Made by a program: the position numbers and the translations under genes. From IMG/VR virus record IMGVR_UViG_3300045988_160931, positions 1 through 64,000 of that record: a stretch of DNA of 64,000 bases. One strand, given 5' to 3'. The notes under the pieces were generated by a model, which ran no database searches, was not told where the DNA came from, and saw only the letters and a program-made list of their open reading frames with translations. Positions within the stretch are counted from its first letter, which is position 1. Every line of letters starts with the position of its first letter. The stretch is from a virus. Below are positions 1-64,000 of the stretch, one piece after another.

Positions 1-147
1 AGTGAAGTTATGGAAACCGCTAAAACGGCAGCGGAAACTTGTTTCTCTTGTCTGGAATCCGGAGAAAAGTTCCTTGAAAATTATTCTAGGTATTTTTGGG
101 ATGAAATAGACGATATAGAACGCTTGACAGGTACAAGAGAAATATAA
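1..147 (+). CDS. 3' end of a hypothetical gene (partial, runs off the window)
   Basis: Frame 1 is open from the window edge to TAA 145-147; same strand and packing as downstream genes. Confidence 0.4.
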   Translation, partial: SEVMETAKTAAETCFSCLESGEKFLENYSRYFWDEIDDIERLTGTREI

Positions 148-285
148 AATACGAATTTTAGAATGTTTCTGCATGGAAAATTCGATTATTTTCAAAACGG
201 AAATAATCAAGCCGCCCGCTGGTGTGGCTATAAATAATGACCAGTCCAGTCCTACGGGGCAGAAATAAGAACGGAGGAAAAAGAA

Positions 286-459
286 ATGTTAATTACAAAA
301 GATACATATGAAGTAACTGTAGAAGTCAATAATGAAAAAATTATTCGTTCTACAAAGGCATTTGACGGAGCAGAGACGGCATATGTGGTAAGTATGGAAG
401 TTTTTGATAAGTACAATGGAGCAACTGTAAACGTTGTAGCCGTAAACAAAATAAAGTGA
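286..459 (+). CDS. small hypothetical protein (57 aa)
   Basis: GGAGGA 273-278, ATG 286, TGA 457-459; below the ORF-track size cutoff; the listed antisense ORF 252..449 has no SD. Confidence 0.5.
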   Translation: MLITKDTYEVTVEVNNEKIIRSTKAFDGAETAYVVSMEVFDKYNGATVNVVAVNKIK

Positions 460-470
460 GGAAAATCATC

Positions 471-947
471 ATGAATAAAGAAAAATTCTTATCAGATGCA
501 AAAGCAAACTATGTGGAAAATCCAACAATGGCAATGGTATATGACATCCATTGTGGAAAATATTTCGTTGCATACAATGGCTATTTCGGAATGGTTTTCG
601 ATAAAGCAGACAACGTGGAAAATCTTTTCGGAAACGGTGTATGCGATTCCACTTTTATGAGTAACCTGTTTTCAAATAACACAGTCTTTTCAAGTGGAAA
701 AATTCTTCTGAATCCGTATAAAAAAGTAAATCATGAAGGTATAGCCTTACAAGTGTTGGAATATATGCCGGACGAATCTTATTACAATGTATATGTACAG
801 AAAGAATTCCTGGAATATTTCAGTAAAGATGCAGAATTTTATAGTTCTGCATCTAGTTTGGATAAAATCCATATAAGTGGCGTGTATGTAGTCGAGAACG
901 GAGAAATCGTCGGTTATATCATGCCTGTGAATGTAGATAGAAGATAA
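471..947 (+). CDS. hypothetical protein
   Basis: ORF 456..947; ATG 471 lies 9 nt after GAGGA; no recognisable motif. Confidence 0.7.
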   Translation: MNKEKFLSDAKANYVENPTMAMVYDIHCGKYFVAYNGYFGMVFDKADNVENLFGNGVCDSTFMSNLFSNNTVFSSGKILLNPYKKVNHEGIALQVLEYMPDESYYNVYVQKEFLEYFSKDAEFYSSASSLDKIHISGVYVVENGEIVGYIMPVNVDRR

Positions 948-973
948 ATGTACTAGTTTTGTTTTGCATAGGG

Positions 974-1002
974 TTGACTTTACACATATTTTGTTATATA
1001 AT
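974..1002 (+). promoter_or_regulatory. sigma70-type promoter
   Basis: TTGACT 974-979, 17-nt spacer, TATAAT 997-1002; 55 nt upstream of ATG 1057. Confidence 0.6.
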
Positions 1003-1056
1003 ACAGATGTGTACGGCTTTTTATGTACAGATAAACAGAACAGGAGGAAAATTTTC

Positions 1057-1677
1057 ATGAATACAACAAAGGATACTATTGAAAAGATCACGTCTTACAT
1101 TTCTAATTTAGCAGGTTTTCCAGTCAAGAATCTGGAAACAAGCTGGGAAGAATACACAGAGCAACATCACATTTGTGAAGAAGCATTTAATATGTGGAAC
1201 AAAGGCAGAGACTACGAAGAATACAGAAAGAATGCGCATTTGTACAATGGATACAAGATCAAGTTTTCTTTTGATTCTGAATGGCTTACAAACGAAGATC
1301 TGATTACTCTGATGGAAAAATATAATTGCTTGAAATCTGGGATTGAATGGTATGAAGATGATCTTAAAATGCTCCGTGAGAATGGCGGCAGCATGGAATA
1401 TAAACGGCAGTGGATATTCCAATTTGATCTTGATATCTTAAAAGACAGCACTGATAATACGCATCCGAAATACGTCTGGGGATGGAAAGAAACTGACACA
1501 TTCCTTGCAACAAACGACTCAACATTTGATGACGAAGAATATCAACCAGCGGAAAATGACCCGGAATTTGAATCAAAATCTAAACTGATTTTTGCATTAG
1601 ATCGTGCGGAACTTATTTTTCACGATATCGCTCCGGAAAACGCCATTGAAATTGCACATATGATTATTGATCGCTAG
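1057..1677 (+). CDS. hypothetical protein
   Basis: ORF 964..1677; internal ATG 1057 lies 9 nt after GGAGG. Confidence 0.75.
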   Translation: MNTTKDTIEKITSYISNLAGFPVKNLETSWEEYTEQHHICEEAFNMWNKGRDYEEYRKNAHLYNGYKIKFSFDSEWLTNEDLITLMEKYNCLKSGIEWYEDDLKMLRENGGSMEYKRQWIFQFDLDILKDSTDNTHPKYVWGWKETDTFLATNDSTFDDEEYQPAENDPEFESKSKLIFALDRAELIFHDIAPENAIEIAHMIIDR

Positions 1678-1688
1678 GAGGAATTTTT

Positions 1689-2111
1689 ATGGCAATGGCA
1701 AACGTTGATTTGGTATGCAAGAAATGCGGAAAATCTTTCACATTTTCAAAAAGCTGCATGAGTAGACGTGCTGCGGATGATTGCGAAGAATGGGCAAAGT
1801 CTGTGATTGATCTATGCCCGGATTGCAGAAGAGAAGAGGAAAATCTAAAGGAATTCGCTGAAGATGAGAAAATAGGACTCTGTACATTGCAGGGAACCCC
1901 GAAACAGGTTTCGTGGGCAGCATCACTCAGACGGAAATATCTCAAAAATTTCTTACCTTACTTTAAGAACCGGGAATTATCAATCGCCGCTGTCAATCAA
2001 GAATCCAGTGCGGAATTTTGGATTGAGAACCGAGAACACCTGTATGATAAGCAGCTTTTGAAATCATTAAGAATGAAATACAGAAAATCAATAGAATCAA
2101 AGGAGGAATAA
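1689..2111 (+). CDS. zinc-ribbon protein, function unknown
   Basis: AGGAGG SD; CKKCG...CPDC cysteine pairs near the N-terminus. Confidence 0.7.
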   Translation: MAMANVDLVCKKCGKSFTFSKSCMSRRAADDCEEWAKSVIDLCPDCRREEENLKEFAEDEKIGLCTLQGTPKQVSWAASLRRKYLKNFLPYFKNRELSIAAVNQESSAEFWIENREHLYDKQLLKSLRMKYRKSIESKEE

Positions 2112-2190
2112 ACCGTGCCAAACGGAAAATTTTATCTACTGTTATAGGATAATATAGAACTTATTACAATTACATACGAATAAGAATAAA

Positions 2191-2221
2191 GCAGTATTGG
2201 AGCGTTCCGGTACTGCTTTTT
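2191..2221. terminator. bidirectional rho-independent terminator
   Basis: 10-bp stem GCAGTATTGG/CCGGTACTGC (two G-U pairs), 6-nt loop, A-run upstream and T-run downstream; sits between convergent genes. Confidence 0.7.
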
Positions 2222-2786
2222 ATATACCCTTTTGACGGAAAATTTCTCGGTAAAGGGCTCTATTATCCGGATTGACAAGAGTATTTCTGTTAACTCGGAT
2301 AAATTTTTTGAATTCTGGCATACGTTGAAACGCTGCTATACTACCGGATACGGAAAATTTTTCGTGTTGCATAGCAGCGTTTACCGTGTGCAGAATCAAT
2401 TCTCTTTTCAATGACTCAAAACAAATGATTGCAGAAAAGGGAATTGCTTTTGTACACGATTCACGCCTTGTATGCGGCTTTTTATTCCCTATATAGATAC
2501 GGAATAGGTAAGCGCCAGAGAACGCTTTAGAATGGATTTTAGACGGTTCTGGGACGTATATAGACAGCGTGGACTTTTTATTTTCGGTACAAAAAATCGT
2601 ATTATAAAGTAGGAGAGAAATTTTACAAGGGCGTTCTGAAATGTGCTGTTCTATGATGGATAAAATATCATGTACAGATGCAAGATCAGAATGTTTGAAC
2701 TGGATTGATTGAACGGAATATTCTTGTATGATAGAGTTATCAAGATCGTCTTGTATGGAATTTTCGATTGATTCAGATTGATTCAT
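2220..2786 (-). CDS. LytTR-domain DNA-binding protein (putative transcriptional regulator)
   Basis: The C-terminal third (IPFSAIICFESLKRELILHT...FIRVNRNTLVNPDN) fits the LytTR pattern (I.yiE...ihT...F.RvHRSyiVN). Only minus-strand gene in the early region, divergent from 3411. Confidence 0.55.
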   Translation of the reverse strand: MNQSESIENSIQDDLDNSIIQEYSVQSIQFKHSDLASVHDILSIIEQHISERPCKISLLLYNTIFCTENKKSTLSIYVPEPSKIHSKAFSGAYLFRIYIGNKKPHTRRESCTKAIPFSAIICFESLKRELILHTVNAAMQHEKFSVSGSIAAFQRMPEFKKFIRVNRNTLVNPDNRALYREIFRQKGI

Positions 2787-2877
2787 GATGTAGTTTCTCC
2801 TTATTTTAACATGATGTATAGGAAATAAATGTGCAAAATTATGTACGGAAAATTTTGTTTATGAAACTTTGTGTTGC

Positions 2878-2906
2878 TTCGTAGATAGAAACGATTTTCG
2901 TAGATA
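2878..2906 (+). repeat. direct repeat TTCGTAGATA x2 in the control region
   Basis: Exact 10-mers at 2878 and 2897. A second exact repeat, AACTTTGTGTTG, occurs at 2865 and 2951. Confidence 0.6.
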
Positions 2907-3063
2907 AATATTGTTTTTTGTCGGCAGATATTTAATAATTGTATAAAGGCAACTTTGTGTTGTCTGGAATATTATTCATGATATGTAGACAGAAAACAGA
3001 ATAATAATTGACATCTTCATATACCTCCATTCTGTTATATGGCAGGCAAGTATGACTGTTTAG

Positions 3064-3094
3064 ACGGAAAATTTATTTCTCCTAGATGGAAAAT
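3064..3094 (+). promoter_or_regulatory. paired 9-mer site (ACGGAAAAT-N13-ATGGAAAAT), candidate LytTR operator
   Basis: Two direct 9-mers with a 13-nt spacer (22-nt register) in the 620-bp intergenic region. Confidence 0.4.
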
Positions 3095-3410
3095 TCTTGC
3101 CTGCCGGGTATGGGCGTAAAGGATTTGATTTCAGTTTTCTGAAATGCTCAGTTCGATTCTGAGAACGCTCACAACAACACGGTGTTATGTGTACACAATT
3201 AGTATACACGATGATGAATGGAAAATTCAAATGAAAGGACGTGATTCAATGCTGTACGGAAAAACACATTTGAAAATCTTATAGCGAGATGGTTCGTTTT
3301 TGAACGGGAAATTATAGTAACTGATTGCATGGTAGCTTATGTAGTTGACTGCATCAATGCTATCAAAATAACATTGGTATGGTAAAAACTCACTGAAAGG
3401 AAGTATAAGT

Positions 3411-4406
3411 ATGGAAAACAATGTAGAGAACACTGGTATGCTCAAAAATTTGCATCTCACAAAGCTTATCAATGGGCACACGATTGAAGCGAAAGAGTAT
3501 AATGGCAAGCGTGTGATTACATTTAAGGATATTGATGAAGTGCATGAGAGACCGGAAGGAACGGCAAAACGGAATTTTAATGCAAATAAGAAATGGTTCA
3601 TTGAAGGAGAAGATTACTTTAGAATATCGCCGTACGAATTTCGTACGGCGTTCGGTGGAATGGATAAGCGGCAGCAGAATGATGTTGTTCTTGCAACCGA
3701 ATCTGGTTATCTCATGATTATCAAGTCTTTTCATGATGATTTGTCTTGGCAGTTGCAGCGGATTCTTGTGAACTCTTATTTCAAAGCGAAGGAGATGCAG
3801 TCGGAAAATTATGATGACTTGTCCCCAATGCTCCGGATGTTCATTCAGCAGGAACGTCAGATGAAAGCAATGCAGACAGAAATTGCAGATACAAAGGCAC
3901 AGCTGGAGATTACGCAGACGGAAAATCAGAAGCATAGCGAACGCCTGAATACCATTGATGGCAAAATCAATGCGGTTTCTGATGCAATCAAGCTGGATTC
4001 TACCAGTTGGCGTAAAGAAGTATCGTCCGTCATTCGGAAAATTTGTCGTAATGCAAATGATGCTTATCCAACAGTCGGGATTTTGTACGGTGAAATTTAT
4101 AAGGTTCTGGAACTTCGTGCAAAGTGTAATCTGACTACCAGACTGACACACAAACAGGTGCGTATGCGTGATGCTGGTGTGTGTATGAGTAAGGTAAAAC
4201 AGGTAAACCGTTTAGATATTATTGCAGAGGATGCACAACTGACGGAAATTTTCATTGCAATCGTGCGTGAGTATGCTATTAAGTTCGGCATTCGTTGTGA
4301 TTTGAATCAGAGCCAGACGGAAAATTCTGTTGTAGAAGGCTCTTCTTCTGTAAATAGTTCTGTAGAAGATGCAATTACAATTGATACAGATGCAAAAGCA
4401 ATATAA
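3411..4406 (+). CDS. ORF6N-domain DNA-binding / antirepressor-like protein
   Basis: N-terminus RVITFKDIDEVHERPEGTAKRNFNANKKWFIEGEDYF matches the ORF6N pattern; coiled-coil C-terminal half. Confidence 0.8.
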   Translation: MENNVENTGMLKNLHLTKLINGHTIEAKEYNGKRVITFKDIDEVHERPEGTAKRNFNANKKWFIEGEDYFRISPYEFRTAFGGMDKRQQNDVVLATESGYLMIIKSFHDDLSWQLQRILVNSYFKAKEMQSENYDDLSPMLRMFIQQERQMKAMQTEIADTKAQLEITQTENQKHSERLNTIDGKINAVSDAIKLDSTSWRKEVSSVIRKICRNANDAYPTVGILYGEIYKVLELRAKCNLTTRLTHKQVRMRDAGVCMSKVKQVNRLDIIAEDAQLTEIFIAIVREYAIKFGIRCDLNQSQTENSVVEGSSSVNSSVEDAITIDTDAKAI

Positions 4407-4567
4407 ATTAAAATAAAATTTACAATTGGAATGGGATGTATATGCTAATTTTGATAACAGTACATATTGTACGGAATATTTTTCTGTTATAGAAAATGTA
4501 TAATATACATAATGGGAGTATAAAAAATATTGTGACACGGAAAATTTGTTGTAGGAGGAATACGAAA

Positions 4568-5200
4568 ATGTATAATGCAAATGCAGTAGTAGAATCAATG
4601 GATTCAGACTTTGAAGCGGCAATGATGCTGCATGGGGAAGAACAGGTGGGAAAAGTAAAAATCAGAGAAAGAGAGGTTAATGAGAAAATCGCAAGAATTG
4701 AGAAAACAATTGGCAAGAGCAAGCTGACAGAAAAGAATGTATATGAGATGATCGACTTGCTGATAAAGAATTTTTCAGCATCTCCGTGGGATATTGATAC
4801 CGCAGATGGAAGATTTTTTGGAGACAAAAACAAGTTTTCAACAATTGAATATGGTGTCTTAGATCAATATAGAAATAACGAAATTGTCACACCGGGTCTG
4901 TTGCAAAAAAATTGTTATGGAGTAGTAAATGTTTCACAGGATGGAATTTTTTCTTTGGAAACTTTCCCGGCAATTGGAGTGCAATATGCAAGAGAACTGG
5001 TTAAAGATTCTCCGAAAGACAGAGAAACCACATGGAATACTTTTCAATTTCCTTTGCTTTCGGTTAGTGATGTAACAATGTCAAAAATGCGGCTAACTTG
5101 TCTGGATGGGTTTGTGTATAATATTCATACAATTTCATTCAAAATTACTGTAAATAAGCAAACACTTGGTTGTACGTTTAAGGTGAAGGTTCGTGATTAA
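4568..5200 (+). CDS. hypothetical protein
   Basis: ORF 4496..5200; ATG 4568 follows GGAGGA. Confidence 0.7.
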   Translation: MYNANAVVESMDSDFEAAMMLHGEEQVGKVKIREREVNEKIARIEKTIGKSKLTEKNVYEMIDLLIKNFSASPWDIDTADGRFFGDKNKFSTIEYGVLDQYRNNEIVTPGLLQKNCYGVVNVSQDGIFSLETFPAIGVQYARELVKDSPKDRETTWNTFQFPLLSVSDVTMSKMRLTCLDGFVYNIHTISFKITVNKQTLGCTFKVKVRD

Positions 5201-5231
5201 CAATGACAAATAAAGCAAAGGGTGTGATATA

Positions 5232-6170
5232 TTGCCAGATCATAGAATGTTTAGCCGAAGAATTTGTGAATCAGCACGGTTCTTGCAGATGCCCCCTAGT
5301 ACACAGAATCTCTACTTCCACCTGGGGCTTCATGCGGATGACGATGGTGTAGTGGAGGCATTCTCCGTGCTTAGAATTGTTAATGCAACAGAAGATGATT
5401 TGCGTATTTTGGTTGCAAGGCGGTTTGTGATAGTTTTGAATGAAGATTTGATTACATACATTGTCGATTGGACGGAAAATAATCGTATTCGTTCCGATCG
5501 TAAAGTAGATTCAATCTATCAAGACTTGTTGCTGCAAATTGTACCAGACGCTCCAATTCAGAAGCGAAAGCAGAGAGCTGATAGAAAACCACGAACGGAA
5601 AATTTGGCGGGAGGTATTCAGACGGATAGAAAATTGATAGAAGAATCTGTAACTGATGTACCTATAAATGGGAATAATGCTGTTGAAAACAGTGTTGAAA
5701 CTCAGTTGAAAAGTTGTAATAAAATGGGCTATGCTGGATTGAATACACAAAAAGAAAACAATTCAGCAACAGAAAACATGGGACGTCCCATGGACGCAGA
5801 TGGACGGCATAAGACAAGTAAAGTTAAGTTAAGTAATAGTCTGTCTTTGTCAAGTCTGTCTGCAAAACATGGAGAACTTTCAACTGTTGAAACTGTTGAA
5901 AAATGTTCTGTATCAGAACAGAGGTCAGTCCCTACATTGCAAGAGGTTTTGGATTATGCAGAAGCAATGAAGTCTAATGTGAACCCATATCGTTTTTATG
6001 AATACTATGAGAAAAGTGGATGGGAGATTAAACCTGGCGAGCCAATTCGAAATTGGAAAAGTTTGTTCCATAGTTGGCATATTCATGAGGGTATCTTCCC
6101 TAAAAAAGTGCCACAGAAAAGTGATTCAACAGTCGATTACTCTCAATTTGTGTGCAACACTGACAAATAA
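5232..6170 (+). CDS. phage replisome organizer / DnaD-like replication initiation protein
   Basis: N-terminus FLQMPPSTQNLYFHLGLHADDDGVVEA fits the replisome-organizer N-domain pattern. Start is uncertain (TTG 5232, ATA 5229 or ATG 5247). Confidence 0.65.
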   Translation: MPDHRMFSRRICESARFLQMPPSTQNLYFHLGLHADDDGVVEAFSVLRIVNATEDDLRILVARRFVIVLNEDLITYIVDWTENNRIRSDRKVDSIYQDLLLQIVPDAPIQKRKQRADRKPRTENLAGGIQTDRKLIEESVTDVPINGNNAVENSVETQLKSCNKMGYAGLNTQKENNSATENMGRPMDADGRHKTSKVKLSNSLSLSSLSAKHGELSTVETVEKCSVSEQRSVPTLQEVLDYAEAMKSNVNPYRFYEYYEKSGWEIKPGEPIRNWKSLFHSWHIHEGIFPKKVPQKSDSTVDYSQFVCNTDK

Positions 6171-6214
6171 TTAGGATTAGTTTTGTTGAAACAATATGAA
6201 ATATACAATTCATG

Positions 6215-6243
6215 TTGACAAATAGAAGGGAGTGTTGTATAAT
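6215..6243 (+). promoter_or_regulatory. consensus sigma70 promoter
   Basis: TTGACA 6215-6220, 17-nt spacer, TATAAT 6238-6243. Confidence 0.65.
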
Positions 6244-6287
6244 ATGGGTAGAAGTTACGTCCGGTTTCGGAAATTGAGGTGTTAGAA

Positions 6288-6899
6288 ATGGGGATAAATA
6301 ACTGTACGTGTAAGAGTTGTGGCAGAGAGAATAAAAATGGAGATGTGTTTTGCCGCTATTGTGGGAAACCACTTCCTAGTAAAGGCGAGATTCAAAAGAG
6401 ACAGGAGAAACAGAAAAAGCAATTAAGTATAGCTTCAATTTTCCTCGCAATTATTTTCGTAGTATCAATTGTGCTATTTGTAATAGATTATACGAATAAC
6501 CGTAAGGCAAAAGAAAGTTCGATAGCAGAATCTAATTTGCTAAATGATGATTCATATGAAACTTATTCGTTAGGAGATATTAAATTTAGGATTCCAGATA
6601 CTTACAAAGAGGTTGATGTGAGCGAAGTTGGGGATGATACTCTTGGGTTTTCAGATGAAGGTGCTAGTAATATATTCATCGTAATAATGATGGCAAACTC
6701 AAATGAAAAACTTATTGATGAATTTGTCGATAAAACTCATGTAGAATCCGAATATAATCCAGAGACCAAATTTTACACATTCACTAGGGAAGATGGAGAA
6801 ATTACTTACGGTTATCTTAGCGAAGATAATAATTTTTATATGTTTGCTATAACTGGTGATGATGCACTTTCAATCCTAGATACAGTTAAACAAAAATAA
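6288..6899 (+). CDS. zinc-ribbon membrane protein
   Basis: CKSCG...CRYCG ribbon, then one hydrophobic helix (IASIFLAIIFVVSIVLFVI), then a soluble domain. Confidence 0.7.
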   Translation: MGINNCTCKSCGRENKNGDVFCRYCGKPLPSKGEIQKRQEKQKKQLSIASIFLAIIFVVSIVLFVIDYTNNRKAKESSIAESNLLNDDSYETYSLGDIKFRIPDTYKEVDVSEVGDDTLGFSDEGASNIFIVIMMANSNEKLIDEFVDKTHVESEYNPETKFYTFTREDGEITYGYLSEDNNFYMFAITGDDALSILDTVKQK

Positions 6900-6914
6900 G
6901 GAGGAATAAATAAA

Positions 6915-7373
6915 ATGGAAAACGAAACAAGATATTGCCCGAAGTGTGGAACAATGATAACATCTGGTGGCAGTTGTTCGAATTGCGGATGGAGAGGCAC
7001 TCCATCTCCGGTTGAACATTCACCTACGAATACGAATTCATTCTTGACTGAAACGATGAGTAAAGCAGAAGGATTCCGAGATTTCAAAATCCTTATTTCA
7101 ATTATTGGGATTATAGCAGGCATTATTGTTATTATAAACGGTTTCATTAAAAATGAAATGGGCGATTTTACATATTTCAATTTGATTGCAATCGGAATCG
7201 GAATTTTGATTATATTGAAATCTCTATTCTTTCTTTTGCATTCCATCACATCATATCAGCATATGAATTTTCAGTACTTCCTTGCAAAATCTTTCCTAGA
7301 AGAGAAAAAGGCAAGCGATGAAAATATCAATGAAACCATAAAGACTTTTTTCGAAGATTCGGACTCAAAATAA
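6915..7373 (+). CDS. zinc-ribbon membrane protein
   Basis: CPKCG...CSNCG ribbon followed by two hydrophobic helices; AGGAGG SD. Confidence 0.7.
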   Translation: MENETRYCPKCGTMITSGGSCSNCGWRGTPSPVEHSPTNTNSFLTETMSKAEGFRDFKILISIIGIIAGIIVIINGFIKNEMGDFTYFNLIAIGIGILIILKSLFFLLHSITSYQHMNFQYFLAKSFLEEKKASDENINETIKTFFEDSDSK

Positions 7374-7400
7374 TTGACACCTTTGAAAGGATGATTGATT

Positions 7401-7469
7401 ATGTCGTTTATTACTGCATTGATTACCTTGCTGGTTATCAAATTTTTGATTTGGGTATTTAATGGTTAA
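7401..7469 (+). CDS. 22-aa hydrophobic peptide MSFITALITLLVIKFLIWVFNG (tentative)
   Basis: ATG 7401 lies 10 nt after AAAGG and is followed by a terminator. A competing 23-codon ORF starts at ATG 7391 in another frame. Confidence 0.3.
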   Translation: MSFITALITLLVIKFLIWVFNG

Positions 7470-7505
7470 AGTAAGAAAGCAAATAAGCAAAACTGAATAT
7501 GTATT

Positions 7506-7555
7506 AAAATGCCGTGGGTTCTGATTGATTTGACAATAAAACTTCACGGCATTTT
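7506..7555 (+). terminator. putative terminator (long loop)
   Basis: AAAATGCCGTG / CACGGCATTTT 11-bp stem, 28-nt loop, T-rich tail. Confidence 0.45.
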
Positions 7556-7636
7556 GATTTGGAGTGATTGTGCGTTATGTACAATTATGATGGCATAATT
7601 TCGTTAGAATATACAAAAGAAATTTTAGGGGAAGCA

Positions 7637-7665
7637 TTGACTTTTTCGCTGATATCGTGTATAAT
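7637..7665 (+). promoter_or_regulatory. sigma70-type promoter
   Basis: TTGACT 7637-7642, 17-nt spacer, TATAAT 7660-7665. Confidence 0.65.
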
Positions 7666-7678
7666 AAATACAGTCGAG

Positions 7679-7709
7679 ATTGAAAAAACGATAATTGAAA
7701 AAAGTGATA
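7679..7709 (+). repeat. tandem direct repeat ATTGAAAAAA(C/GT)GATA in the recombinase 5' leader
   Basis: 15-nt and 16-nt adjacent units between the -10 element and the SD of gene 7747. Confidence 0.6.
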
Positions 7710-7746
7710 ATTAAACAACTTACAAAACACTTTAGGAGGGATTACT

Positions 7747-8472
7747 ATGAGTACTGTGGCAGCAACAATGGAAAGATGTTTTACGCTTACCAGAACAGGG
7801 AAAAGCAACAACAACACATCTCATAAGCAGCGTGGTGTTTCTTCTGAAGTGTACGCATTCCAGACGGAAGAAGAACTCTGGGCAATGATTGAAAGATTCA
7901 ACGAAAAGATTGCCGAGGCTAAGTCAGAAGAACAGGAGAGAATCCAGAGCCGGAATAAGCTTTTGTTTTTGATCGGCATAAATGTTGGACTGAGATGTTC
8001 TGATTTGGTCAGCTTGAAATGGAGTTTCTTTTTTGATGAGAACATGAAAATGCGGCAAGGATATTCTCTTGCTCCTAAAAAGACGAAAAATAAAATCGTA
8101 AAGTTGCGGTTTAACGCTGCAATTGAAAAAGCGATTATGGAATACATTGAAAAGTATCCTATTCGAGACTTGAATGATTATGTATTTGAGTCACGAAAAG
8201 GGGAACATCTCTTGGAAAGATGTGTGTGTAGAATCATAAAAGAAGCTGCACAAGATGTTGGGATTGAACGGAATATTGGCTCACACTCTTTAAGAAAAAC
8301 ATTTGGGTTCTGGTGCTGGCATAATGCACAGGATTCAGATAAAGCATTGGTTATCTTACAGAAGATATTCAATCATTCTTCTACGCAGACAACGCTACAG
8401 TATATTGGTGTGCTGCAACAGGAGATGGATGATATGTATGAGAACCTTGATCTTGGAATTGATTTCATTTAA
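7747..8472 (+). CDS. small tyrosine recombinase (phage integrase family, 241 aa)
   Basis: LRCSDLVSLKW, GSHSLRKTFG and HSSTQTTLQYI match the R...H-x-x-R...Y catalytic core. Confidence 0.8.
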   Translation: MSTVAATMERCFTLTRTGKSNNNTSHKQRGVSSEVYAFQTEEELWAMIERFNEKIAEAKSEEQERIQSRNKLLFLIGINVGLRCSDLVSLKWSFFFDENMKMRQGYSLAPKKTKNKIVKLRFNAAIEKAIMEYIEKYPIRDLNDYVFESRKGEHLLERCVCRIIKEAAQDVGIERNIGSHSLRKTFGFWCWHNAQDSDKALVILQKIFNHSSTQTTLQYIGVLQQEMDDMYENLDLGIDFI

Positions 8473-8485
8473 GGAGATGTGGGTT

Positions 8486-9172
8486 ATGACAATAAGCGAT
8501 AAACTAATTACAGAAGATGAATTTAATGCTATTATAGATTACTTGGAAGAACAAGATTTTAATTTTTATACCGGAGATGGTGAAGTCGAAATTCTAAATG
8601 CAAAGTATTTTTCAACACTGTTTCAAGCCATATACAATGGCGTATTTAACAATGAAACGAATGCAGTACTTGATATTATTTGTGCCTTGACAATTGACGA
8701 TCTGAACATTGGCAAGGATAAAGCTGCTGTAACAATTTATCATGGGAAAGAAAACGAGTATACTGTAGATATCCCTAGACAACTTGGGATTGATATGTTC
8801 AATGTAGCTACTGATGATTTTTATTGTAGAAACAGAAATGGAGTTTTTCGAGTAAATAACATGATACAAACAGAAAAATCAATTTTCAAAACGCCTTCTA
8901 AAAGAACAGGTGGGACAGATTATAAGAGCGCTCCCACTTATCTTCGAAGAATAGCAAAAAAAATAATTCAAAAGGTATTTAATGGAGAAAAAAATATTTC
9001 TTTTAAGGCAATATATTTTTCTGGCATATTTAATAGAATACAAAATGCCGGGATAGAGCTGAAGTTCCAAAATCTTTTGGAAGGTGAAGGACGAAAACTT
9101 TATGAAAAAGAATGCAAAAGAGTTGGATTGAAAAGTCCTTATATGGTGCTTCGGCATTACTTTTGTTGCTAA
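8486..9172 (+). CDS. hypothetical protein co-transcribed with the small recombinase
   Basis: ORF 8303..9172; ATG 8486 lies 9 nt after AAGGAG. Confidence 0.7.
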   Translation: MTISDKLITEDEFNAIIDYLEEQDFNFYTGDGEVEILNAKYFSTLFQAIYNGVFNNETNAVLDIICALTIDDLNIGKDKAAVTIYHGKENEYTVDIPRQLGIDMFNVATDDFYCRNRNGVFRVNNMIQTEKSIFKTPSKRTGGTDYKSAPTYLRRIAKKIIQKVFNGEKNISFKAIYFSGIFNRIQNAGIELKFQNLLEGEGRKLYEKECKRVGLKSPYMVLRHYFCC

Positions 9173-9205
9173 GGCTTAGTAACAACATAAGATAATTGAA
9201 TATCA

Positions 9206-9248
9206 TTTTTTTCGTGTAGTGGTATATGATTTTTCTACACGAAAAAAA
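9206..9248. terminator. bidirectional terminator
   Basis: TTTTTTTCGTGTAG ... CTACACGAAAAAAA perfect inverted repeat with a 15-nt loop. Confidence 0.7.
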
Positions 9249-9264
9249 TAGAATTGAATTGTGT

Positions 9265-9305
9265 TTATTTACACAAACAGTTATTTACAATCAAAACTAT
9301 TTACA
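9265..9305 (+). repeat. three phased direct repeats (T/C)TATTTACA
   Basis: Copies start at 9265, 9281 and 9297 (16-nt register), upstream of the Bro-N gene. Confidence 0.6.
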
Positions 9306-9354
9306 GCTATCAAAAACGGATGGCTGGGATAAAATTACAAAAGGAGAAAAGATC

Positions 9355-9753
9355 ATGAACGAGAACTTAATCATTCAGAAAGGTAGTGAACCATGGTTTG
9401 CTGGTGAAAAAATCGCAAATTTTTTAGGGTTTAAGAACCCATTAGATGCGTTAAAACACTATGTATCTGACGAAAACAAATCATTTGATGTTGTTGTGTC
9501 AGAAGAACAAAGTTGTCCTATATGTGTCATCAATGAGTCTGGTTTATACGAGCTGATTCTTTCCAGCGATTCTCCGATAGCAAAAGAATTTCAACATTGG
9601 ATATTTCATGATGTTTTGCCGTCAATCCGGAGAAATGGAGTTTATATGACAGAGGATTTCATGAAATACGCATTAAAGCATCCAGACTTTATGATATATT
9701 TCCTACAGAATTACAAAGCAGAAAGCCAAGCTAGTATAAAGCAAAAATTATAA
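9355..9753 (+). CDS. Bro-N domain antirepressor-like protein
   Basis: WFAGEKIANFLGF...INESGLYELILSSDSPIAKEFQHWIFHDVLPSIRRNG fits the Bro-N pattern; ATG 9355 follows AAGGAG. Confidence 0.8.
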   Translation: MNENLIIQKGSEPWFAGEKIANFLGFKNPLDALKHYVSDENKSFDVVVSEEQSCPICVINESGLYELILSSDSPIAKEFQHWIFHDVLPSIRRNGVYMTEDFMKYALKHPDFMIYFLQNYKAESQASIKQKL

Positions 9754-9792
9754 TAGCTAAAATTTACAATAATAAAACAGGAGGAGTTTATT

Positions 9793-10572
9793 ATGAGCGA
9801 AAACATGAGTATGATTAAGGTTACTTACGGTGATAATGATACACCTACGGTATCGGGACGGGAACTGCATAAGGCGTTAGGCGTCAAGACCGCTTATAAA
9901 GATTGGTTCCCTAGAATGTGCGAATATGGGTTTAGTGAGGGTGTCGATTTCAACCCGCTCATTTTTGAGCAAGTTCGTACTGAGGGTAAACGGGAAGTTG
10001 TACGAGAAATTACCGATCACCAGCTGACAATCCCCATGGCAAAGGAACTCTGTATGCTCCAGCGGACAGACAAGGGTAAGCAGATGCGACAGTACTTCAT
10101 TGCTGTAGAAGAACAATGGAACACGCCAGAGATTGTAATGTCAAGAGCTTTAAGAATGGCAAACAAAAATATTGTGTATTTGGAAGAAAAGAATACTGCT
10201 CTTGAATCTAAAATTGCAGAGGATGCACCGAAGGTAGAATTTGCAAATGCCGTAGCAGAATCAAGTTCATTGATTGATATTGGAACGCTGGCAAAACTGG
10301 CACGTGATGAAAATATTCCGATCGGAAGAAATCGTTTGTTTGATTGGCTACGGCAGCACAAATACATCATGGATAAAGAACATAAGTACGAACCGTATCA
10401 GACCTGGGTTGAAAGAGGTATCTTTGTAACAAAAGAATATGGCTACAGAACAGCATACGGTTATGAAACACAGACGAAGATTTTGGTGACAGGCAAGGGA
10501 CAGATTTACTTGATCGAAAAGCTGCGGAGCGAATTTTGCAAGAAAGAAAATGCAGTAGTAGTAAACCAGTAA
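9793..10572 (+). CDS. phage antirepressor (AntA N-domain + KilAC C-domain)
   Basis: GRELHKALGVKTAYKDWFPRMCEYGFSEGVDF (AntA-like) and APKVEFANAVAES...IGTLAKL (KilAC-like). Confidence 0.85.
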   Translation: MSENMSMIKVTYGDNDTPTVSGRELHKALGVKTAYKDWFPRMCEYGFSEGVDFNPLIFEQVRTEGKREVVREITDHQLTIPMAKELCMLQRTDKGKQMRQYFIAVEEQWNTPEIVMSRALRMANKNIVYLEEKNTALESKIAEDAPKVEFANAVAESSSLIDIGTLAKLARDENIPIGRNRLFDWLRQHKYIMDKEHKYEPYQTWVERGIFVTKEYGYRTAYGYETQTKILVTGKGQIYLIEKLRSEFCKKENAVVVNQ

Positions 10573-10645
10573 ATAAAAGTAAACAAACCAACTTGATTGG
10601 TATAAAATAAATTTAAGGCACACAGTGCAGAAAGAGAGTATTAAT

Positions 10646-10840
10646 ATGAGTAAGAAGAGTAGAAAGATGAAGAAAACAAATCTGATGAAGTGGGATGATC
10701 TTATTCGGAATACAAAAAAGATTACACCGTTTTGCGACAAAGACGGTAATGTAATCTGGGGAACGGATAAAAATGCAAAGAAGAAAAAGAGATTAAAGGA
10801 TGGTGGTGAGAATTGTCAAGAAGAGAACAACAATATTTAA
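10646..10840 (+). CDS. small lysine-rich protein
   Basis: ATG 10646 follows AAAGAGAG; its stop overlaps the next start (TAATG). Confidence 0.5.
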   Translation: MSKKSRKMKKTNLMKWDDLIRNTKKITPFCDKDGNVIWGTDKNAKKKKRLKDGGENCQEENNNI

Positions 10841-11382
10841 TGACGGAGAGCCAAAAAGCCTTAGTCTCTAAGCATCATAATCTGATCTACGGTTTTATGA
10901 GAAAGCATGAAATGATTCGCACTGACAAAACCGATGTTTCTAATTGGTATGGTATCCTTGCAATTGCTTTAATCAAAGCCGGATATAATTGGAATGAAGC
11001 AAGAGGTAGCTTTACATCATACGCATGGGGCTTAATGGCAAATGCGTATAAGGATGAGATTAAATCAAGAAAAAGAAGTAAACGAAACAGTATAGTTGTA
11101 AGTCTTGACGAGCCTATTGGTGTTTCGGATGGAGAAGCAGTTTGTATTGGCGATATCATTCCGGATGAATCTTCTGAAAATGACCTGGAAAATTACGTGA
11201 TAAATAAGATTATGTTTATCAATGTATTTGCTGTTCTTTCTCAGAAAGAAGAAGTGGTTGTGGAATCAAAAATGAATAGTCATACAAACAGAGAGATCGC
11301 ACAAAAGTTGAACTGCTCTGAGCAGAATATTGGATATATGATAAGAAAAATCCGTAAGAAAATATCGGTATATTTTGATTGA
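10840..11382 (+). CDS. sigma-70 family (ECF-size) RNA polymerase sigma factor
   Basis: About 180 aa. Region-2-like FTSYAWGLMANAYKDEI and a region-4 HTH (TNREIAQKLNCSEQNIGYMIRKIRKKI). Confidence 0.75.
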   Translation: MTESQKALVSKHHNLIYGFMRKHEMIRTDKTDVSNWYGILAIALIKAGYNWNEARGSFTSYAWGLMANAYKDEIKSRKRSKRNSIVVSLDEPIGVSDGEAVCIGDIIPDESSENDLENYVINKIMFINVFAVLSQKEEVVVESKMNSHTNREIAQKLNCSEQNIGYMIRKIRKKISVYFD

Positions 11383-11399
11383 CTTTAGGAGGTATCGGC

Positions 11400-11645
11400 A
11401 TGGAGGGCAAAACAAATAATAAGAATACAAATTTTACAGAAGAGGTTGTAAAGGGCTTAGGTGATTTAAGCGCTAAGTTCGTGGAACAGGTTGTAAAATT
11501 TGCAGACGATATCGGCGTTAATCGGACGCAGGCAGTAAACATTTGCGTAAAGGTTTTATCTTATGCAATGAGTAAGAATGTCAGCTATGACAAGTATGAA
11601 GTGGAGGACGATGACAATGGGAAAAACGCAGGCAGCTCAAAGTGA
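11400..11645 (+). CDS. hypothetical protein
   Basis: AGGAGG SD, ATG 11400. Confidence 0.6.
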   Translation: MEGKTNNKNTNFTEEVVKGLGDLSAKFVEQVVKFADDIGVNRTQAVNICVKVLSYAMSKNVSYDKYEVEDDDNGKNAGSSK

Positions 11646-11904
11646 TTCAAGTAATGAAATTACTTTACGTGATTTTATGCAGAATGACACAAAGAAGGTA
11701 ACGGAACTGATTAACCAGTATCCATATCAGATTCCAGTACAGGCAATTGCCGAGTGGTGGAAGTGTGATGCAGATAGCATCCGTAGAGCATTGGAACAGT
11801 CCAGTGTTTTTGGAATCGGGTTCCGGCAGGCTGGGAAATTGAACCGTGCATTTGTAATCCCTACAGGAAAATTTGTTCGTTGGTATCTTGGTATGAGAGA
11901 ATGA
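11617..11904 (+). CDS. hypothetical protein
   Basis: GGAGGA 11603-11608, then ATG 11617 (or 11611). Confidence 0.55.
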   Translation: MGKTQAAQSDSSNEITLRDFMQNDTKKVTELINQYPYQIPVQAIAEWWKCDADSIRRALEQSSVFGIGFRQAGKLNRAFVIPTGKFVRWYLGMRE

Positions 11905-11920
11905 GAGAGGAGGAAAAATA

Positions 11921-12604
11921 ATGGCAAATAAAAATCAGCTAATCCCGATTGATGAATACGGATTGTTCGCAGATAAGAATGATACTGCTAGAGTGGATAG
12001 CAGATATGTGGCAGAGTGTTTTGAGAAACCGCATAAAACAGTTCTCCGAAATATCGATGCAATTCTTTCTGAAGATTCTGGTTTTAGTCCGGAATTTAAT
12101 CAGCACAATTTTGTGCCGATTACCTATACAGATCAGAGGAACAGAAAGCAACGTTGCTATGCAATCACAAGAGACGGGTTTACTGCATTGGCAATGGGAT
12201 TTACAGGTAAGAAGGCTGCGCATTTCAAAGAAATGTATATCCGTAGATTCAATGAAATGGAAGAACACATTAAATCTCTTGTATCTGCTAGACAGGAGTT
12301 CCCGTTGCTTACTGATAACATTAAGCTGGCTTATGACAATCCAAAACCGTATCACTACAGTAATGAATGCGACATGATTAACCGTATTGTTCTTGGCATG
12401 ACTTCGAAGCAATACAAGATCGCACATGATATCCCCAGCAATGAAAGCATTCGTCCGTACTTGTCTGAAGATCAGATCAAATTGCTGGATGTTTTGCAGA
12501 AGGTTGACATTGGTTTGTTGTTCTCTGTTCCGGATTATCATAAGAGAAAACAGCTTTTGGAATCGTATGTTGTGAGAACAAACAGAAGTCTGATTACAGC
12601 TTAA
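11921..12604 (+). CDS. Rha family phage regulatory protein
   Basis: RVDSRYVAECFEKPHKTVLRNIDAIL ... ITRDGFTALAMGFTGKKAAHFK fits the Rha pattern. Confidence 0.8.
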   Translation: MANKNQLIPIDEYGLFADKNDTARVDSRYVAECFEKPHKTVLRNIDAILSEDSGFSPEFNQHNFVPITYTDQRNRKQRCYAITRDGFTALAMGFTGKKAAHFKEMYIRRFNEMEEHIKSLVSARQEFPLLTDNIKLAYDNPKPYHYSNECDMINRIVLGMTSKQYKIAHDIPSNESIRPYLSEDQIKLLDVLQKVDIGLLFSVPDYHKRKQLLESYVVRTNRSLITA

Positions 12605-12677
12605 TTCAAGTGTAAAAAATTTAACAAAAGCTGTGCTATCAGGCTATACGGGCGTGTGAGTGTGAGGAAGTATTGCT

Positions 12678-12965
12678 ATGAATGAATTACAAAAAGTAAA
12701 GCAGTTCCATGTTTGGGAATCTACATATGATTTATATGATTGGTCGAAAGAAGTCCCAGAGGTTGCAGGGAGTCCTATCAATAATGTAATAGATGGGGTA
12801 TTGGTTTCTGCATCTTCAAAAGTTCCAAAACCAAAATGTAAAAAGACAGGATATTCTACATGGGAATGGTTGTTGCACTGGAAAAACACATTTAAGCAGA
12901 CTGTATTGGGTGTTTCTCCAAAGGAAATAATGCAGGATTACAAGAGAATGCTTGATGCAAGATAA
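12678..12965 (+). CDS. hypothetical protein
   Basis: GAGGAAG SD, ATG 12678. Confidence 0.6.
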   Translation: MNELQKVKQFHVWESTYDLYDWSKEVPEVAGSPINNVIDGVLVSASSKVPKPKCKKTGYSTWEWLLHWKNTFKQTVLGVSPKEIMQDYKRMLDAR

Positions 12966-12992
12966 TGATTGACAGGTAGGTGATGATATACT

Positions 12993-13265
12993 ATGCCGGA
13001 GATCAAACATAACTCTGGTTATGCAGCTTTAGGAAATGCAATTGTGGCACAGGCAGCGTATGATTATTATAATGCCTTGGAATTGAGATATAAAACGCCA
13101 GGTTCTTTGGGCAGCTATTACAGAGTAAAAAACCTAGAAAATTTTCTAAAATCTGATTGGTGTTATTTCATTTCTTCGATTGACCCGGATTACATTATTT
13201 CTTATTGCAGGCATAGAATTAGAGAAAAATACAGAAAGGACAACGATAATGTTCAGAGCATATGA
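12993..13265 (+). CDS. hypothetical protein
   Basis: ORF with SD-like AGGTAGGTGA upstream. Confidence 0.6.
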   Translation: MPEIKHNSGYAALGNAIVAQAAYDYYNALELRYKTPGSLGSYYRVKNLENFLKSDWCYFISSIDPDYIISYCRHRIREKYRKDNDNVQSI

Positions 13266-13683
13266 CGTACAGAGAAAGTGTTGGTTATACAATATTCTGA
13301 TAAATCCATATGGATATATTTATCAGAAGAAAAAATTCTTTCTGAAAAAACTAAACGAAAAAAAGATCAGTGTTTATAGAGATACTGGATGTAAGGATAT
13401 CGATGGGAGTCTAATCTTTGAAGGAGATATTTTTAAGGACTCAGAAGGTAAGTGCGGCATTGTTTTCTATGCAGATGAAATTGCAGCATTCTTGTTTTTT
13501 GTCTACGAAGAAAATTCTGCATATGCTTTTGGAAAAGACTTATATGAAAAGGGATATATTATCGGCAATGTGCTTGATAATTATGACTTAGTCAAAAAAT
13601 ATCTTGAACCAGAAGAAAATGAGAATTCGAATAAGGGTGAGGAAAGTGTCAAAAAAGAAAATGGAGAAGAAAACATATCATAA
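13249..13683 (+). CDS. YopX-family protein
   Basis: MFRAYD...DGSLIFEGDIF...IIGNVLDN fits the YopX pattern; ATG 13249 follows AAAGGA. Confidence 0.7.
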   Translation: MFRAYDVQRKCWLYNILINPYGYIYQKKKFFLKKLNEKKISVYRDTGCKDIDGSLIFEGDIFKDSEGKCGIVFYADEIAAFLFFVYEENSAYAFGKDLYEKGYIIGNVLDNYDLVKKYLEPEENENSNKGEESVKKENGEENIS

Positions 13684-13936
13684 AAAGTGTGCTGTGTGCG
13701 GTGTGGAATTTGATACGTTTACAGATAGACAAATTTATTGTTCTTCCCAGTGCAGATTGAAAGCACAGGTCGGCGTTGCAAAAAAGAGATGTTCTCCTTC
13801 GCTTAAATCTTGTTTGAATTGTACGAAAAAGGAATGCACATATGCTGAAAGACCTACAGAAGAAGAAATGGATATCATTAAAGATGCTAACCTTGGTGAG
13901 AATCTTCTTACTGTAGAGATGAAAGTTGGTGGATAA
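13646..13936 (+). CDS. zinc-ribbon protein
   Basis: CAVCG...CSSQC motifs; GTG 13646 follows GGGTGAGGA (alternative ATG 13661). Confidence 0.55.
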   Translation: MSKKKMEKKTYHKKCAVCGVEFDTFTDRQIYCSSQCRLKAQVGVAKKRCSPSLKSCLNCTKKECTYAERPTEEEMDIIKDANLGENLLTVEMKVGG

Positions 13937-14441
13937 TTTGGAGACCAATTGTGAGGACTGGTGTTCAGTAAGCTGTAAGCATTGCAAATATAGTCAATAT
14001 ACTGAGATGTTCCATGATAAAAAAACTATCATCCAATCGGAGTGTAAAAGAATAGATCATAATCATATTCGATTTGCAAAACCATTTTTTATCGTATACG
14101 ATTGCGGCAGAATGCTTACTCATTGTTGTTCTGATTTTGAACCCAGTCCAGGGAATCCGTGGTTATATAATCATTGGGGTGAGATAGATATTATACTACC
14201 AAAAGAAAATGCTACAATTCCTTTTACGCTGGATGGAGATACTTCAACTTGGTATTATGTAAGGTATCTTGATTTTTACAACAATACATTTTTGAACACA
14301 GACGGTACGTTGAAATGGGTATACAAAATGTATTACAAGAAAGTAAGAAACACATTAGGGTATGTTTTAATGCGTGAGTATGCTGATGGTAAAGTATTCA
14401 AGAATGGTAAGCAGCCGTTTGGCTACATGAGCGTTCGATAA
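13926..14441 (+). CDS. hypothetical cysteine-rich protein
   Basis: ORF in the operon frame series; start codon uncertain. Confidence 0.6.
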   Translation: MVDNLETNCEDWCSVSCKHCKYSQYTEMFHDKKTIIQSECKRIDHNHIRFAKPFFIVYDCGRMLTHCCSDFEPSPGNPWLYNHWGEIDIILPKENATIPFTLDGDTSTWYYVRYLDFYNNTFLNTDGTLKWVYKMYYKKVRNTLGYVLMREYADGKVFKNGKQPFGYMSVR

Positions 14442-14466
14442 ATGTAAATAAAAGTGAGGTTTTATT

Positions 14467-15225
14467 ATGAAAAATATTAAAGGTTATAAAGTTTTTAACT
14501 CTGATTGGACTTGCAGAAACAAACAATATACTTGTCCGGGGAAATTTGAAGAAGATGTAGAACTCGATGTTTGTAGTCGTGGATTACATTTTTGTAAAAA
14601 AGCAATAGATTGTTTTAATTATTATGATTTTGATTCAAATAATCATGTTGCAGAAGTAATTGCATATGGTAAAGTAGAGGAAGATGGTGATAAATGTTGT
14701 ACAAATAAATTAGAAATCGTAAGAGAGTTATCATGGCATGAAGTTTTGGATATTGTAAATACTGGGAAGGATTGTACTGGTAATTGCAACAGCGGTAATT
14801 GGAACAGCGGTAATCGGAACAGCGGTGATTGGAACAGCGGTGATTGGAACAGCGGTGATTGGAACAAAACAAATTATTCTAATGGATGCTTTAATACAAT
14901 TGAACCTAAAATTAAGTTGTTTAATAAAGAATCTAATTTGACTTATAATGATTGGGTTCTGAGCGATGCAAGAGATTTGCTTAATAAAATTCCAACAGAA
15001 ATTCTTGAATGGATATGGTTTGATGATATGTCTGAAGAAGAAAAAGAAGCAAATCCAAATGCTAAAGACACTAATGGTTATTTGAAGATAATGAAATCAC
15101 ATGAATGTGCCCAGGATTGGTGGGATAAATTAAAAGATACAGATAAAAAGATTATTTTAGGCATCCCTAATTTCGATAGAGAAATTTTCAAAGAAATTAC
15201 TGGGATTGATGTTGGAGAGGAGTAA
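14467..15225 (+). CDS. pentapeptide-repeat (NSGxW) protein with a conserved N-terminal domain
   Basis: KGYKVFNSDWTCRNKQYTCPGKFE...GLHFC N-domain, then GNCNSGNWNSGNRNSGDWNSGDWNSGDWN. Confidence 0.75.
   Translation: MKNIKGYKVFNSDWTCRNKQYTCPGKFEEDVELDVCSRGLHFCKKAIDCFNYYDFDSNNHVAEVIAYGKVEEDGDKCCTNKLEIVRELSWHEVLDIVNTGKDCTGNCNSGNWNSGNRNSGDWNSGDWNSGDWNKTNYSNGCFNTIEPKIKLFNKESNLTYNDWVLSDARDLLNKIPTEILEWIWFDDMSEEEKEANPNAKDTNGYLKIMKSHECAQDWWDKLKDTDKKIILGIPNFDREIFKEITGIDVGEE
14773..14867 (+). repeat. 15-bp in-frame tandem repeat (about 6 units)
   Basis: AACAGCGGT(A/G)AT(T/C)GG units at 14788, 14803, 14818, 14833 and 14848, plus a degenerate unit at 14773. Confidence 0.85.
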
Positions 15226-15230
15226 AAGTA

Positions 15231-15569
15231 ATGAAGTTTAGTATTGGCGATGTTTTTGAAGTTACAGAAACTTATAATGGAAAATCTGTGTTGTCGAATG
15301 AGGAAGTGACAATTCCAGAGGGAGAAAAGATAATTATTGGGGCAGATAAGTTGGCACACCATATTAGCAGTGGTATGATTTCTCCAATTGGAGAAGCTTC
15401 TACTGTAGAAGGACATAATGCAGAAGGAATTGCAAAATATATTTGTTTATTTTTAAGATCACATTTGGCGTTCGATCTTGATGAAATGCTTGAAGGATAT
15501 GATCTTACGATGAATGATCTTGCTTATGAAATTCAATATGCTCTTGAAGAAATTGGATTCTATAAATGA
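15231..15569 (+). CDS. hypothetical protein
   Basis: GGAGAGGAG SD. Confidence 0.65.
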   Translation: MKFSIGDVFEVTETYNGKSVLSNEEVTIPEGEKIIIGADKLAHHISSGMISPIGEASTVEGHNAEGIAKYICLFLRSHLAFDLDEMLEGYDLTMNDLAYEIQYALEEIGFYK

Positions 15570-15584
15570 AAAGGATGATTTTAT

Positions 15585-15812
15585 ATGACGGTAAAACAAC
15601 TTATCGATGAATTAAATGCAGTGCCAGAAGAATTATTAGATTCTGAAATCACATATAGACATTGTTTTGAAGGCGAAAACAAAACAATCCCTATCGGAAC
15701 ACTATACGAAACACTCCCTATCGAAACACTATATTGTATAGTCGATGAAGATGGAAGTTTTGAAAAAGACGGGGAAATATGTTTTACGATTAAACAAGTT
15801 TTCTTGGGATAA
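15585..15812 (+). CDS. hypothetical protein
   Basis: AAAGGATG SD. Confidence 0.6.
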   Translation: MTVKQLIDELNAVPEELLDSEITYRHCFEGENKTIPIGTLYETLPIETLYCIVDEDGSFEKDGEICFTIKQVFLG

Positions 15813-15836
15813 AAATAATATTGAGGCGGTGATACA

Positions 15837-16007
15837 ATGATTTTCTTTGTTGTATGTTTCACAGTGATAGGTATCTTTAGTTTGTACCTTGGATTGTATA
15901 AGTGCTTTGCAGGAGGTTATTTGAGCAGCAAGATAATTCCTATGATAGTCGGGACTATTTTCATGTTGTTGTCTGTAGCTGCGTTTGTTATTCGCAATTA
16001 TCAATGA
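15837..16007 (+). CDS. small membrane protein (56 aa)
   Basis: ATG 15837 follows GAGGCGGTGA; two hydrophobic helices; fills a gap in the ORF track. Confidence 0.5.
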   Translation: MIFFVVCFTVIGIFSLYLGLYKCFAGGYLSSKIIPMIVGTIFMLLSVAAFVIRNYQ

Positions 16008-16022
16008 TTGGATGGTGATATA

Positions 16023-16418
16023 ATGTGGTGGATTATTCCGACAATTATTGTCAAAATGTTTTGCTTTTTGATAGGTGTAGTGATTGCTGTTGCAATATAT
16101 ATTGAAATAAATTGTCTTGAAGAATCATCTATGAATACTTTTTTTATATCTTTGATAGCAATTTTTTCTGCAATCGTTTGTGTTTCTGTTATATATGGTT
16201 CTATTTCAATAGGTGATTCTATTCTTAGTAGCATTACAAGAACTTATGATGTAGCAGAGGTCTATCAAATAGAGCCATATAAAACAATAATCGTATTTGA
16301 ATACGGTGATGAATTAAGATACATCTACAAAAATGACAATTATAGTTCTTACGAAAATAGTACACAAATAGATGTGTCCATAAATGACTTATATAATTCT
16401 AGTGTAGTAAATAAATAA
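16023..16418 (+). CDS. membrane protein
   Basis: ATG 16023 follows GGATGGTGA; two N-terminal hydrophobic helices. Confidence 0.6.
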   Translation: MWWIIPTIIVKMFCFLIGVVIAVAIYIEINCLEESSMNTFFISLIAIFSAIVCVSVIYGSISIGDSILSSITRTYDVAEVYQIEPYKTIIVFEYGDELRYIYKNDNYSSYENSTQIDVSINDLYNSSVVNK

Positions 16419-16432
16419 GCGGAGGGAATACA

Positions 16433-16771
16433 ATGGATTACTTAGATTTTAGAATTGCAGTCGATAATGCAAAAGAAGCAATTTATCAAATTGATTCTTT
16501 TATTAGGATTTTGAAAGAAACTCTCGATAAGGATGATGCCTATAGAGAAGATACTATCTTGGTTTGGGAAGAAAAAAGAGAAAAACTTTGCAGAGAATTT
16601 GGTTTATCTATTGAACAGGCAATAAATCCAGACTATTTTCATGATTATCCAGATGTTGTAAGATACATCATTGCTGGTTTGTCAAGGTTCTACGATCAAG
16701 ATGGGGATGAGTATATCGTTGAGAATTTAGGCGAGTTCTATGATGATTTAGTAGACGGTCGATTTGATTAA
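16433..16771 (+). CDS. hypothetical protein
   Basis: GGAGGGA SD. Confidence 0.65.
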   Translation: MDYLDFRIAVDNAKEAIYQIDSFIRILKETLDKDDAYREDTILVWEEKREKLCREFGLSIEQAINPDYFHDYPDVVRYIIAGLSRFYDQDGDEYIVENLGEFYDDLVDGRFD

Positions 16772-16776
16772 TTCTT

Positions 16777-16818
16777 ACTTTAGAAAAGCAATAAAAAATC
16801 GTATTATATAAGTATAAG
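16777..16818 (+). promoter_or_regulatory. conserved bipartite promoter motif, copy A
   Basis: ACTTTAG-N16-CGTATTATATAAGTATAAG; ends 24 nt before ATG 16842. Confidence 0.55.
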
Positions 16819-16841
16819 AATAATTTTTGGAGCGTGATTTG

Positions 16842-17369
16842 ATGATTGATTTATTAGCAAAGGGGTATATATCTCAGGATTTTTTTGAATGGTTAAAAGA
16901 GAATGGGTTTACAACTGCTCCGGCAAGTACAAAATATCATGGTGCCTGTGAAGGTGGATTGTATAAGCATTCTAAAGCAGTTATGGATACACTTGTAGAC
17001 TTTACTAAGAAACTGGGGTTACAATGGCAGGACGAGCGTTCTCCGTACATCGTAGGTATGTTTCATGATCTGTGTAAGATAGATCAGTACAAGATAAAAG
17101 AAGAATTTTATAACAATAACTGTAATGCGAAAATCTCTACCAGTTATGAGTATAATGAAAATGTTCTTCTAAAAGGACATGGGTTAAAGTCTGTAATGCT
17201 GTTGAGTCAGTTTATGACATTGACAGAAGAAGAAATTATGTGTATTCGATACCATATGGGAGCATATGAAAAGGATGATTGGGTACAGTTCGATTTGGCG
17301 ATTAAAAAATATCCGAATATATTATTTACACATACTGCGGATATGTATGCAAGTAAGCTAATTCAATAA
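16842..17369 (+). CDS. HD-domain phosphohydrolase
   Basis: KYHG...GLYKHS, GMFHDLCK and RYHMG metal-binding motifs. Confidence 0.75.
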   Translation: MIDLLAKGYISQDFFEWLKENGFTTAPASTKYHGACEGGLYKHSKAVMDTLVDFTKKLGLQWQDERSPYIVGMFHDLCKIDQYKIKEEFYNNNCNAKISTSYEYNENVLLKGHGLKSVMLLSQFMTLTEEEIMCIRYHMGAYEKDDWVQFDLAIKKYPNILFTHTADMYASKLIQ

Positions 17370-17387
17370 TAGGAGACAGTGAATAAA

Positions 17388-17828
17388 ATGCGTGATATTT
17401 TATTTAGAGGTAAGAGAGTTGATACAGGAGAATGGGTTGAGGGATATTTTTGCAAATATCCTAATCAGTTTAAGGGATATTTTTGTAAAAATCCTAACCA
17501 GTTTAGTGGATTTTTAAAGCCTCATATTTTCGTATCATCGTATGATGAAGAAAAAGAAACCGGAAGTTGTACAGCTTACCCTATTATTCAAGATACTGTG
17601 CAACAGTTTACAGAGCTATTTGACAGAAATGGTAAGAAAATTTTTGAGGGCGACATTGTAGATATATTGACCGAAAATGAAGAACGAGGTGTCATAACAT
17701 ATGAGGACGGTGGTTTTGTCGTGAAGGCATCGACATTTGTAGTTGATTTCATGTCAAATATAAATGGAGAAGATGTAGAAGTCCTTGGAAATATTGTGGA
17801 TAACCCAGAATTATTTGAGGAGGAATGA
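17388..17828 (+). CDS. YopX-family protein
   Basis: ILFRGKR...NGKKIFEGDIVD...VLGNIVDNPELFEE (alternative start GTG 17379). Confidence 0.7.
   Translation: MRDILFRGKRVDTGEWVEGYFCKYPNQFKGYFCKNPNQFSGFLKPHIFVSSYDEEKETGSCTAYPIIQDTVQQFTELFDRNGKKIFEGDIVDILTENEERGVITYEDGGFVVKASTFVVDFMSNINGEDVEVLGNIVDNPELFEEE
17441..17506 (+). repeat. 33-bp in-frame tandem duplication
   Basis: Unit 17441-17473 vs 17474-17506 with 4 mismatches; encodes GYFCKYPNQFK / GYFCKNPNQFS. Confidence 0.85.
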
Positions 17829-17829
17829 A

Positions 17830-18087
17830 ATGAAAGCTAAATGGGAAACAGTAAGTAACTTAAAAAAGATTGGCAGTAAAAAATGTAATTTGCTTATTGG
17901 CAAATGTACAAATTGTGGTTTTACAGTATGTGATATATTAAATCATTTTGATTTATACAATCATTGTCCTAATTGTGGTGCAACAATTTACAGGTCGGGT
18001 TCCCCAAATACAAATGATAGTGAGAATGATACAAATACAAAAAACATATTCTTATGCCAGAACCGCAGAATGGTTGGTTTGGGGTAA
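17830..18087 (+). CDS. zinc-ribbon protein
   Basis: GAGGAGGA SD; CTNCG...CPNCG. Confidence 0.6.
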   Translation: MKAKWETVSNLKKIGSKKCNLLIGKCTNCGFTVCDILNHFDLYNHCPNCGATIYRSGSPNTNDSENDTNTKNIFLCQNRRMVGLG

Positions 18088-18353
18088 CGAGTGATAATAA
18101 ATGGTTTGTTATTATTCGACAGCCAGATTCAGATGAATACCTAATGGTATATGAGAATGGTGGATATGATGTAGGAACGGTATCTGAGGTATTCGATGAG
18201 TCAGAACACGATTTTAATAGATATGGTAAATGTATAGATGGTAATAAGATTATTCGACTTATAAATGCTATCAGCTTTGAGTATGCAAAGTGTTGCCCAG
18301 TCTATCACAAAGATATTATCTGGGAAAGGGGGATAAAGCAATGGCAGGCGTAA
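18054..18353 (+). CDS. hypothetical protein
   Basis: ORF overlaps its neighbours in operon style. Confidence 0.55.
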   Translation: MPEPQNGWFGVTSDNKWFVIIRQPDSDEYLMVYENGGYDVGTVSEVFDESEHDFNRYGKCIDGNKIIRLINAISFEYAKCCPVYHKDIIWERGIKQWQA

Positions 18354-18646
18354 ACATCCTACCCATACCTTCGGTATATGTTTCACTATCAGAACTCAAA
18401 GACGGAGAGACGTTTACATTCAGATATGGTGATAGAGAGCATCGTTTCACAGACCATATTTATATGTGCGTGGACGAAAACTATGTTGGTGAAAGAATTG
18501 TGATTGACTTAACTGTCTTTGATTCTTTTTACATTGGCGATTCCGAATCAATAGATGTGCGGAGAGTTAAGTGTAAAATTGTTGCCGAAGATGATGAAAA
18601 AGAGATAGTTGAGAAATTGTATGATGTAATATCTAAATGGAAATAG
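18341..18646 (+). CDS. hypothetical protein
   Basis: ATG 18341 follows AAGGGGGA. Confidence 0.6.
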   Translation: MAGVNILPIPSVYVSLSELKDGETFTFRYGDREHRFTDHIYMCVDENYVGERIVIDLTVFDSFYIGDSESIDVRRVKCKIVAEDDEKEIVEKLYDVISKWK

Positions 18647-18716
18647 CACTGTATAGATATTACACAAGCGAAATCTTCTATGATATGAGAGAAAGAAGTT
18701 GTGGAGGTATGATGTA

Positions 18717-19016
18717 ATGGCAAGTATTAAAGACTTAAAGAGAATGTGCAGAAACCACGAGGAGTGCAATGGCTGCCCTTTATATATTGGAGGATTTGCA
18801 CAGTGTACACCAAGTGAGTTTCCTGATAATGTTGATGAAATCATTGACAAATGGGTATCCGATCATCCTGTAAAAACATATGCTATGGATTTTCTTGGGA
18901 AATTTCCAAACGCACATGTGGATAGATATAAAACTCCTAAAGTTTGTAGAGTCATTATTTATGGTAACAACTGTCCTAAGGAATGCCATATAGTGTCAAG
19001 TTGTGCTGACTGTTGA
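18717..19016 (+). CDS. cysteine-rich hypothetical protein
   Basis: ATG 18717 lies 9 nt after GGAGG. Confidence 0.6.
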   Translation: MASIKDLKRMCRNHEECNGCPLYIGGFAQCTPSEFPDNVDEIIDKWVSDHPVKTYAMDFLGKFPNAHVDRYKTPKVCRVIIYGNNCPKECHIVSSCADC

Positions 19017-19035
19017 GGTATGGAGATAAAGGAAG

Positions 19036-19380
19036 ATGACTGAAAAACTGAAACCGTGCCCGTTTTGCGGAAGCGACGAATTAAAAATACTTTGCGGAGA
19101 GTGCGGCGTATTCGTAGGCTGTACGATTTGCGGTTGCTGTACTCAAGCTGTCCCATTATCCGCAACTTATGCAGCTAAACCAGAAGCAATTGCCGCATGG
19201 AACCGAAGAGCCGGTGTTGCCCCCAATAAGGCACAATGGGAGATTTGCTGTGACGGCTATTACCCGTACTGTAGTAACTGCCACAAAGAACCGCAAGGGC
19301 GAGAGATGACGAGGTACTGCCCCAACTGCGGAGCAGAGATGTGTAATCCAAAAATTCCGAAAAGGAGCGAAAGAAAATGA
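19036..19380 (+). CDS. Lar-like (restriction alleviation family) zinc-ribbon protein
   Basis: N-terminal LKPCPFCGSDEL signature; C-terminal CPNCG. Confidence 0.6.
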   Translation: MTEKLKPCPFCGSDELKILCGECGVFVGCTICGCCTQAVPLSATYAAKPEAIAAWNRRAGVAPNKAQWEICCDGYYPYCSNCHKEPQGREMTRYCPNCGAEMCNPKIPKRSERK

Positions 19381-19760
19381 GTAAAATCAAGTTGAAGTCT
19401 TGTCCGTTCTGCGGCAGCACAAAACTAAAGATTGACAGCAAGCGCACTTTCAATTACAACAAAAGACATTGCTCTGTTACAGTAAGATGTATGAAATGTC
19501 ATGCAAGAAGTCCTGTTGTTGGAATCAATCTGGAAAAGAATCAGTACAATGAGCGTGAACTTTGTGAATCACAAGTAACGGAATCTTGGAACAAACGAGT
19601 ATCAGAACTTGAACATAGACCTATAGTCCATGCACATTGGGCTTTTCGTACAAGTTATAGTTTCAAATGCTCAAATTGTGGAGAAATCGGATATATAATT
19701 TCACATCGATTCTGTCCGAACTGTGGTGCAAAGATGGATATGAAGGGGGAAGATAAATAA
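19377..19760 (+). CDS. Lar-like zinc-ribbon protein
   Basis: LKSCPFCGSTKL signature; C-terminal CPNCG; ATGA start/stop overlap. Confidence 0.6.
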   Translation: MSKIKLKSCPFCGSTKLKIDSKRTFNYNKRHCSVTVRCMKCHARSPVVGINLEKNQYNERELCESQVTESWNKRVSELEHRPIVHAHWAFRTSYSFKCSNCGEIGYIISHRFCPNCGAKMDMKGEDK

Positions 19761-19978
19761 TGACTGAATTTGTTTCAAAAATTAACAGGAATGAATATGA
19801 AATCACTTTCAAAACAAGCATCTGGTCTGAATACAAAGAGATTCAAGAAGCTATGAGATCTATCATAGATAATCACAAAACAGCACCTATACACTTAAAT
19901 ACAAATACTTGCGTAAGCTGCGGTGCAGAGATTCCTGAAGGTTATCATGTTTGTCCAATATGCTCGAAGGAGTGGTAA
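19760..19978 (+). CDS. zinc-ribbon protein
   Basis: CVSCG...CPIC. Confidence 0.6.
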   Translation: MTEFVSKINRNEYEITFKTSIWSEYKEIQEAMRSIIDNHKTAPIHLNTNTCVSCGAEIPEGYHVCPICSKEW

Positions 19979-19981
19979 TTT

Positions 19982-20320
19982 ATGGGAAATATTTGTAAGA
20001 TATGTGGTAAATCTAGGTTTATGTTTTCATGGGAAGATATTTGCTACACTTGTAAGCAGAAGAAAGACCTAGCAGAAATGCAGCAGAAAATAAAAAATAA
20101 AGAAAGTGACATTGATACATTCTCAAATAGCTATATCATTTGCCCGTATTGTGGTAATGCGTTAGATACTGAGTATGGATATGAGGACTTTCCAGAACTA
20201 TATGAAGAAGGGGATCACGAACTAGAATGTAGTGGGTGTGGAAAGACGTTTATAATGGAGACAATGGTATCATACTCCTATGAAACACGTAAACCTGATG
20301 AATCGTCATTGAGATTATAA
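19982..20320 (+). CDS. double zinc-ribbon protein
   Basis: CKICG..CYTC and CPYCG...CSGCG. Confidence 0.6.
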   Translation: MGNICKICGKSRFMFSWEDICYTCKQKKDLAEMQQKIKNKESDIDTFSNSYIICPYCGNALDTEYGYEDFPELYEEGDHELECSGCGKTFIMETMVSYSYETRKPDESSLRL

Positions 20321-20342
20321 ATAAACTAAGGAGAATTTTCAT

Positions 20343-20612
20343 ATGATTACAAATTTTCGAGACTGGAAGATGTTTGCGCATGAGTTCTATGTGTACGAAA
20401 TAAACGATCATCGTAGATATGAGATACTGGTTGAATTTTATGAACAGTACACAAATATACTCAACGCTATTGTGACACTGTACATCTCGGGATATTACTA
20501 TGATAAGAGATTAGAATCTGGTAAATGCTATAACAGACATCGCCTAGTTGATTCGAAACCGCTTCATGAAGCATTAGAGGTCGCACATAGGCATTATGAA
20601 ACAAATTTTTAA
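20343..20612 (+). CDS. hypothetical protein
   Basis: AAGGAG SD. Confidence 0.6.
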   Translation: MITNFRDWKMFAHEFYVYEINDHRRYEILVEFYEQYTNILNAIVTLYISGYYYDKRLESGKCYNRHRLVDSKPLHEALEVAHRHYETNF

Positions 20613-20632
20613 TAAGGATGGTGTTACCCGTA

Positions 20633-20812
20633 ATGAACGTAAAAGAACTTATTGAACAGTTACAAAGATTTGACGAAGATACCGAAGTACGAATCATTGA
20701 CATAGATTCTGATCCGTTAGATGGTGCTACAGGATTGGAATGCTCAAATACATATATGCTTACTCATGGTGCGACTGGCAAATCACTTGTATGTATTATT
20801 CCGGCGATGTAA
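20633..20812 (+). CDS. hypothetical protein
   Basis: ATG 20633 follows AAGGATGGTG. Confidence 0.55.
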   Translation: MNVKELIEQLQRFDEDTEVRIIDIDSDPLDGATGLECSNTYMLTHGATGKSLVCIIPAM

Positions 20813-20851
20813 TGTTATTTAATATTATTTTTGTGTAAGGAAATGGTGTTT

Positions 20852-21085
20852 ATGAAAAATGCTATTAAAATGAGCGAATGGGCTTTCAGAACGCTCACAG
20901 AAGAAGAAAATAAAATGCTTACCGATACAATCGATACAATTTGTAAAAACCACGAAGAAGGATCGTGGGCGAGAATATACTATGCGATTACAACAACAGT
21001 AACTCATATATTGTCTCAAAAGCATGCAGATGAAATGTTAGAGGAACTTGATAAAAAAGAAGATGGAACAAATGACTGTGAATGA
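20852..21085 (+). CDS. hypothetical protein
   Basis: ATG 20852 lies 9 nt after GTAAGGAA. Confidence 0.55.
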   Translation: MKNAIKMSEWAFRTLTEEENKMLTDTIDTICKNHEEGSWARIYYAITTTVTHILSQKHADEMLEELDKKEDGTNDCE

Positions 21086-21193
21086 GTTGATTCAGCCGGC
21101 ATTGTGAAAACGGTAACCCCGATTTGGGAAACTGCGGAAACATTACGCCAACGGTACGAAACATTAATTATTAATTGATTGGATGTGTTTGTT

Positions 21194-21457
21194 ATGAGAC
21201 ATTTTGATATTTTTTATGGTATGGATACCGAAGAGCTTCAGAACTTACAAACAATCACAGAGTTAATGTACACTGCAAAAACATTGTATCGCAATGTCAG
21301 TGAACTTCATTCTCAAATCTGTCGTTCTCAGGACAGAACGATATCCGAATTATCACTCGATGCAACTTTGGCATTCAATAAATTATATGATGCACTTCAA
21401 ACTGAACAAAAAACGATATTGAATGACATTGAGATTGATATGCCTGAAACTACATGA
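21194..21457 (+). CDS. hypothetical protein
   Basis: ORF 21179..21457; first ATG at 21194; weak SD. Confidence 0.5.
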   Translation: MRHFDIFYGMDTEELQNLQTITELMYTAKTLYRNVSELHSQICRSQDRTISELSLDATLAFNKLYDALQTEQKTILNDIEIDMPETT

Positions 21458-21654
21458 CATACAAAATGCGGCACTGCCCTAATTGTGGTAGGTGTTTGTT
21501 TGAAAATCGTAATTGATGTCATTAGCATTGACAAAATTTATGTGGAAGTATTATGTACAGATAATGTGTTATGCTACGAAGGCGTGACTTTTGAAGAAGC
21601 GGAAAAATGGAGTGGTATGATGCAAGCGTTATTCTGGCGTAGGAGATGAGAACT

Positions 21655-22503
21655 ATGGGAAAAATCTATGTAGGTTTGTACGGTGGCAAATCAATATTCA
21701 AAGGGAAAGAAGTTCCATTACAAGGCGACACAATTTACTGTGAGTGTCCGGACAAATGTTCTTTTTACAAAGAGGGAAAGTGCCTATGTATAAGAAGACT
21801 GGGCATTAAATGCCCTAACGGAACAGTAACCACGGAAAAAGGCTACACTAGCCGAGCAAAGAAGTATGGAGCGTTCCGCCAGAAATACATAAGCGATGAA
21901 ACATATGCTAGATTAAAAGCCCCTTTATATAACCGATTTGCAGTTGTTGGAGATAATTATTGGTTTAGCACTGGCTATGTAAGAGCAAGAAAAGCAAAAG
22001 AAGATGATTCTCCCAGAGAAGTGATGTCCGGATATGTGTTATGGAGTAACATCGGGACATCGGAATTTTGTATTCCAATTGTCGATATGAATATACAGCT
22101 GCTAAACGCCATTCTTTCATATTCACCACGAAATATATTTGGAGAAAGCTTAGAAAAATATTATCTTGAATATGTGGCTGATATTTTGAAGGAAATGCAG
22201 GAAATCGCACCGGAGATGTATCAAGAGCTGACAGAGAAATATCCGGAGTACAAAAGTGAGAAGTATATTCCGAACTACGTTGGCAGATACGCCTATACCC
22301 GAACACTGCGTGACGGCTGTACAATTCATGATGGTCTTGGAAATGTCGGCGTTCTGAAAGACGGAAAGATTTACTGTGATAACCTCAAAGGCATTGTGCC
22401 GTTTGGCGGTGAATCGGCTTCTGTCGTGATAGAGCTGGGAGAAACCAGTACCATCAAAATAACCGACAATTCGCAGGTATGTGAAAGAACAATTTTCAAG
22501 TAA
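21655..22503 (+). CDS. hypothetical protein
   Basis: ATG 21655 lies 9 nt after AGGAG; cysteine-rich N-terminus. Confidence 0.7.
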   Translation: MGKIYVGLYGGKSIFKGKEVPLQGDTIYCECPDKCSFYKEGKCLCIRRLGIKCPNGTVTTEKGYTSRAKKYGAFRQKYISDETYARLKAPLYNRFAVVGDNYWFSTGYVRARKAKEDDSPREVMSGYVLWSNIGTSEFCIPIVDMNIQLLNAILSYSPRNIFGESLEKYYLEYVADILKEMQEIAPEMYQELTEKYPEYKSEKYIPNYVGRYAYTRTLRDGCTIHDGLGNVGVLKDGKIYCDNLKGIVPFGGESASVVIELGETSTIKITDNSQVCERTIFK

Positions 22504-22515
22504 GGAGAATGCGGT

Positions 22516-22680
22516 ATGAAAAGACGGAAAGAAATTAAATTTTACAAAGTTGAGGGATATGTAACTGCGGAGAATGAAAAACAGAAAAATTATCGTCCAT
22601 CAGGTAATGCAACTGCATATATCCCACCTGTGGTAATTGGTTATAGTAAAAGGAGATTTGATAAAGATGGAAGAAACTAA
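22516..22680 (+). CDS. small hypothetical protein (54 aa)
   Basis: AAGGAG 22502-22507, ATG 22516; below the ORF-track cutoff. Confidence 0.4.
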   Translation: MKRRKEIKFYKVEGYVTAENEKQKNYRPSGNATAYIPPVVIGYSKRRFDKDGRN

Positions 22681-23020
22681 TATTAAAGAATGCCTATTCT
22701 GTGGCAACAAGCCGACAATAATCACGAGATATTTGAATTATGAGAAGCCGACATATCAAGTGAAATGTAAATTGTGCGGAACTACAACAATAGAATCTTC
22801 TTCTGAAAAAAATATAATTGATTTTTTGAATCAAAGATTGACTGGTAAACCAAAAACATACCGTCAGTATTTTGAAGAAAATTTTCCGAAAGATAAATTC
22901 CCAAATGCTGATTATGAGGGGATGTGTAGAGAAATGTTTTTCGGGAATGATAACAGGGATTATAATTGTGCTTATGGCGAAACTTCTTGTGAAAAATGTT
23001 GGAACGAAGAAATAAAATAA
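22667..23020 (+). CDS. Lar-like zinc-ribbon protein
   Basis: IKECLFCGNKPT signature; ATG 22667 follows AAGGAG. Confidence 0.55.
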   Translation: MEETNIKECLFCGNKPTIITRYLNYEKPTYQVKCKLCGTTTIESSSEKNIIDFLNQRLTGKPKTYRQYFEENFPKDKFPNADYEGMCREMFFGNDNRDYNCAYGETSCEKCWNEEIK

Positions 23021-23059
23021 GATGTGTAGGATGGTGACAAAATAAAAGGTGGTATTGAA

Positions 23060-23542
23060 ATGGAACAGTTTTACGAAATCACACCACAGAGTAAGCGGTT
23101 TGCAGAGTGCATGACCTACTGGAATGAGTCCGATAAGCAAAGTGAAAAAGTCAGAGAGTTTATGAGCAATCATAACATTCCGTCACCTGCTCTTTGGAGA
23201 GGAAATATTCTCTACATTAAGAAATATTCAGATATGTCTGACAACAATTTCTTGAAGAAAACAGTCAAAGACAATGGGAGTGTTTATTACGGCATCAAAA
23301 AGACAGGTTTTCTCGGCAAGGAACTGAAATCCCTTGGAGTTTGCAGAGTGTATAAGCCGTTTGTGCCGATCTTCTTTGAAGAAACGATTTCGAAGGCAAG
23401 TGTTCGCTTGTTCCCAGCCAACGGGAAAGTCTATTGCAGTGTAGAACATAATCTGGAGAAGCCTCTGACTTGTCCGGAAGGATTCGTTGAAATGAAAGGC
23501 AGTGCGTTCTATGAAATTATGGAAGGTGAGGAAGATGCGTAA
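23060..23542 (+). CDS. hypothetical protein (upstream partner of the Panacea-domain gene)
   Basis: AAAGGTGG SD; its 3' end overlaps the next start by 8 nt. Confidence 0.65.
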   Translation: MEQFYEITPQSKRFAECMTYWNESDKQSEKVREFMSNHNIPSPALWRGNILYIKKYSDMSDNNFLKKTVKDNGSVYYGIKKTGFLGKELKSLGVCRVYKPFVPIFFEETISKASVRLFPANGKVYCSVEHNLEKPLTCPEGFVEMKGSAFYEIMEGEEDA

Positions 23543-24044
23543 GCCTTATCAGGCAAAAACCATTGCAAAGTTTCTGATAGAGGCAGCAGAAGCGGCAGAG
23601 CCTACTATCTGCATGACGAACAGCAAATTGAACTCTATATTGTACTATGTGCAGGCATGGTACATGATAAAGTATGGTACGCCTTGTTTTACAGATCAGC
23701 TGTATGCTTATAGCTGGGGCGTAGCTGTAGAAGATGTACATTACACTTTCCGTATGTTTGGAAACTGTTCTTTGTGGGGGGTTATGGCAAAGAAGATAAA
23801 AACGGATGAAAAACTAGAAAAGAAAGACCAGGAACAAATCTGTAAAGTGCTATATAAAATGGGAATATATGATGCAGCGATATTAAATCGAGCCATTATG
23901 AATCAAAGACCGTATTATGACATTTATACTACTACCAACGGTGCTAATGGCATATTTGGTGTTATTACACCGGAAAGTCTGAGAGAATATTTTTTGTGGA
24001 AGGAGAAAAATGGTAAAATATGGATACGCCAAAATTTGAAATAG
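23535..24044 (+). CDS. Panacea / DUF4065 (GepA/SocA-like) domain protein
   Basis: MTNSKLNSILYYVQAWYMIKYGTPCFTDQLYAYSWGVAVEDVHYTF fits the DUF4065 pattern. Confidence 0.7.
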   Translation: MRKPYQAKTIAKFLIEAAEAAEPTICMTNSKLNSILYYVQAWYMIKYGTPCFTDQLYAYSWGVAVEDVHYTFRMFGNCSLWGVMAKKIKTDEKLEKKDQEQICKVLYKMGIYDAAILNRAIMNQRPYYDIYTTTNGANGIFGVITPESLREYFLWKEKNGKIWIRQNLK

Positions 24045-24223
24045 AAGGAATTCTATCTGTACAGATTTGTGATTCAAGTGGTGTAATTTTAGATTTAACA
24101 TCAGAATGTGATTCGGGGTTTGATGAAAATAATATTCTGGAAAATGAAGTCCCAAAATATCATTTCAAAGATAGAGTTGCTTATCCATCTAGGAAAATCA
24201 AAAAACAGAATGGGGATGATTAA
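24020..24223 (+). CDS. small hypothetical protein
   Basis: ORF only; weak SD. Confidence 0.35.
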   Translation: MDTPKFEIEGILSVQICDSSGVILDLTSECDSGFDENNILENEVPKYHFKDRVAYPSRKIKKQNGDD

Positions 24224-25418
24224 AATAAGTTTGTATTTAGATAATGCAGCTACTACAAAAGTATCAGATAGTGTAATTGCTGCAATGATGCCATATTTTT
24301 CAGATAAATGGCAAAATCCTTCTTCGCTATATGCTGTCGATATTGATTCAAAAATCATAGAAGCTAGAAAAATAATTGGGAAGTTTATCGGAGATGAAAG
24401 AGGGAATATCTTTTTTACTTCTGGCGGCAGTGAATCTAACTGCTGGGCGATTGAAGGTTTTGTAAATCGTGCAAGATTAGAAGGGTGCAATCCGGTTATA
24501 ATTACAAGCAAGGTGGAGCATAAAAGTATTTTGGAATGCGTTAAGAATATTGATACAGATGTATATTATCTCCCTGTGCATTTTAACGGAACAATATACT
24601 ATGATGAGTTAGACCGTATTTTAAGTGTTACAGTTGAGAATAAGAAAAACAAAATTTTAGTTTCTATCCAATATGCGAATAATGAAACTGGTGCAGTACA
24701 AGATATTCAAAAGATTGCAGCAATTACACATTCATGTGGAGGTTTACTTCATGTAGATGCTACTCAGGCATTTGGGAAAATTCCCATTGATGTAGTGAAT
24801 GATGCTGATATTCCCGACCTTGACACTTCAATTGATATGCTTACAGCAAGTGGGCATAAGATCGGAACTCCAAAGGGAATCGGGTTCCTTTATATTAAGG
24901 ATGAATCTTGTATTACACCAATTATTTATGGTAGCCAAAATTATGGTATGCGTGGTGGAACTGAAAATGTACCGTATATAATGGGGTTGAAACAGGCGGT
25001 TCAAGACTTAGAAGATGGTGATTGCTGTAATCAAAAAGTTTATGAGAATCTAAAGCTTTCAGAAAAGAAAAGAGATTTGTTTGCTGATAAACTTCATTTT
25101 AATTTTAATTGTAGAATCAATGGTTACTACAAAAAAATACCTAATATATTAAGCGTAACATTCTTAGATGCACCTTGTACAGCAGAATCAATGGTCTATT
25201 TATTAGAATTAGACGGTATTTTTGTTTCAGCTGGTTCTGCTTGTAATTCACATTCTGATAAACCATCTTATGTTTTAAGTGCAATGGGACTTGATAATGA
25301 TAAAATAACAAAGACATTGCGAATCTCATTCGATAATAGTATAACAGAAGATAATATGGATAAATTCGTTTCAGCATTAAAAAAATGTTTTGCTACATTT
25401 GACAAGAAGGGAAAGTGA
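24216..25418 (+). CDS. cysteine desulfurase (NifS/IscS-like class V aminotransferase)
   Basis: LDNAATT, PLP-lysine motif SGHKIGTPKGIGFLYI, and active-site SAGSACNS. Start is ATG 24216 or 24210. Confidence 0.85.
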   Translation: MIKISLYLDNAATTKVSDSVIAAMMPYFSDKWQNPSSLYAVDIDSKIIEARKIIGKFIGDERGNIFFTSGGSESNCWAIEGFVNRARLEGCNPVIITSKVEHKSILECVKNIDTDVYYLPVHFNGTIYYDELDRILSVTVENKKNKILVSIQYANNETGAVQDIQKIAAITHSCGGLLHVDATQAFGKIPIDVVNDADIPDLDTSIDMLTASGHKIGTPKGIGFLYIKDESCITPIIYGSQNYGMRGGTENVPYIMGLKQAVQDLEDGDCCNQKVYENLKLSEKKRDLFADKLHFNFNCRINGYYKKIPNILSVTFLDAPCTAESMVYLLELDGIFVSAGSACNSHSDKPSYVLSAMGLDNDKITKTLRISFDNSITEDNMDKFVSALKKCFATFDKKGK

Positions 25419-25422
25419 TAGT

Positions 25423-25845
25423 TTGAAGAAGATTTATTTAGCTGGTGGGATGACTGGTCTTACTTACAAAGAACAACATGAGTGGAGATTGAATTTTATA
25501 TCGCAAATTCGGAGAAATGATTCTGGATTTGATAGACCGAAGTTTTTTGATCCACCACTTTACTATGATGTAAATGAAGTAAATGATATTGAAACTCAAA
25601 AAGAAGCTATGGATTTTGACTTGTTTAATTTGTGCAAGTCAGATGTTGTTATTGTCAATTTCAATGTGCCAAATTCAATCGGGACAGCAATGGAAATTGC
25701 AATTGCAAGAGAGCATGGTATCCCGGTGATTGGATTAAATGAAGATCATAATAAATTACATCCGTGGCTAAGATTAAATGCGATGAAGATCTGTGACAGT
25801 ATGGAAGAACTAGTTGCTTTTGTTAAGCAGTTCTTTTTAGATTGA
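25423..25845 (+). CDS. nucleoside 2-deoxyribosyltransferase-like protein
   Basis: IYLAGGM...SDVVIVNF...IGTAMEIAIAREHGIPVIGL fits the NDT-like fold pattern; TTG 25423 follows GGGAAAGTGA. Confidence 0.6.
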   Translation: MKKIYLAGGMTGLTYKEQHEWRLNFISQIRRNDSGFDRPKFFDPPLYYDVNEVNDIETQKEAMDFDLFNLCKSDVVIVNFNVPNSIGTAMEIAIAREHGIPVIGLNEDHNKLHPWLRLNAMKICDSMEELVAFVKQFFLD

Positions 25846-25864
25846 TGAAATTGGAGGATGTAAT

Positions 25865-26113
25865 ATGGGAATTCATGTTAATGGTGTATATGTAGTTGGT
25901 GGGAATTGTAATGAGAAAGGGAACATTATTAGGATTTATAAGCATAAATATGAGTGTTATTACTATTTTACAATCAAAGGGAATCGTAGGCATGGTTATT
26001 TCGCAGATGGTTCCCCATTTTCTAAAAGCCTAATTTTTTATGGGTATGATGATTTTATTAAATTAAAAAAAATAAAGGAGAGAATGATATGGACGAAAAG
26101 ATTGTTGTACTGA
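25865..26113 (+). CDS. hypothetical protein
   Basis: TGGAGGATG SD. Confidence 0.5.
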   Translation: MGIHVNGVYVVGGNCNEKGNIIRIYKHKYECYYYFTIKGNRRHGYFADGSPFSKSLIFYGYDDFIKLKKIKERMIWTKRLLY

Positions 26114-26955
26114 GAAATGATAAGGCAGTAACTGCAACAAAGTATATGGATGGTAAAAAAGTTAATTCTGCTACAGCTAAATGCCATCCAGATGATAAAT
26201 TCGATTTTAATGTTGGTGCAAAAATTGCTGTGGATAGATTAATTAGAGAGAATAATAATACAGATAGAAAGACTATTTATAAAACTCTGGGAGAAGCAAA
26301 AGAGGAAATAAAACAGAAAGTAGATAAATTAAAGGGGAAAATATCTTTTGAGGTAACAAGCAATTTTTGGGATAGCTTTAAGAAAGGTAAAATTCAAGTA
26401 AGGGTAACTTCTAAAAATATAAAAAGTTTTTTACAGATTGCTAAGAATAAAGGGATTGAATGGTGTAGTAAAGGTAAATTCAATCCGTTCGATTCTTATG
26501 ATTTTAGCAAAGTATATAGCAAAGTATACCTGGAGTATAAACCCAAAGGCGAATCGATTGACAATGGATTAAAATACAGTAATTATCGTGGTAAAGACAA
26601 AGTCATTGTAGATTGGAATGAAATTCTCTCATTGCTTCCTAATAGAACTGTCTATTCTAATGATTTTGACTGGGATAAATTTTTGAATGGCGAAGTTACT
26701 GTTCAGATGTCAAAAGAAGATTCGGTTTATTTCTTTTGGCAATTTTGTTTTGCCAAACTTACCTCGTATTTCTCTGGCATCGAAAAGGAATTTTATGATT
26801 TTAAGGATTACAATCCTTTTATGAATTTTGTTTTTACGCTCAATAAAAATGATTCGATTTGGTGCAAAATGAAAGATGGCAAACTTGTTTTTTGCAAGGC
26901 ATATGGATTATTCCCTATTATTCCTCTCTACAAATATAATGGGAAGAAAATTTGA
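26089..26955 (+). CDS. hypothetical protein
   Basis: AAGGAGAG SD. The N-terminal AKCHPDDKFDFNVGAKIAVDRL motif recurs in phage proteins of unknown function. Confidence 0.7.
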   Translation: MDEKIVVLRNDKAVTATKYMDGKKVNSATAKCHPDDKFDFNVGAKIAVDRLIRENNNTDRKTIYKTLGEAKEEIKQKVDKLKGKISFEVTSNFWDSFKKGKIQVRVTSKNIKSFLQIAKNKGIEWCSKGKFNPFDSYDFSKVYSKVYLEYKPKGESIDNGLKYSNYRGKDKVIVDWNEILSLLPNRTVYSNDFDWDKFLNGEVTVQMSKEDSVYFFWQFCFAKLTSYFSGIEKEFYDFKDYNPFMNFVFTLNKNDSIWCKMKDGKLVFCKAYGLFPIIPLYKYNGKKI

Positions 26956-27007
26956 TTCTCTTGTAATAAAAAAACTTTTGTAAAATAACGATTTTATTCG
27001 TGGCTTG

Positions 27008-27049
27008 ACTTTAGATTTGCTCTGAAAAATCGTATTATATAAGTGTAAG
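27008..27049 (+). promoter_or_regulatory. conserved bipartite promoter motif, copy B
   Basis: ACTTTAG-N16-CGTATTATATAAGTGTAAG. Confidence 0.55.
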
Positions 27050-27081
27050 CACTTGTCGCTGGTTCGACAGGTGCTTTTTTA
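27048..27081 (+). terminator. intrinsic terminator / leader hairpin
   Basis: 11-bp stem AGCACTTGTCG/CGACAGGTGCT (one G-U pair), 6-nt loop, T6 run; lies just downstream of motif B. Confidence 0.65.
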
Positions 27082-27111
27082 TTTCAATTTTTCCAGAAAG
27101 GTTGGGTGCTT

Positions 27112-28329
27112 ATGGCAGATAACAAAAAGAAGATTGCGAAGAAGGATTGGATTTCTAATTTTTCTTTGCTGGGTGTGGCAAAGGTAAACGATGATTATAC
27201 GTTTAAGATCGATGAAAAGAGCAATAGTTCAAATTGGATTTATTCCAGAATGAATCTTGGAATTGATTGTGGAGAGAAGAATGGAATTATCTATGCAAGC
27301 ATGAATGGCGGATATTCTGGTGACGGGAACAATGTGATTTATGCTCATGGCAAGAAGGAAGATGGGACAGACGATTTTGAATCCAGACTTGAAATTGACT
27401 GGAACGATCGTTTTGACGAATCCATTCTCGAAACCGTTGGAGATATGTGCTTTATCACAGTTGCTCTGGAAAAGACTGAATCCGGCAAACTGTTCAAGAA
27501 GAGATTTCTGTCTGAATATGATGCAATCGCATACTGCAATGAACATATTGCAGACGGTACGAAACTGTATATCCGTGGTAATCTAAAATATTCGATGTAT
27601 AATGGCAAGACAACAATTGATAAGGAAATCAAGAGCATTTCGATTGCAGCTTCTTCTATAAATGAAAATGCCGATGCTCAGACTAAGGATGATAGATTTG
27701 CAAAGTTTACTCAAACCATTTTGCTTGACAAGGATTCTTGTAATTTAAGAGATGTTGACAAGGAAACTGGGATGATGAATATCAATGCAACTGTTCTTGC
27801 TTATCTAAAAGAATATAACAACATTGAAGTTCGAGGGAATTTCCCGTATAAGGTTGGTTTTGAATTCCATTTGAATCTTGAAAATCAAAAGCAGTGCAAG
27901 ATGTGCTATGATAAGCTTTTCAAGGTTAAGAAGGGATATACACAGATTACATTTGAGGGCGAATTTGTAGAATCTGGTGCCGTTATTACTCCGTCTTGGG
28001 ATGATATTCCAGATGATATTAAAGAACTCGTTGAAATGAACGTATTTACTAAGGAAGAAGCTTTGGAGAAGTGTGCTGCATCTGGAACAAAAGAAAAGAA
28101 GATGATTCTTACTAAGCCTTATATCAAAAAGGTAAATAAGAACGATACAATTACGGCAGTTCTCCAAAAGTTTGAGGAAAGATATTCCGAAGATGATTTG
28201 TATTTGGATTATCTTTATCAGAAGGATGATGTTTCCAACGATGAAGCAGAAATAGAAAATAAATCTTCTGAGTCGGATAGTGATATGAGTTGGCTTGATG
28301 ATCTGGATGCTTTCGAGGAAATTGTATAA
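27112..28329 (+). CDS. putative ssDNA-binding / recombination-associated protein with an acidic C-terminal tail
   Basis: Sits directly upstream of the Sak4-like ATPase; C-terminus is SDSDMSWLDDLDAFEEIV. The function call is inference only. Confidence 0.5.
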   Translation: MADNKKKIAKKDWISNFSLLGVAKVNDDYTFKIDEKSNSSNWIYSRMNLGIDCGEKNGIIYASMNGGYSGDGNNVIYAHGKKEDGTDDFESRLEIDWNDRFDESILETVGDMCFITVALEKTESGKLFKKRFLSEYDAIAYCNEHIADGTKLYIRGNLKYSMYNGKTTIDKEIKSISIAASSINENADAQTKDDRFAKFTQTILLDKDSCNLRDVDKETGMMNINATVLAYLKEYNNIEVRGNFPYKVGFEFHLNLENQKQCKMCYDKLFKVKKGYTQITFEGEFVESGAVITPSWDDIPDDIKELVEMNVFTKEEALEKCAASGTKEKKMILTKPYIKKVNKNDTITAVLQKFEERYSEDDLYLDYLYQKDDVSNDEAEIENKSSESDSDMSWLDDLDAFEEIV

Positions 28330-28345
28330 GTTTGGAGGTTGAAAT

Positions 28346-29446
28346 ATGGCAAGAAAATTTGGGAAAAAGAATAAAGTTTCATTAAATCCATTGGATGCGA
28401 ACATCTGTCTGCTTGGACTCCCTAAGATCGGGAAAACTACGATTTGTAAAGAAATGGCAGAAAAACTTGTTGGCGAAGATGGCTATCTGTTTTTGGAAAT
28501 GTATCGTGAAAATGGTGCGAAATATATTGAAGATATTGTATATGAGGATGTCCCTGATTGGGATTCGTTCTGTGATATTATTGATGATATTATCGATAAC
28601 AGAACAACTGATTATAAAGACTTAAAAGTTGTGTTTATTGATACAATTGATAATGCAATTCAGCTTGCAGAACAAGAATCAATCCGACTTTGGAATAAAG
28701 AAAATCCATCAAAAAGAACAAATGCTATCAATGCTGCATGGGGCGGTTTTATGAAGGGGCAGGACAAAGCAATGGATTTATTGCAAGAAAAGCTTTTTGC
28801 TCTACGTAGTGTTGGAATTGCATTCGCTGTTATCGGACACGTTCGGCAAACAACTGTTACAGACCCTATTACTAATGAGTCATATCAGCAAATTACGTCT
28901 GATGTTTCTCAAAGATATTTTAATCAATTAAAGAAAAACATTGATTTAATCGGGATTGCTTATATCGATCGAGAATTAACTAAAAGCAAGGTTAATGGGA
29001 AAGAATTGTCAACTGTAAAATCTGAAACAAGAAAAATCAAATTCAGAGATGACAATTACACAGTTGATAGTGGTAGCCGTATGAGTCAAATTGTAAATGA
29101 ATGCAATTTTTCGGCAGACGAATTTATCAAGGCAATGACAGACGCATTAAAAGCTGAAATCGAGAAGAGCGGTAAGTCTGTTTCTGAACGTAAAGCAGAA
29201 AATGAAAAAGAAGAACAGGAAAATATGGAACGAATTGCAGAAAACGAAAAGGCGGCAAAGGCAAAAAAGTCTATTGAACCCTTGATCGAAGAAATTTCTA
29301 CGTTCCTTTCAAACAATAAGAGTGAAATTTCAAAAGTAAAGCCTGTAGTTGTAAAGATTCGTGAATGTGGATACTCAAAGCCCACGGATATTGATTCAAA
29401 GGAAGATGCAGAAGCAATTCTTGAATTGATTCATTCTTTAGAGTGA
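28346..29446 (+). CDS. AAA_24 / Sak4-like RecA-fold ATPase
   Basis: Walker A GLPKIGKTT near the N-terminus, Walker B VVFIDTID, lysine/glutamate-rich C-terminus. Confidence 0.7.
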   Translation: MARKFGKKNKVSLNPLDANICLLGLPKIGKTTICKEMAEKLVGEDGYLFLEMYRENGAKYIEDIVYEDVPDWDSFCDIIDDIIDNRTTDYKDLKVVFIDTIDNAIQLAEQESIRLWNKENPSKRTNAINAAWGGFMKGQDKAMDLLQEKLFALRSVGIAFAVIGHVRQTTVTDPITNESYQQITSDVSQRYFNQLKKNIDLIGIAYIDRELTKSKVNGKELSTVKSETRKIKFRDDNYTVDSGSRMSQIVNECNFSADEFIKAMTDALKAEIEKSGKSVSERKAENEKEEQENMERIAENEKAAKAKKSIEPLIEEISTFLSNNKSEISKVKPVVVKIRECGYSKPTDIDSKEDAEAILELIHSLE

Positions 29447-29454
29447 GATTTGAT

Positions 29455-29910
29455 ATGCTAGATAAAAAACAAGAAAAGGAATATTTCGATAAATTATACG
29501 AATATGTAAAGTCCGTTTTAGGATATGACGAAAATCAAGCTTTACCACAATGGTTTATATTACGATTAAAAGGACTTGCAACAGGCAGGTACTTAGCGAA
29601 TAATCATATAAAATCTCGTGCGAATTATTCTAATTTTGTTATTCTAAGTACATTCAAATTTTGTCGTAGTAAAATCGAGTATGCTCTTTCAAATGTTGTT
29701 TTTTCAAATGAAAAGCACAAGTTGAATTACATATTGAAAATCGTAGAATCGAACCTGAATGATGTATATGAAAGAATAAAAACGGCAAGAAAGAATGAAA
29801 AGGCACTCTTAAAAGAAGAAAATCCCAGTGATTATCAAAACAATTTTTCTAAAGATGATGTAAATGACACAAATCAAGATAAAAACAAAAGGTATAAAAC
29901 AATGTGGTAA
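29455..29910 (+). CDS. hypothetical protein
   Basis: ATG 29455 follows GAGTGAG. Confidence 0.6.
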   Translation: MLDKKQEKEYFDKLYEYVKSVLGYDENQALPQWFILRLKGLATGRYLANNHIKSRANYSNFVILSTFKFCRSKIEYALSNVVFSNEKHKLNYILKIVESNLNDVYERIKTARKNEKALLKEENPSDYQNNFSKDDVNDTNQDKNKRYKTMW

Positions 29911-29930
29911 TGAAGGAAGGAGCGTGATTT

Positions 29931-31439
29931 ATGGCAGAAAAAAATGCAATTGCACTAACTCCTTTTGAAAAAGAACAGCTTGAAATCCAGAAGAAGATAT
30001 TAGAATATAAACTTTCCCCAGAAGCGAATATTGTAGGGACGATCTATAAGAATCCAAATCTAATTTATGAGATTGATTTGACATTAGCTGACTTTCATCA
30101 TAATCAATGGAAAGTATTCTTTAAGATTGCCTATGATATGATCTTCGTAGAAAAAGCAAATGTGTTACTTGATGATTGTACAATTGGTTTATACCTAAGA
30201 AAACATGAAAAATTAAAGAAAAAGTATGATGAGTATGGTGGGTTTGAAGCAATTCTGAATACTACCACCTATATTAAAGAAGAGAATTTCTTTTCATATA
30301 TTTCTGAATTGAAGAAGTGGCAAACAGTATTTCAATTGTCAAAAGACGGTTGTTTGATTGACAAGAAAAAACTTAGTGAATATGCTGATATGTCACTTGA
30401 TGAGATTTACGATGATTTCGAAGTGCTTTTGAATCATACATTTGTTAGTGTATCTGAAAATGTAAAAAGCTATAACGTCTTTGAGGGGATGAATGAATTT
30501 ATTGATGAACTCAATTCCTGTAAAGATGTTGGAATGCCTTTTTATAATGCCAACCTTTTAACAGAAACCACAGGCGGTTTTAATCTGAACGGGAATATTT
30601 ATGGGCTGGGCGGTACATCTGGTACAGGCAAATCTACAATGGCATTTAATTATATCGTACCTTCTGCAATTGAAAATGATCTCCCTGTTGTTTTTATTAT
30701 CAATGAAGAAGATGAAAGAAAGTTCAAAAAGGAATTATTGGTATGGGTTGCGAACAATATCTTCAAAGAAGAACTCCATAAGCACGTTTTGAGAGATGGT
30801 AAATTTACCGATGAAGTGTTATCACTGCTTCGCAAATGTGCAAAGTGGATTGAAGATAAAAAAGATAGACATATTCTTACTGTGATTCCGTTGGAACGCT
30901 ACTCTGTAAATATTGCTATTAAAATCATTCGCAAATATTCTTCTGCATTTGGGGTAAAACTTTTTGTTCTTGATACATTAAAAGAAAGCGCCGATTCTAA
31001 ATCAGATGAAATTTTTCGCAGTATGATGCGAGATATGGTAAAGCTGTATGACGTTGTGAAACCTGCTTGCAAAAATGTTGGGTTACTTGTAACGTATCAG
31101 CTTGGAAAACAAGCATTAAAAATTCGGCATTTGACAAATAACGAAATCGGACAGGCTAAATCAATCATTGATGTCATGTCAGTAAATATCATGATTCGGA
31201 GACCGTATGATGATGAATATGAAGATGAAAAGCGAGAACTAAAATGTTATAAACTAGATGGCGTAAATCGTAAAACGAAAATTCCATTTAAGCTAAATCG
31301 AGATAAAAACTACATGATTATTTTTATCACAAAAAATAGATTCGGCGAAACTGATGCAAGACAGATCGTAGCAGAGTGCGATTTAAGTACAGATATATAT
31401 AAAGAGATTGGATATTGTCATGTACCACAAGATTTTTAA
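29931..31439 (+). CDS. dnaB: DnaB-type replicative DNA helicase
   Basis: Walker A GGTSGTGKST, Walker B LFVLDTLKE, DnaB-like N-domain. Confidence 0.8.
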   Translation: MAEKNAIALTPFEKEQLEIQKKILEYKLSPEANIVGTIYKNPNLIYEIDLTLADFHHNQWKVFFKIAYDMIFVEKANVLLDDCTIGLYLRKHEKLKKKYDEYGGFEAILNTTTYIKEENFFSYISELKKWQTVFQLSKDGCLIDKKKLSEYADMSLDEIYDDFEVLLNHTFVSVSENVKSYNVFEGMNEFIDELNSCKDVGMPFYNANLLTETTGGFNLNGNIYGLGGTSGTGKSTMAFNYIVPSAIENDLPVVFIINEEDERKFKKELLVWVANNIFKEELHKHVLRDGKFTDEVLSLLRKCAKWIEDKKDRHILTVIPLERYSVNIAIKIIRKYSSAFGVKLFVLDTLKESADSKSDEIFRSMMRDMVKLYDVVKPACKNVGLLVTYQLGKQALKIRHLTNNEIGQAKSIIDVMSVNIMIRRPYDDEYEDEKRELKCYKLDGVNRKTKIPFKLNRDKNYMIIFITKNRFGETDARQIVAECDLSTDIYKEIGYCHVPQDF

Positions 31440-31456
31440 TAGGTAGGTAAGCAATA

Positions 31457-32527
31457 ATGGAAGTCATGGAACTAAAAAAATATATTTGTGACAACAATAA
31501 AATTGAACTTATTTTAGAGCAATTAGGTTGCCATGACATTCATTATCGAGAGGATAAAGAAATTTATTCTGCTGCATTTCCAGATGGCGATAACCCACAG
31601 GGCGTAAATATTCGTGAAAATGACTACTTAAATTACAGAAGTTTTAGCAGAAACGTTTCGTTTAGTGACAAAAAAGATTTGATTTCTTTGGTTGAGTATA
31701 TAAAGAAAATTTCTTTCGTTGAATCGTTGCGATGGTTACATAAGGTATTGCAAATACCATTTACCGCAAAGCACCAAGTTACTAGTTCAATCAAAAAAAT
31801 CAATATCAATCAAATTTTTATTGATGCTAAAACAAGTTGTCACAAAGTTAATGTCGCAGATGTAAAAACAATAGATGAAACCATCTTAGATGATTATATC
31901 CCAATGCTACATATATCTTGGATAAAAGAAGGGATAATGCCTTGGACAAGAAAAAAATTTGGGATAGCATATTCTTATCGTAGGAACAGAATTATTATTC
32001 CGATTCGATATTTTGCCACAGGTGAACTACTTGGCATAAACAGTAGAACAACTATCCCAAACTATGATTTATTTGGCATCAAAAAATATTGTCTAACAAA
32101 GACGTATCAAAAAAGTATGAATCTATATGGGCTTTATGAAAATTATAATTCAATCTTAAAATCAAAACTTGTGGTTGTTTTTGAATCTGAAAAATCTGCC
32201 TTAAAAAGGGACAGCTTACTTGATAATAACTGTGTTGCGATTCAAGGGAAATCGTTAAGTGAGGAACAGGTAAGAATCCTAATTGGACTAGATGTAGAGA
32301 TTGTATTTGCTCTTGATAAGGATGTTTGTATTGAAGATATTTGGTTTATGTGTGAGAAGTTTTATGGAATTCGGATTGTATCTTATATTTGTGATGCTGA
32401 TGGTCTAGTACATGAAAAAGAATCACCTGCTGATTGTAGTGATGCGATTTACAGAAGGTTGCTTAAAAATAGAAAAAGATATGGATATTCAGAGCATCAA
32501 AATTATTTGAGGAGTTTAGAGAAATGA
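31457..32527 (+). CDS. Toprim-domain DNA primase
   Basis: VVVFESEKSALK (Toprim E) and FALDKD (DxD); positioned after the helicase. Confidence 0.7.
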   Translation: MEVMELKKYICDNNKIELILEQLGCHDIHYREDKEIYSAAFPDGDNPQGVNIRENDYLNYRSFSRNVSFSDKKDLISLVEYIKKISFVESLRWLHKVLQIPFTAKHQVTSSIKKININQIFIDAKTSCHKVNVADVKTIDETILDDYIPMLHISWIKEGIMPWTRKKFGIAYSYRRNRIIIPIRYFATGELLGINSRTTIPNYDLFGIKKYCLTKTYQKSMNLYGLYENYNSILKSKLVVVFESEKSALKRDSLLDNNCVAIQGKSLSEEQVRILIGLDVEIVFALDKDVCIEDIWFMCEKFYGIRIVSYICDADGLVHEKESPADCSDAIYRRLLKNRKRYGYSEHQNYLRSLEK

Positions 32528-33702
32528 GAGTGTTAAGTTTGTTTGACGGTATGTCTTGCGGAATGCTTGCTTTTCAGAAATGCGGAATTAAAATTGATGA
32601 ATATGTTGCTTATGAAATTGATAAATATGCTGTAAAAACAAGTAAGCATAATTTCCAGAACATTAAACATATGGGAGATGTTTTTGAAGCAGATTTTTCT
32701 AATTACTATGGTTTTGATTTTATAGTGGGGGGAAGCCCTTGTACATATTGGAGTATTGCTCAGTCAAAAGATAAAAGAGAAACTGCTGCTTCTGGACTTG
32801 GATGGGATTTATTTTCTCAGTATGTTAGAGCATTAAAAGAAGTCAAACCAAAATATTTTATATATGAAAACAATAAATCAATGAGCAAACAGATAAGGGA
32901 ATCTATCTCCGAAACTTTTGGATTTGAACCAATTTGTATCAATAGTGCTTTAGTTTCTGCACAGAACAGACAAAGGCTATATTGGGTAGGAAGAAGAAAT
33001 AATAACGGAACTTATGATAAAGTTGATATTTCATTACCAAAAGATAATAAAATTTTATTGCGTGATATTTTAGAGGTAACAACAGTTGAAAAGGGATATG
33101 AATTAGCCGAACCAGCATGTATGCGTTATGAACGCACGGAAGAGGGGAAAAAACTGCGAAAAGCTTACGAAGCACATGAAATTAAACACAGGTATCATGA
33201 ACTACATGAATTAGCACCACGGCTGGATGGGAAAACAAACACATTAAGTACAGTGCTAAAAGATAATCCGATTTGCATACCCATTAGAATTGGCACGATT
33301 AAAAACGAATTACAGAACAAAAAACATGACAGCAGGCAATATAGGGTATATTCGCCGGACGCTAAAAGTGTAACACTTTGTGCTGGCGGTGGTGGTATAG
33401 GAGAAAAAACAGGATTATATATGGTGCCGTATAAATCAGAAAAGTCGAAAAATAAAGTTATTGAAGTGTACGAGTGTCGTAATGGCATAATTACTATTAA
33501 GAACAAATCCTACCCAATCAAGTTATGTGACGGATTTTATATTATTCGCAAACTAACAATTGAAGAATGCAAAAGATTGCAAACAGTTCCAGAGTGGTAT
33601 GAGTTTCCTGTAAGTAATACTCAGGCATATAAAATGCTGGGGAATGGATGGACAGTGGATGTTATTGTCCATATAATAAAGTCTATTTTAGGTGAGGAAT
33701 AA
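32524..33702 (+). CDS. DNA (cytosine-5)-methyltransferase
   Basis: Motif I LFDGMSCG, motif IV GGSPCTYWS, motif VI ENNKSM, motif VIII QNRQRLYW, motif X GNGWTVDV. Confidence 0.9.
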   Translation: MRVLSLFDGMSCGMLAFQKCGIKIDEYVAYEIDKYAVKTSKHNFQNIKHMGDVFEADFSNYYGFDFIVGGSPCTYWSIAQSKDKRETAASGLGWDLFSQYVRALKEVKPKYFIYENNKSMSKQIRESISETFGFEPICINSALVSAQNRQRLYWVGRRNNNGTYDKVDISLPKDNKILLRDILEVTTVEKGYELAEPACMRYERTEEGKKLRKAYEAHEIKHRYHELHELAPRLDGKTNTLSTVLKDNPICIPIRIGTIKNELQNKKHDSRQYRVYSPDAKSVTLCAGGGGIGEKTGLYMVPYKSEKSKNKVIEVYECRNGIITIKNKSYPIKLCDGFYIIRKLTIEECKRLQTVPEWYEFPVSNTQAYKMLGNGWTVDVIVHIIKSILGEE

Positions 33703-33706
33703 AACT

Positions 33707-33955
33707 ATGATTTTATACGTTCGTAAGAATGGCAAATATGGAGAAATAAAGGGAAATAAAGGACTTAGAGAGAGTAATTTTTCATGCCAAAAAGTGGCAG
33801 TTTTAGATAATTTTCAGAGTGTAATAGGATATATCAAAAATTACTGTAAAACAAAAGATTTCACTATCCATTACATAAGAACGTGGACAAAAGATGATAG
33901 AACGTATATTGATTATGGTAACCATGACGAACTGTTCTTTGTTAATTGGCATTAA
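33707..33955 (+). CDS. hypothetical protein
   Basis: ATG 33707 lies 9 nt after GGTGAGGA. Confidence 0.6.
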   Translation: MILYVRKNGKYGEIKGNKGLRESNFSCQKVAVLDNFQSVIGYIKNYCKTKDFTIHYIRTWTKDDRTYIDYGNHDELFFVNWH

Positions 33956-33995
33956 TTAGCTGTAATGGATGCAACTTAAATATAAAGGAGATTTG

Positions 33996-34157
33996 ATGAT
34001 AGGTTTTATTTGCTTAACAGGTTGTATTTCCTGTACATTAAGTATTATTTTTAAGTATAAGAAAATGGAAGTCGCAAGTATTGTCTCTTTGTGCTACAGC
34101 TGTGCTGCACTTGGATTCTCATTTTGTGATATTCTTTTAAGATTTTGGAGAGAGTAA
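33996..34157 (+). CDS. small membrane protein (53 aa)
   Basis: ATG 33996 follows AAAGGAG; two hydrophobic segments. Confidence 0.45.
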   Translation: MIGFICLTGCISCTLSIIFKYKKMEVASIVSLCYSCAALGFSFCDILLRFWRE

Positions 34158-34189
34158 AAATAAACAAATTGAAAGGAATATGAATAAAA

Positions 34190-34594
34190 TTGTCTAAGTT
34201 GTGTGAAGAGTGTAATTTTCGGGGTGTGGATATCGCACACTATCCGTGCAATGAATGTTGCGAAATTATATGTATTAGTACTGAGAAGTTTCCGAATCAT
34301 TTTGAGCCGATATCGGAAGAACGCCACTACAATGATATCACAGACAGATGTATAACTGCGGAAACACCGGTGAATAACGTGGAACATCCGGCGCATTATA
34401 TGGGAACATCCATTGAGTGCATTGATGCCATGAGAGAAACGCAGGGTGTTGAAGCTGTGAAAAATTTCTGCATCTGCAATGCGTTCAAGTATTTGTGGCG
34501 GCACGAGAAAAAGAACGGTGTTGAGGATGTAAAGAAAGCAGCGTGGTATCTGAATAAATTTATTGAACTAGAAACAGGTGAGAAAAATAAGTAA
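34190..34594 (+). CDS. DUF3310-family protein
   Basis: HPAHYMGTSIECIDAM...FCICNAFKYLWRHEKKNGVEDVKKAAWYL. Start is uncertain (TTG 34190 or in-frame ATA 34184). Confidence 0.7.
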   Translation: MSKLCEECNFRGVDIAHYPCNECCEIICISTEKFPNHFEPISEERHYNDITDRCITAETPVNNVEHPAHYMGTSIECIDAMRETQGVEAVKNFCICNAFKYLWRHEKKNGVEDVKKAAWYLNKFIELETGEKNK

Positions 34595-34958
34595 ATACAT
34601 CAATACAAACGCCCTTATCAGAATTATTGATGCTCAGATGAGTAACATTGAACGTCTTAAACAAATTCAAGATAAAGAAATTCAAGAAGGAAATAAATGT
34701 CAGTGTACAGTACACTTTGATACAAAACTTGAAACTTTTAACAATGTTCTTGAAACGATTGATGAGATGCAAGGAGCAGATGTAGCACCTGTTGTTCATG
34801 CTACGTGGATACACTTTGGGTCTGGTTTTCATTATTTGTGTTCCAGATGCAAATATAAACCATTGCAAGTAACGTATAATTTCTGCCCTAATTGTGGGGC
34901 AAAAATGGGGTTTGAGCGATTTGGGTATGAGCGAGGAGAAAATGCAGAAAATGAGTGA
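34578..34958 (+). CDS. zinc-ribbon protein
   Basis: C-terminal CSRCKY...CPNCGAKM; start uncertain. Confidence 0.55.
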   Translation: MRKISKYINTNALIRIIDAQMSNIERLKQIQDKEIQEGNKCQCTVHFDTKLETFNNVLETIDEMQGADVAPVVHATWIHFGSGFHYLCSRCKYKPLQVTYNFCPNCGAKMGFERFGYERGENAENE

Positions 34959-35175
34959 GATCAGATTAAAACCCTGTCTAATATGTGGAAAGATGCCAAA
35001 AGTCAAAAGAAATTATGCGTATGAAGCAAGTGGATTTGGAGCATGGTGTACGATTCAGTGCAAGCCGTTTTTTAGAAAACCTCATCTAAAAATAGAAGAG
35101 GGGAAATCTATGTGGAATAGAGCGTATAAGTATGCAATTATGGATTGGAATAGAATGGTTGAGGAGATGAACTGA
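34942..35175 (+). CDS. Lar-like zinc-ribbon protein
   Basis: IRLKPCLICGKMP signature; start is ATG 34942 or 34951. Confidence 0.5.
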   Translation: MQKMSEIRLKPCLICGKMPKVKRNYAYEASGFGAWCTIQCKPFFRKPHLKIEEGKSMWNRAYKYAIMDWNRMVEEMN

Positions 35176-35176
35176 A

Positions 35177-35356
35177 ATGAATGAAAAGGCAGAAGTGAAA
35201 TGCGGCAAGTCTGGCGTGTTTGTCACTGAGGAACAGCTAAAAAAGATCAAAGGTGAGTTCTGGAATGAAAGCAGCGAGGTTCTCGGCTATGACATGATTG
35301 AAATTGACGAAGCGTATGATATTGTGTGTAGGTGTATCGGGTACGAGGAGGAATAG
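35177..35356 (+). CDS. small hypothetical protein (59 aa)
   Basis: ATG 35177 follows GAGGAG; fills a gap; below the ORF-track cutoff. Confidence 0.45.
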   Translation: MNEKAEVKCGKSGVFVTEEQLKKIKGEFWNESSEVLGYDMIEIDEAYDIVCRCIGYEEE

Positions 35357-35359
35357 CAC

Positions 35360-35752
35360 ATGAAGAAAAGAATTATCGCAGCTGTAACCGCTGTGTGCAT
35401 GATGGCTGTATCTATGACAGGATGTACAGAAGCGGAAAGAGCAACGTATAACGTCCAGAAAGAAGCTGATTATTTTAATGTAGAACGGCGTTTGTCTGTC
35501 ATCAATGCTAGAACGGATAAACCGATCTTGGAACTGATCGGATACTTTTCGTTATCTAATAATAATAATAACGAACTTGTTATTACGCTTGAAGTTGCTC
35601 AGAATCAGTATAAAGTGGATTATGTCTATCTGAATGACTGGACGATTTACACAGTAGAGGACATCAATGGCGCACACGTTGACCCATATCATTATGAGAT
35701 CAATTTTTTGCCAGAGATGATTCAGCCTGTTAAATTTACACAGAATGATTAA
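35360..35752 (+). CDS. lipoprotein
   Basis: Signal peptide MKKRIIAAVTAVCMMAVSMTGC with lipobox MTGC; GAGGAGGA SD. Confidence 0.75.
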   Translation: MKKRIIAAVTAVCMMAVSMTGCTEAERATYNVQKEADYFNVERRLSVINARTDKPILELIGYFSLSNNNNNELVITLEVAQNQYKVDYVYLNDWTIYTVEDINGAHVDPYHYEINFLPEMIQPVKFTQND

Positions 35753-35796
35753 GCATTTGAAAGATGTATAAGTCCTAAAAGGAGAAAAAGATAATT

Positions 35797-36435
35797 ATGG
35801 CATATTACTGGTGCAGCTTGTTCTTCGATGAATATGGGACTTTATTGGGGAGAAACAATATTGTTTATGGTGAAACAGAACAAGAGTTTATCCGGAATAT
35901 GTCACGTTATCTCCGAGGGCATTATGGAACACATCTTGCCATAAATGATTATGATATGCGATTGAAACGCATGGAAGCAGAACAGAATATGTCAGGGGCT
36001 GACCTCGGCTTGTATTCTCCAGTATATCCAAATTCAGACAACGATGATGCTGTTTACTTTATAAGAGATAAGCAGCTTTGCAGCTTTGAGAGAGGGAAAC
36101 TTCGGGTGCTTGACCTGCGAAACTACCACGAAGCAATTCTTGCTCATGCAGTATGCTTTGCGGAAGAACTGCTGAGATACAGCCGTAAGAAAAAACAGGG
36201 TAAGCGACACAAAAAATGTTGGAATTATCACTGGCACAAAGGAATTCGGAATAAACTGATACTGGATTCCAAAGGAATGCTCAGAGCAAAGTATTTTGCT
36301 GGTTTTCTCTATGAATATCGGTTTGACCCGAAGCTTTATAAGTCAGAAAACAACTGGAAAGAGAATAAGAAATGCAGACATCAATGGGAAGTTCATATCG
36401 ATCGTCACATAGACACAATGCAGTATATTGGATAG
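35797..36435 (+). CDS. hypothetical protein
   Basis: AAAGGAG SD. Confidence 0.65.
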   Translation: MAYYWCSLFFDEYGTLLGRNNIVYGETEQEFIRNMSRYLRGHYGTHLAINDYDMRLKRMEAEQNMSGADLGLYSPVYPNSDNDDAVYFIRDKQLCSFERGKLRVLDLRNYHEAILAHAVCFAEELLRYSRKKKQGKRHKKCWNYHWHKGIRNKLILDSKGMLRAKYFAGFLYEYRFDPKLYKSENNWKENKKCRHQWEVHIDRHIDTMQYIG

Positions 36436-36593
36436 AAATACTCAACGGGGATTATGGTAACTGCACAGGACACAACTACATATGTAGTAACTGTGGTTAT
36501 GAATTTACTTGTTTTGGCGGTACACCATTTGAGTATGGTATATTCCGGTGCAGACGATGCAAGGCGAAAATAATTGATATAAAAAGGAGTTGA
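36372..36593 (+). CDS. zinc-ribbon ORF overlapping the preceding gene
   Basis: CSNCG...CRRCK. The only canonical starts lie 52-64 nt inside gene 35797..36435. Confidence 0.35.
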   Translation: MQTSMGSSYRSSHRHNAVYWIEILNGDYGNCTGHNYICSNCGYEFTCFGGTPFEYGIFRCRRCKAKIIDIKRS

Positions 36594-37678
36594 TTAAAAT
36601 AGAAGAACTATTAGATCAAGATCTATCTGAGCTAGACAAGCACATATCAGATGCAATGCACAGAATTGAAAGATTGTATTATGAAACTGACGGGAAGTGT
36701 TATCTATCGTTCAGCGGTGGGAAAGACAGTACAATCGTGCTTGCTGTTATAAAACTGTGTGAAGATATTGGAACGATTCCGAAGAATGCGATTCCAGCGG
36801 TTTTCTGCGACACAAAGATAGAATTAGATGCTACAGTTGATTTCGTGCATTGGGTGAAAGATAACTGGTATAACAATGTGCAGTTTATTAAAACTGAGAA
36901 ATCATTCGCACAAGTTATCAAAGAGTATGGGAAACCGTTTCGCAGTAAAATGAAATCAAAAGGATTACACTACTACATCACAAATCCGGCATATTTGACA
37001 GCCAGAGCATTGTATGATGATGCTGTATGCAAGTCAGCTAAAATGAGGTTATCCAATAAAGACTTTCATGTACTACACTCAAATTTTTCAATTCAAATTT
37101 CTGATAAATGTTGTGATGTGATGAAGAAGAAACCATTTATCAAATATGGGAAAGATAATGGCATGATCGGTTACTTTTCTGGAATGCGAATGTTTGAGGG
37201 TGGGAAACGTCATATTGTTTTTGAAAAACGGATGAATTCCGGCGATAAAAGGCCATGTACACACGTTTCTGATGGTGTAACATCGGTATCCCCAATTTTT
37301 GATTGGGATGATGAAATTTGTGAAGAATTCATTCAGAAGTACAACGCCCCGCTGTCTAGGGCGTATACAGAGTATGGAGAAGAACGGACTGGGTGTTTCC
37401 TATGTCCGTATGGCTTGAACGTAGACAAGCGGCTTGAATCACTACATACCTACGAACCAAACAAATATAAAGCAGCGTTGTACTTCCTAAAAGATGTGTA
37501 CATTGCACAAGGTGTTGAACTTCCATTTGATTCGGACTATATGAAAGAGTACAAAGAAAAGTGGATTGAGTATGAGAAGATGCGGTATAAAATGTTGAAG
37601 AAGTATCGCCCTGACTGTATGATCTGCAAGAAGTACGAGAAAGAGCATGGACAATCTGCTCAGAAGAAATTATTTTAG
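36590..37678 (+). CDS. PAPS reductase / PP-loop ATPase family protein
   Basis: PP-loop SFSGGKDS; C-terminal CFLCPYG. TTG 36590 abuts the SD, whereas ATA 36599 lies 9 nt after GGAG. Confidence 0.8.
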   Translation: MIKIEELLDQDLSELDKHISDAMHRIERLYYETDGKCYLSFSGGKDSTIVLAVIKLCEDIGTIPKNAIPAVFCDTKIELDATVDFVHWVKDNWYNNVQFIKTEKSFAQVIKEYGKPFRSKMKSKGLHYYITNPAYLTARALYDDAVCKSAKMRLSNKDFHVLHSNFSIQISDKCCDVMKKKPFIKYGKDNGMIGYFSGMRMFEGGKRHIVFEKRMNSGDKRPCTHVSDGVTSVSPIFDWDDEICEEFIQKYNAPLSRAYTEYGEERTGCFLCPYGLNVDKRLESLHTYEPNKYKAALYFLKDVYIAQGVELPFDSDYMKEYKEKWIEYEKMRYKMLKKYRPDCMICKKYEKEHGQSAQKKLF

Positions 37679-37690
37679 GAGCGATAAACA

Positions 37691-38185
37691 ATGTTAGTTC
37701 CAGCAGTCCTATATAAGGACGAAATCAAAAGAAAAATATTAGAGTATAAATACACAAATGATATGATGTACTACTCTGGATGGCTAGGAGATTCTATTCC
37801 AAATATCGATGATGACAGCGAAGATAATTGTACAGTACAATATGCAATTGTTGACGGCGATGATCTAATCGGCTACTTTACATATATGATGGACTGGTAT
37901 ACATCATGTGCAAACTGTTTTGGTCTGTTCTCATTCGACAGAGGAAATAAAATCATTGGGCTGGATGTCCTCAGAGAATTAAAGAAGATTATTAAAGAAT
38001 ACAATGTTCATAGAATTTCCTGGAGGATGGTAAGTGGTAATCCAGTCGAACGTCACTATGACAGATTCTGTGACAAGTATGGCGGGAAGAAATTTGTACT
38101 TACAGATGCTATCCGAGATAGATCAGGTAACTATCATGATGATATTATCTATGAGATTATTTTTCAGAAATCTAAGGATATATAA
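37691..38185 (+). CDS. GNAT-like acetyltransferase-fold protein (tentative)
   Basis: Size and the pattern LIGYF...GLDVLRELKKIIKEYNVHRISWRMVSGNPVERHYDRF. Confidence 0.5.
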   Translation: MLVPAVLYKDEIKRKILEYKYTNDMMYYSGWLGDSIPNIDDDSEDNCTVQYAIVDGDDLIGYFTYMMDWYTSCANCFGLFSFDRGNKIIGLDVLRELKKIIKEYNVHRISWRMVSGNPVERHYDRFCDKYGGKKFVLTDAIRDRSGNYHDDIIYEIIFQKSKDI

Positions 38186-38200
38186 AATAGAGGTTTTATC

Positions 38201-39100
38201 ATGCAAAGATTTAGATTGGATTTTGAAAATGGTAGAAATGGCAAATTTTATTGCACTAGTTTGGAACAATTAAAACGTACATTCCCAGATGCAATAAGCA
38301 TAATCCCTATTTCCGATTTATCACATGAAAAATACTGTAAAATGCTATTAAATAAAGCAAGAGATAATGTAAGGGTATACGAAAAGCGAGAATCTATTAT
38401 ATACGCCTTTGAGTTTGGACTTCAACATGGGAACATTCAAATTGAATTGATGCAAGACAAAGAAGATAATACATTTTATGATTATTGCAAATATAAGTTT
38501 CAACCAATGTCAAAAATGATAATATCGATAGTTTGGGATATAAGTAATCCTAAATTAGTATGGGAGAAATTCTTTGAAAATACTGAAATCAGTTATAAAG
38601 TCATTGGGTTTTATAAGGCTGGAACTAATATGCCTAAACTAAAAAAACCAAAAGAACTATCTGGAGTAAATGGGAATAGTATTCCTTTTTCATATTCCAA
38701 AGGGAAGGTAAAATGCCAATTTCAATATTTTGTGAAAAACAATGACTTGTACATTAAATCGAATGATTTCTTCTCTCCAATGTTTAGACCAAACGATGAG
38801 GATATTGGAATGCCATTAGGATATATAATGAAAAAATATTTTGGGAGAGCTAGAAGTGAAAAATTCATATATCCAGATGGGTGGGGTAGCGTTGTTATTC
38901 AGCAGAAAGCATGGTTGAAGTTTGAAAACATTGTAAAAATTGTAGATCAGATGAATTATGTTGAACTTTCGCATTTTGCAATGAGTCTTATGCGAGAAAA
39001 ACATCATTTTCAATATTATTTCATGCAGGACGTAGACTGGATAAATATGTTCGAAAATTTATTTAAGCAATTAAAGAGTAAAAAGGAGACAAATATATGA
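38201..39100 (+). CDS. hypothetical protein
   Basis: ORF with SD. Confidence 0.65.
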   Translation: MQRFRLDFENGRNGKFYCTSLEQLKRTFPDAISIIPISDLSHEKYCKMLLNKARDNVRVYEKRESIIYAFEFGLQHGNIQIELMQDKEDNTFYDYCKYKFQPMSKMIISIVWDISNPKLVWEKFFENTEISYKVIGFYKAGTNMPKLKKPKELSGVNGNSIPFSYSKGKVKCQFQYFVKNNDLYIKSNDFFSPMFRPNDEDIGMPLGYIMKKYFGRARSEKFIYPDGWGSVVIQQKAWLKFENIVKIVDQMNYVELSHFAMSLMREKHHFQYYFMQDVDWINMFENLFKQLKSKKETNI

Positions 39101-39420
39101 CACTAAAAGAATTTATTGAAGAGTTTATCCCGGATTCAAGAACATTTATTCGCCTTATCCATGTTGTAGAAAAAGAATGTGTGGACGTGGAGTTGGATTC
39201 AACACGCTGCGCAGTTATAAAGAAGCGAAAAGAATATGAGCGAATTCCTCTCCGGATAGTAAATGGAGAAGAAAAGACAATGGCTACGGCAGAACTGATT
39301 ATGTTTGATGATTACTATAAGAGATACCATGATTGCGTAGTTAGAGGATTGATTGATAGTTGTTCACCTATTGAAGAAGTCGATACAAATGCAGTGAATA
39401 TCATTATTGATAACGAATAA
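39097..39420 (+). CDS. hypothetical protein
   Basis: AAGGAG SD; ATGA overlap. Confidence 0.6.
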   Translation: MTLKEFIEEFIPDSRTFIRLIHVVEKECVDVELDSTRCAVIKKRKEYERIPLRIVNGEEKTMATAELIMFDDYYKRYHDCVVRGLIDSCSPIEEVDTNAVNIIIDNE

Positions 39421-39450
39421 TCCCATTGTAATCATAGATTGGAGCAAGAA

Positions 39451-40659
39451 ATGCGAAAAACAAATGAAGAACTTCAAGCAATATTAAAACGAGAAAACTA
39501 TAAAAGACTTTGGTCGTGGTCGAGATTGGAATGTTTTCGGAATAGCCCGTATGAGTACTTCCTAAATTACATTAAGCATGAGCCTAAAGACAGACAGAAT
39601 TGTATTTATGCTCCAATTGGTTCTGTAGCACATGAAGCACTGGAATTATATTATACGAATCAAATCGACAGAGATAAAATGCTAGAGAGTTTTGAAGATG
39701 GTTGGTTTAATGCGACTACTATCTTAGATTTGAAGTTTGATCGAAATGACGAAAGTAAAAACGAGACTATTAAACAGAAATATTATGTTGACTTGCAATT
39801 GTTTTTCAAAAATCATCGAGATATAAAAAGGTACAAGCCTTTAATGGAGCAGTTCGTAAAATATAAGATTGATGATAATCTGTTTCAGGGCTATATTGAT
39901 TGCTGTTTTAAGGATGAATCTGGTTGTTTCAATATCATTGACTTCAAGACATCTACCATGTATACAGGTAAAACGCTAGTAGAACATTCTGGACAACTTA
40001 CCGTATATGCAATGGGTTTAATGCAAGCTGGTGTTTCAGAAGATAAGATTAAGATCGGGTTTAATTTTTTGAAGTACTGCACTGTTACATATACACAGGC
40101 GAACGGTAAAACAAAAGATAGAAATATAGAGAGAAGTAAATTAGGAGAATCGTTACAAACAAATGCAAAGATGTGGCTTAATAAAATTGGGTATAGCGAA
40201 GAAGATGCCGATTTCTATTTGAAACAATTGATTGATAGTAATGATATATCTGTTCTTCCGGAAGATGTGCGTATCAAATATATAATGAATGATTGCTATG
40301 TGTTTATTCCCTTTGATGATGTTCTAAGAGATAAGTGGATAGATATTATTCGGAAAACAATTAAAGATATTGAATTAAGAGAATCTGATTATAAAACAGA
40401 TTTCAACGAGAAAGTCTTTTATGATACAGATGAACAATTAAAATCCCAGAGTTATTACCTTGCCACCTTGTGTGAGTATAGCATTGAGAAACATAAGCCA
40501 TATAAGGAATGGCTTGACAAAATTGATGCGAAAAAGAATGAATTTGGCTTGTTTAATAATGTTGGAGTTAATTCAAGTAGCTTGTCTATGGTAGACAAAA
40601 ATATAAGTAATGATAGAAGCCAAAACGATGATTTGTCTTGGCTTGATGATATTATTTGA
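39451..40659 (+). CDS. PD-(D/E)XK (RecB/Cas4-like) nuclease with an acidic C-terminal tail
   Basis: GYIDCCF...IIDFKTS...GQLTVYAMG nuclease core; C-terminus NDDLSWLDDII. Confidence 0.65.
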   Translation: MRKTNEELQAILKRENYKRLWSWSRLECFRNSPYEYFLNYIKHEPKDRQNCIYAPIGSVAHEALELYYTNQIDRDKMLESFEDGWFNATTILDLKFDRNDESKNETIKQKYYVDLQLFFKNHRDIKRYKPLMEQFVKYKIDDNLFQGYIDCCFKDESGCFNIIDFKTSTMYTGKTLVEHSGQLTVYAMGLMQAGVSEDKIKIGFNFLKYCTVTYTQANGKTKDRNIERSKLGESLQTNAKMWLNKIGYSEEDADFYLKQLIDSNDISVLPEDVRIKYIMNDCYVFIPFDDVLRDKWIDIIRKTIKDIELRESDYKTDFNEKVFYDTDEQLKSQSYYLATLCEYSIEKHKPYKEWLDKIDAKKNEFGLFNNVGVNSSSLSMVDKNISNDRSQNDDLSWLDDII

Positions 40660-40681
40660 AATAAATTATGGAGTTTGATAT

Positions 40682-41399
40682 ATGTATAAACTTTTGCATG
40701 GTGATTGTCTCGAACTGATGAAAAAGATTCCAGATAAGTCTATTGATATGATTTTATGTGATTTACCATATGGAACAACAAAAAATAAGTGGGATGTTAT
40801 TTTACCTTTCGATTTGTTGTGGGGGGTATAGCCGCATAATTAAAGATAATGGGGCTATTGTATTATTTGGTGATGGCTGTTTTACTGCACAATTGATATT
40901 ATCTAATTTGAAAATGTGGCGGTATAATTTGATATGGGATAAACAGCGAGGGTGTGACTTCTTAAATGCGAATGTGAAACCATTAAAATCTCATGAGGAT
41001 ATTATAGTATTTTATAAGAAAAAACCTGCATATAATAAACAATTATGGTATTCAAAACCATATAAAAAAACAAAGAATGGCAATTTATCTAGTAATTATG
41101 GAGAACGAAAGTCGGCGTGGACTGAATCTTTGGATGGGGCAAGGAATCCGTTGTCAATTCTTTCATTTGGTCGTGATTCAAGTAAGTTACATCCAACACA
41201 AAAACCAGTAGCCTTACTTGAATACTTAATTAGAACTTACACAAATGAGGGTGAATTGGTTCTTGATAATTGTATGGGTTCTGGTTCTACAGGTGTTGCT
41301 TGTATAAATACGAATAGAAATTTTATTGGAATGGAATTAGACGATAAATATTTTAGTATTGCAAAAGAAAGAATTGAAAAAGCAAATGGTGAGGTGTAA
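40682..41399 (+). pseudogene. N6-adenine/N4-cytosine DNA methyltransferase interrupted by a +1 frameshift at a G6 tract
   Basis: Frame A (ATG 40682) carries DLPYG and stops at TAG 40829. Frame B (40758..41399) continues [16 protein letters not shown]...TQKP...DNCMGSGSTG. Removing one G from 40821-40826 fuses them. Confidence 0.75.
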
Positions 41400-41405
41400 T
41401 AAATA

Positions 41406-41540
41406 ATGTGTGCAACAATTTCTTTGATTATAGCTGCTACATCTGTATTTTCTGGAATTGGGTTATTTACAATGTGTTTGTGTAAAGCAGCTAGTGATGC
41501 AGATGATGCTGTAGAGAATATGATGTACAATCAAGAATGA
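41406..41540 (+). CDS. small membrane protein (44 aa)
   Basis: ATG 41406 lies about 9 nt after GGTGAGGTG; hydrophobic N-terminus. Confidence 0.45.
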   Translation: MCATISLIIAATSVFSGIGLFTMCLCKAASDADDAVENMMYNQE

Positions 41541-41567
41541 ATAAAATAAAGAAAGAGGTATTATATT

Positions 41568-41897
41568 ATGAATAAACAAGGCACAACACTTATTATTAAA
41601 GATAGAGGAACAGGTAAGAGCACACAATTGATTTATACAAGCGCTTCAACACAATATCGAATTGTCACTCCTACTAAACAATCAATTAGATATTTAATGT
41701 ATCTCGCAAATTGTTTAGGGTTGGAAATTCCAACACCTATGACAATAGAAGATTATAGAAACAAAAGGAAAGTACCTAATGAGTGTATTCTTATTGATGA
41801 AGGGTATGATCTAATTGGAGAAGCTGTTAGTTCTTATATTGGAGCTAATGTTGTAGCAATTACTTTATCTGATAAAATAAAAGAAACAAATAATTAA
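41568..41897 (+). CDS. small P-loop protein
   Basis: Walker A DRGTGKST and Walker B-like ILIDEG. Confidence 0.6.
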   Translation: MNKQGTTLIIKDRGTGKSTQLIYTSASTQYRIVTPTKQSIRYLMYLANCLGLEIPTPMTIEDYRNKRKVPNECILIDEGYDLIGEAVSSYIGANVVAITLSDKIKETNN

Positions 41898-41916
41898 ACA
41901 AAGGAGTCTATATAAG

Positions 41917-44007
41917 ATGAGTGATAATTATACAATTCTTCATTTACATAGTATGGATTCAAATCCGTATAGTGGTGTAAAAGTAGATTCAACTGTCCAT
42001 TATCAAAAATATATTGATGAAGCTGTAAAGTGTAAAATGAAAGCGATTGCTTTTACTGAGCATGGATGTGTCCTACATAATATCGGGAAAAAGCAAGCTT
42101 GCGATAAAGCTGGATTAAAATACATTCATGCAGAAGAATTTTATATCACAGAATCATTATCAGATATAAAAAGAGATAATTATCACTGTTGCTTATTTGC
42201 AAGAAATTATAAAGGGGTAAGAGAATTAAACCGCTTATCGTCCATCTCTATGAATAAAGATGATGGTCATTTTTATTACAACCCTAGAATAACAATCGGC
42301 GAACTATTAGCTACTTCGGATAACATCTTAGTTTCTACGGCTTGTCTTGCTGGTATCTTATCTAAAGGAACAGATTCTATTAAAAAGAAGTTTTTGCAGT
42401 TTATTATAAAAAACAAACATCGATGTTGGCTTGAAATTCAACCACATAATTTTGATCGTCAGATTGATTATAATAAATTGCTTGTTCTTTTGCATAAGAA
42501 GTATTCTATAAAAATAATTGCTACTAGTGATATTCATGCAATAACGCAAAAGCAATTAAAATCAAGAGAATTGATGCAGAGAGGGAAGAATGCGAATTTC
42601 AATGATATTAAAGATGAAATCGAGTGTGATTTGAAATTTAAGAATTATTCTCAATTAGTTGAATCATTTGAAATCCAGAATGCTGTACCAAAAGAAATTT
42701 ATATGGATGCAATTGAAGAAACAAACAGATTTGCAGATTTAATAGAACCATATGATTTAGATTATAGCCCAAAATACCCTAGACTATACAAAAATCCAAT
42801 TGAAGAGTTTAAGAAAAGAATTGTTTCCGGTATAAAAGAACACAAACTTAATACACTCTCTAACTATAAGACTGAATATATGCCTAGAATCAAAGAAGAA
42901 TTTAATACATATAAGAAAAATGATGCAATTGATTTTATGCTGCTTGATTCAGATTATAAAAATTGGATGAGAGAAAACAAGATGAGATATGGCATTTCCA
43001 GAGGTAGTGTATCTGGAAGCCTGATCGCCTATCTCCTTCATAATACAGAGATTGATTCAGTAAAGTATAAATTGAACTTTTCTCGATTCATGAATCCAGA
43101 ACGTCAATCACTTGCTGATATTGATACAGACATTTATAAAGAGGATAGATATAAAGTCCGAGAGTATTTCTTTAATCGAGAAGGATTATATTGCTGTAAC
43201 ATTGTCACTTTCAATACATTAGGACTTCGTTCTGCGATAAAAGACATTGGCAGAGCATACGGCTTAACTCCTGCCGAAACGCAAAGTATATGTGATTCAA
43301 TTCAAAAGGATGAAAATGAAAAAGAATACGTTCCAGAACAGATTATCAAACAGCATGAAGAAATGTTTGAATATGTATATGAGGTTATTGGTGTTGTAAC
43401 TTCTTTAGGTAGACACGCTGCTGGAATTGTTTGTTCTCCAACAGATGTCTCATATGACTTTGCAACATTATCTATAAAAGAAGATAACAGACCAGTTTCT
43501 CAGATAGATATGCACGAAATAGATTCTTTGAATTATGTAAAAATGGATTTACTTGGTCTAAATGCTGTCGGTCTGATTTATAAGGCGTGTGATTTAGCTG
43601 GTATTGAATATAAAATCCCAGAGAATACTGACTTTAACGATAAAAATGTAATTGAATCTATCGCCGAAGATACAACTATGATATTCCAATTTGAATCTGG
43701 ATATTCTAGTGACTGTCTAAAGAAAGCTTTAAGCCCAGAAACAATTAGTAAGATCAAACAAAAGAATAAAGATGCTAGTTATATTGATATTATTTCAATG
43801 ACATCTGGTGCAATTCGTCCGGCTGGAGAGTCATATCGAGAACAACTTTTTAATGGAGAGTACAAAGACAACGGGAATGCTGTATTAAATGATTTTCTTG
43901 CACCAACACTAGGGTTTTGTGTTTATCAAGAGCAAATAATTGATTTCTTACATGAATTTTGCGATTTTAGAATGGGACAGGCTGATATCGTGCGGCGAGG
44001 GTTTGCT
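41917..44007 (+). CDS. dnaE: DNA polymerase III alpha subunit (DnaE-type), exon 1
   Basis: PHP domain LHLHSMDS...FTEHG; palm motif ADIDTDI; ends ...ADIVRRGFA at the proposed 5' splice site. Confidence 0.85.
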
Positions 44008-45169
44008 AAATTTTTGGCGTGTTAATCAGAAATGAATAACATTATTAGAGGGCAAAATCGGTGAAGGTTAAATAATGGCATAAATTAAAAGAATAAGGAT
44101 GGCGCTTATAAAATCAAGAATAACAGAATTACAAAAGAATGAAATTAAAGAAATGTACAAAAGTGGCATGACGTGTAAAGAGATTTTTCGAAAGTTTTCA
44201 AATATCTATAGCTGTGAAGAATCGATTCAAAAAATAGTAAGGAATATGGGCATTTCAAGAGGTAAATATAAAAAACCTGTTGTAGTCGATGAAAACTATT
44301 TTGAATGTATTGATAATGAGCGTAAGGCTTATTGGGTTGGTTTTTTACTTGCAGATGGATGTATTATAAAATATAAAAACAAATCTGATACATTAAAATT
44401 AGAGTTAAGTGTAAAAGATAAGTATATTATAGAATCATTTGCGAAAGATATTAAAACAGATAGAAAAGTAAGAGATTATAAATATAGTAAAAAGCACAAT
44501 GCTCAAATACAAATTAAGTCAAACAAAATATCAAATGATTTAAGCAAATATGGAATAGTGCCAAATAAAACATTTAAGATTGATGGTATAAAAAATATTC
44601 CAATTGAATTAATACGACACTTTATAAGAGGATATTTTGATGGAGACGGTTGTGCTTATTTATATAAACCTAAAGATCAAAATAAACATAGACTTACAAT
44701 AACATTTTGTGGGACAAAAGATTTTTTGAATGATCTGAATACCACTCTATCTGCACAGGCATTTACAGAAACAAGAACATTAATTGACATGAATAAATAC
44801 GGATGTAACGTGTTTAATTTAAGATATATCGGTAATAACGATATTAGGAATCTATTTAATTATATGTATAAAGATGCCACTGTATACTTAAAAAGAAAAA
44901 GAGAAAAGTTTATTACGTTTTTTAACGAACGAAATTAAAAGCCATTACATACTAATACCGAGGTAAATTGAAAAAGTAAAAATTTTCAATCACCGTAGAG
45001 CGTAGTAGGTGAACCTTTTTTTAGAAAGAATATAATCCTACCAAGAGTGTCCACTACCTAAACATGAATTGTAGGTAAAAATGTACGCCGACCTATATTG
45101 AAAAATATAGAAGTGGATGTGTGAATTGACACACTATTAATAGATAAAAAGCTCCACGATAACATAGTG
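44008..45169 (+). mobile_element. group I intron carrying a homing endonuclease
   Basis: The 5' exon ends in U and the intron ends in G. GGCAAA 44051-44056 can pair with exon TTTGCT (U-G at the junction). Stem-rich 230-nt 3' part. Exon fusion restores RRGFAKKTGTGK. Confidence 0.7.
44099..44938 (+). CDS. LAGLIDADG homing endonuclease (double-motif)
   Basis: YWVGFLLADGC and FIRGYFDGDGC motifs. Confidence 0.85.
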   Translation: MALIKSRITELQKNEIKEMYKSGMTCKEIFRKFSNIYSCEESIQKIVRNMGISRGKYKKPVVVDENYFECIDNERKAYWVGFLLADGCIIKYKNKSDTLKLELSVKDKYIIESFAKDIKTDRKVRDYKYSKKHNAQIQIKSNKISNDLSKYGIVPNKTFKIDGIKNIPIELIRHFIRGYFDGDGCAYLYKPKDQNKHRLTITFCGTKDFLNDLNTTLSAQAFTETRTLIDMNKYGCNVFNLRYIGNNDIRNLFNYMYKDATVYLKRKREKFITFFNERN

Positions 45170-46369
45170 AAAAAAACAGGAACAGGAAAATATATTCCAA
45201 TCATAAAAAATGGTGGATATATGGAGGACATTCACGGGGATCAAGATGATAGATATATCAAGGGATTTATATCTATCGCACAAGAAAAATACAATATGAA
45301 AAAAGAAGATGCAGAAATAGCGATTAAGGATTTTTTGGATGTTATAGAATCTGCATCATCTTATCTATTTTCAAGAAATCATGCTGTCCCATATAGTATG
45401 ACAGGATACATTATTGGTTGGCTTAGATATTACTATCCTCTTGAATTATTTACTGCTGCATTAAATGTATATAAAGACAACGCAGAGAAGATTGCATCGA
45501 TCAAAGAGTATATTCGCTCAAAAGGATTCCAAATAAAGAATATTAAATTTGGGAAGTCTAAAGCAGAATACTTTATGGATAAGTCAGAAAACTCAATATA
45601 TCAGGGAATTGAGAATATATCATATTGTAATGCTCAAATAGCAGATGAATTATTTGAATTGTCAAAAAACAAATACGACTCATTTATTGAATTGTTAGAT
45701 GATATTACATCAAAAACATCTGTGAATATAAGCCAGTTGCATATTCTTACCGGATTAGATTTCTTTTCGGATTATGGGAAGAATAAAAAACTTCTCAAAG
45801 TGATCGATCTATATAATGGTGTAAAAGAAAAGAACAAGACAATTCTTCCTTCATTAAGAACTTGTAATCAAATAAAGAAAATAAAAATTGAAAGTTATTC
45901 CAAATTTGGGCTATCTGAATTTCTTATTAAGAAGTATTCTAAAAAGGAAACTGCTGCACAATATTCTAAGATCGATAATATTGGTTTATTAAACGAGATG
46001 TGCGATAGACTACCAGAAGAATCAATGACGTTGCAGGAAAGTGCAAAATTTCAAAAGGAATACTTGTCGTTCGTACAGATCGATTCTGCATTAGATGTAG
46101 ACGAAAATTATTACATGGTAATTGATTTTAAGGTGTATAAAGATAAATCACGCCCTTACTTAACACTGCAAAACTTACATGACGGCACAAAAATCAAATC
46201 AAGAATAAAGAGTTCAAGGGTATTTACAGCAAAACCATTCGATGAAATGTCAATTCTTTCAATCCCGGTTTTAGAGATGGATTTCAAAAAGAAATGTATT
46301 GATGGGGAATGGAAAGAAACAAAGGAGTTAGAATATATTCTGACAAATTATGAGGTCGTAAACGTATAA
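45170..46369 (+). CDS. dnaE: DNA polymerase III alpha subunit, exon 2
   Basis: In frame with ORF 45167..46369; continues the DnaE fingers and C-terminal domains. Confidence 0.8.
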   Translation, partial: KKTGTGKYIPIIKNGGYMEDIHGDQDDRYIKGFISIAQEKYNMKKEDAEIAIKDFLDVIESASSYLFSRNHAVPYSMTGYIIGWLRYYYPLELFTAALNVYKDNAEKIASIKEYIRSKGFQIKNIKFGKSKAEYFMDKSENSIYQGIENISYCNAQIADELFELSKNKYDSFIELLDDITSKTSVNISQLHILTGLDFFSDYGKNKKLLKVIDLYNGVKEKNKTILPSLRTCNQIKKIKIESYSKFGLSEFLIKKYSKKETAAQYSKIDNIGLLNEMCDRLPEESMTLQESAKFQKEYLSFVQIDSALDVDENYYMVIDFKVYKDKSRPYLTLQNLHDGTKIKSRIKSSRVFTAKPFDEMSILSIPVLEMDFKKKCIDGEWKETKELEYILTNYEVVNV

Positions 46370-46401
46370 TAAAAAAACAACTTACATTAGCTTGTTCGAT
46401 T

Positions 46402-46443
46402 CTTTTAGTTTTAATGCTAAAAATCGTATTATAATAGTGTAAG
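46402..46443 (+). promoter_or_regulatory. conserved bipartite promoter motif, copy C
   Basis: CTTTTAG-N16-CGTATTATAATAGTGTAAG; ends 34 nt before ATG 46477. Confidence 0.55.
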
Positions 46444-46476
46444 TTGTTTTTATTATTTCTGAAAGGCGGTATGCGA

Positions 46477-48753
46477 ATGGCACGAAAACGTGACGAGCCT
46501 GAGACACGAGTAAGTTTCTCAGGGGAAGTTATCAAAGAAATCTGGAAGTCTGATACATTCAAAGTATATGGTGTATTGGTTAATACGGCAAAATTCCCAG
46601 ATATTAAGCAAAACGATTTTGGGAATGTATCAATTAGTGGCGATATTCAAGATTTGGTGATTGGTGCTACATATGATTTTGTTGGTATTGAACAGACAAC
46701 AAAGAATGGAATCGGATACAAACTTGAAAATGTCAAAAGAGAAACGCCAAAAGGGGATAGTATTCTTATCTTCTTGAAAGAAATATTAACAGAAAAGCAA
46801 GCCGAAGAACTATATCGTGTTTATCCAAATATTATCGATATTATAAAAGAGAACAAATATGACGATCTTGATTATAAGAAATTGCATGGTATTGGTGAAA
46901 CGCATCTCGAAAGAATCAAAAACAAAATCATTGAAAACTTCTGCCTTTCAGATATTATCACAATGTTCAATGGTTGTTTGAGCATTTCTGTGGTGAAAAA
47001 GTTATACGACAAATATGCAGATGTGCTTGTCATAGAAGAGAAATTAAAAAAATCCCCCTATGATTGTTTATGCAATCTTGGCGGAATTGGATTCAAAACA
47101 GCCGATTCGATTCTATTAAACCTTGAAGAAAAATCAAAGAAAGATGGTTTGAAATCAATTATTAAGTTTGATGATGATCTAAGAACCAGTTTACAACGGT
47201 GTATTTCTTGTGCGATTTATCTTCTAAAGAAAAACGAGGAATCTGGGAACACTAAAATGAATTTAGTCGATCTCAGAAAACAAGTTCTTGAAACAACCCC
47301 GGAATGTATTGATAAGTTCCCAACTGCAATTCAAGATAAAAGAATTTGGTATGATAAAAAGACGTTGGATATTGCACTTGATTCTACATACAAAAAAGAA
47401 TTGAAAATATCTGATTTTATACATACGATGGTTCAATCTGATTCTTCATGGGGAATTGATAAAAATAACTTTGACATTGAATGCTATCGCAAATCCGGAG
47501 ATATTGAATTGACAGATGAGCAATTAAGCTTGCTGCATAATATCATCAAATATAACATTTGCACACTAGTCGGCAATGCTGGTTCCGGGAAAACAAGTGC
47601 TGTCCAATCTGTTATCAAGATGCTACAGGATAATCACAAGCTGTTCCGACTATTAACTCCAACAGGAAAGGCTAGTAGAGTGTTATCGAAATATACAAAA
47701 TGTGCAGCGTCCACAATTCATAGAGGGCTACTCTATAATCCGTCAGACGGGTGGGGATATAATGAAAATTGTAAACTGCCATATGACATCATAATTGTAG
47801 ATGAGTTTTCTATGGTAGATATTTCACTATTTTGTAGATTGATTGACGCTATTGATTGCAGCAAGACAAAAATTCTTCTGATCGGGGACGATGCTCAGTT
47901 ACCTTCTGTTGGATGTGGTAATATCTTGCATGATATTCTTAGTTCAAATTTAGTTCCAACAGTAAAATTGACAAAAATCTTTCGATATACTTCTGGTGGT
48001 TTAATGAAAGTTGCTACTGACATAAGAAATTGTTCTCCTTATCTTGATAATAAGAACAAGGGCAAACTTATTCCGTTTGGTGAAGATAAGGATTATGTTT
48101 TTATTTCATCGAACGAAGATGATATTATTTCAGATACAATTTCATTATACAGAAAACTACTGCAATCATATAATGTCGAAGATATTCAAATCTTAACGGC
48201 AAAAAATGTAGGTAAATATGGAACAGAAAAATTGAATTTTGCCGTACAAAAGGTAGCAAATAAGAATTATGGTTCGTCAAATAACATGATAGTAGGAAAT
48301 ACGACTTATTATATAGGAGACTTGATTATCCAGAAAGCAAATAATTATAAAGCGAAGATTTATGACGAGATCGATTCTGATAATGATTCAGGGAAATCCG
48401 AAACAGCTTTTGTTGCGAATGGGGAGCATGGAATCATCAAAAAGATTGATCGTAATTACGTTGTGATTGATTTCGATGGAGTTATGATAGCATATAAAAA
48501 AAGCGAATTAAATTGTATTGGCTTAGGGTATGTAATCACAACACATCGTTCACAGGGTAGTCAAGCTAATATTGTTATTGTTGTAACTCCTAAAGCAGAT
48601 TCTTTTGTATTAAACTCTAATTTATTGTATGTAGGCGTGACGAGAGCAAAGAAAACGTGTTATCATGTTGGGAATGCTTATGCTATCAATCGTGCTATTC
48701 AAAAGAAAGAAGATTGGAGTAGAAACACTTTTCTTTATAAGTTTTTAAGCTAA
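46477..48753 (+). CDS. RecD/RecD2-like SF1 helicase
   Basis: GNAGSGKTS, IIVDEFSMVD, LIGDDAQLPSVGCG, TTHRSQGSQ and LYVGVTRAKK. Confidence 0.85.
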   Translation: MARKRDEPETRVSFSGEVIKEIWKSDTFKVYGVLVNTAKFPDIKQNDFGNVSISGDIQDLVIGATYDFVGIEQTTKNGIGYKLENVKRETPKGDSILIFLKEILTEKQAEELYRVYPNIIDIIKENKYDDLDYKKLHGIGETHLERIKNKIIENFCLSDIITMFNGCLSISVVKKLYDKYADVLVIEEKLKKSPYDCLCNLGGIGFKTADSILLNLEEKSKKDGLKSIIKFDDDLRTSLQRCISCAIYLLKKNEESGNTKMNLVDLRKQVLETTPECIDKFPTAIQDKRIWYDKKTLDIALDSTYKKELKISDFIHTMVQSDSSWGIDKNNFDIECYRKSGDIELTDEQLSLLHNIIKYNICTLVGNAGSGKTSAVQSVIKMLQDNHKLFRLLTPTGKASRVLSKYTKCAASTIHRGLLYNPSDGWGYNENCKLPYDIIIVDEFSMVDISLFCRLIDAIDCSKTKILLIGDDAQLPSVGCGNILHDILSSNLVPTVKLTKIFRYTSGGLMKVATDIRNCSPYLDNKNKGKLIPFGEDKDYVFISSNEDDIISDTISLYRKLLQSYNVEDIQILTAKNVGKYGTEKLNFAVQKVANKNYGSSNNMIVGNTTYYIGDLIIQKANNYKAKIYDEIDSDNDSGKSETAFVANGEHGIIKKIDRNYVVIDFDGVMIAYKKSELNCIGLGYVITTHRSQGSQANIVIVVTPKADSFVLNSNLLYVGVTRAKKTCYHVGNAYAINRAIQKKEDWSRNTFLYKFLS

Positions 48754-48900
48754 TAAATCTTAATAAAATAAACAATATAAAGAAAATAAATAATAAATCA
48801 AAGCGATAGAGTATATAAAATTACTCTTTTATATAGATTTTTTACATCATCGTATTCTTCTTGAAGCAATACGTTTGCATAAAAACAAATTTGTAAGCAG

Positions 48901-51039
48901 GTGATTATTATTCAAATAAGGAAGAAAAACGGTAGAATTGATAATTTTGATTCTAATAAAATCCGGAATGCTATTATTTCTGCATGGATTCAAATTGGAA
49001 TGCCAGATTTTAATAAAATCGATGAGATTGTTTCTACTGTACAAGAAGAAATAAAGGATAAAGAAAATGAAAACGATTACACATCGGTTGGAGAAGTAGA
49101 GAATATTGTTATGTCTGTTCTTTTCAAAGAAGTCCCAGACGTGGCAAGAGAGTATTCTAGTTACAAAATGGATAGAGAAAGAGCGAAAAAGAACCCTACA
49201 GAAATTGAAAAGGTTCTTTATGTAAACGATGAAGTTGGTTCTGAGAACGCAAACAAAAATGTTGAATTGACGCATATTAAAAACGCTTACCTTGCTGAAA
49301 TTCCTAGTAAAGAAATGATGCGAAAACTTCTCCCGAAAGATTGTGTGGAAGCACATGATAAATCAATTGTGTATTTCCACGATGCAGCTTATAGTGTAAG
49401 AAGTATGGAGAATTGCAGATTGCTAAATCTTGATGAACTTCTTCAAAATGGTTGTGAAATAAATGGTGTTTGGATTGACAAGCCAAAGTCATTTAGAACC
49501 GCTGTTACGATTGCAACACAGGCTCTCACGCATATAACTTCTAATAGTTATGGTGGTTGTACAATCAATTTACTTCATCTAGCAAAATTTGTAGATGTGA
49601 GTAGACAAAAAATCAAAAAGAAATACGATAATTACAATATTGATGATGAAACAAAAGCTAAACTTGTATCAGATGACTTGAACGAAGAAATTAAGCAAGG
49701 AATGCAGACATTTACCTATCAAAACCAGACACTTTGTTCTTCAGTAGGGCAGGCTGTATTTTTGACTGTATCTGTATATCTAAATGAAGAGCCTAAATAT
49801 ACAAATGATCTGATTTTGATTTTTACAGAGATGCTACGACAAAGAATCCAGGGGATAAAGGATAAGAGTGGTGCCTATGTCAATCCTAATTTCCCTAAGA
49901 TTCTTTATTTTCTTGACAAAGATACAATGCGTGGCGGTAAGTATTATGATGTAACAAAACTTTGTGCAGAATGTTCGGCTAAGAGATTAGTCCCAGATTA
50001 TATGAGTGTAAAGAAACATATGGAACTAAAAGGCATTTGCACAGCAAGCATGGGTTGCCGAGCATTATTATCTCCATGGCGTAATCCGAAAACAGGAAAA
50101 CTTCAAGTCTGGGGTAGGGCAAATATGGGAGTACAATCATTAAATCTCCCTTACATTGCAATGGAGAACAACGAAAATCATTCTGAAGAAATCCTTTTTG
50201 AGAATTTAGACAAATATCTTGACATCGCATATCGAGATATGTTGTGGAGAATAAATCATGTGGCAAAGATTAAAGCGAAATCTTGTCCTTTAATGTGGGT
50301 ATATGGTGGAGTTTCACGTCTTAATCCAGAAGATAATCTTGAAAGTCTTGTGTATGGTGGTTACTATACGATTAGTCTCGGCTATAGTGGACTTTATGAA
50401 TGTATAAAATATATCACTGGTGAAAACCATTGGGAAGGTAACGGCAAAATCCTTGCTCATAAACTACTTGATTACATCAATTCAAAAAATGATGAATTCG
50501 GAGAGAAGATAAATGTAAGTATTGCACTTTATGGAACGCCATCAGAAGTACTTACAACAAAGTTTGCAGATGCTTGCCTAAGAGATTTCGGACAAGTTGG
50601 CGATGGCACTCAAAGGCATTATCTCACAAATTCATATCACGTCCCTGTATTTGAAAACATGGATGCCTTTACAAAACTAACAGAAGAAGCACAATTTAGT
50701 GACAAAACTACTGGCGGCAGCATTAGCTATGTAGAAGTTCCAAATCTAAGTAATAATCTTGATGCAGTACTAGAAGTAATAGAGCATATTGGGAATACTT
50801 GCTTATATGCTGAATTGAATAGTGAAGTATCTCAATGTGAGAACCCAGATTGTATGTTCTCTGGATATGATTTCAAGAAAATTCAAGATGGTGGCACTCT
50901 GAAATGGCAATGCCCTAAATGTGGCGAAACAGAAAGAGTAAGGACAAGCTATCGTGTATGCGGATATATCAGTAATCTAAATCAGCTCACTGTTGGTAGG
51001 GCATCTGATATTCATGATAGAAAGAAACATTTGAATTGA
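48901..51039 (+). CDS. nrdD: anaerobic ribonucleoside-triphosphate reductase
   Basis: N-terminal ATP-cone, C-terminal zinc ribbon CPKCG, and glycyl-radical motif RVCGY; start codon uncertain. Confidence 0.9.
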   Translation: MIIIQIRKKNGRIDNFDSNKIRNAIISAWIQIGMPDFNKIDEIVSTVQEEIKDKENENDYTSVGEVENIVMSVLFKEVPDVAREYSSYKMDRERAKKNPTEIEKVLYVNDEVGSENANKNVELTHIKNAYLAEIPSKEMMRKLLPKDCVEAHDKSIVYFHDAAYSVRSMENCRLLNLDELLQNGCEINGVWIDKPKSFRTAVTIATQALTHITSNSYGGCTINLLHLAKFVDVSRQKIKKKYDNYNIDDETKAKLVSDDLNEEIKQGMQTFTYQNQTLCSSVGQAVFLTVSVYLNEEPKYTNDLILIFTEMLRQRIQGIKDKSGAYVNPNFPKILYFLDKDTMRGGKYYDVTKLCAECSAKRLVPDYMSVKKHMELKGICTASMGCRALLSPWRNPKTGKLQVWGRANMGVQSLNLPYIAMENNENHSEEILFENLDKYLDIAYRDMLWRINHVAKIKAKSCPLMWVYGGVSRLNPEDNLESLVYGGYYTISLGYSGLYECIKYITGENHWEGNGKILAHKLLDYINSKNDEFGEKINVSIALYGTPSEVLTTKFADACLRDFGQVGDGTQRHYLTNSYHVPVFENMDAFTKLTEEAQFSDKTTGGSISYVEVPNLSNNLDAVLEVIEHIGNTCLYAELNSEVSQCENPDCMFSGYDFKKIQDGGTLKWQCPKCGETERVRTSYRVCGYISNLNQLTVGRASDIHDRKKHLN

Positions 51040-51055
51040 TAGAAGGTGAGTATAG

Positions 51056-51565
51056 ATAAATTACGCTGATATTATTTATTATGACACGGGAAACGCAGAT
51101 GGTATTTCTACAGTCCTGTTTGTTTCCGGTTGCGAAGCCAAGTGTAAAGGATGCCATAATCCGCAAACATGGGATTTTAATTATGGCAGAAAATTTACAG
51201 AGAATACAACATCGGACATCATTGAATCTCTGAAGAATCCTCATATAAAGAACTTTGTTATTAGTGGCGGGGAACCATTACATAATAGAAACGCATTCTG
51301 TGTGTCTGAACTTTGTAAATTGATAAAGCGTGAAACTAATAAAACAATCATTGTATATACAGGTATGACTTTACAGGAACTGAAAGTCCAATATCCTTAT
51401 CTTTCTTGTCTTTCTTATGTCGATTATTTAATTGACGGCAGATTCGAGAAAGAAAATGTTACAGAGAAACTTGAAAAAAGAGGCAGTAAAAATCAAAAAT
51501 GCTATAAAATTAAACATTATGGTGTGACGAATGTAGCCGTAGATGTTACTGACTCATATTTTTAA
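51056..51565 (+). CDS. nrdG: anaerobic RNR activating enzyme (radical SAM), apparent ATA start
   Basis: CX3CX2C (GCEAKCKGC, 51131-51154) and the NrdG-like N-terminus lie upstream of the first canonical start (GTG 51302). In-frame stops at 51047 and 51053. ATA 51056 lies 9 nt after AAGG. Confidence 0.8.
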   Translation: MNYADIIYYDTGNADGISTVLFVSGCEAKCKGCHNPQTWDFNYGRKFTENTTSDIIESLKNPHIKNFVISGGEPLHNRNAFCVSELCKLIKRETNKTIIVYTGMTLQELKVQYPYLSCLSYVDYLIDGRFEKENVTEKLEKRGSKNQKCYKIKHYGVTNVAVDVTDSYF

Positions 51566-51576
51566 TCGGAGGTTTT

Positions 51577-52218
51577 ATGAGCAAAAAGAAAGAAAAATAT
51601 GCGATTGGTAAATCGGATTTATATATACCATATGACAATAGTGTAAGTGCTTGCTTTCGCAATTGTTTGGCAAGCAACACATATTTTGAAAAGGTTTCAG
51701 AATATCAATTCAAAAAGGATTTGGCGAATAATATCCCGATTAGTTGGGATGTTAATGGTTATAATGTAACGAATGTAGATATCGAGAAATTCTACAATAA
51801 TATCAAAATCCCAGACAGAGCAACTATTGGTTCGGCTGGGTATGATTTCTTTGCTCCATTTGACTTTACACTATATAAAGATCAGTCAATTGTAATCCCG
51901 ACAGGGATTCGATGGGTTTCAAAAGACCCAATCTTCTTTCTTAGCCTTTATCCCAGAAGTGGGTTTGGCTTTAAGTTTGGTTTATCTCTTGCAAATACTG
52001 TTGGGATTATTGACAGCGATTATCATGAATCTGCAAATGAAGGGCATATCATGGTTAAATTGTCTAATGATGGTATCCATAGCAAAGATATTTCATTTAA
52101 GACCGGGGATGCTTTTTGCCAGGGTATTATTTTACCGTTTATGGTAACGGGCAACGAGAACTTTAATGCAAAGAAAAAAAGAAACGGTGGATTTGGCTCA
52201 ACAGATAAGAAGGACTAA
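51577..52218 (+). CDS. dut: dUTPase with an N-terminal extension
   Basis: GSAGYDF, YPRSG, GIIDSDY and a C-terminal GGFGST motif. Confidence 0.8.
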   Translation: MSKKKEKYAIGKSDLYIPYDNSVSACFRNCLASNTYFEKVSEYQFKKDLANNIPISWDVNGYNVTNVDIEKFYNNIKIPDRATIGSAGYDFFAPFDFTLYKDQSIVIPTGIRWVSKDPIFFLSLYPRSGFGFKFGLSLANTVGIIDSDYHESANEGHIMVKLSNDGIHSKDISFKTGDAFCQGIILPFMVTGNENFNAKKKRNGGFGSTDKKD

Positions 52219-52220
52219 TT

Positions 52221-52448
52221 ATGTTAAAATACAAAAATGAATGTGTTGGATGCGATTTACCATGTGTTGATTGCGGTAGAAAACGTATTGCTCATATGTA
52301 CTGTGATTCTTGTGGTGAAGAAGCCGATGAATTATATCACATGATTGATTCTGCTTATGACAGTCAATACATTTGTAAAAGTTGCAGAGATTCTTTGTTT
52401 GAGATATTTACGTTAGATGATTATCCATCTAGCTGTTATGAAGATTAG
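52221..52448 (+). CDS. zinc-ribbon protein
   Basis: CVGCDLPCVDCG...CDSCG...CKSC. Confidence 0.6.
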   Translation: MLKYKNECVGCDLPCVDCGRKRIAHMYCDSCGEEADELYHMIDSAYDSQYICKSCRDSLFEIFTLDDYPSSCYED

Positions 52449-52464
52449 GTAAGGAGTGATATTA

Positions 52465-53217
52465 TTGAGCAATATAGATAATAGAGTAAGACCAAAGGTA
52501 AAACTCATAAGTCATACTCCACATCCAATTGATTTAATTGCAAAATGTGCAGCAGTCTGCTATGATAGCGAACCCAAAACGTCAACAGTAATTCATTGTG
52601 TAAAATCAGGGCATACATCTATTTTAGAACACGCCAATTTTACTTTCCAAATTGAGAATGTATCACGTTCTCTTTTAGCACAACTCACACGCCATAGAGT
52701 TGGCGTAGCATTTAGTGTAATATCTCAAAGATATGTCTCTATGGAGAATACCCCATTTGTTACTCCCAGAGCAATAAAAAGTACAACTACTACAGTTAAT
52801 GCGATAAGTATTATTCAAAATACGTTTGATAATATCAGAAATGATTATTTGGAATTGCGAGATATCGGAGTATCAAAAGAAGATGCACGTTGTATTCTCC
52901 CCAATGCTTGCTCTTGCAAGATTATAATGACAATTAATCTAAGGGCATTGTGTCATTTGTGTAATGAGAGATTATGTTCAAAAGCACAGCTTGAAATTAG
53001 AGAAATGGTTCAAAATATGAAAGGCTGTATTTTGAACCTTGAAGATATTCCAAATGATTTCAAGCAATTTATGAAAAATAAGATGCTTGTGCCAAAATGC
53101 TGCACTTATGCTGTAGAACATTGCCCAGAATCAAAGGGGTGTGGTTTAAGATTATCTGCAAATGAAATAAACCAGTATATTAAAGAAAGGAATGAGCCAA
53201 TTGAATTTGATTCATAA
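52465..53217 (+). CDS. thyX: FAD-dependent thymidylate synthase
   Basis: ThyX motif RHRVGVAFSVISQRY. TTG 52465 lies 8 nt after AAGGAG; GTG 52456 overlaps the SD. Confidence 0.85.
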   Translation: MSNIDNRVRPKVKLISHTPHPIDLIAKCAAVCYDSEPKTSTVIHCVKSGHTSILEHANFTFQIENVSRSLLAQLTRHRVGVAFSVISQRYVSMENTPFVTPRAIKSTTTTVNAISIIQNTFDNIRNDYLELRDIGVSKEDARCILPNACSCKIIMTINLRALCHLCNERLCSKAQLEIREMVQNMKGCILNLEDIPNDFKQFMKNKMLVPKCCTYAVEHCPESKGCGLRLSANEINQYIKERNEPIEFDS

Positions 53218-54103
53218 AAAATATAAGGATATTCATAGATTAAAGACAACATATGCGAATGATTTTTCTATTGGGAATCATATCATCATTCAAGAAAAAA
53301 TTGATGGCGCTAATGCCTGCATTCGATATGACTTAGAAAACGATCAAATTATTGCTCAAAGCAGAAAGTGTATTCTTTCAGATGGGAATACACTTCGTGG
53401 GTTTTATACTTGGGCAAAATCCTTAAATACAAAACAATTCTCAATTTTAGGCAATCGATTTCTTGTTTTTGGAGAGTGGCTTGTTCCTCACTCTATAAAA
53501 TATCCAAACGAAGATTATAACAAGTTTTATGTTTTTGATGTATACGATGCTGAAAAAGAGGAGTACTTACCACAAACAAACGCTCATGATTTTGCAAATG
53601 CTCTTAATTTGCTTTATGTCCCGACATTCTATGATGGTAAGTTTACTTCGTGGGATGATATTTTAGAATATGTAGGGCAAACCGAAATGGGCGGCGAATA
53701 CGGTGAAGGTATTGTGGTAAAGAACCAAACAACATTAAATAGCCCTAAGCTTGAATTTTATGTAAAGATTGTCGGAGAAAAATTCCAAGAAACAAAAGGT
53801 AGTAATGCAAAAGCGGTAGATAAAGAAAAACTACATTCTTTAGAAGTAGACATGAACCTAGCACAAACAATTGTTACTACAGCAAGAGTAACTAAAATTC
53901 TTAATAAGCTTGTAGATGAATCTGTTCTTCCAGAAGATTGGGGGCTTGAATCTATGGGTATTGTAGCTAAAAATTTATGCAAGAGAATTGTAGAGGATTG
54001 CATTAAAGAAGAACCAGAAACAGTATCAAAAATCAATAACTTTGGGAAGATTGCAAATAAAATTGCTATGCAATATGCAAAAGAAATGGCAATGGCAAGA
54101 TAA
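53192..54103 (+). CDS. RNA ligase family protein (nucleotidyltransferase motif I KxDG)
   Basis: EKIDGAN lysine-adenylate motif; about 300 aa; start is ATG 53192 or TTG 53201. Confidence 0.65.
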   Translation: MSQLNLIHKKYKDIHRLKTTYANDFSIGNHIIIQEKIDGANACIRYDLENDQIIAQSRKCILSDGNTLRGFYTWAKSLNTKQFSILGNRFLVFGEWLVPHSIKYPNEDYNKFYVFDVYDAEKEEYLPQTNAHDFANALNLLYVPTFYDGKFTSWDDILEYVGQTEMGGEYGEGIVVKNQTTLNSPKLEFYVKIVGEKFQETKGSNAKAVDKEKLHSLEVDMNLAQTIVTTARVTKILNKLVDESVLPEDWGLESMGIVAKNLCKRIVEDCIKEEPETVSKINNFGKIANKIAMQYAKEMAMAR

Positions 54104-54139
54104 TATAAAGCAGTTTTGAATCAATGAATTTTGAATTCG

Positions 54140-54185
54140 AAAGAGATGTTGGTTAATCCAGCATCTCTTTCTTTGTTTTTTTTTC
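54140..54185 (+). terminator. rho-independent terminator
   Basis: 13-bp stem AAAGAGATGTTGG/CCAGCATCTCTTT, 5-nt loop, long T-run. Confidence 0.75.
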
Positions 54186-54337
54186 TCAATTTCAATCCTC
54201 AATGCCAAATCGATCTTATATAATAAAATATAGATTTAACAAGAAATCCTTGTTAGGACTAGATTATTTTCTGTAGTTTGATGTATAATAGCTATACTTG
54301 TGACTTTTGAAGATTATAAATTGAAAGGACGTTTTAT

Positions 54338-55528
54338 ATGAGAAAAGTAGGCAGACCTCCAAAAAAGAAACCGAATAGAAAAGATGGAAGATACGAAGTT
54401 AAAGTAAAAGTCGGAGAAAGCTTTGATGGAACAAAAATAATGAAAAGCTTTTACAGTAGTAAAAGTAAAGAAGATGCCAGAATGAAAGCAGAAGATTATA
54501 TCAATGGGATAAACTCTCATTTTGATACAAGCCCTATTTATTCAGAGAAATCTTCTATCAGTTCTTTTGACGTATGGAGCCTCACTGTATTAGATATGCT
54601 AAAAGGGACAATAAAAGATAATTCCTGGGCTTTACATTATAAAAACACCATCGAAAATCATCTAATCCCTTACTTTAAGTCTAAGAAAGTATACGACATA
54701 AAACAAATTGATATCCAAATTTTCTTCAACAAGCTGAAGTCAAAGTATTCCTTAGAAACTCTCAAAAAATTCAAAATGGTTCTTAACAAAATTTTTGAAT
54801 TAGCAATCCAAAATGATATTATCATAAAGAACCCATGTGCTAATATAAAAGTAATAAGCAGCAAGAAACAAATAGAGAAACAAACGTATACAGAAGAACA
54901 ATGCGGTCTGGTTTTACAATATGCGTTAACTCACAGATATGGTTTAGATGTCATCTTAATGTTGTTATATGGGGTTACAAGATCAGAATTGCTTGGATTG
55001 CAATGGGATGATTTTGATAAAAATGAAAAAACACTTCACATTCAACATGGGGTAACAGACACGCCTAATGCTGAGACAGGAAAAACAGAAGTTATTGTTG
55101 GTGATACAAAAAACCAATTTCGGAATAGAATCATCCCTATTAGTGCAGACGTAGTTGACCTATTAAAAAATAGGAAGAAACAAGCTAAAGTAAAATCAGA
55201 ATATATTTTCTGCAATAATAAAGGCAATGTACAAAGTCCTAGAACATGGAGTAGACGGCACTATGATGTATTTATGCGTGATATGCACAATTATTATGCA
55301 GAGCAAGGAATTGAAATCCCAAAATTGCATCCGCATGAACTCCGACACACAAGAGCAACGCTGTGGGTAAATAAGGGATTAAATTTGTATGCAATTGCAA
55401 ATGTTTTAGGACATTCAGACTTGAAAATGTTAAGAAAAAGATATGCACATGAAAATGTAGAAAGCACAAGAGAAATGCTCAATATAAATGTTCATATAAA
55501 TGTGAACAAAGGGAAAGACGAATTCTGA
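54338..55528 (+). CDS. int: tyrosine integrase
   Basis: HPHELRHTRATLWV and LGHSDLKMLRKRYAH catalytic motifs; SAM-like N-domain. Confidence 0.9.
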   Translation: MRKVGRPPKKKPNRKDGRYEVKVKVGESFDGTKIMKSFYSSKSKEDARMKAEDYINGINSHFDTSPIYSEKSSISSFDVWSLTVLDMLKGTIKDNSWALHYKNTIENHLIPYFKSKKVYDIKQIDIQIFFNKLKSKYSLETLKKFKMVLNKIFELAIQNDIIIKNPCANIKVISSKKQIEKQTYTEEQCGLVLQYALTHRYGLDVILMLLYGVTRSELLGLQWDDFDKNEKTLHIQHGVTDTPNAETGKTEVIVGDTKNQFRNRIIPISADVVDLLKNRKKQAKVKSEYIFCNNKGNVQSPRTWSRRHYDVFMRDMHNYYAEQGIEIPKLHPHELRHTRATLWVNKGLNLYAIANVLGHSDLKMLRKRYAHENVESTREMLNINVHINVNKGKDEF

Positions 55529-55668
55529 CGAATTTCTACCCTAAAAAATCGTCTAATTTTAATTTATTTAGAGGATTTCAAATTTTGAAAAACAACGAAA
55601 ATACGTGATTTATTAGACTGTGCCAATGCTTTTTGGGTATAGGACACTGATTTGGGGTGGTAGAGGCC

Positions 55669-55696
55669 GCCCGTTCAAGTCGGGTCACTCAGACCA
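55669..55696 (+). other. 3' portion of a tRNA (T-arm, acceptor 3' strand, CCA), likely the att core
   Basis: GCCCG-TTCAAGT-CGGGT T-arm, then CACTCAG-A-CCA. No matching 5' acceptor strand upstream. Confidence 0.6.
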
Positions 55697-55702
55697 GAAA
55701 AT

Positions 55703-55748
55703 AACACGCAGTTTCGGGAAGATTTCCGGGACTGCGTGTTTTGTTTTG
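55703..55748 (+). terminator. terminator downstream of the tRNA fragment
   Basis: 10-bp stem AACACGCAGT/ACTGCGTGTT, 18-nt loop, T-run. Confidence 0.55.
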
Positions 55749-56101
55749 TGTGGGAAACAGCCGTTTGACGAACTTTTTGACGAACTTTTCAGAGAAAATT
55801 CAACTTGCGTCATACATATTATTGGAAATTTATTCCTCCTGTTTTTCATATTAACGGGAAAAATAGCTGAGAAATAGCATGATACACTAAATAAAAACTA
55901 TAAAAAATCTAATTAAGTGAAATTTTACAATTGATATTTTTGCTCAAAATCACGTCTGCTTTGCCGTTCATAAAAAATTTACTTTTGAAATAGCGTAAAT
56001 ATGTACATACTATTGAAACGTATATTTACAATCTATATTTTATCATAATTAAGCAAGAATACTCCGGCTTCTATAAGCCGTGTAGGATGTCACCATACAA
56101 C

Positions 56102-56130
56102 TTGACTACTTTCGTAATATATGCTATAAT
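56102..56130 (+). promoter_or_regulatory. sigma70 promoter with extended -10
   Basis: TTGACT 56102-56107, 17-nt spacer ending TGC, TATAAT 56125-56130. Confidence 0.65.
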
Positions 56131-56174
56131 AAGGTTAAGATTACAGATTTTATTATAATATAAGGAGGTAGACA

Positions 56175-57332
56175 ATGAGTAACATAAAAGGTAATACAAA
56201 TAAACATCATAAAAAGCGAAACTTAAATACGCCAAATGCACTTATTCCAAACGTATTAAAAAGGTTACCGGGTATATTTGATAAATTGAAGATCGTACAA
56301 ACCTCTACTAACAGGGATATATTACCATTTGGCATTATTACCAACTTAATAGAAGAACAATATGGTTTACCCACAATGCAGGCGATATCAGAAACAAAAA
56401 TTGTTCAAGCTTTATTTTACTGGGGTAAAAACAAGCAAATTTACGATTTCAATGTAGACATAGCAGAAGAATTGATCGTCAGTTTTGAGAGCGCAGAATC
56501 TTTACCGATAGAAGTCTTTGATAATATGCCATATGACTGTGTTTATATGTCCGTAAATGACGATAAATTCCAAGTCTTTGCCACTAAAGATATTAGAGTT
56601 GATACCAAAAAACAGAAAACGAAGCAAATATCATTCTATTTTCCACAAAGCGATAAAATCCTGTATCTCCCATTTTCTAAGAATACGATTGCAGATTGTA
56701 TAGTAGACGATTATAATACAACCATGAATTTCTTTGATGATTACAATTATATAGAAAGTATCAAAAAAGAATATCCAGGTAAGACCATTGATGAAATACA
56801 AGAACAAGTAAAGAACTCATATAAAAAAGATTACGTCAATACGAAAAGACTACTAGAAGAGTGTGTTGCTCTATTGTTGTATTTATGCTCTCAAAATGCG
56901 GAGATTGTAGATACAAATGGGATTTCTAAAAATTATCATCGAAATGATATTACTAATAATAATGATGACGTTAAGATCGTTAGGGAAGCGAATAAAGAAA
57001 AGGGTATAGATAATTACACTCCAAAAAATCCTTCAAAACCTAAAAAAGTAGAAAAGCTAAAAGTGGGCTATAGAATCGGCAAAACCATCCATTATAATAA
57101 AACAAATCATACAGATAGCACACTCTCTAAAAATCAAAAACAGATTTCGAATAATAGCAAACCATATACAAAGAAATCTGCTCATATTCGCCGAGGTCAT
57201 TATCATCATTATTGGGCTGGAAGTAAGAAAAACGGTACACAGAAGTTAATACTAAAATGGACACCGCCCACATTTGTCAATGCTACAAATGAAAATGAAA
57301 TCATCCCAACAAAACATAAAATAAAAATGTAA
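56175..57332 (+). CDS. hypothetical protein (stand-alone cassette between attP and the lysis genes)
   Basis: AAGGAGG SD; basic C-terminus HIRRGHYHHYWAGSKKNG; own promoter and terminator. Confidence 0.75.
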   Translation: MSNIKGNTNKHHKKRNLNTPNALIPNVLKRLPGIFDKLKIVQTSTNRDILPFGIITNLIEEQYGLPTMQAISETKIVQALFYWGKNKQIYDFNVDIAEELIVSFESAESLPIEVFDNMPYDCVYMSVNDDKFQVFATKDIRVDTKKQKTKQISFYFPQSDKILYLPFSKNTIADCIVDDYNTTMNFFDDYNYIESIKKEYPGKTIDEIQEQVKNSYKKDYVNTKRLLEECVALLLYLCSQNAEIVDTNGISKNYHRNDITNNNDDVKIVREANKEKGIDNYTPKNPSKPKKVEKLKVGYRIGKTIHYNKTNHTDSTLSKNQKQISNNSKPYTKKSAHIRRGHYHHYWAGSKKNGTQKLILKWTPPTFVNATNENEIIPTKHKIKM

Positions 57333-57340
57333 ATCGTAAA

Positions 57341-57382
57341 AAATAGGGACGTTGCAATAAAGCAATATCCCTATTTTGTTTT
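57341..57382. terminator. bidirectional terminator between convergent genes
   Basis: Imperfect 13-bp stem ATAGGGACGTTGC/GCAATATCCCTAT flanked by A- and T-runs. Confidence 0.6.
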
Positions 57383-57423
57383 TTAATTCTTAGCTCACTT
57401 AACCAGTGATAATTAAAGTGGGA

Positions 57424-58482
57424 TTAAGAAAAGTTATCGTAGCTTACAAAACCAGTTACGTAATTACCAGCAGGGGATTTTCCACAATACTCTGCCTTAG
57501 TTGTTATTCTGTATCTTCCTAGTCCACATTGTTTTCCATCGTAAATATAGTATGTCCCAGAAATGCGCTTAGTCATTTTAGTTGTACTATCATTTGCAAA
57601 TAAAGGAGTATTAGCACGAATAGTAACCTTTTGCCCTTTTGTCCATTTGTTACTTTTCGACATTCCTACTGGGTAAACTTTCTTTCCAGTAGAATCAAAT
57701 ACAGAATATCCAGATTTACAAACTTTTTTAGCGTTTTCTAAAGATGAATAAGCACCCAACTGTGACATAGAATCGTTCCATGTTTTTCGAACACGATAGA
57801 TAGTATTATTCTTTAAGGATGTATTATTTGAAGAATTAGTTTTCACAGGTGTGGTAGTATTTGCCGCAGTTTTACTAGAATTCATATAAGACTGAACTTT
57901 TACCTTAAAAGTAGCCCAGTGAGGTAAAATATATGCCGGACACATTTTATAGTTGTTGTGCATCGTATTTAACTGGTCTACAGTGCCTTTCTTACCATCA
58001 CGAACATTCAGCCAGTGAGTATGAGTGTATAAGTGATTGATGTCAAGACCATACTTCTTCAGAAGTGCCGCTGCCAATCTTGCACAATTATCCTCAGACT
58101 TTTTATCGGCAGAATTGTATGCAGAGGACATAATGCACTCAATGGCAATAGTTCCTCTATTACCATTACCATTGCCATCGGCAGCATGCCAACCGCTTAG
58201 AGTTAAAGGCAAATTCTGCCATGCACAAGTATTGTCTACATAGTAATGGACACGCACGTCCTTCATATTGCCATTAACAGTGGCACGAGTATACTGTTCC
58301 GCAGGCGTTGTGCCACTCGCAACAGAAATCCAACCAGTATTATGAATTGTAATACCAAGTACTTTACTTGGTAAATTATAAGACGGCATACTGATTCGAT
58401 TAGGATTATGCTTTGTAAAAAGATATTCTTTTACAGTTATCCCGCCAAAATTAAAAATAGAATCTGGATTCAAAAAAGCCAT
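57424..58482 (-). CDS. endolysin: N-acetylmuramoyl-L-alanine amidase with C-terminal wall-binding repeats
   Basis: Amidase_2/PGRP-like ITIHNTG...HYYVDN...WHAADGNGNGNRGTIAIE; two C-terminal repeat domains. Confidence 0.9.
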   Translation of the reverse strand: MAFLNPDSIFNFGGITVKEYLFTKHNPNRISMPSYNLPSKVLGITIHNTGWISVASGTTPAEQYTRATVNGNMKDVRVHYYVDNTCAWQNLPLTLSGWHAADGNGNGNRGTIAIECIMSSAYNSADKKSEDNCARLAAALLKKYGLDINHLYTHTHWLNVRDGKKGTVDQLNTMHNNYKMCPAYILPHWATFKVKVQSYMNSSKTAANTTTPVKTNSSNNTSLKNNTIYRVRKTWNDSMSQLGAYSSLENAKKVCKSGYSVFDSTGKKVYPVGMSKSNKWTKGQKVTIRANTPLFANDSTTKMTKRISGTYYIYDGKQCGLGRYRITTKAEYCGKSPAGNYVTGFVSYDNFS

Positions 58483-58484
58483 GA

Positions 58485-58775
58485 TTATTCCTCCTTACTT
58501 CCAACATCATTTGCTGTAAATATAAGCTGTTTCCCGATTTGATTTACACCTGTGGCAGCAAGCCCACTTACAATACCTACTGCAATTGAATTGATAATAT
58601 CTGTAGCTGGGAAGTCTGGAATAGTAAAAGAACCTACTACGCCTAAAATTGCACCAACTACTCCACTAATAACAGGTAACCACTTGTTATCTAACTTTGT
58701 AGCTTTTACACCAACACAAATCAGGTAACAAATAACTACAATACCTACTACACTTGTAATTCCCATAAAATCCAT
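58485..58775 (-). CDS. holin
   Basis: 96 aa with three hydrophobic helices; LPVISGVVGAILG...GLAATGVNQIGKQ; directly upstream of the endolysin. Confidence 0.8.
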   Translation of the reverse strand: MDFMGITSVVGIVVICYLICVGVKATKLDNKWLPVISGVVGAILGVVGSFTIPDFPATDIINSIAVGIVSGLAATGVNQIGKQLIFTANDVGSKEE

Positions 58776-58811
58776 AAAATTTTACCTACTTTCTTTTTTT
58801 GTTTATTTTAA

Positions 58812-60221
58812 TTATAAATTTGGTTTGCATGATAAAGTTTCATATGTTAATGTTATCCTATAAGAACTTGAGGGATGACTTGCTGAATATTCTCCAGCTA
58901 TTGCTTTGTCAAATAAAGAAAACTGCCAAAAATTATTAAAAGATGAAGATAAAGGATATACCCCATCTGAATAATTGCCTGAAGATATGAAAATACTTTT
59001 ATATATATTAGATGAACTATCTAATTTTTTATATGGATAAAATGCCCCATTATTATTGTATTTATATTCACCTATATCACATTTACGCAGGCTATCACAA
59101 GATTTTTCTGTTAAACACTGTTCTGCTTCTATATAGCCATCGCCTGTAAAATTATAGCCATTTAGCGAATTATCCTCAACATCTCCATATGTTAATTTAT
59201 ATTTATATTTATATTCTAAATATGCTTTAGACTCCCCATCAGTGATTCTAGTAACAATACAATAAAATCCATTTATATATTCAAATAATGAACCCTTTTC
59301 CATTCCAAAAAACTTTTTAGGAGTATTCTTTGGGACATTTATACTATTAGTCATATCAGCAAAAAACAACCCTCTATCATTTAGTACTCCATGATTCAAA
59401 ATAGCTTTTGCAGAAGAAGCTGTATATCTCCCATAACCAAAGCAATTCATTGTATCAAGACTTTTTGAAATTAATGTAGATAATAAAGCTATAATTACAT
59501 AATCACAATATAAGTTTATATTCCATAATTTATTATTCTCAGTATTGTTTAATTCTGCCATTTTAATTATTTCTTCTATATTATAGGAAGTATCTTTAAG
59601 AAAATGTTTCCCAGAAATAGATCTTAATTTCCCATTCTCATCCCTAAATCCTGTATAAATTCCCATATAAAAGTGAGGGACTATTTCATTTTTAGCATTT
59701 ATATTAGCCCAGCATTTGTAATCATCGTCAGCTTTATAATTACTAATATAAATATCTGCCGTTCCACTATCATCACTAGACATTTTATAATAAATAAGTG
59801 GAAATTCCACCATCGCATTACCGAGATAATCGATGTTTGAAACATCCGAAACAGTCCCATCTAATTTTTTGGAATAATCATTAGAGTCTAAATAGTAATC
59901 TACTGTCCCATCATATTTTAACATGCAAGGTTTTGGCATAAAAAACGCATTCTTCCATGAACCATAATCAAACTCTGAATCTCCCATTTTAGCAGGTGTC
60001 ATACCAATAGCATCTGCTAGATATGTAACCGCTTTATCCGAGTCATATTCCGATGAATCTATATGGTACCCATAAATAACCTTTTTAGAATTACTATCAT
60101 CAGATGTTGAATCTGTACTATAAATGGGAGTATTGCCTATTGAAACCTTTTTAATTTGATTTTGATTGTAGTGTATACTAGATGATAAATTAGAACCTAT
60201 ATGTAAATTATTTATGCTTAT
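58812..60221 (-). CDS. tail-associated / receptor-binding protein, apparent ATA start
   Basis: The frame is open for 73 codons upstream of ATG 60002 (which has no SD), back to the previous gene's stop. ATA 60221-60219 follows AAGGAAGTGA. Confidence 0.6.
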   Translation of the reverse strand: MSINNLHIGSNLSSSIHYNQNQIKKVSIGNTPIYSTDSTSDDSNSKKVIYGYHIDSSEYDSDKAVTYLADAIGMTPAKMGDSEFDYGSWKNAFFMPKPCMLKYDGTVDYYLDSNDYSKKLDGTVSDVSNIDYLGNAMVEFPLIYYKMSSDDSGTADIYISNYKADDDYKCWANINAKNEIVPHFYMGIYTGFRDENGKLRSISGKHFLKDTSYNIEEIIKMAELNNTENNKLWNINLYCDYVIIALLSTLISKSLDTMNCFGYGRYTASSAKAILNHGVLNDRGLFFADMTNSINVPKNTPKKFFGMEKGSLFEYINGFYCIVTRITDGESKAYLEYKYKYKLTYGDVEDNSLNGYNFTGDGYIEAEQCLTEKSCDSLRKCDIGEYKYNNNGAFYPYKKLDSSSNIYKSIFISSGNYSDGVYPLSSSFNNFWQFSLFDKAIAGEYSASHPSSSYRITLTYETLSCKPNL

Positions 60222-60233
60222 ACTATCACTTCC

Positions 60234-61328
60234 TTACTCAGTACAGAAATAAACCGTGTTATTATCTTTTTGTTCTAATGAATCATATTCAGACGTAGTT
60301 GTTTTCTTTAATTTCAACCCGTCTAATGCTGTTTCTAAAGCTTTTACACGATTCAAAAGGTCTAGGACATCTACTCCAGTATCAGAATTATTGACGTAGA
60401 TTTTTCCTTGCCAATCAACTGCAATTGCATTGGAACGAGTGGTTGTTTTAGAATCACTGTCATACGTACCATTCCCGATAATAAATAGATACTTACCATC
60501 TTCGTCTTTCTCGTTATACTGCCCAATAACAAACTGATTTGATACACCGCTGGCAATTGTCCCTTCGCCAGCAGCATGAGAACCGGGGGAGATAGCTTGT
60601 GTATTTATGCCTTCAGCAAATGCAGCATATCCATTTGTTGTAGTCTTATATCCAAAAGTTGCAGAATTATCTGATTGTGCCTGTGTTGACTCACCATGTG
60701 CGCTTGAATTTATCCCAGATGCGACATTCTTTTCACCAAAAGCCACAGCGTTAGTTGCGCTTGCAATACTTTCAGAACCGGATGTCAAAGAATTACTTCC
60801 AGATGATTTTGTAAGTGTTCCTGACGCAAAAGACATACTTCCAGTTGCACTTGCAGTATAATTACAAGAAGTCCCAGAATTTTGATCTCCTTTTTTTACA
60901 TAAATAGAATCACCATTCTGAACTAATTGTTCTAATTCGGTAACACGATCACGTAATGAAATAACTTCATCGTCATTCGCATAATGATAATCGTCTGGTT
61001 TTTTTCTTTTGTTTACCGGGAGTTCTATGTGTAAGATAGTTTTCATAGATGTTTCGTCTGTCGAATCTGTTAAGTAAATATAGCAATGTAACGGCAGAGA
61101 TTCTTGCAACAATTTATTGGGGACTTTTGCAGTTATTGTTTTAGAATCTGTATCTACAGTAGAATCTACAACATAAGCATATTCGCTATTATCATTACAA
61201 AAATGTACTTCCGGCGCTTTCGTTAAATCATAATCCTCTAATTTTACAGAAATACTTTGGTTAATATCCCATTGTGTAAAATAATTTATTGTATTCCCAT
61301 TTTTATCTAGTGCATTTGTTTCAATTAT
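60234..61328 (-). CDS. BppU-like baseplate/tail-fibre protein, apparent ATA/ATT start
   Basis: 72 in-frame codons upstream of TTG 61112 encode an Ig-like N-domain. There is no canonical start; GGAG-N9-ATA at 61328. C-terminal head-repeat-like Ser/Gly repeats. Confidence 0.6.
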   Translation of the reverse strand: MIETNALDKNGNTINYFTQWDINQSISVKLEDYDLTKAPEVHFCNDNSEYAYVVDSTVDTDSKTITAKVPNKLLQESLPLHCYIYLTDSTDETSMKTILHIELPVNKRKKPDDYHYANDDEVISLRDRVTELEQLVQNGDSIYVKKGDQNSGTSCNYTASATGSMSFASGTLTKSSGSNSLTSGSESIASATNAVAFGEKNVASGINSSAHGESTQAQSDNSATFGYKTTTNGYAAFAEGINTQAISPGSHAAGEGTIASGVSNQFVIGQYNEKDEDGKYLFIIGNGTYDSDSKTTTRSNAIAVDWQGKIYVNNSDTGVDVLDLLNRVKALETALDGLKLKKTTTSEYDSLEQKDNNTVYFCTE

Positions 61329-61345
61329 AATTACTCACTCCTTTT

Positions 61346-61383
61346 TATAAAAAAGAAGAACGATAAGGATTTACTCCTTATCG
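61346..61383 (-). terminator. terminator inside the tail module
   Basis: 9-bp stem CGATAAGGA/TCCTTATCG with a T-run on the minus strand; overlaps the stop of gene 61371..61604. Confidence 0.55.
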
Positions 61384-61604
61384 CCCAATTGTTTTTCTAT
61401 TTCTTCAATTTTACATTCCGCTTTCAGAATTCTATCCTGTACATTATTGTGTTTGTCTACACGTAATGACAATTTAGATAAATCTTCTTTCAAAGAATCT
61501 AATTTTACTTGTAGAACAGCAGTTGCTTTATTTTGCATTAAAGCAGAACCAGCAATAGCACTTATTGCTGCAATTGCAGCTGTGATAATCTCAGTAAAAT
61601 CCAT
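61371..61604 (-). CDS. small membrane / coiled-coil protein
   Basis: AAAGGTGGTGA SD; N-terminal TM helix followed by a coiled coil. Confidence 0.6.
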   Translation of the reverse strand: MDFTEIITAAIAAISAIAGSALMQNKATAVLQVKLDSLKEDLSKLSLRVDKHNNVQDRILKAECKIEEIEKQLGDKE

Positions 61605-61641
61605 ATTTTATTTGTCACCACCTTTCTTACATAACATAATC

Positions 61642-64000
61642 TCACCCCCTAATCAGTACCTTGATGTGTGTATCATCTATCCGGGATAGTACCCGATAGC
61701 CAACCCGTCCATCAGACCGTGTGGCGATACCGCCGGTTGTCGGGATGCAGTAATCATTGGGTCTGCAAGTGCCGTCATCAATGACGATGAGTTTGCCCAT
61801 CATGCCTACAGCAGACCATTCCTGCCGCTCCGAGCGTGGCACATACTGCTTGTCCGGGTCGTAGTCCGGATTGAGTACCCAGACCTTACGAGTTGTTCCG
61901 TCCTCATCCGTGTAGTCCTCCGTCAGTAGCTCACCGTAGATATCGGTTAGGTATTGTCCCTGCCACTGATCTTCGTAACTATCACCAACTACGGACGGAT
62001 TGCCGGATACAATGCCTAGAATATCATCATCTATGGATTTAGCAAGCAGTATCTTTTCACCGTCCAATTTCACGAAACGTCCACGTCTGTCCTCACCATC
62101 CGGATTCCCGTCCATCCACTCGAAATACTCTGCATAGTCAGCGCCGGAACTGTGATAAGAACCGGAAGAGTACACACCAGCGGCAGCAGCACGGAAAGCG
62201 TTTGCCCTGGCAGATTCTGTGCCGTTACCCAGACTCAGATATGGTCCTGAAAAACTATATCCGTTATAAGCACCGAAAGCAGCACATGATGCAGTTGCAA
62301 CAGTTATGTGATTTCCATAGCCGATTGACTGATTAGACGATTTCTGAACTTCTGTATACCAGCCACCACTTAGAGACGCATTCGCCTTGCACGTATTATA
62401 GTTACCAAGCGATAATCCACCTTGTGCATCTGCTGTGACTTGGTTTCCGCTGCCGAGAGCGATATTAGCTATACCAGCAACAATGTTATCCTGACCCATT
62501 GCAGCACACTGATTTCCTTGTACCGTGTTTCTCCATCCAGACACAAATATACAGTTTCCATTAAACGCCTTGTTCTGCGAGCCAATCACAAATTGCCAGT
62601 CACCGCCACCAGCTTGGTTGTTATCAATATCATGGAAAATATAATCCTTAGAGCTGCCAGTCACAGTTTCGTTGTTGAACGTGTAACTCTTCCCGGCAGT
62701 TGTCCTACCTAACACGCCGATTTCATCCAGAGACCATGAGACGTTAGCTGCGCCGTTAAATGATTTGCCTGTATTGCCGATGGTGAGGGTACGGGCTGTA
62801 TTCAATTTTGTGGCACTGGCTACGTTACTGGTCAGAAACGCCTGGTCATAGTAGGCTGTGTCAGCACCTGTGCCTTCTGGCTCATCAGACTGTATCAGCG
62901 GCTGAGGTGTCCAGGACTTGTATTTGCCATATACGGCATAATTTCCGTTCCAGTACGTCCACGGCAGATATACCCAGACTGTATAAGTGTCGTGTGCTGT
63001 AGGTATCACTTTGACCTTGACACTACTACAGTTGATACGATATACTGTAACGGCACACGCTTTTGTCGCCGACTCTGTGGATTGCCATCCATCCTTGATC
63101 TGAACTTCAAAAGATGAGTTTTGGTTCGCACGACCATTTGCTCCATCGCCGCTCCATACACGTATCATGGCATTGCTGAAATTACCGGAGGATACCAGCG
63201 TGCCTAGCTTAACCCATTTTGCAGTGTTGTTGGCACCGTTTACCAAAAGAGCACTGTTTGTTATCATCGCATGTGTATGACCAGATGCCGACTTGCTGTC
63301 CAGTTCGGCTTTTACAGCTTTGTTCTGCACCGGATTTGTGGAGGTAGCAGACAAGGCACTGTCTACCGCAACCTTGGTTGCACCAGCAGCGATACCGTCC
63401 AGTTTTTTCTTATCCGCCGCAGTCATCAGACCATGTGCAGACTGTGTGGCATCGCCATAGGTGGTATCAGTGAATTTCGCATTCGCAGGTACATCTGAAT
63501 TGACGGAATGGGATATAGGCGTAGCAACACCATTCGCCGCAACGTAAACAGGCTTTGTAGCAGAGCCCACCGCAGTATTTGCACTATGTGTTACAGCCGT
63601 GGACTTGTCTTGCTTACCGGAAATGTCTTGATGTGCTGTGATAACCGTACCCAGATCAACTACGCCGCTAGTACCCTTGCTTGCACCATTCATTTTGATG
63701 CCTGTGATAGTACCAATGTTGGATGTTTTAGCATTCCATAACGCTTTTTCTCCGGTGGTTACCAACGATACATCCGTACCGCCACTGACTGCTGCTTTGC
63801 TGGTGTACGTTGTGTCTTTTGCGCTGATTGTATTACCGCTGATCGAGATGTTTGTGCCTGCGGTCAGCTTGTCTTGCTTGCCGCTGATATCCGGAATGTC
63901 CGAAGTTAATGCTATTGTCCCACTTTTTCCCGCCGGCAAAACATAGTAATAATGCTGAGTGCCATAGGAGTTATTGGGGTCTGGTGTTATGGTATATTGG
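61642..64000 (-). CDS. tail fibre with a C-terminal peptidase-G2-like autoprocessing domain (5' end outside the window)
   Basis: The frame is open to the window edge. Repeated ISGKQDK motifs; ADYAEYFEWMDGNPDGEDRRGRFV near the C-terminus; markedly GC-rich. Confidence 0.85.
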   Translation of the reverse strand, partial: QYTITPDPNNSYGTQHYYYVLPAGKSGTIALTSDIPDISGKQDKLTAGTNISISGNTISAKDTTYTSKAAVSGGTDVSLVTTGEKALWNAKTSNIGTITGIKMNGASKGTSGVVDLGTVITAHQDISGKQDKSTAVTHSANTAVGSATKPVYVAANGVATPISHSVNSDVPANAKFTDTTYGDATQSAHGLMTAADKKKLDGIAAGATKVAVDSALSATSTNPVQNKAVKAELDSKSASGHTHAMITNSALLVNGANNTAKWVKLGTLVSSGNFSNAMIRVWSGDGANGRANQNSSFEVQIKDGWQSTESATKACAVTVYRINCSSVKVKVIPTAHDTYTVWVYLPWTYWNGNYAVYGKYKSWTPQPLIQSDEPEGTGADTAYYDQAFLTSNVASATKLNTARTLTIGNTGKSFNGAANVSWSLDEIGVLGRTTAGKSYTFNNETVTGSSKDYIFHDIDNNQAGGGDWQFVIGSQNKAFNGNCIFVSGWRNTVQGNQCAAMGQDNIVAGIANIALGSGNQVTADAQGGLSLGNYNTCKANASLSGGWYTEVQKSSNQSIGYGNHITVATASCAAFGAYNGYSFSGPYLSLGNGTESARANAFRAAAAGVYSSGSYHSSGADYAEYFEWMDGNPDGEDRRGRFVKLDGEKILLAKSIDDDILGIVSGNPSVVGDSYEDQWQGQYLTDIYGELLTEDYTDEDGTTRKVWVLNPDYDPDKQYVPRSERQEWSAVGMMGKLIVIDDGTCRPNDYCIPTTGGIATRSDGRVGYRVLSRIDDTHIKVLIRG

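Follow-up and report, generated by a model that had tools for sequence, protein, structure and literature searches.

The window, a 64,000-nt stretch of viral DNA, belongs to a large gut phage (about 107 kb) with a distantly SPbeta-like replication module; a small temperate phage as its source was rejected, and the host is probably Ruminococcus-like. Early genes and control elements are listed in Table 1, together with the copies of a short repeated word, ACGGAAAAT. The LytTR gene was the sole minus-strand gene of the early region. Its Pfam match covered model positions 4–61 of 98 only, with the protein ending 13 aa further on, and the domain looks C-terminally truncated; the predicted structure of the protein, with a pLDDT of 36, was uninformative. 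The terminator, sited where the 140-aa and LytTR genes converge, parted the copy at 2122 from those at 2235 and 2350, and the divergent control region also held other short repeats (ACTTTGTGTTG, twice). A 241-aa tyrosine recombinase of the window retained its catalytic residues, as read from its sequence; its best solved-structure match by sequence was XerH, and MrpR was absent among the matches listed.

Table 1. Genes, control elements and motif copies of the early region, in window coordinates
Feature	Position	Strand	Remarks
GCGGAAAAT	1549..1557	+	206-aa gene, in frame, Ala-Glu-Asn; leftmost copy of the 8-mer core in the window
GCGGAAAAT	1726..1734	+	140-aa Zn-finger gene
Exact ACGGAAAAT	2122..2130	+	Intergenic, between stop of 140-aa Zn-finger gene and bidirectional terminator
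Bidirectional intrinsic terminator	2188..2219	.	14-bp stem, -18.9 kcal/mol
LytTR gene	2220..2786	-	188-aa protein, C-terminal LytTR domain (Pfam match)
Exact copy	2235..2243	+	Antisense in LytTR gene 3' end (Ile-Phe-Arg in that gene's reading); kept in 21/21 family loci and in the 83%-identity relative
Exact copy	2350..2358	+	Antisense in LytTR gene, frame differing from copy 2235
ACGGAATAT	2713..2721	+	Antisense, 5' part of LytTR gene
Divergent control region LytTR/ORF6N	2787..3410	.	624 bp, AT-rich, six motif copies
Exact copy	2845..2853	+	LytTR/ORF6N intergenic; within spacer of weak minus-strand promoter-like site 2865-2838
Pair ACGGAAAAT-N13-ATGGAAAAT	3064..3094	+	Members at 3064 and 3086; enclosed by inverted repeat 3041-3053 / 3093-3105
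Three one-mismatch copies	3218..3312	+	3218 ATGGAAAAT, 3256 ACGGAAAAA, 3304 ACGGGAAAT; upstream of ORF6N gene
ORF6N-domain 'anti-repressor'-type gene	3411..4406	+	Host to five copies
TCGGAAAAT	3801..3809	+	ORF6N gene, in frame, Ser-Glu-Asn
Exact copy	3918..3926	+	ORF6N gene, in frame, Thr-Glu-Asn
TCGGAAAAT	4034..4042	+	ORF6N gene, other frame, Arg-Lys-Ile
ACGGAAATT, one mismatch	4242..4250	+	ORF6N gene, in frame, Thr-Glu-Ile
Exact copy	4317..4325	+	Close to ORF6N gene 3' end, in frame, Thr-Glu-Asn
ACGGAATAT, one mismatch	4471..4479	+	Intergenic
Exact copy	4537..4545	+	22 nt before start codon (4568) of 210-aa gene; abuts its ribosome-binding site
210-aa protein gene	4568..5200	+	No family match; kept in all relatives examined
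DnaD-like replisome organizer	5232..6170	+	N-terminal 120 aa widely conserved
Exact copy	5472..5480	+	Replisome-organizer gene, W-T-E-N-N
Exact copy	5595..5603	+	Replisome-organizer gene, R-T-E-N-L; last copy of cluster
Perfect TTGACA-17-TATAAT promoter	6215..6243	+	About 600 nt past last copy; right boundary of motif-bearing block
Sigma-like protein gene	10813-11382		Downstream of cluster

The original prediction had described ten exact 9-mers on the plus strand, and a search of both strands across the 64 kb confirmed all ten (span 2122–5603), with none elsewhere on either strand. Across 100 dinucleotide-preserving shuffles of the window the corresponding count averaged 0.73 and never exceeded 5, and ACGGAAAAT alone among the 8–10-mers of the window was strongly clustered. 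Most copies had been said to extend further, and 7/10 did reach ACGGAAAATTT. The seven one-mismatch copies already named were all present, and five others were found (1549, 1726, 2080, 2713 and 4471). The 8-mer CGGAAAAT occurred 14 times on the plus strand (1550–5596), four more than the exact 9-mer, against a single minus-strand copy at 22881. The claimed confinement to 3.5 kb held for the exact copies but not for the cluster, which began at 1549 or earlier; relatives whose contigs reach further left carried extra copies about 0.6–1 kb before the window start. In total, about 16 to 20 copies were spread over 6–8 kb of the early-gene region in a single orientation. The same bias was seen for the core CGGAA, which, in successive 2-kb intervals of the first 8 kb, occurred 10, 13, 7 and 5 times on the plus strand versus 0, 1, 1 and 1 times on the minus strand (totals 35 vs 3). 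Gaps between sites were irregular (22–935 bp), density was roughly one site per 150–400 bp, and there was no helical phasing, either here or in the arrays of other phages described below.

The orientation of the motif followed the region and not the local coding strand, being plus at all intergenic copies and also inside the minus-strand LytTR gene, where three copies (two exact, one with a single mismatch) shared the common orientation. About half of all copies were inside ORFs, in the gene contexts first described: antisense in two frames of the LytTR gene, and encoding Thr-Glu-Asn within the reading frames of the ORF6N and replisome-organizer genes. All four Thr-Glu-Asn tripeptides inside the cluster were encoded ACG-GAA-AAT, where ACG accounts for 14% of Thr codons, while three Thr-Glu-Asn outside the cluster used other codons. 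At the 5472 site, homologues of the replisome organizer have W-[K/R/N]-E-N within a conserved motif, DW-x-ENN; the window has Thr where they have K/R/N, and therefore the ACG codon creates this copy. In a relative with 83% nucleotide identity, 8/10 copies were identical and one had been gained, at 3304, where relatives have exact ACGGAAAAT; new copies were also found in non-homologous segments inserted in relatives. This codon choice, the change from K/R/N to T, and the conservation and turnover in relatives give good support to selection on the nucleic acid and not on the proteins, as the original prediction had proposed.

Dense, noncoding, oriented arrays of the same word were present in other large phages carrying a YonO-like RNA polymerase, with 40–48 CGGAA on one strand vs 0 on the other per 2 kb. 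These arrays sat 4–8 kb from the RNA-polymerase gene, on its early side, flanked an AT-rich centre and contained sigma-A-like promoters pointing the same way as the motif; they are probably transcribed. In every phage examined the motif was co-oriented with transcription. An HMM search (E up to 10) found no LytTR homologue in the sampled regions of the foreign motif-bearing loci, and no protein family was found in common between those loci and the early region studied here. The motif did track the phylogeny of the phage RNA polymerase, being present at identities of at least 58% and absent at 49% or below, a pattern equally compatible with a phage factor and with a host boundary.

That one oriented word recurs in phage groups without detectable common early proteins, while neither of two control 9-mers formed a dispersed cluster with at least six copies, would be expected if the sites belonged to a host protein, such as a global regulator or a nucleoid protein, and several unrelated phages had recruited them independently to sense or exploit the state of the host. 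CGGAAAATT resembles the CodY box AATTTTCNGAAAATT, whose right arm (C-N-GAAAATT) it equals. However, the left arm of the CodY palindrome was missing, the invariant A before CGG contradicts the consensus T, and a dimer bound to a palindrome would not impose a single orientation; moreover, a genome scan gave chance matches and coding repeats, and the link to polymerase phylogeny fits a phage factor equally well. Host-protein sites are considered unlikely.

Chi, KOPS and SRS motifs are characteristically strand-exclusive, and the original prediction had included an orientation-dependent signal among its candidate roles. Such a polar signal of DNA ends or translocation might give Chi-like protection from AddAB, form a packaging (pac) series, or mark the first-entering segment for injection. 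In SPbeta-like phages, pac sits where the RNA-polymerase side meets the early genes (bioRxiv 10.1101/2021.11.22.469490), and the foreign arrays are likewise near the polymerase gene on the early side. Dependence on orientation may hold, but the motif is limited to 6–8 kb of the early region and is not genome-wide, and so does not fit Chi-like or KOPS-like behaviour, and it is far too dispersed for a terminase to recognize as a pac site. In addition, nine conserved bases exceed any known Chi (5–8 nt). A signal of this kind was judged very unlikely.

ACGGAAAAT is not a promoter: no -35 or -10 element accompanied it consistently, its distance to gene starts varied, and in a related clade conserved sigma-A early promoters were separate from it. 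That the sigma-like protein of the phage uses it in place of a -35 element, in the way of a MotA box, is most improbable. The gene for that protein does lie downstream, a -10-like hexamer was found 17 nt downstream of the copies at 2122 (GATAAT) and 2235 (TATTAT) and at 3/6 sites in L121, and TATAG followed several intergenic copies by 12–15 nt; but most copies had no -10 partner, for many the nearest downstream start codon was hundreds of nt away, and the position of the motif relative to sigma-A promoters varied in the arrays.

The strict co-orientation with transcription could instead reflect a signal that is recognized in the early transcript as it emerges, or on the non-template strand within the transcription bubble, in the manner of ops. 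An antiterminator, a translational repressor, a sequence-specific RNase or a titrated RNA-binding protein would then recognize ACGGAAAAU, and the dense noncoding arrays of other phages would be sponge RNAs, which agrees with their being unphased and accompanied by promoters in the same direction. Sites also occurred within ORFs and just before ribosome-binding sites (4537 here, and in L105, L110 and L075), and ACGGA would conform to A-N-GGA, the loose core of CsrA-type sites. Against this, about eight conserved sites (2235–3304) lay behind the strong terminator, either antisense within the LytTR gene or ahead of the predicted ORF6N promoter. No rightward mRNA would be expected at these positions, which favours DNA rather than mRNA as the target. 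Predicted RNA accessibility was the same for motif and control 9-mers (0.48 vs 0.51), the motif was no more frequent in hairpin loops than the controls, and neither an RNA-structure signal nor a matching Rfam family was found for it. All nine bases plus TT were conserved, which exceeds the need of GGA-type RNA sites, and there was no NusG/RfaH-like gene among 25 of 48 Pfam families listed. An RNA-level signal is possible but doubtful.

The original prediction had also offered iterons for the adjacent replisome organizer. Direct repeats in the same orientation are a hallmark of iterons; here, two exact copies lay in the organizer gene, the usual origin location in many Firmicute phages, six copies lay in the AT-rich intergenic region, and the foreign arrays flanked an AT-rich centre. 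If these were initiator-loading sites of a phage origin, bound by the DnaD-like organizer or another initiator, their common orientation would set the direction of oligomer growth or of the fork. Yet the motif was absent from phages with organizer N-domains about 70% identical (L249, L251–L253), the sites were spread irregularly over >6 kb without helical phasing, and GC skew gave no origin signal. A replication element is accordingly disfavoured and seems quite unlikely; most likely, the motif marks putative regulatory-protein sites rather than a replication origin.

The reading preferred, although tentatively and at somewhat less than even chances, is that ACGGAAAAT represents putative oriented, monomer-type protein-binding sites on DNA, forming a polar operator or roadblock array for rightward early transcription. 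A sequence-specific protein would bind the double-stranded word (core CGGAAAA, usually followed by TT) as an asymmetric unit, each site being one monomer-sized footprint of 9 bp; the unphased arrays in other phages fit such independent monomer binding. The sites dot the first early gene block, comprising anti-repressor and replication-initiation genes, all oriented with rightward early transcription. We infer protein binding, DNA rather than RNA as its target, and polar repression: the bound protein would occlude nearby promoters and form a roadblock that hinders rightward but not leftward RNA polymerase, so that the whole block could be kept silent or timed while the leftward LytTR gene could still be transcribed. 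Against an operator, the strict one-strand orientation is unusual, about seven sites are in ORFs with no promoter near, and the dense unphased noncoding arrays elsewhere would also be in keeping with an RNA 'sponge' or with a replication element.

For the binder, the LytTR-domain protein, encoded mid-cluster, is only a local candidate, and a doubtful one; a factor in common with other large gut phages is about as likely, and so is a host protein. Members of the LytTR family recognize two 9-bp direct repeats 11–13 bp apart, about 10 bp upstream of the -35 element (PMC6193735). By comparison with this rule, the asymmetric 9-bp unit and the pair at 3064/3086, the sole pair with the 9+13+9 spacing, appear to match, and LytTR operators, another role first suggested, are to that extent possible; but a single pair, an apparently truncated domain and arrays in other phages with no LytTR homologue in the regions sampled speak against them. 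The interpretation first offered for the locus is, as a whole, partly supported.

Several known systems resemble the array in part. Plasmid and phage iterons are also same-orientation direct repeats near a replication-initiator gene, but they are 17–22 bp long, tightly clustered and helically phased, whereas the present sites are 9–11 bp, irregular over kilobases and unphased. Chi, KOPS and SRS are likewise short, strand-exclusive words with orientation-dependent function, but they occur throughout whole replicons, where translocases or nucleases read them, while the motif here is restricted to the early block. The C1 repressor of phage P1 has many monovalent, asymmetric operators scattered over a large phage genome; these are 17 bp, overlap promoters and occur genome-wide, while the motif is packed in one block and inside ORFs. 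LytTR sites (those of AgrA, HdrR/BrsR and ComE, and the single 9-mers of AlgR) share the asymmetric 9-bp unit, and a LytTR-domain gene adjoins the densest group of sites; but paired sites make up 1 of about 20 here, with no promoter at the family distance, and, a TCCGT core on the complementary strand apart, there is presumably no match to the family consensus. Finally, the asymmetric SPBRE sites, about 10 in number and dispersed, are the targets of MrpR (YopR), the master repressor of Bacillus phage SPbeta (PMC10516654); as computed here, they are co-oriented with the downstream genes. SPBRE is about 24 bp with its own promoter (TAGACA-N17-TATAAT), strictly intergenic and unrelated in sequence to ACGGAAAAT, with about 10 copies over about 65 kb, in contrast to 16–20 promoterless copies in 6–8 kb here, half of them in ORFs. 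Nevertheless, both phages are large, their replication modules are distant relatives (homologues of YorI, YorJ and YorL at 26–32% identity), and both carry a short asymmetric repeat dispersed in early genes and always co-oriented with them, which in SPbeta is bound by a repressor.

As originally predicted, ten exact copies of the 9-mer ACGGAAAAT were found between 2122 and 5603, all on the + strand, and none was present elsewhere in the 64-kb window on either strand. Dinucleotide-preserving shuffles gave a mean of 0.73 copies by chance, with a maximum of five. The one-mismatch copies proposed earlier were all recovered and five more were added. Counting k-mers in the window against a shuffled background revealed no comparable 9-mer density outside the cluster, and an unbiased k-mer survey of the window returned no other word with comparable clustering. 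The 8-mer core, CGGAAAAT, had 14 + strand copies, all within 1550–5596, and one minus-strand copy, at 22881, while CGGAA occurred 35 times on the + strand and three times on the - strand in the first 8 kb, with no skew in the rest of the window. The signal was therefore interpreted as a graded family of sites with the consensus aCGGAAAATtt, in which exact 9-mers form the uppermost level. The motif cluster is real and under selection.

In relatives with contigs running further left, motif copies reached approximately 1 kb to the left of the window start, and the CGGAA skew began about 2 kb past a divergently transcribed HTH_26 repressor-like gene. Roughly 600 nt separated the rightmost copy from a perfect TTGACA-17-TATAAT promoter to its right. 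Several lesser patterns were also recorded. Partial copies formed a faint second + strand group at 21600–22530 (ACGGAAAAA at 21832; AGACGGAAAGA at 22359 and 22522), close to the sole minus-strand 8-mer. GAGGAAAAT, at 458, 1044 and 1836, coincided with or lay near early-gene ribosome-binding sites; (T/C)GTGGAAAAT was present three times within 513–624. GGAAAAT was itself + strand-enriched, 23 of its 33 + strand copies falling in the first 5.6 kb. A literature search for the 9-mer produced primer coincidences only, and a DNA search of a phage database with 1500–6300 produced just short, unrelated matches.

The claim that selection acts on the DNA itself was borne out by codon choice, by an amino-acid change in the replisome organizer, and by conservation combined with turnover among relatives. 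All four Thr-Glu-Asn tripeptides within the block were encoded ACG-GAA-AAT, ACG accounting for 14% of Thr codons; three such tripeptides outside the block used ACA, ACC or ACT for Thr. The copy at 5472 sits within a conserved organizer motif, DW-x-ENN, where x is K, R or N in homologues; only in this lineage is it Thr (ACG), which completes the 9-mer. When relatives were aligned, eight of the ten exact copies were unchanged at 83% identity (approximately two expected); the other two were lost, in diverged segments, and one was gained, at 3304. Distinct sites numbered 27 across 22 family sequences; virtually no site pointed the other way, and non-homologous inserted segments bore new copies. 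Two further relatives showed the same behaviour.

The window is part of a large phage, not a small temperate phage. Genes on the + strand up to about 57 kb included a DnaB-like helicase, a DnaE-type polymerase, a RecD/Dda-like helicase, NrdD, ThyX and methylases, together with many small ORFs; endolysin and tail genes occupied the - strand from 57 kb. Several replication genes were distant homologues of SPbeta yorI, yorJ and yorL (26–32% identity). A relative at 84% identity is an IMG/VR contig of 107,378 bp, present twice in that database with the same length both times. Two ENA contigs bearing the locus measured 214,392 and 216,054 bp; since this is almost exactly double 107,378 bp, they may be assemblies in which two copies of a circular or terminally redundant genome are joined head to tail, rather than host-chromosome prophages. 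Endolysin homologues labelled 'Ruminococcus sp.' (about 70% identity) weakly suggest a Ruminococcus-like host. The motif block comprises the first early genes, listed in the table with neighbouring features. Among relatives, variable cassettes were a TnpB/IS605 OrfB insertion (L250, 17701–18885) and, within the early region of L001, L004, L006 and L008 (approximately 3000–4800), a gene for a 599-aa DUF4942 (methyltransferase-like) protein; neither changed the motif pattern.

Features of the motif block and adjacent early region
Feature	Location	Remarks
Small ORFs	motif block	
Zn-finger protein gene	motif block	
188-aa LytTR-domain protein gene	motif block, 2220..2786 (-)	sole minus-strand gene in the block
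Intergenic region, 624 bp	motif block	
ORF6N 'anti-repressor' gene	motif block, 3411..4406 (+)	
210-aa protein gene	motif block, 4568..5200 (+)	without family match
DnaD-like replisome organizer gene	motif block, 5232..6170 (+)	
Perfect sigma-70 promoter, TTGACA-17-TATAAT	6215-6243	just past organizer gene; opens next block (Zn-ribbon membrane proteins)
Near-perfect promoters, two	974-1002; 7637-7665	
Tyrosine recombinase, 241 aa	7747-8472	amid early genes; best solved-structure match by sequence is XerH

The + orientation was kept both by copies inside the minus-strand LytTR gene and by all intergenic copies; orientation is therefore a property of the region and not of the local coding strand. 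The reading preferred here, albeit tentatively and short of being probable, is that an asymmetric, monomer-type protein binds double-stranded DNA sequence-specifically at these sites, which would constitute a multi-site operator or roadblock array across the first early block. Because orientation is constant even inside the leftward LytTR gene, the bound protein is proposed to act as a polar obstacle, which would impede rightward RNA polymerase and let leftward transcription pass.

It is unlikely that the word is a signal read at the RNA level or coupled to transcription, the arrays then serving as sponge RNAs. A terminator (14-bp stem, -18.9 kcal/mol) separates the convergent Zn-finger and LytTR genes, and beyond it lie some eight conserved sites (2235–3304), which either run antisense within the LytTR gene or precede the predicted ORF6N promoter; rightward mRNA would not be expected across them. 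In predicted RNA folds, the probability of the motif being unpaired was 0.48, against 0.51 for control 9-mers, and the window had no match in Rfam. With neither an Rfam match nor raised single-strandedness, a structured RNA family was rejected.

Constant -35 or -10 partner hexamers were not found for the motif, and its distance to the next start codon ranged from 22 to 1676 nt. Treating the motif as a -35 element, a -10 element, a transcription start or part of the spacer accommodated one to three copies in each case. A phage-specific promoter was rejected for want of a consistent -10 partner and a fixed distance to gene starts, and the same two observations make a promoter element for a phage sigma factor extremely unlikely. 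Evasion of Type III restriction through one-orientation sites would account for the skew yet leaves an enrichment of about 100-fold unexplained; nor was the opposite orientation avoided elsewhere in the window. The CodY box is a 15-bp palindrome, AATTTTCWGAAAATT, with two arms. Only its right arm matched the motif; left-arm positions were unconserved, an invariant A stood in place of T6, and all motif sites shared one orientation. A Chi- or KOPS-like element was dismissed, exact copies being absent from the other 58 kb and the CGGAA skew being restricted to the first 8 kb. Of the proposed orientation-dependent signal, dependence on orientation may still hold, but the whole-replicon spread of a Chi-like element was not seen in the window. 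A polar DNA-end or packaging signal is very unlikely.

A scan of IMG/VR for two copies of ACGGAAAAT 95–125 bp apart yielded, for the most part, pairs arising by chance and coding repeats in tandem, but also dispersed, strand-exclusive clusters on other contigs of 100–130 kb, always co-oriented with neighbouring small ORFs. In one such group, a noncoding stretch of approximately 2 kb had 40–48 copies of CGGAA, all of them on a single strand (consensus ACGGAAAAttta). Of 64 random phage loci, 13 had a dispersed cluster with at least five copies of some 9-mer. When the control words TAAAAGGCA and AGGCAAAAT were scanned likewise in at least 120 loci each, no dispersed cluster reached six copies, which speaks against chance as the source of the recurrence across phages. 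A comparable pair scan of cellular genomes gave, among the matches listed, chance pairs and beta-propeller coding repeats of the D-G-K-Y type. Regularly spaced pairs at cellular loci (L223, L229, L227 and L172) were mostly D/N-G-K-Y/F coding repeats (GAC GGA AAA TAT ...), which can give false positives whenever this word is used for scanning.

One foreign motif locus encodes a YonO-type RNA polymerase (PF05183), which, used as a query, retrieved 78 loci. These (L499–L576, IMG/VR) form a large clade of 65–170 kb contigs with a single-chain polymerase of about 950 aa, the gene for which (e.g., L504, 10001–12898) is divergent from the early-gene block, as in the yonO/yonR layout of SPbeta. Arrays sat on the strand opposite the polymerase gene, 4–8 kb upstream of it, and were present where the polymerase was 58–100% identical to the query and absent at 49% or less; in one locus (L501), CGGAAAA was distributed 37 to 1 by strand. 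Four of the original pattern matches (L121, L027, L052 and L066) are members of this clade. Since most foreign matches belong to a single RNA-polymerase clade, independent lineages are few: this phage, the clade, and perhaps L053, L105 and L110. Early genes of the clade use conserved sigma-A promoters, aaaCTA-TTGACA-N17-TATAAT, to which the motif has no fixed relation. On the reverse strand of the first 10 kb of L520 and L523 there were, per 10 kb, approximately nine copies of a highly conserved early promoter (aaaCTA-TTGACA-N17-(TG)TATAAT), each preceded by an A/T-rich, UP-like tract.

The original prediction had named two local proteins, the LytTR protein and the replisome organizer, as possible binders. 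LytTR sites comprise two 9-bp direct repeats with 11–13 bp between them (PMC6193735). The asymmetric 9-bp unit agrees with this, as does one pair with a 13-bp spacer, at 3064 (ACGGAAAAT) and 3086 (ATGGAAAAT). Agreement went no further: the other 19 or so sites had no partner at 20–23 bp scoring at least 7/9. The repeats were also expected approximately 4–11 bp upstream of the -35 of a regulated promoter, and no sigma-70-like promoter lay at that distance past the 3064/3086 pair on either strand. A LytTR-domain protein was present in all 23 or more loci of the window's phage lineage, and homologues were found only in relatives of at least 90% identity. Its Pfam match was partial (model positions 4–61 of 98, the protein ending 13 aa later) and its AlphaFold model uninformative (pLDDT 36). 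The foreign array-bearing phages had no LytTR homologue in the 10–23 kb sampled (HMM E up to 10; Pfam), so the case for LytTR as a universal binder is weakened. An operator role for the sites, one of those originally suggested, may still hold. The ORF6N gene was split in one relative (L001, 8163–9173) and, in another (L011, equivalent to L495 5739–6617), was replaced by, or shortened to, a 292-aa ORF lacking the ORF6N domain; the persistence of motif copies along this stretch argues against the ORF6N protein as a required binder.

The suggestion that the sites are iterons of the replisome organizer was not upheld, because close homologues lack the cluster and the spacing is irregular and unphased. 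The N-terminal region of the organizer (about 120 aa) shows approximately 70% identity among many Firmicute phages that have little else in common, and the four such loci compared (L249 and L251–L253) contained neither an exact + strand ACGGAAAAT nor a cluster; one minus-strand copy occurred in L251. Spacing between sites varied from 22 to 935 bp over more than 4 kb, and phasing at 10–11 bp or 21–22 bp was found neither here nor in the foreign arrays. An origin element for some other initiator is decidedly unlikely. The organizer N-domain (5232–5600) was fused to varied C-terminal domains across these phages (DnaB_2, Phg_2220_C or none recognised) and matched no Pfam model at E up to 0.01.

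Clustering followed by HMM search identified only one protein family shared between the foreign motif loci and the window, a ThyX-like gene at 44099–44935. Since LytTR and shared early families were not found in the sampled parts of the foreign motif-bearing phages, the evidence points to a binder that is either a factor common to these phages, encoded outside the sampled regions, or a host protein. As an explanation in its own right, a host-factor site is quite unlikely.

A broader proposal, possible but doubtful, is that ACGGAAAAT is a polar 'early-region tag' of several large (100–170 kb) gut Firmicute phage lineages, which conserved machinery of the phage or its host would read while some directional process is under way. 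Candidate processes are elongation or roadblocking of transcription, entry of the genome and passage of the replication fork, and some phages would have amplified the tag into kilobase-long noncoding arrays of 40–50 copies. The logic would be that of Chi, KOPS and ops, but with the tag confined to the first-expressed segment of the genome. Retention of orientation within an opposite-strand gene, and the writing of the motif into proteins at amino-acid cost, suggest that direction matters mechanistically, which has rarely been documented for phage operators. Should the sites prove to be a multi-copy set of oriented operators or roadblocks, they would delimit the regulon of a master regulator in common, uncultured large phages of the human gut, and ACGGAAAATTT offers a simple sequence handle with which to fish out that regulator. 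The one-stranded arrays in phages with YonO-type polymerases connect the window with a broader question that experiments can address, namely what reads the word and whether this reader belongs to phage or host.

On the preferred reading, the motif set would be a variant among dispersed, asymmetric phage operator sets, and SPbeta provides the closest comparisons. SPbeta YonO has a single late promoter (PMC5467207), and the region upstream of yonK contained no motif-like sequence; the idea of a YonO promoter was rejected accordingly. The master repressor of SPbeta, MrpR, has a tyrosine-recombinase fold and binds about ten dispersed SPBRE elements (PMC10516654). MrpR is catalytically dead, whereas the 241-aa recombinase of the window, which lacks an N-terminal core-binding domain, has apparently intact R, H-x-x-R, H and Y residues; a second Phage_integrase-family match occurred among ORFs beyond 8.4 kb. 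When re-derived in NC_001884 (L247, L254; e.g., at 116161 and 129216), SPBRE was aCAAAtAcAAAwAATATGTATA, a complete promoter (TAGACA-N17-TATAAT) with conserved AATATGTATA in the spacer and -10 region, and always co-oriented with the gene it precedes. Several copies stood directly before a ribosome-binding site. An SPBRE-type promoter-operator was rejected for the 9-mer, which has no conserved partner hexamers and at least seven copies inside ORFs. Unlike SPBRE, the motif is shorter, promoter-less, packed into one block and half inside ORFs; the two are alike in tagging the early genes of a large phage with asymmetric, dispersed copies that share the genes' orientation.

Follow-up and report, generated by a model that had tools for sequence, protein, structure and literature searches.

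A LytTR-like gene and an array of co-oriented boxes suggest unusual multi-site silencing of phage early genes

Studying the left end of the window (the whole 64-kb stretch of viral DNA analysed here) reveals a leftward gene with similarity to LytTR regulators (2220-2786) together with an array of at least 22 copies of an asymmetric box, A(C/T)GGAAAAT(T), which lie on the plus strand between positions 1549 and 5603 and all point along rightward early transcription. In combination, gene and array suggest an unusual multi-site silencing of early genes. Directly observed are the gene with its weak LytTR match, the synteny, and the array, which is conserved and biased in orientation. The initial annotation overlooked the array itself and the fact that its copies are mostly single and intragenic.

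The LytTR-like gene and its position

The gene (minus strand) encodes a protein of 188 amino acids and is kept at full length in the related phages. Substitutions between the homologues favour third codon positions (e.g. 5/4/16 and 9/8/19 at positions 1/2/3), and judged by its sequence 2220-2786 is a real gene. As the initial annotation had noticed, no other credible gene lies on the minus strand before ~57.4 kb, all other long minus-strand ORFs of this part overlapping genes on the plus strand. One of these ORFs, 22694-23173, was considered as a second leftward gene and dropped, since its positions are taken by a plausible zinc-ribbon gene on the plus strand.

A hairpin of 14 bp with T/A runs on both sides (2188-2219) adjoins the stop codon of the LytTR-like gene (2220-2222) and separates it from the convergent gene 1689-2111. 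Its folding energy is -18.9 kcal/mol (z -4.7) on the plus strand and -15.4 kcal/mol (z -3.8) on the minus strand, and it probably represents a bidirectional terminator. The LytTR-like gene is monocistronic, followed by this hairpin and then by the convergent gene, and the layout is identical in all relatives. With its own control region and the bidirectional terminator it would form a stand-alone transcription unit.

Outside its phage lineage the protein appears to be an orphan. A word-indexed search found only four homologue clusters with at least 90% identity, and an exhaustive HMMER search of 1.84 billion cluster representatives returned only the protein's own cluster and a fragment. The PDB (searched by sequence), NCBIfam and a tblastn search against 50,697 phage records gave nothing meaningful, and a search for IMG/VR relatives via the DnaD-like protein of the phage (encoded by a replisome organiser gene at 5232-6170) yielded none. 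Close homologues have the same length and keep the C-terminus. In the diverged relatives the protein is ~90% conserved, in comparison to 83-85% for the neighbouring ORF6N protein. With all homologues ~90% identical and the box unchanged, protein-motif covariation is impossible.

The C-terminus had been proposed to fit the LytTR fold. This holds insofar as the Pfam profile PF04397 matches residues 113-175 with 26.3 bits (E 8.6e-6), above the gathering threshold of 22.6 bits, and a precomputed match to the same profile is also present in close homologues. However, the match is weak and spans only profile positions 4-61 of 98 (58/98). In the alignment the stretch FIRVNRNTLVN corresponds to FFRCHNSFVVN of AgrA, and FES to FES, but the protein ends ~16 residues past the VN motif, and the last ~35 profile positions, which include the C-terminal strands, are missing. 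In AgrA the base-contacting arginine R233 is part of these C-terminal strands; the strand holding it is missing here, and the AgrA segment HCYASVRNVKKI is without counterpart. A helix is predicted in place of the missing profile positions. All homologues share the shortened C-terminus, and a frameshifted longer LytTR protein is ruled out because both the stop codon and the C-terminus are conserved in all relatives. The shortened LytTR-like domain comprises residues ~94-188, and for the N-terminal 90 residues no known match was found. The earlier statement that a receiver domain is absent is correct, as Pfam gives no Response_reg match (PF00072) at E values up to 1 and NCBIfam gives none.

Structure prediction depends strongly on the alignment used. 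AF2 with the protein's own homologues, a shallow alignment, reached a pLDDT of 35.7, whereas an AgrA-seeded alignment gave a best model with a pLDDT of 78.3 (the other four 38-59). When the seeded model was compared with the PDB by Foldseek the top six matches were all LytTR domains (best 3bs1, 3d6w and 4cbv) with TM scores of 0.44-0.55, a result that is dependent on the seeding. An hhalign comparison with an AgrA profile gave an E value of 0.064, and this comparison is weak because the AgrA search returned near-identical staphylococcal sequences only. In total the LytTR call is weak, with support for the fold coming from the AgrA-seeded model only.

The gene is divergent from an operon whose first gene past the control region is an ORF6N gene of the anti-repressor type (3411-4406, plus strand; PF10543, E 4.3e-15; PHROG anti-repressor families), and the ORF layout agrees with the initial annotation in this respect. 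Ordinary temperate phages that encode ORF6N homologues (45-47% identity) have the ORF6N gene directly behind cro, with an HTH_3 CI gene facing it. Therefore the LytTR-like gene is in the CI position, and the observation that no CI/Cro-type HTH gene occupies the divergent site stands for the window. In the relatives L001 and L008, however, a leftward Cro/CI-type HTH_26 gene is found at the true operon start, ~7 kb upstream, which corresponds to a position left of the window. In part this bears out an objection which the initial annotation itself had named, a CI-like repressor encoded elsewhere, and judged by these two relatives the LytTR-like gene is not the outermost switch of the early operon. 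In L001 no boxes occur in the intergenic region next to the HTH_26 gene, so that its product is a poor candidate for binding them.

The array of co-oriented boxes

The boxes start at positions 1549, 1726, 2080, 2122, 2235, 2350, 2713, 2845, 3064, 3086, 3218, 3256, 3304, 3801, 3918, 4034, 4242, 4317, 4471, 4537, 5472 and 5595, and the array ends at 5603. The exact 9-mer occurs ten times, only on the plus strand and within 2122-5603, while 0.73 copies are expected. Allowing for up to one mismatch, 22 forward boxes are found in 1549-5603 in comparison to 0.54 expected from the remainder of the window (P ~7e-28). With a position-weight matrix (PWM) the ratio of forward to reverse matches is 24:1 inside the array and 6:10 outside (Fisher P 6.5e-5). 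The boxes are purine-rich like the plus strand on which they lie, and four exact in-gene copies read Thr-Glu-Asn in frame, so a compositional or coding artefact without function has to be considered. This explanation is effectively refuted: none of 100 dinucleotide-preserving shuffles reaches ten copies, outside the array the window does not differ in composition but shows the 6:10 PWM ratio just given, copies are found in each of the three reading frames, on the antisense strand of a gene and outside coding sequence, and synonymous positions are conserved.

At least nine boxes are located within coding sequence, among them five in the ORF6N gene and two in the DnaD-like gene. In the relatives all nucleotides of the intragenic boxes are conserved (63/63), including 21 out of 21 third positions, against a background of 80% and 68.5%, respectively (P ~4e-4 for third positions). 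The array therefore looks like a clear functional element which is embedded and conserved in coding sequence, even if a protein other than the LytTR-like one should bind it. Most boxes are single, without a consistent partner at 21-22 bp, and they are densest around the LytTR-like gene. In the longer relative L001 the array extends over ~8.5 kb, and 13 out of 22 boxes lie within ~1.5 kb of the start of this gene. ORF6N-bearing phages with a CI gene and without such a LytTR-like gene show no enrichment of the box.

Two other explanations for the motif were rejected. The box is not a promoter element (sigma-70, sigma-H or ECF), since a conserved second element at -8 to -3 or +12 to +18 is missing, and it is not tied to ORF6N genes in general, since five other ORF6N-bearing loci are at background level. 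A search for helical phasing gave no outstanding period near 10.5 bp, the strongest being 9.55 bp (P ~0.02).

The control region, its repeats and its hairpins

As described before, an unusually long non-coding region of 624 bp (2787-3410) separates the LytTR-like gene from the ORF6N gene; in the relatives it is ~207 bp longer, and besides a small ORF it contains a second pair of boxes. The description as repeat-rich is also justified, with TTCGTAGATA (2878, 2897) and AACTTTGTGTTG (2865, 2951) occurring twice each, and an inverted repeat. The two TTCGTAGATA copies (2878-2906, plus strand, period 19 bp) are the only exact ones in the window and are kept in the relatives. They begin 12 bp upstream of the -35 element of a candidate promoter for the LytTR-like gene on the minus strand (-35 TTCATA, 2865-2860; -10 CATAAT, 2843-2838), which is a consensus match only. 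The spacer of this candidate promoter harbours a box (2845-2855, plus strand) that is conserved in all relatives, and its position suggests repression rather than positive feedback. A candidate rightward promoter, TTGACT-18-TAACAT (3345-3374), precedes the ORF6N gene, again by consensus scan only. Promoter-like sites in the region are altogether at chance level (11 found, 10.9 expected from shuffles).

The TTCGTAGATA repeats could be an alternative operator that is nearer to the candidate promoter of the LytTR-like gene than the ACGGAAAAT pair, which is ~200 bp away from it. This leads to the question whether the boxes are bound by a protein other than the 188-aa one, which we regard as somewhat unlikely. 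In this case the local TTCGTAGATA repeats would be the target of the LytTR-like protein, or it would be a moron product that acts at host promoters. Its monocistronic gene with a terminator of its own is indeed moron-like, and the only two TTCGTAGATA copies of the whole stretch lie just upstream of its candidate promoter. Their period of 19 bp, however, is outside the 20-22 bp range of LytTR sites (PMC6193735). Taken jointly, and with the same reserve, the candidate binders are the 241-aa tyrosine-recombinase-type protein encoded by a small gene at 7747-8472, the ORF6N/KilA-N-type protein, the DnaD-like organiser and a host LytTR response regulator. For the recombinase-type protein speak the presence of its gene in all relatives and the example of MrpR, a master repressor with recombinase fold that acts at dispersed repeats (PMC10516654). 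The boxes inside the ORF6N and DnaD-like genes point to the products of these two genes, and with the DnaD-like protein as binder one would regard the boxes as iterons of an origin or as sites for titration. Origin iterons normally form tight clusters, though, whereas the boxes are spread over 4-8 kb, and it is the LytTR-like gene, not the DnaD-like or the recombinase gene, that lies at the centre of the array. With respect to the ORF6N protein, the five other ORF6N-bearing phages are without enrichment; on the other side L013, a distant ORF6N element in which no LytTR gene was called, has CGGAAAAT four times in forward and never in reverse orientation.

The pair of 9-mers which the initial annotation had singled out is present exactly where claimed, with ACGGAAAAT at 3064-3072 and, after 13 nt, ATGGAAAAT at 3086-3094 (plus strand, period 22 bp). 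LytTR sites consist of 9-bp repeats with spacers of 11-13 bp, which results in a period of 20-22 bp, and the geometry of the pair is in agreement with this (PMC6193735). The second pair in the relatives has an equal period of 22 bp, and the arrangement of the genes is divergent. An AgrA-type or LRS-type (LytTR Regulatory System) activator or switch could therefore be imagined that acts on a nearby promoter via this one pair, the other boxes being incidental; we give this explanation very little probability. As evidence the N13 spacing did not hold up, because an adjacent pair at 21-22 bp is expected in ~19% of random placements and is not significant at this box density (P ~0.19). Neither did the idea of a discrete AgrA-type operator, the pair being only two of at least 22 co-oriented and mostly single boxes over at least 4 kb. 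Activation of the AgrA or LRS type needs a promoter ~10 bp downstream of the repeat pair. A consensus scan and reading of the sequence revealed no sigma-70-like -35/-10 elements at this distance from 3064-3094, and the second pair of the relatives abuts a ribosome-binding site, which leaves no space for a promoter. Moreover, while the first box of the pair is invariant, the second one drifts to ATGAAAAAT or ATGGGAAAT in the relatives, whereas the intragenic single boxes do not change, and a co-transcribed membrane inhibitor as in LRS is absent.

The box pair is enclosed by an inverted repeat, GGCAGGCAAG ... CTTGCCTGCC, whose 10-bp arms (3041-3050 and 3096-3105) bracket it; the plus-strand hairpin 3041-3105 folds with -28.5 kcal/mol (z -4.9) and is nearly invariant in all relatives, while its flanks vary. 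Next to it a conserved three-way junction can be drawn (3111-3171, plus strand), which consists of a 7-bp outer stem, the hairpin ATTTCAG/CTGAAAT and a tRNA T-arm-like element, CTCAG-TTCGATT-CTGAG. ARAGORN predicts no tRNA at 3111-3171 and there is no Rfam match; a copy of a host tRNA or an attP site was rejected, as the 24-mer of T-arm and acceptor is absent from 185,579 genomes. Within the coding sequence two further strong plus-strand hairpins are located in a nearly invariant region, 2328-2382 with box 2350 (-27.5 kcal/mol, z -4.3) and 2385-2458 (-36.7 kcal/mol, z -5.7).

These structures raise the possibility, which we consider improbable, that boxes and conserved hairpins work in plus-strand RNA or in single-stranded DNA. 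Block 3041-3171 would then be a structured non-coding RNA, and boxes presented in hairpin loops would be read by an RNA- or ssDNA-binding factor, with processing, antitermination or antisense control of the LytTR-like gene as a result. All boxes are on the plus strand, and inverted repeats with differing stems surround those at 2235 (6 bp), 2350 (12), 3064/3086 (10), 4317 (6) and 4471 (7). Yet stems near boxes are enriched only modestly, with a mean of 4.5 versus 3.9 bp and four out of 22 reaching at least 6 bp against a background of 8%. The folds 3030-3200, 2320-2390 and 2370-2475 have z-scores of -4.3 to -5.7, and block 3041-3171 is invariant between variable flanks, but no Rfam family matches. 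Four out of four substitutions in predicted stems keep G.U pairing, and do so on the plus strand only, but this corresponds to a P of only ~0.06, and compensatory double changes are missing. Especially, the strong terminator 2188-2219 should end plus-strand RNA before boxes 2235 and 2350 and makes such RNA over them unlikely; therefore a role at the DNA level is favoured.

Proposed function in comparison to known systems

The reading we prefer, tentatively and short of an even chance, is that the 188-aa protein binds the boxes and thereby damps rightward early transcription at many sites, in the manner of mycobacteriophage L5-type repressors at stoperators or of SPbeta MrpR at SPBRE. Its most likely target would be the asymmetric box A(C/T)GGAAAAT(T), bound mostly as single copies, with phased pairs at 3064-3094 and in the second pair of the relatives. 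Via box 2845 in the promoter spacer the protein might hold down its own promoter. Rightward early transcription would be repressed at initiation in the control region, and the boxes within the operon could act as orientation-dependent roadblocks; we infer binding, repression and the block of elongation alike. The LytTR protein had been suggested to be the switch regulator of the phage. The CI position, the box in the promoter spacer and the second pair are in favour of this, but the HTH_26 gene of the relatives and the weak, shortened domain are not, and a conventional Cro/CI-type HTH gene at the operon head might rather be the first checkpoint, with the LytTR-like gene as a second one further in, downstream of it.

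Phage immunity and early-gene control are known mainly from dimeric HTH repressors at palindromic operators. To our knowledge only two well-studied exceptions with many dispersed asymmetric sites exist, the L5-type stoperators and the SPbeta MrpR/SPBRE system. In cluster A mycobacteriophages the stoperators are dispersed asymmetric sites of the repressor (L5 gp71, TipsytheTRex repressor; PMC9283540). They resemble the boxes in that there are more than 20 asymmetric sites of ~10-13 bp which are oriented along transcription and occur in the control region and in the operon. They differ in their HTH repressor and in their location in short intergenic gaps genome-wide, whereas the boxes occur largely inside genes and do not extend beyond 4-8.5 kb at the early left end; the two systems also differ in host phylum and type of phage, and the function here is putative. 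SPbeta, like the phage studied here, is a large Firmicutes phage with a non-classical repressor fold and a short repeated element. SPBRE is conserved at ~10 places and bound by MrpR (PMC10516654), but in SPbeta the copies belong to promoter regions and the repressor has the fold of a tyrosine recombinase. The boxes, by contrast, exceed them in number and lie inside genes, and their candidate binder is LytTR-like. The small recombinase-type gene 7747-8472 could encode an MrpR analogue.

With LytTR regulators such as AgrA, ComE and the B. cereus 3D6W domain the protein shares the Pfam match, the FES and F-x-R-x-(H/N)-R-x-x-x-V-N stretches and the geometry of one box pair. In contrast to them it has no receiver and lacks the ~35 last profile positions, and its putative sites are mostly single, co-oriented and intragenic. 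Closer in architecture are the LytTR Regulatory Systems HdrRM and BrsRM, in which the regulator likewise has no receiver and direct repeats lie close to the gene that encodes it (PMC6193735). They have, however, a co-transcribed membrane inhibitor, which is missing here because the LytTR-like gene is monocistronic and ends at the terminator. Furthermore, their repeats lie ~10 bp upstream of the -35 element, a placement that the boxes do not show; the two TTCGTAGATA copies can be compared with it, as they begin 12 bp before the candidate -35, but they repeat with a 19-bp period. The CI/Cro switch of ORF6N-bearing phages (L016-L019) is similar in that a leftward regulator faces an operon with ORF6N as first or second gene. 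In those phages the regulator is an HTH_3 CI protein, its gene is followed by that of an integrase, and ORF6N comes after a cro-like HTH gene. Here both flanking HTH genes are missing, and the integrase gene lies at a distance of 50 kb.

In its full form the proposal describes a Firmicutes phage of ~100 kb or more with a truncated, receiver-less LytTR-fold repressor in the CI slot and some 20-30 co-oriented single boxes in early genes, in coding sequence and in the repressor's own gene, i.e. a stoperator-like, orientation-dependent silencing system which has arisen independently of that of the actinobacteriophages and with a different fold. As a whole we consider this rather unlikely. In a bolder variant, a quorum-sensing LytTR response regulator of the host would read the boxes as well, and the phage protein would compete with it.

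If the LytTR-like protein does bind the array, a third, unrelated DNA-binding fold would join the dispersed-site repressors, and stoperator-like logic would reach phages of gut Firmicutes. A LytTR domain that lacks its last strands and has no receiver would then be shown to function at single boxes, and box and protein together would represent a defined immunity determinant for an uncultured family of large gut phages.

The leftward gene and its phage

As the initial annotation had stated, an ORF for 188 amino acids (2220-2786, minus strand) is the only leftward gene before 57 kb, because every other long ORF on the minus strand overlaps genes of the plus strand and seems spurious. Judging from its sequence it is a real gene, whose product keeps its length and C-terminus among homologues and in which differences between relatives fall mainly at third codon positions, about half of the changed codons being synonymous. 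It is monocistronic and separated by 624 non-coding bases (control region, 2787-3410) from the plus-strand ORF6N gene (3411-4406; PF10543, E 4.3e-15). The plus-strand arm further encodes a DnaD-like loader, a DnaB-type helicase, a DnaE-type polymerase, a RecD2-like helicase and NrdD, as well as a methyltransferase, a sigma-like factor, several anti-repressor-type proteins and a 396-aa tyrosine integrase; an amidase and a Peptidase_G2 tail-fibre protein are encoded on the minus strand from 57.4 kb. Because of this gene content, the nearest relative of the polymerase (48%, in the 132-kb Clostridioides phage pCD1602_4) and related metagenomic contigs of up to 96-117 kb, the genome is that of a large Firmicutes phage, and the window starts within its early arm. 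Four distinct anti-repressor-type genes (ORF6N, Bro-N, AntA/ANT and pRha) are found in this arm (3411-4406, 9226-10572; 51-734 in the related locus L001). The early operon also includes a 241-aa gene with a tyrosine-recombinase catalytic domain only (7747-8472; R, HxxR, H and Y visible by eye), far from the full integrase gene (54338-55528), and in some relatives an IS605 OrfB/TnpB (Cas12f-like) insertion lies right before this small gene (L011:11332-12507, L012:8102-9277).

The assignment of the 188-aa protein to the LytTR family stands in part. The sole family evidence, a Pfam PF04397 match of 26.3 bits (cut-off 22.6; E 8.6e-6), spans residues 113-175 but covers only profile positions 4-61 of 98, the final strand being absent. 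When aligned with AgrA, whose sequence was confirmed at 100%, FES corresponds to FES and FIRVNRNTLVN to FFRCHNSFVVN. After the VN motif about 16 residues are left compared with 32 in AgrA, so that there is no counterpart of the final strand, which in AgrA carries R233. With the protein's own shallow alignment AF2 gave no confident model (pLDDT 35.7). With AgrA-type sequences added, the best of five models had a pLDDT of 78.3 and a pTM of 0.69 (other four models 38-59), and LytTR domains made up its top six PDB matches (3bs1, 3d6w, 4cbv; TM 0.44-0.55), a result that the seeding makes non-independent. PHROG 8810 (unknown function) matched weakly; nothing came from NCBIfam, from the sequences in PDB or from a tblastn search of phage genomes. 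A word-indexed homologue search yielded four clusters, each at least 90% identical, and an exhaustive HMMER search of 1.84 billion cluster representatives only the protein's own cluster and one fragment. By these searches the protein is an orphan outside its phage lineage, best described as LytTR-like with a shortened C-terminus. A receiver domain is absent, as had been claimed, and therefore it is not a response regulator of the AgrA/ComE type; because a membrane partner is missing, it does not form a LytTR Regulatory System (PMC6193735) either.

A co-oriented box array

The proposed operator, ACGGAAAAT (3064-3072) and ATGGAAAAT (3086-3094) separated by 13 nt, is present as described, but the initial annotation overlooked that ACGGAAAAT is not peculiar to this site. 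It occurs in ten exact copies (0.73 expected), all on the plus strand within 2122-5603, a number no shuffle gets to. Allowing one mismatch, there are 22 forward sites in 1549-5603 (about 0.54 expected, P about 7e-28), eight forward sites in the rest of the window and nine reverse sites window-wide. A position-weight matrix of the consensus (t)(a/g)N-A-(C/T)-G-G-A-A-A-A-T-T-(t) finds 24 forward and one reverse match in the array, and six and ten outside (Fisher P 6.5e-5). That the excess is an artefact is barely conceivable. The boxes are located in non-coding DNA and, in three reading frames, within the ORF6N and DnaD-like genes; those at 2235 and 2350 are antisense within the LytTR-like gene. 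Around the boxes no longer repeat unit was found. Two triplets have a spacing of 113-117 bp, about 11 helical turns (2122/2235/2350 and 3801/3918/4034), and five of 21 box spacings fall within 113-123 bp (P about 0.03 for any 11-bp bin).

The boxes are retained in relatives from other metagenomes (L001-L012); in L001 the array extends over about 8.5 kb and contains roughly 30 GGAAAAT cores, densest near the LytTR-like gene. In the most diverged relatives, L009 and L011 (about 80% nucleotide identity in the region), the seven boxes within the ORF6N and DnaD-like genes agree at 63 of 63 positions, including 21 of 21 third-codon positions (background 68.5-69.8%, P about 4e-4). Because these intragenic copies are invariant even at third positions, the boxes must be subject to selection of their own. 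ORF6N-bearing phages with CI show no box enrichment. In L013, a distant element that has two ORF6N genes but lacks a called LytTR gene (3172-5713), CGGAAAAT is found four times forward and never in reverse in 14 kb, marginally above expectation; ORF6N-bearing loci other than L013, five in number, have background counts.

The "exact LytTR geometry" of the pair is not evidence by itself, because at this density adjacent boxes 21-22 bp apart are expected in 19% of random placements. Across the array a steady partner at this distance is missing. The relatives' control region has about 230 extra bases, in which a small acidic ORF is accompanied by a second pair, ATGGAAAAT-N13-ATGGAAAAT, again with a 22-bp period, and this recurrence is the best support for putative paired binding of the LytTR type. 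The model that follows the initial annotation, an activator acting at the single operator, is improbable. The control region is a hotspot of gene gain and loss (window position about 3290-3300 against L001:9252-9467 and L011:6563-6973): the segment missing from the window holds an acidic ORF of 60-71 aa, in place of which L011 and L012 have a 136-aa ORF.

Structured elements in and around the control region

A perfect 10-bp inverted repeat (3041-3050/3096-3105) brackets the pair, and after it comes a predicted three-way junction (3111-3171) with a tRNA T-arm-like CTCAG-TTCGATT-CTGAG. The junction has a 7-bp acceptor-like stem, a canonical T-arm, a 4-nt "anticodon" loop and no D-arm, and is invariant in all relatives; ARAGORN and Rfam gave no match, and none of 185,579 genomes contains its 24-mer. 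The fold of 3030-3200 has -52.8 kcal/mol (z -5.0), and all relatives keep the block 3041-3171 almost unchanged between variable flanks. Two highly stable hairpins within the LytTR-like coding sequence (2328-2382, z -4.3; 2385-2458, z -5.7) are situated in its most conserved part. A TG-extended -10-like site (2315-2342) would start a plus-strand (antisense) RNA at about 2350.

Boxes and hairpins could act at the level of RNA or single-stranded DNA. Four substitutions in predicted stems (2391, 2442, 3142, 3171) all keep G.U pairing on the plus strand only, which is suggestive (P about 0.06); compensatory changes were not found among the relatives. A 14-bp hairpin flanked by T/A runs (2188-2219; -18.9 kcal/mol, z -4.7), between the LytTR-like gene and the convergent upstream gene, argues against plus-strand RNA over boxes 2235 and 2350. 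A DNA-level role is therefore favoured. Action on RNA or single strands seems improbable.

Among candidate promoters of the LytTR-like gene, the best one (TTCATA-16-CATAAT, 2865-2838) has box 2845 in its spacer; promoter-like matches in the control region are no commoner than in shuffles. The direct repeat TTCGTAGATA (2878 and 2897, spanning 2878-2906; the only two exact copies in the window, 19-bp period) is a candidate alternative operator, because the start of its first copy is 12 bp upstream of the candidate -35. AACTTTGTGTTG is present in two copies 86 bp apart (2865-2876, 2951-2962), and both repeats are confined to that half of the control region which borders on the LytTR-like gene.

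A putative repressor in the CI slot

Ordinary temperate phages that have an ORF6N homologue (45-47% identity) carry it behind a cro-like gene and opposite an HTH_3 CI gene, which in turn has an integrase behind it, so that here the CI slot is occupied by the LytTR-like gene. In L001 (17408-17770) and L008 (8320-8604) the same rightward operon has at its true head, left of the window start and about 7 kb upstream of the LytTR-like gene, a leftward HTH_26 gene of the Cro/CI type. It is probably the conventional repressor of the phage group, and its intergenic region (roughly 600 bp) contains no boxes.

The boxes would be bound on DNA by a protein, for which the LytTR-like protein is the most economical candidate, because its gene is at the centre of the array, its candidate promoter contains a box, the only phased pairs show the LytTR period and boxes are lacking around the gene of the other leftward regulator. 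Binding by the 241-aa recombinase-type protein, ORF6N, the DnaD-like organiser or a host LytTR regulator is somewhat unlikely; the 241-aa gene recalls SPbeta MrpR, a recombinase-fold master repressor acting at dispersed SPBRE elements (PMC10516654). Mycobacteriophage stoperators comprise more than 20 asymmetric sites, where a monomeric repressor blocks initiation and, depending on orientation, elongation (PMC9283540). By their co-orientation with rightward transcription and their intragenic positions the boxes resemble both systems. This is not a clean stoperator system, its sites being intragenic and regional and its protein of a different fold. The literature searched contained no description of a LytTR protein in the role of phage repressor. 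The array is solid, and its tie to the LytTR-like protein plausible, if unproven. In our tentative reading, to which we give somewhat less than an even chance, this protein would repress at the boxes and, once bound, may block elongation.

Follow-up and report, generated by a model that had tools for sequence, protein, structure and literature searches.

The 64,000-nucleotide window analyzed here (the whole stretch of DNA studied, positions 1 to 64,000 of virus record IMGVR_UViG_3300045988_160931) carries a conserved bipartite motif whose canonical copies are almost certainly promoters of middle genes (replication, nucleotide metabolism, and tRNA), and it encodes a genuine sigma-70-family protein. 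The best explanation, to which we give an even chance of being correct, is that the repeats are middle promoters to which the phage sigma factor, made early, redirects the host core polymerase.

The initial annotation described three sites with identical spacing, and their positions and sequences were confirmed by exact pattern matching. TTTAG-N16-CGTATTATA occurs exactly three times in the window (16779, 27010, and 46404), always on the + strand, and the pattern TTTAGN16CGTATTATA matches exactly at these positions only, with the same spacing. The common block is longer than first noted and reads TTTAG-N10-AAAAATCGTATTATAWWAGTRTAAG, where AAAAATCGTATTATAWWAGTRTAAG is a 25-nt core; the whole signal covers 40 bases (e.g., 16779..16818). 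Three copies is also an undercount, as a degenerate fourth lies at 2577 and close relatives carry a fifth outside the window. The window copies and their predicted start points are as follows.

16779..16818, + strand, promoter copy 1: TTTAG at 16779-16783, core AAAAATCGTATTATATAAGTATAAG at 16794-16818
16814, + strand, predicted +1 of copy 1; the HD phosphohydrolase gene starts 28 nt downstream (ATG, 16842)
27010..27049, + strand, promoter copy 2: TTTAG at 27010-27014, core at 27025-27049
27045, + strand, predicted +1 of copy 2, 67 nt before 27112, the first replication-module gene
46404..46443, + strand, promoter copy 3: TTTAG at 46404-46408, core at 46419-46443
46439, + strand, predicted +1 of copy 3; the RecD2-like gene starts 32 nt downstream (46471)
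2577..2611, + strand, degenerate fourth copy: TTTAT-N10-AAAAATCGTATTATA-AAGTAGGAG, with TTTAT replacing TTTAG

The canonical copies listed are all intergenic, have the orientation of the genes downstream and lie 28 to 67 nt before start codons; the -35 side reads YTTTAG in every canonical copy. With up to two mismatches allowed, the window holds six matches to TTTAGN16CGTATTATA, whereas 100 dinucleotide-preserving shuffles averaged 0.88 and never reached six. A position weight matrix was built from four canonical copies (three in the window and one from relatives), and the three window sites score 47.6 to 56.9 bits, which is high by construction, since these sites went into the matrix. The maximum over 20 shuffled windows was 12.9 bits, and the degenerate copy, matched at 2577-2606 and 1 base shorter after the -10 element, scores 19.3 bits. 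Every other position in the window scores below 7 bits, including a proposed weaker relative near 48850 (TATAG-N14-CGTATT), which is present as sequence but is not among the top matrix matches. Setting aside an unrelated ACGGAAAATTT set, the 15-mer AAAAATCGTATTATA is the sole non-coding word of at least 12 nt with at least three copies in the window.

The fourth copy is kept in relatives. It lies antisense within the N-terminal half of a LytTR-domain gene, which is divergent from the early operon, and points to the early genes.

2220..2786, - strand, LytTR-domain regulator gene (PF04397, 26.3 bits versus a cut-off of 22.6)

Further DNA-binding candidates in the window include ORF6N, Bro-N, ANT, and pRha in addition to LytTR.

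As first proposed, each canonical copy precedes a major block, with the HD/YopX genes, the replication module, and the RecD-Nrd genes directly downstream. The inferred transcription units are the following.

16842..26955, + strand, inferred unit 1: HD phosphohydrolase, YopX, many small ORFs, class V aminotransferase
27112..46369, + strand, inferred unit 2: gene of unknown function, Sak4-like AAA_24, DnaB-like helicase, primase, C5 methylase, split DnaE
46471..54103, + strand, inferred unit 3: RecD2-like helicase, NrdD, NrdG, dUTPase, ThyX, RNA ligase
54139-54171, terminator closing unit 3

No + strand intrinsic terminator was found in unit 1 before 27047. The earlier labels of YopX, Sak4-like AAA_24, DnaB-like helicase, primase, RecD2, NrdD, and HD phosphohydrolase were upheld, but that of a single-stranded DNA-binding protein (SSB) for 27112-28329 was not confirmed, the sole match there being PHROG 2367, of unknown function. 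The phage also carries integrase genes.

In close relatives (IMGVR_UViG_3300045988_164820, ERZ827528 NODE-164, and OWPP01000508), the fifth, canonical copy is located approximately 300 nt upstream of 8 to 10 tRNA genes in the same orientation, and the tRNA array is followed by an exonuclease gene. The position of a copy ahead of non-coding genes argues for a role in transcription, not translation. Comparison of the paralogous copies shows divergence in the 10-nt spacer and the flanks but none in TTTAG or the 25-nt core. When the orthologous copies of relatives are compared, variable columns number 0/120 in the core versus 30/248 in the spacer and flanks (Fisher p = 6e-6), a count that is biased because most relatives were retrieved by a match to part of the core. 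The sole unbiased locus, L001, has sites 1 and 4 intact despite differing neighboring sequence. The motif-bearing lineage shares at least approximately 80% DNA identity throughout, and the co-occurrence of sigma factor and motif therefore counts as one phylogenetic observation. No recognizably related motif accompanies sigma homologues of 25 to 42% identity, in a comparison covering PMBT24 and other phages (25 to 32%) and contigs (34 to 42%).

The sigma factor gene lies upstream of all three canonical window copies, as first noted, in a region with host-type promoters.

10813..11382, + strand, sigma-70-family factor gene, with regions 2 and 4
974..1002, + strand, consensus sigma-A-type promoter, TTGACT-17-TATAAT
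6215..6243, + strand, consensus sigma-A-type promoter, TTGACA-17-TATAAT, 12/12
7637..7665, + strand, consensus sigma-A-type promoter, TTGACT-17-TATAAT

All three promoters are upstream of the sigma gene in the same orientation; that at 7637 is the strong promoter closest to the sigma-gene block, and no + strand terminator was found from there to the sigma gene. The sigma-A-type promoters of the phage score 11 to 12/12 and cluster at 1 to 8 kb and 56 kb. On the + strand between 8 and 54 kb, the sole sigma-A-type site scoring at least 11/12 sits in coding sequence (33649). The proposal that the motif is unlike the TTGACT-17-TATAAT sites found elsewhere is borne out by these near-perfect TTGAC[AT]-17-TATAAT early promoters.

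Sites 1 and 2 nevertheless also qualify as sigma-A sites, if weak ones (TTTAGA-17-TATTAT, 9/12), which sigma-A could use by itself or together with an activator, and the link between phage sigma and motif is circumstantial for this reason. The repeats may thus be promoters read by host sigma-A, unaided or assisted by a phage activator or appropriator at TTTAG, for which the T4 MotA/AsiA middle promoters are the model; the phage sigma would then serve other genes (e.g., late genes outside the window) or manipulate the host. This reading is a serious possibility but is, on balance, unlikely. The sites retain the critical A2 and T6 of the -10 element and the optimal 17-bp spacer, the relatives PMBT24 and the CB phages place sigma-A-like TTGAC[AT] promoters before their replication genes despite encoding a homologous small sigma, and the window's other DNA-binding candidates (ORF6N, Bro-N, ANT, pRha, and LytTR) could supply an activator. 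In addition, a published scheme would place this sigma among the “SigK-like” factors, for which a role in host dormancy, and not in core phage functions, was proposed (PMC9429907). However, 9/12 matches are no commoner in the window than in shuffled sequence, and sigma-A likeness therefore fails to explain the repeats. The 60 sites that the scan listed for the region of site 3 at a 9/12 threshold do not include it (TTTAGT). Sigma-A would have no need of 30 invariant positions, among them TCG instead of a TG extension at -15 to -13. The evident sigma-A promoters of the phage, close to perfect consensus, are also quite unlike the motif. We infer that transcription starts at the sites and that it depends on the phage sigma rather than on sigma-A.

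Several lines of evidence identify the product of ORF 10813/10840-11382 as a sigma-70-family protein. It comprises 180 aa if translation begins with the ATG at 10840 and 189 aa if it begins with the TTG at 10813, as annotated in other assemblies, and its gene is translationally coupled to a 64-aa ORF upstream (TAATG overlap). Region 2 is recognized by NCBIfam TIGR02937 (residues 6-177, 54.3 bits versus a cut-off of 42.9) and the protein by PHROG 351, “RNA polymerase sigma factor” (3e-18). Pfam matches are borderline for PF04542 (23.9 bits versus 24.0) and, in region 4, for PF08281 (25.4 versus 25.7), and the C terminus contains a GerE-type HTH (residues 132-177, 28.5 bits versus 23.5). The AlphaFold2 model has a mean pLDDT of 92.3. 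The best 50 of 491 Foldseek matches in the PDB (E ≤ 10) are all sigma factors, with B. subtilis SigH first (E = 1e-6), followed by SigB, SigA, and sigma-S; their low TM-scores (0.31 to 0.39) result from different placement of the two domains relative to each other. A family HMM scan found no second sigma-70-family protein in the window, and another sigma or a polymerase might be encoded in the remaining 25 to 45 kb of the genome.

While the sigma-70 identity stood, the description of sigma and promoter as ECF type (group 4) was not supported. PF07638 (Sigma70_ECF) scores 13.4 bits, under its cut-off of 21.1; no description among the best 50 of 491 Foldseek matches (E ≤ 10) names an ECF sigma, and the best named NCBIfam matches are SigK (39.8 bits) and SigH-like models. 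AAC is the defining -35 feature of ECF promoters, as in SigW of B. subtilis (TGAAAC-N16-CGTA). The motif shares with these a CGTA 16 nt from the upstream element, and the sigma is likewise small and two-domain, but the -35 element is YTTTAG with no AAC, and the conserved block reaches far past CGT. No anti-sigma was recognized beside the gene: small ORFs flanking it (10646-10840, 11400-11645, and 11611-11904) have no informative NCBIfam match, although anti-sigmas are too diverse for exclusion on these grounds. With no window position above 7 bits besides the four sites, the matrix scan of the window found no autoregulatory canonical copy before the sigma gene, and the sole copy upstream of that gene, at a distance of 8 kb, is the degenerate one at 2577.

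Resemblance to other sigma groups raises the alternative that a host alternative sigma (mother-cell SigE/SigK type or TcdR-like group 5) reads the sites, which would tie the replication genes to the developmental or stress state of the host. The region 2.3-2.4 motif of SigE/K, ATYAxRCIENE, is resembled by FS(T)xAYxCMxN in the phage protein. The SigK-type -10 element in B. subtilis is CATAnnnTA, a format matched by C[GA]TAnnnTA, and CGTATTATA fits it at 5/6 specified positions. The protein scores fall far under the SigK and SigH equivalog cut-offs (approximately 300 bits), however, and the SigH promoter, AGGA...GAAT (PMC7438776), is unrelated to the motif. Similarities to the group 5 factors TcdR, BotR, TetR, and UviA comprise protein size, clostridial/mobile-element context, and, leaving spacing aside, the likeness of TTTAG[AT] and ATTATA to the group 5 elements TTTACA (-35) and GTTATA (-10) (PMC4031146); there is no family-level sequence match, and the protein has SEQ where group 5 has its SRQ marker. 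The -35 element is mismatched both ways (no conserved AC for SigK; G for C in TTTACA), and a phage that itself encodes a sigma of this general type would have no need of that of the host. Use of a host alternative sigma is therefore extremely unlikely.

Under the preferred reading, that of a phage sigma regulon, host sigma-A polymerase would first transcribe the early region, including the sigma gene, from 974, 6215, and 7637. The phage sigma would then bind host core polymerase and direct it to sites of the form YTTTAG-N10-AAAAATCGTATTATAWWAGTRTAAG, with TTTAG as the -35 element, CGTATTATA or TATTAT as the -10 element, and a start at the purine R. This would switch on the three window units (the HD/YopX block, the replication module, and the RecD-Nrd-dUTPase-ThyX block) and, elsewhere in the genome, the tRNA array and exonuclease block, while hairpins at sites 2 and 3 may insulate the units against upstream read-through.

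27047..27086, + strand, 12-bp hairpin and U run directly after copy 2, from approximately +3
46373..46451, + strand, 17-bp inverted repeat (arms 46373-46389 and 46435-46451) and U-rich tail, with copy 3 in the loop

No other terminator-like site on the + strand from 3 to 54 kb is as strong as the hairpin at 27047..27086 (-17.6 kcal/mol, z = -5.3). An A-to-G change in relatives preserves the pairing of this hairpin as G-U; it probably stops read-through from upstream. So strong a terminator-like hairpin at approximately +3 of site 2 is unaccounted for by a simple promoter model. For 46373..46451, folding of the whole region gives -27 kcal/mol (z = -6.6), and RNA from the predicted +1 of copy 3 has no significant structure (z = 0.3). 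As only transcripts from dnaE contain both arms, the repeat could terminate read-through yet spare transcripts started at copy 3. A more elaborate scheme, which we consider improbable, is that the sigma also fires from 2577-2611 antisense into the LytTR-type gene and on into its own early operon, creating a self-reinforcing commitment switch in this integrase-carrying phage, and that the canonical copies are integrated with terminator hairpins so that only sigma-initiated transcripts enter the modules. With the promoter in the loop of the terminator at site 3 and terminators from approximately +3 at sites 2 and 5, read-through transcripts would be kept out of each module.

The hairpins, which accompany sites 2, 3, and 5, and a 355-nt indel in L001 that ends at the 5' edge of site 1 also suggest that the repeats might not be mainly promoters but a recombination/module-shuffling cassette, a replication or packaging protein site, or an RNA processing/terminator element. 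The association of several near-identical promoters with module-boundary stem-loops, together with the indel next to one of them, recalls the PeSL cassettes of T4-type phages (PMC4122927). PeSLs are themselves promoters, however, namely sigma-70 early promoters with a conserved stem-loop, whereas here the promoter is not of sigma-A consensus, each hairpin has its own sequence and position, and none is present at site 1. A sigma-type promoter best accounts for the strictly kept orientation of the copies, their spacing from start codons, the two-part layout around a variable 10-nt spacer, and the location ahead of the tRNA array, and a non-promoter role is very unlikely.

A phage sigma cascade is a known kind of strategy, which this uncultured gut phage of an unstudied lineage would share. 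The middle promoters of SPO1 have the consensus AGGAGA-N17-TTTNTTT. SPO1 gp28 (middle) and gp33/34 (late) offer the parallel of a Firmicutes phage in which a small early sigma-70-family factor redirects core polymerase to conserved bipartite non-sigma-A promoters before replication-type genes in a temporal cascade, as is proposed here from sequence (for context, see PMC13401047 and PMC9429907). The same logic appears in a candidate sigma gene in a region with host-type promoters and a conserved non-host motif heading replication-type genes, but there is no detectable sequence relationship, the motif differs, and the -10 element here is still sigma-A-like. The promoters of phiEco32 and phage 7-11 rely mainly on an extended -10-like element. 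Those of phiEco32 gp36 and the 7-11 sigma are likewise few, near identical, and predictable from the genome sequence (PMC4331800, PMC8948821), but these are Gram-negative podoviruses, and a fixed -35 pentamer is conserved here as well.

The 170- to 190-aa sigma proteins form a large family in big gut phages, common in large gut Firmicutes phages (1,187 cluster representatives at E < 1e-3), and the best 80 viral loci are mostly on contigs of 80 to 170 kb. To our knowledge, no small sigma of this family has a known promoter, and this lineage provides an unusually clean candidate regulon of four identical sites and one variant with defined -35, -10, and start point. If sigma-A reads the sites, the finding shrinks to ordinary duplicated phage promoters; if the phage sigma does, a specificity could be assigned to the family, with a portable orthogonal sigma-promoter pair for Clostridia. 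Among relatives with identical promoters, the sigma linker varies and regions 2 and 4 hardly vary.

The window (34.7% G+C) is one long plus-strand run of phage genes (3.4-57 kb), after which lysis and tail genes lie on the minus strand. The three intergenic repeats described in the initial annotation have the positions and sequences claimed for them: TTTAG-N16-CGTATTATA occurs exactly at 16779, 27010 and 46404, always on the plus strand. These sites share TTTAG, a 10-nt variable spacer and a 25-nt core (AAAAATCGTATTATAWWAGTRTAAG), an identity longer than first noted. Three is the number of exact copies in the window, but is an undercount for the lineage, which has four canonical copies (sites 1 to 3 and a fifth, known from relatives) plus one variant (site 4). 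Most of the gene labels first proposed were confirmed with Pfam and PHROG, but the SSB label for the gene directly after site 2 was not demonstrable.

Copies of the motif in the window and the genes that follow the canonical ones (Pfam/PHROG)
16779, plus strand: site 1, canonical; followed by HD phosphohydrolase and YopX
27010, plus strand: site 2, canonical; followed by Sak4-like AAA_24, DnaB-like helicase, primase, C5 methylase and DnaE
46404, plus strand: site 3, canonical; followed by RecD2, NrdD, NrdG, dUTPase, ThyX and RNA ligase
2577-2611, plus strand: site 4, degenerate copy, antisense within a minus-strand gene; TTTAT replaces TTTAG, and the part after the -10 lacks one base

Six matches with up to two mismatches were found in the window, compared with 0.88 expected, and none of 100 shuffles reached six. 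Of the four occurrences of the 15-mer AAAAATCGTATTATA, one (at 2592) belongs to the degenerate copy; this 15-mer is the only repeated long non-coding word of the window apart from an unrelated set of ACGGAAAATTT repeats. In a weight-matrix scan of the window, a check originally proposed for the whole genome, sites 1 to 3 scored 47.6-56.9 bits, values that are high by construction, as the matrix was built from the canonical copies. The degenerate copy scored 19.3 bits and all other positions ≤7 bits, versus a maximum of 12.9 bits in shuffled windows. Because only these four sites exceed 7 bits, the "weaker relative" placed near 48850 is not a member of the motif family. An Rfam search of the whole window returned no known RNA family.

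The repeats are very probably promoters, a reading that is well supported. All canonical copies are intergenic and oriented with their downstream genes. With TTTAG(A/T) as the -35 and TATTAT as the -10 element, the spacer is 17 bp, and the predicted start is the one purine of the core that varies (AGT-R-TAAG), located 28, 67 and 32 nt before the start codons at sites 1, 2 and 3. The fifth copy in relatives is canonical and lies ~300 nt upstream of 8-10 tRNA genes that share its orientation, with an exonuclease gene after them; a signal found ahead of both tRNA genes and protein-coding operons most simply acts in transcription. Among paralogous copies, the 10-nt spacer and flanks are essentially unrelated, yet 30 positions are identical, a pattern better explained by selection than by recent duplication. 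When orthologous copies are compared across relatives, 0 of 120 core columns vary, versus 30 of 248 in spacer and flanks (p = 6e-6), although this count is inflated because most relatives were fetched via part of the core. Locus L001, in a relative, is unbiased since it was fetched through the sigma protein, and its sites 1 and 4 are intact despite replaced sequence just upstream of site 1. A separate, host-type promoter class is represented by TTGACA-17-TATAAT at 6215 and TTGACT-17-TATAAT at 974, 7637 and 56102; between 8 and 54 kb only one plus-strand site matches sigma-A at ≥11 of 12 positions, and it lies within coding sequence (33649).

Two other readings of the elements were rejected. 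Read on the opposite strand, CGTATTATA includes a perfect TATAAT, but no conserved -35 accompanies it there and transcription would be antisense relative to every gene; an opposite-strand sigma-A-type site was listed by the scan at copy 4 only (2628-2601). TTGACT at 27005, considered as the -35 of site 2, would leave a 22-nt spacer to TATTAT, and the hexamer is missing from the other sites.

Hairpins accompany some of the copies. At site 2, a 12-bp hairpin with a U run begins at about +3 (-17.6 kcal/mol, z = -5.3) and is the strongest of the terminator-like plus-strand sites in the 3-54 kb interval. Transcription arriving from the upstream unit would end here, but the hairpin should also challenge the transcripts of site 2 itself, for which antitermination, sigma retention or a role as 5' stabiliser are possible answers. 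Site 3 lies within the loop of a 17-bp hairpin with a U-rich tail (46373-46389 and 46435-46451; -27 kcal/mol, z = -6.6). Both arms are present only in transcripts coming from dnaE, and RNA from the predicted +1 of site 3 has no significant structure. This layout is sensible only with a transcription start inside the loop and thus lends indirect support to the promoter reading. At site 5, the conserved TGTAAG forms part of a 7-bp hairpin, and no hairpin was found at site 1.

The product of the ORF at 10840-11382, correctly recognized as a sigma factor, is a sigma-70-family protein (TIGR02937, 54.3 bits versus a cut-off of 42.9; PHROG 351, 3e-18). An alternative TTG start at 10813 is used by gene callers on other assemblies and suits the N termini of the family. 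Scores for the Pfam region 2 and region 4 models are right at their thresholds. The AlphaFold2 model (mean pLDDT 92) has two helical domains and, between them, a short linker that includes a beta-hairpin, and its top structural neighbours in the PDB (Foldseek) are all sigma factors, with Bacillus subtilis SigH first; a PDB sequence search gave weak LuxR-type HTH matches only. Assignment to the ECF type, as first suggested, was not demonstrable: the curated ECF model fails, and none of the best 50 of 491 Foldseek matches is described as ECF. Among named models, SigK (39.8 bits) and SigH-like (~37 bits) score best, both far under their own cut-offs. The family is large and uncharacterised (1187 cluster representatives at E < 1e-3), with conserved NHNLIY and FSTxAY motifs; after a 96%-identical cluster the next relative is only 41% identical. 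Among the 80 best viral loci retrieved, members are mostly on contigs of 80-170 kb. Substitutions among close relatives fall in the linker, and regions 2 and 4 are almost invariant. The gene is located in the early region, where it follows consensus sigma-A-type promoters and precedes every canonical copy, and no second sigma was detected in the window or in relatives' loci by tblastn with two sigma-like proteins of phage PMBT24 or with the family HMM.

The phage sigma as reader of the motif is the best single hypothesis, with about an even chance of being correct; the link is circumstantial, not demonstrated. By analogy with T4 middle promoters, sigma-A plus a phage activator may read the motif, and TTTAGA-17-TATTAT does match the sigma-A consensus at 9 of 12 positions. 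However, matches of this quality are no commoner than in shuffled sequence, and site 3 (TTTAGT) is missing from the sigma-A-like sites listed for its region. Moreover, sigma-A would need neither the invariant AAAAATCG upstream of the -10, with TCG where an extended -10 has TGn, nor the invariant initial transcribed sequence, which favours a dedicated factor. The motif is restricted to one narrow lineage, in which it always occurs together with the sigma, so that their co-occurrence is phylogenetically a single observation. It is missing from the 80 best IMG/VR loci with sigma homologues (25-32% identity) and from contigs with homologues of 34-42% identity. PMBT24 (L123) encodes its two sigma-like proteins at record coordinates 61341-61985 and 85831-86418; the homologue of the window's sigma carries no annotation beyond "hypothetical protein", and the second, annotated "SigK", lies between dnaE and recD. 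Promoters of the TTGAC[AT] type were found in PMBT24, and no comparable repeat.

A 15-mer scan of IMG/VR gave mostly chance matches, and 23-mer scans gave one viral contig, a few near-identical gut metagenome contigs and several chance matches. Among the chance matches, loci L214, L218 and L222 are bacterial and lie downstream of a gene that is YbeY-like by reading of its translation alone; L212, L226 and L227 are unrelated. Other repeats occur beside sigma homologues in the loci and contigs examined, namely, AATAACAAGAAATACAAG, TTAATACGGCTATATAC and extended ribosome-binding sites. TTAATACGGCTATATAC recurs intergenically (L229 5663, L230 204 and 1218, L232 2143) in contigs whose phage sigmas are 34-41% identical, in one case upstream of a small operon whose last gene is the sigma. 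Judged from its sequence, with a CG dinucleotide and then TATAT as in the window motif, it may be a counterpart promoter; no conserved -35 was seen at these positions. In a different large-gut-phage lineage with a sigma homologue (L130, L133, L134, L136, L145 and others), the 18-mer AATAACAA[GT]AAATA[CA]AAG occurs 4-6 times per 20 kb, always on the coding strand and directly 5' of ribosome-binding sites (e.g., L145 4452, 12880, 14711, 19165 and 19226).

CGTA and the N16 spacing are shared with ECF promoters (SigW, TGAAAC-N16-CGTA), as initially pointed out, but the defining AAC and an autoregulatory copy are missing. The SigK-type -10 consensus is CATAnnnTA; CGTATTATA fits five of its six specified positions, in agreement with SigK as the best named similarity of the sigma, whereas the phage -35 does not fit. 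The TTTAG[AT]/ATTATA of the phage resembles the TTTACA/GTTATA of group 5 TcdR-type promoters (PMC4031146), a group to which the sigma has no family-level protein match. SigH promoters (AGGA...GAAT; PMC7438776) are unrelated. The closest systems in logic are the phage sigma cascades of SPO1 (gp28, gp33/34), phiEco32 and 7-11 (gp36). The repeated promoter with stem-loop, together with an indel in L001 that ends at the 5' edge of site 1, recalls the PeSL cassettes of T4 (PMC4122927), but the stem-loops here are not conserved from copy to copy. A phage sigma with its own promoter class is a well-known kind of system, of which this lineage is a new candidate member; in practice, an uncharacterised, widespread family of gut-phage sigmas gains a directly testable promoter candidate.

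A LytTR-domain gene (PF04397, 26.3 bits versus 22.6), divergent from the early operon, holds the degenerate copy in its N-terminal half; ACGGAAAATTT repeats are dense in this region. If active, this copy would produce antisense RNA over the start of the LytTR-domain gene and on into the early operon, which holds the sigma gene; such transcription would create a positive feedback loop, a reading that is speculative. ACGGAAAATTT occurs 13 times in the window at ≤1 mismatch, versus 3.2 expected, a number that no shuffle reached. Matches lie within 2100-5605 (e.g., 2122, 2235, 2350, 2845, 3064, 4537 and 5595); 11 of the 13 are on the plus strand, grouped in the neighbourhood of the LytTR-domain gene (2220-2786) and the divergent control region. 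The repeats may serve the LytTR-domain regulator as operators or iterons.

No near-identical phage or close relative was found among the GenBank phages searched. The nearest cultured relatives are Enterocloster phages of ~100 kb, such as PMBT24, with ~26% sigma identity. Close uncultured relatives come from human gut assemblies (IMGVR_UViG_3300045988_164820, 107 kb; ERZ827528 NODE-164, 89.7 kb) and include several Logan and ENA contigs. The tRNA array of relatives (L121 9251-11579, minus strand; also L220 and L224), headed by the fifth motif copy and not present in the window, comprises Leu, Ser, Lys, Met (two), Tyr, Gly, Gln and Pro tRNAs.

Several further features of the window were observed. 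An insert bearing a LAGLIDADG endonuclease ORF (44099-44938) divides dnaE (41917-46369) into two parts, 41917-44025 and 45221-46369. In some relatives all of 44004-45178 is missing, and in one only 44083-44938, consistent with an intron-like element whose homing endonuclease is optional; at gathering thresholds, Rfam matched neither a group I nor a group II intron. In the nrdG frame (51047-51565), the radical-SAM CxxxCxxC cluster precedes the first ATG, GTG or TTG, and translation probably begins at ATA or ATT, a non-canonical start that follows the ribosome-binding sequence AAGGTGAG. The window has two tyrosine-recombinase (Phage_integrase) genes (54338-55528 and 7747-8472), the former with its own promoter-like site and strong terminators on either side (54139-54171 and 55703-55740); the phage is possibly temperate, or it may carry a mobile cassette. 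Upstream of a Bro-N gene at 9355, a perfect hairpin (TTTTTTTCGTGTAG...CTACACGAAAAAAA) within 9200-9320 is followed by three direct repeats of TATTTACA, ~17-18 nt apart. The DUF7666 gene (14467-15225) contains a 15-nt tandem coding repeat of the GNWNSGD type at 14798-14860.
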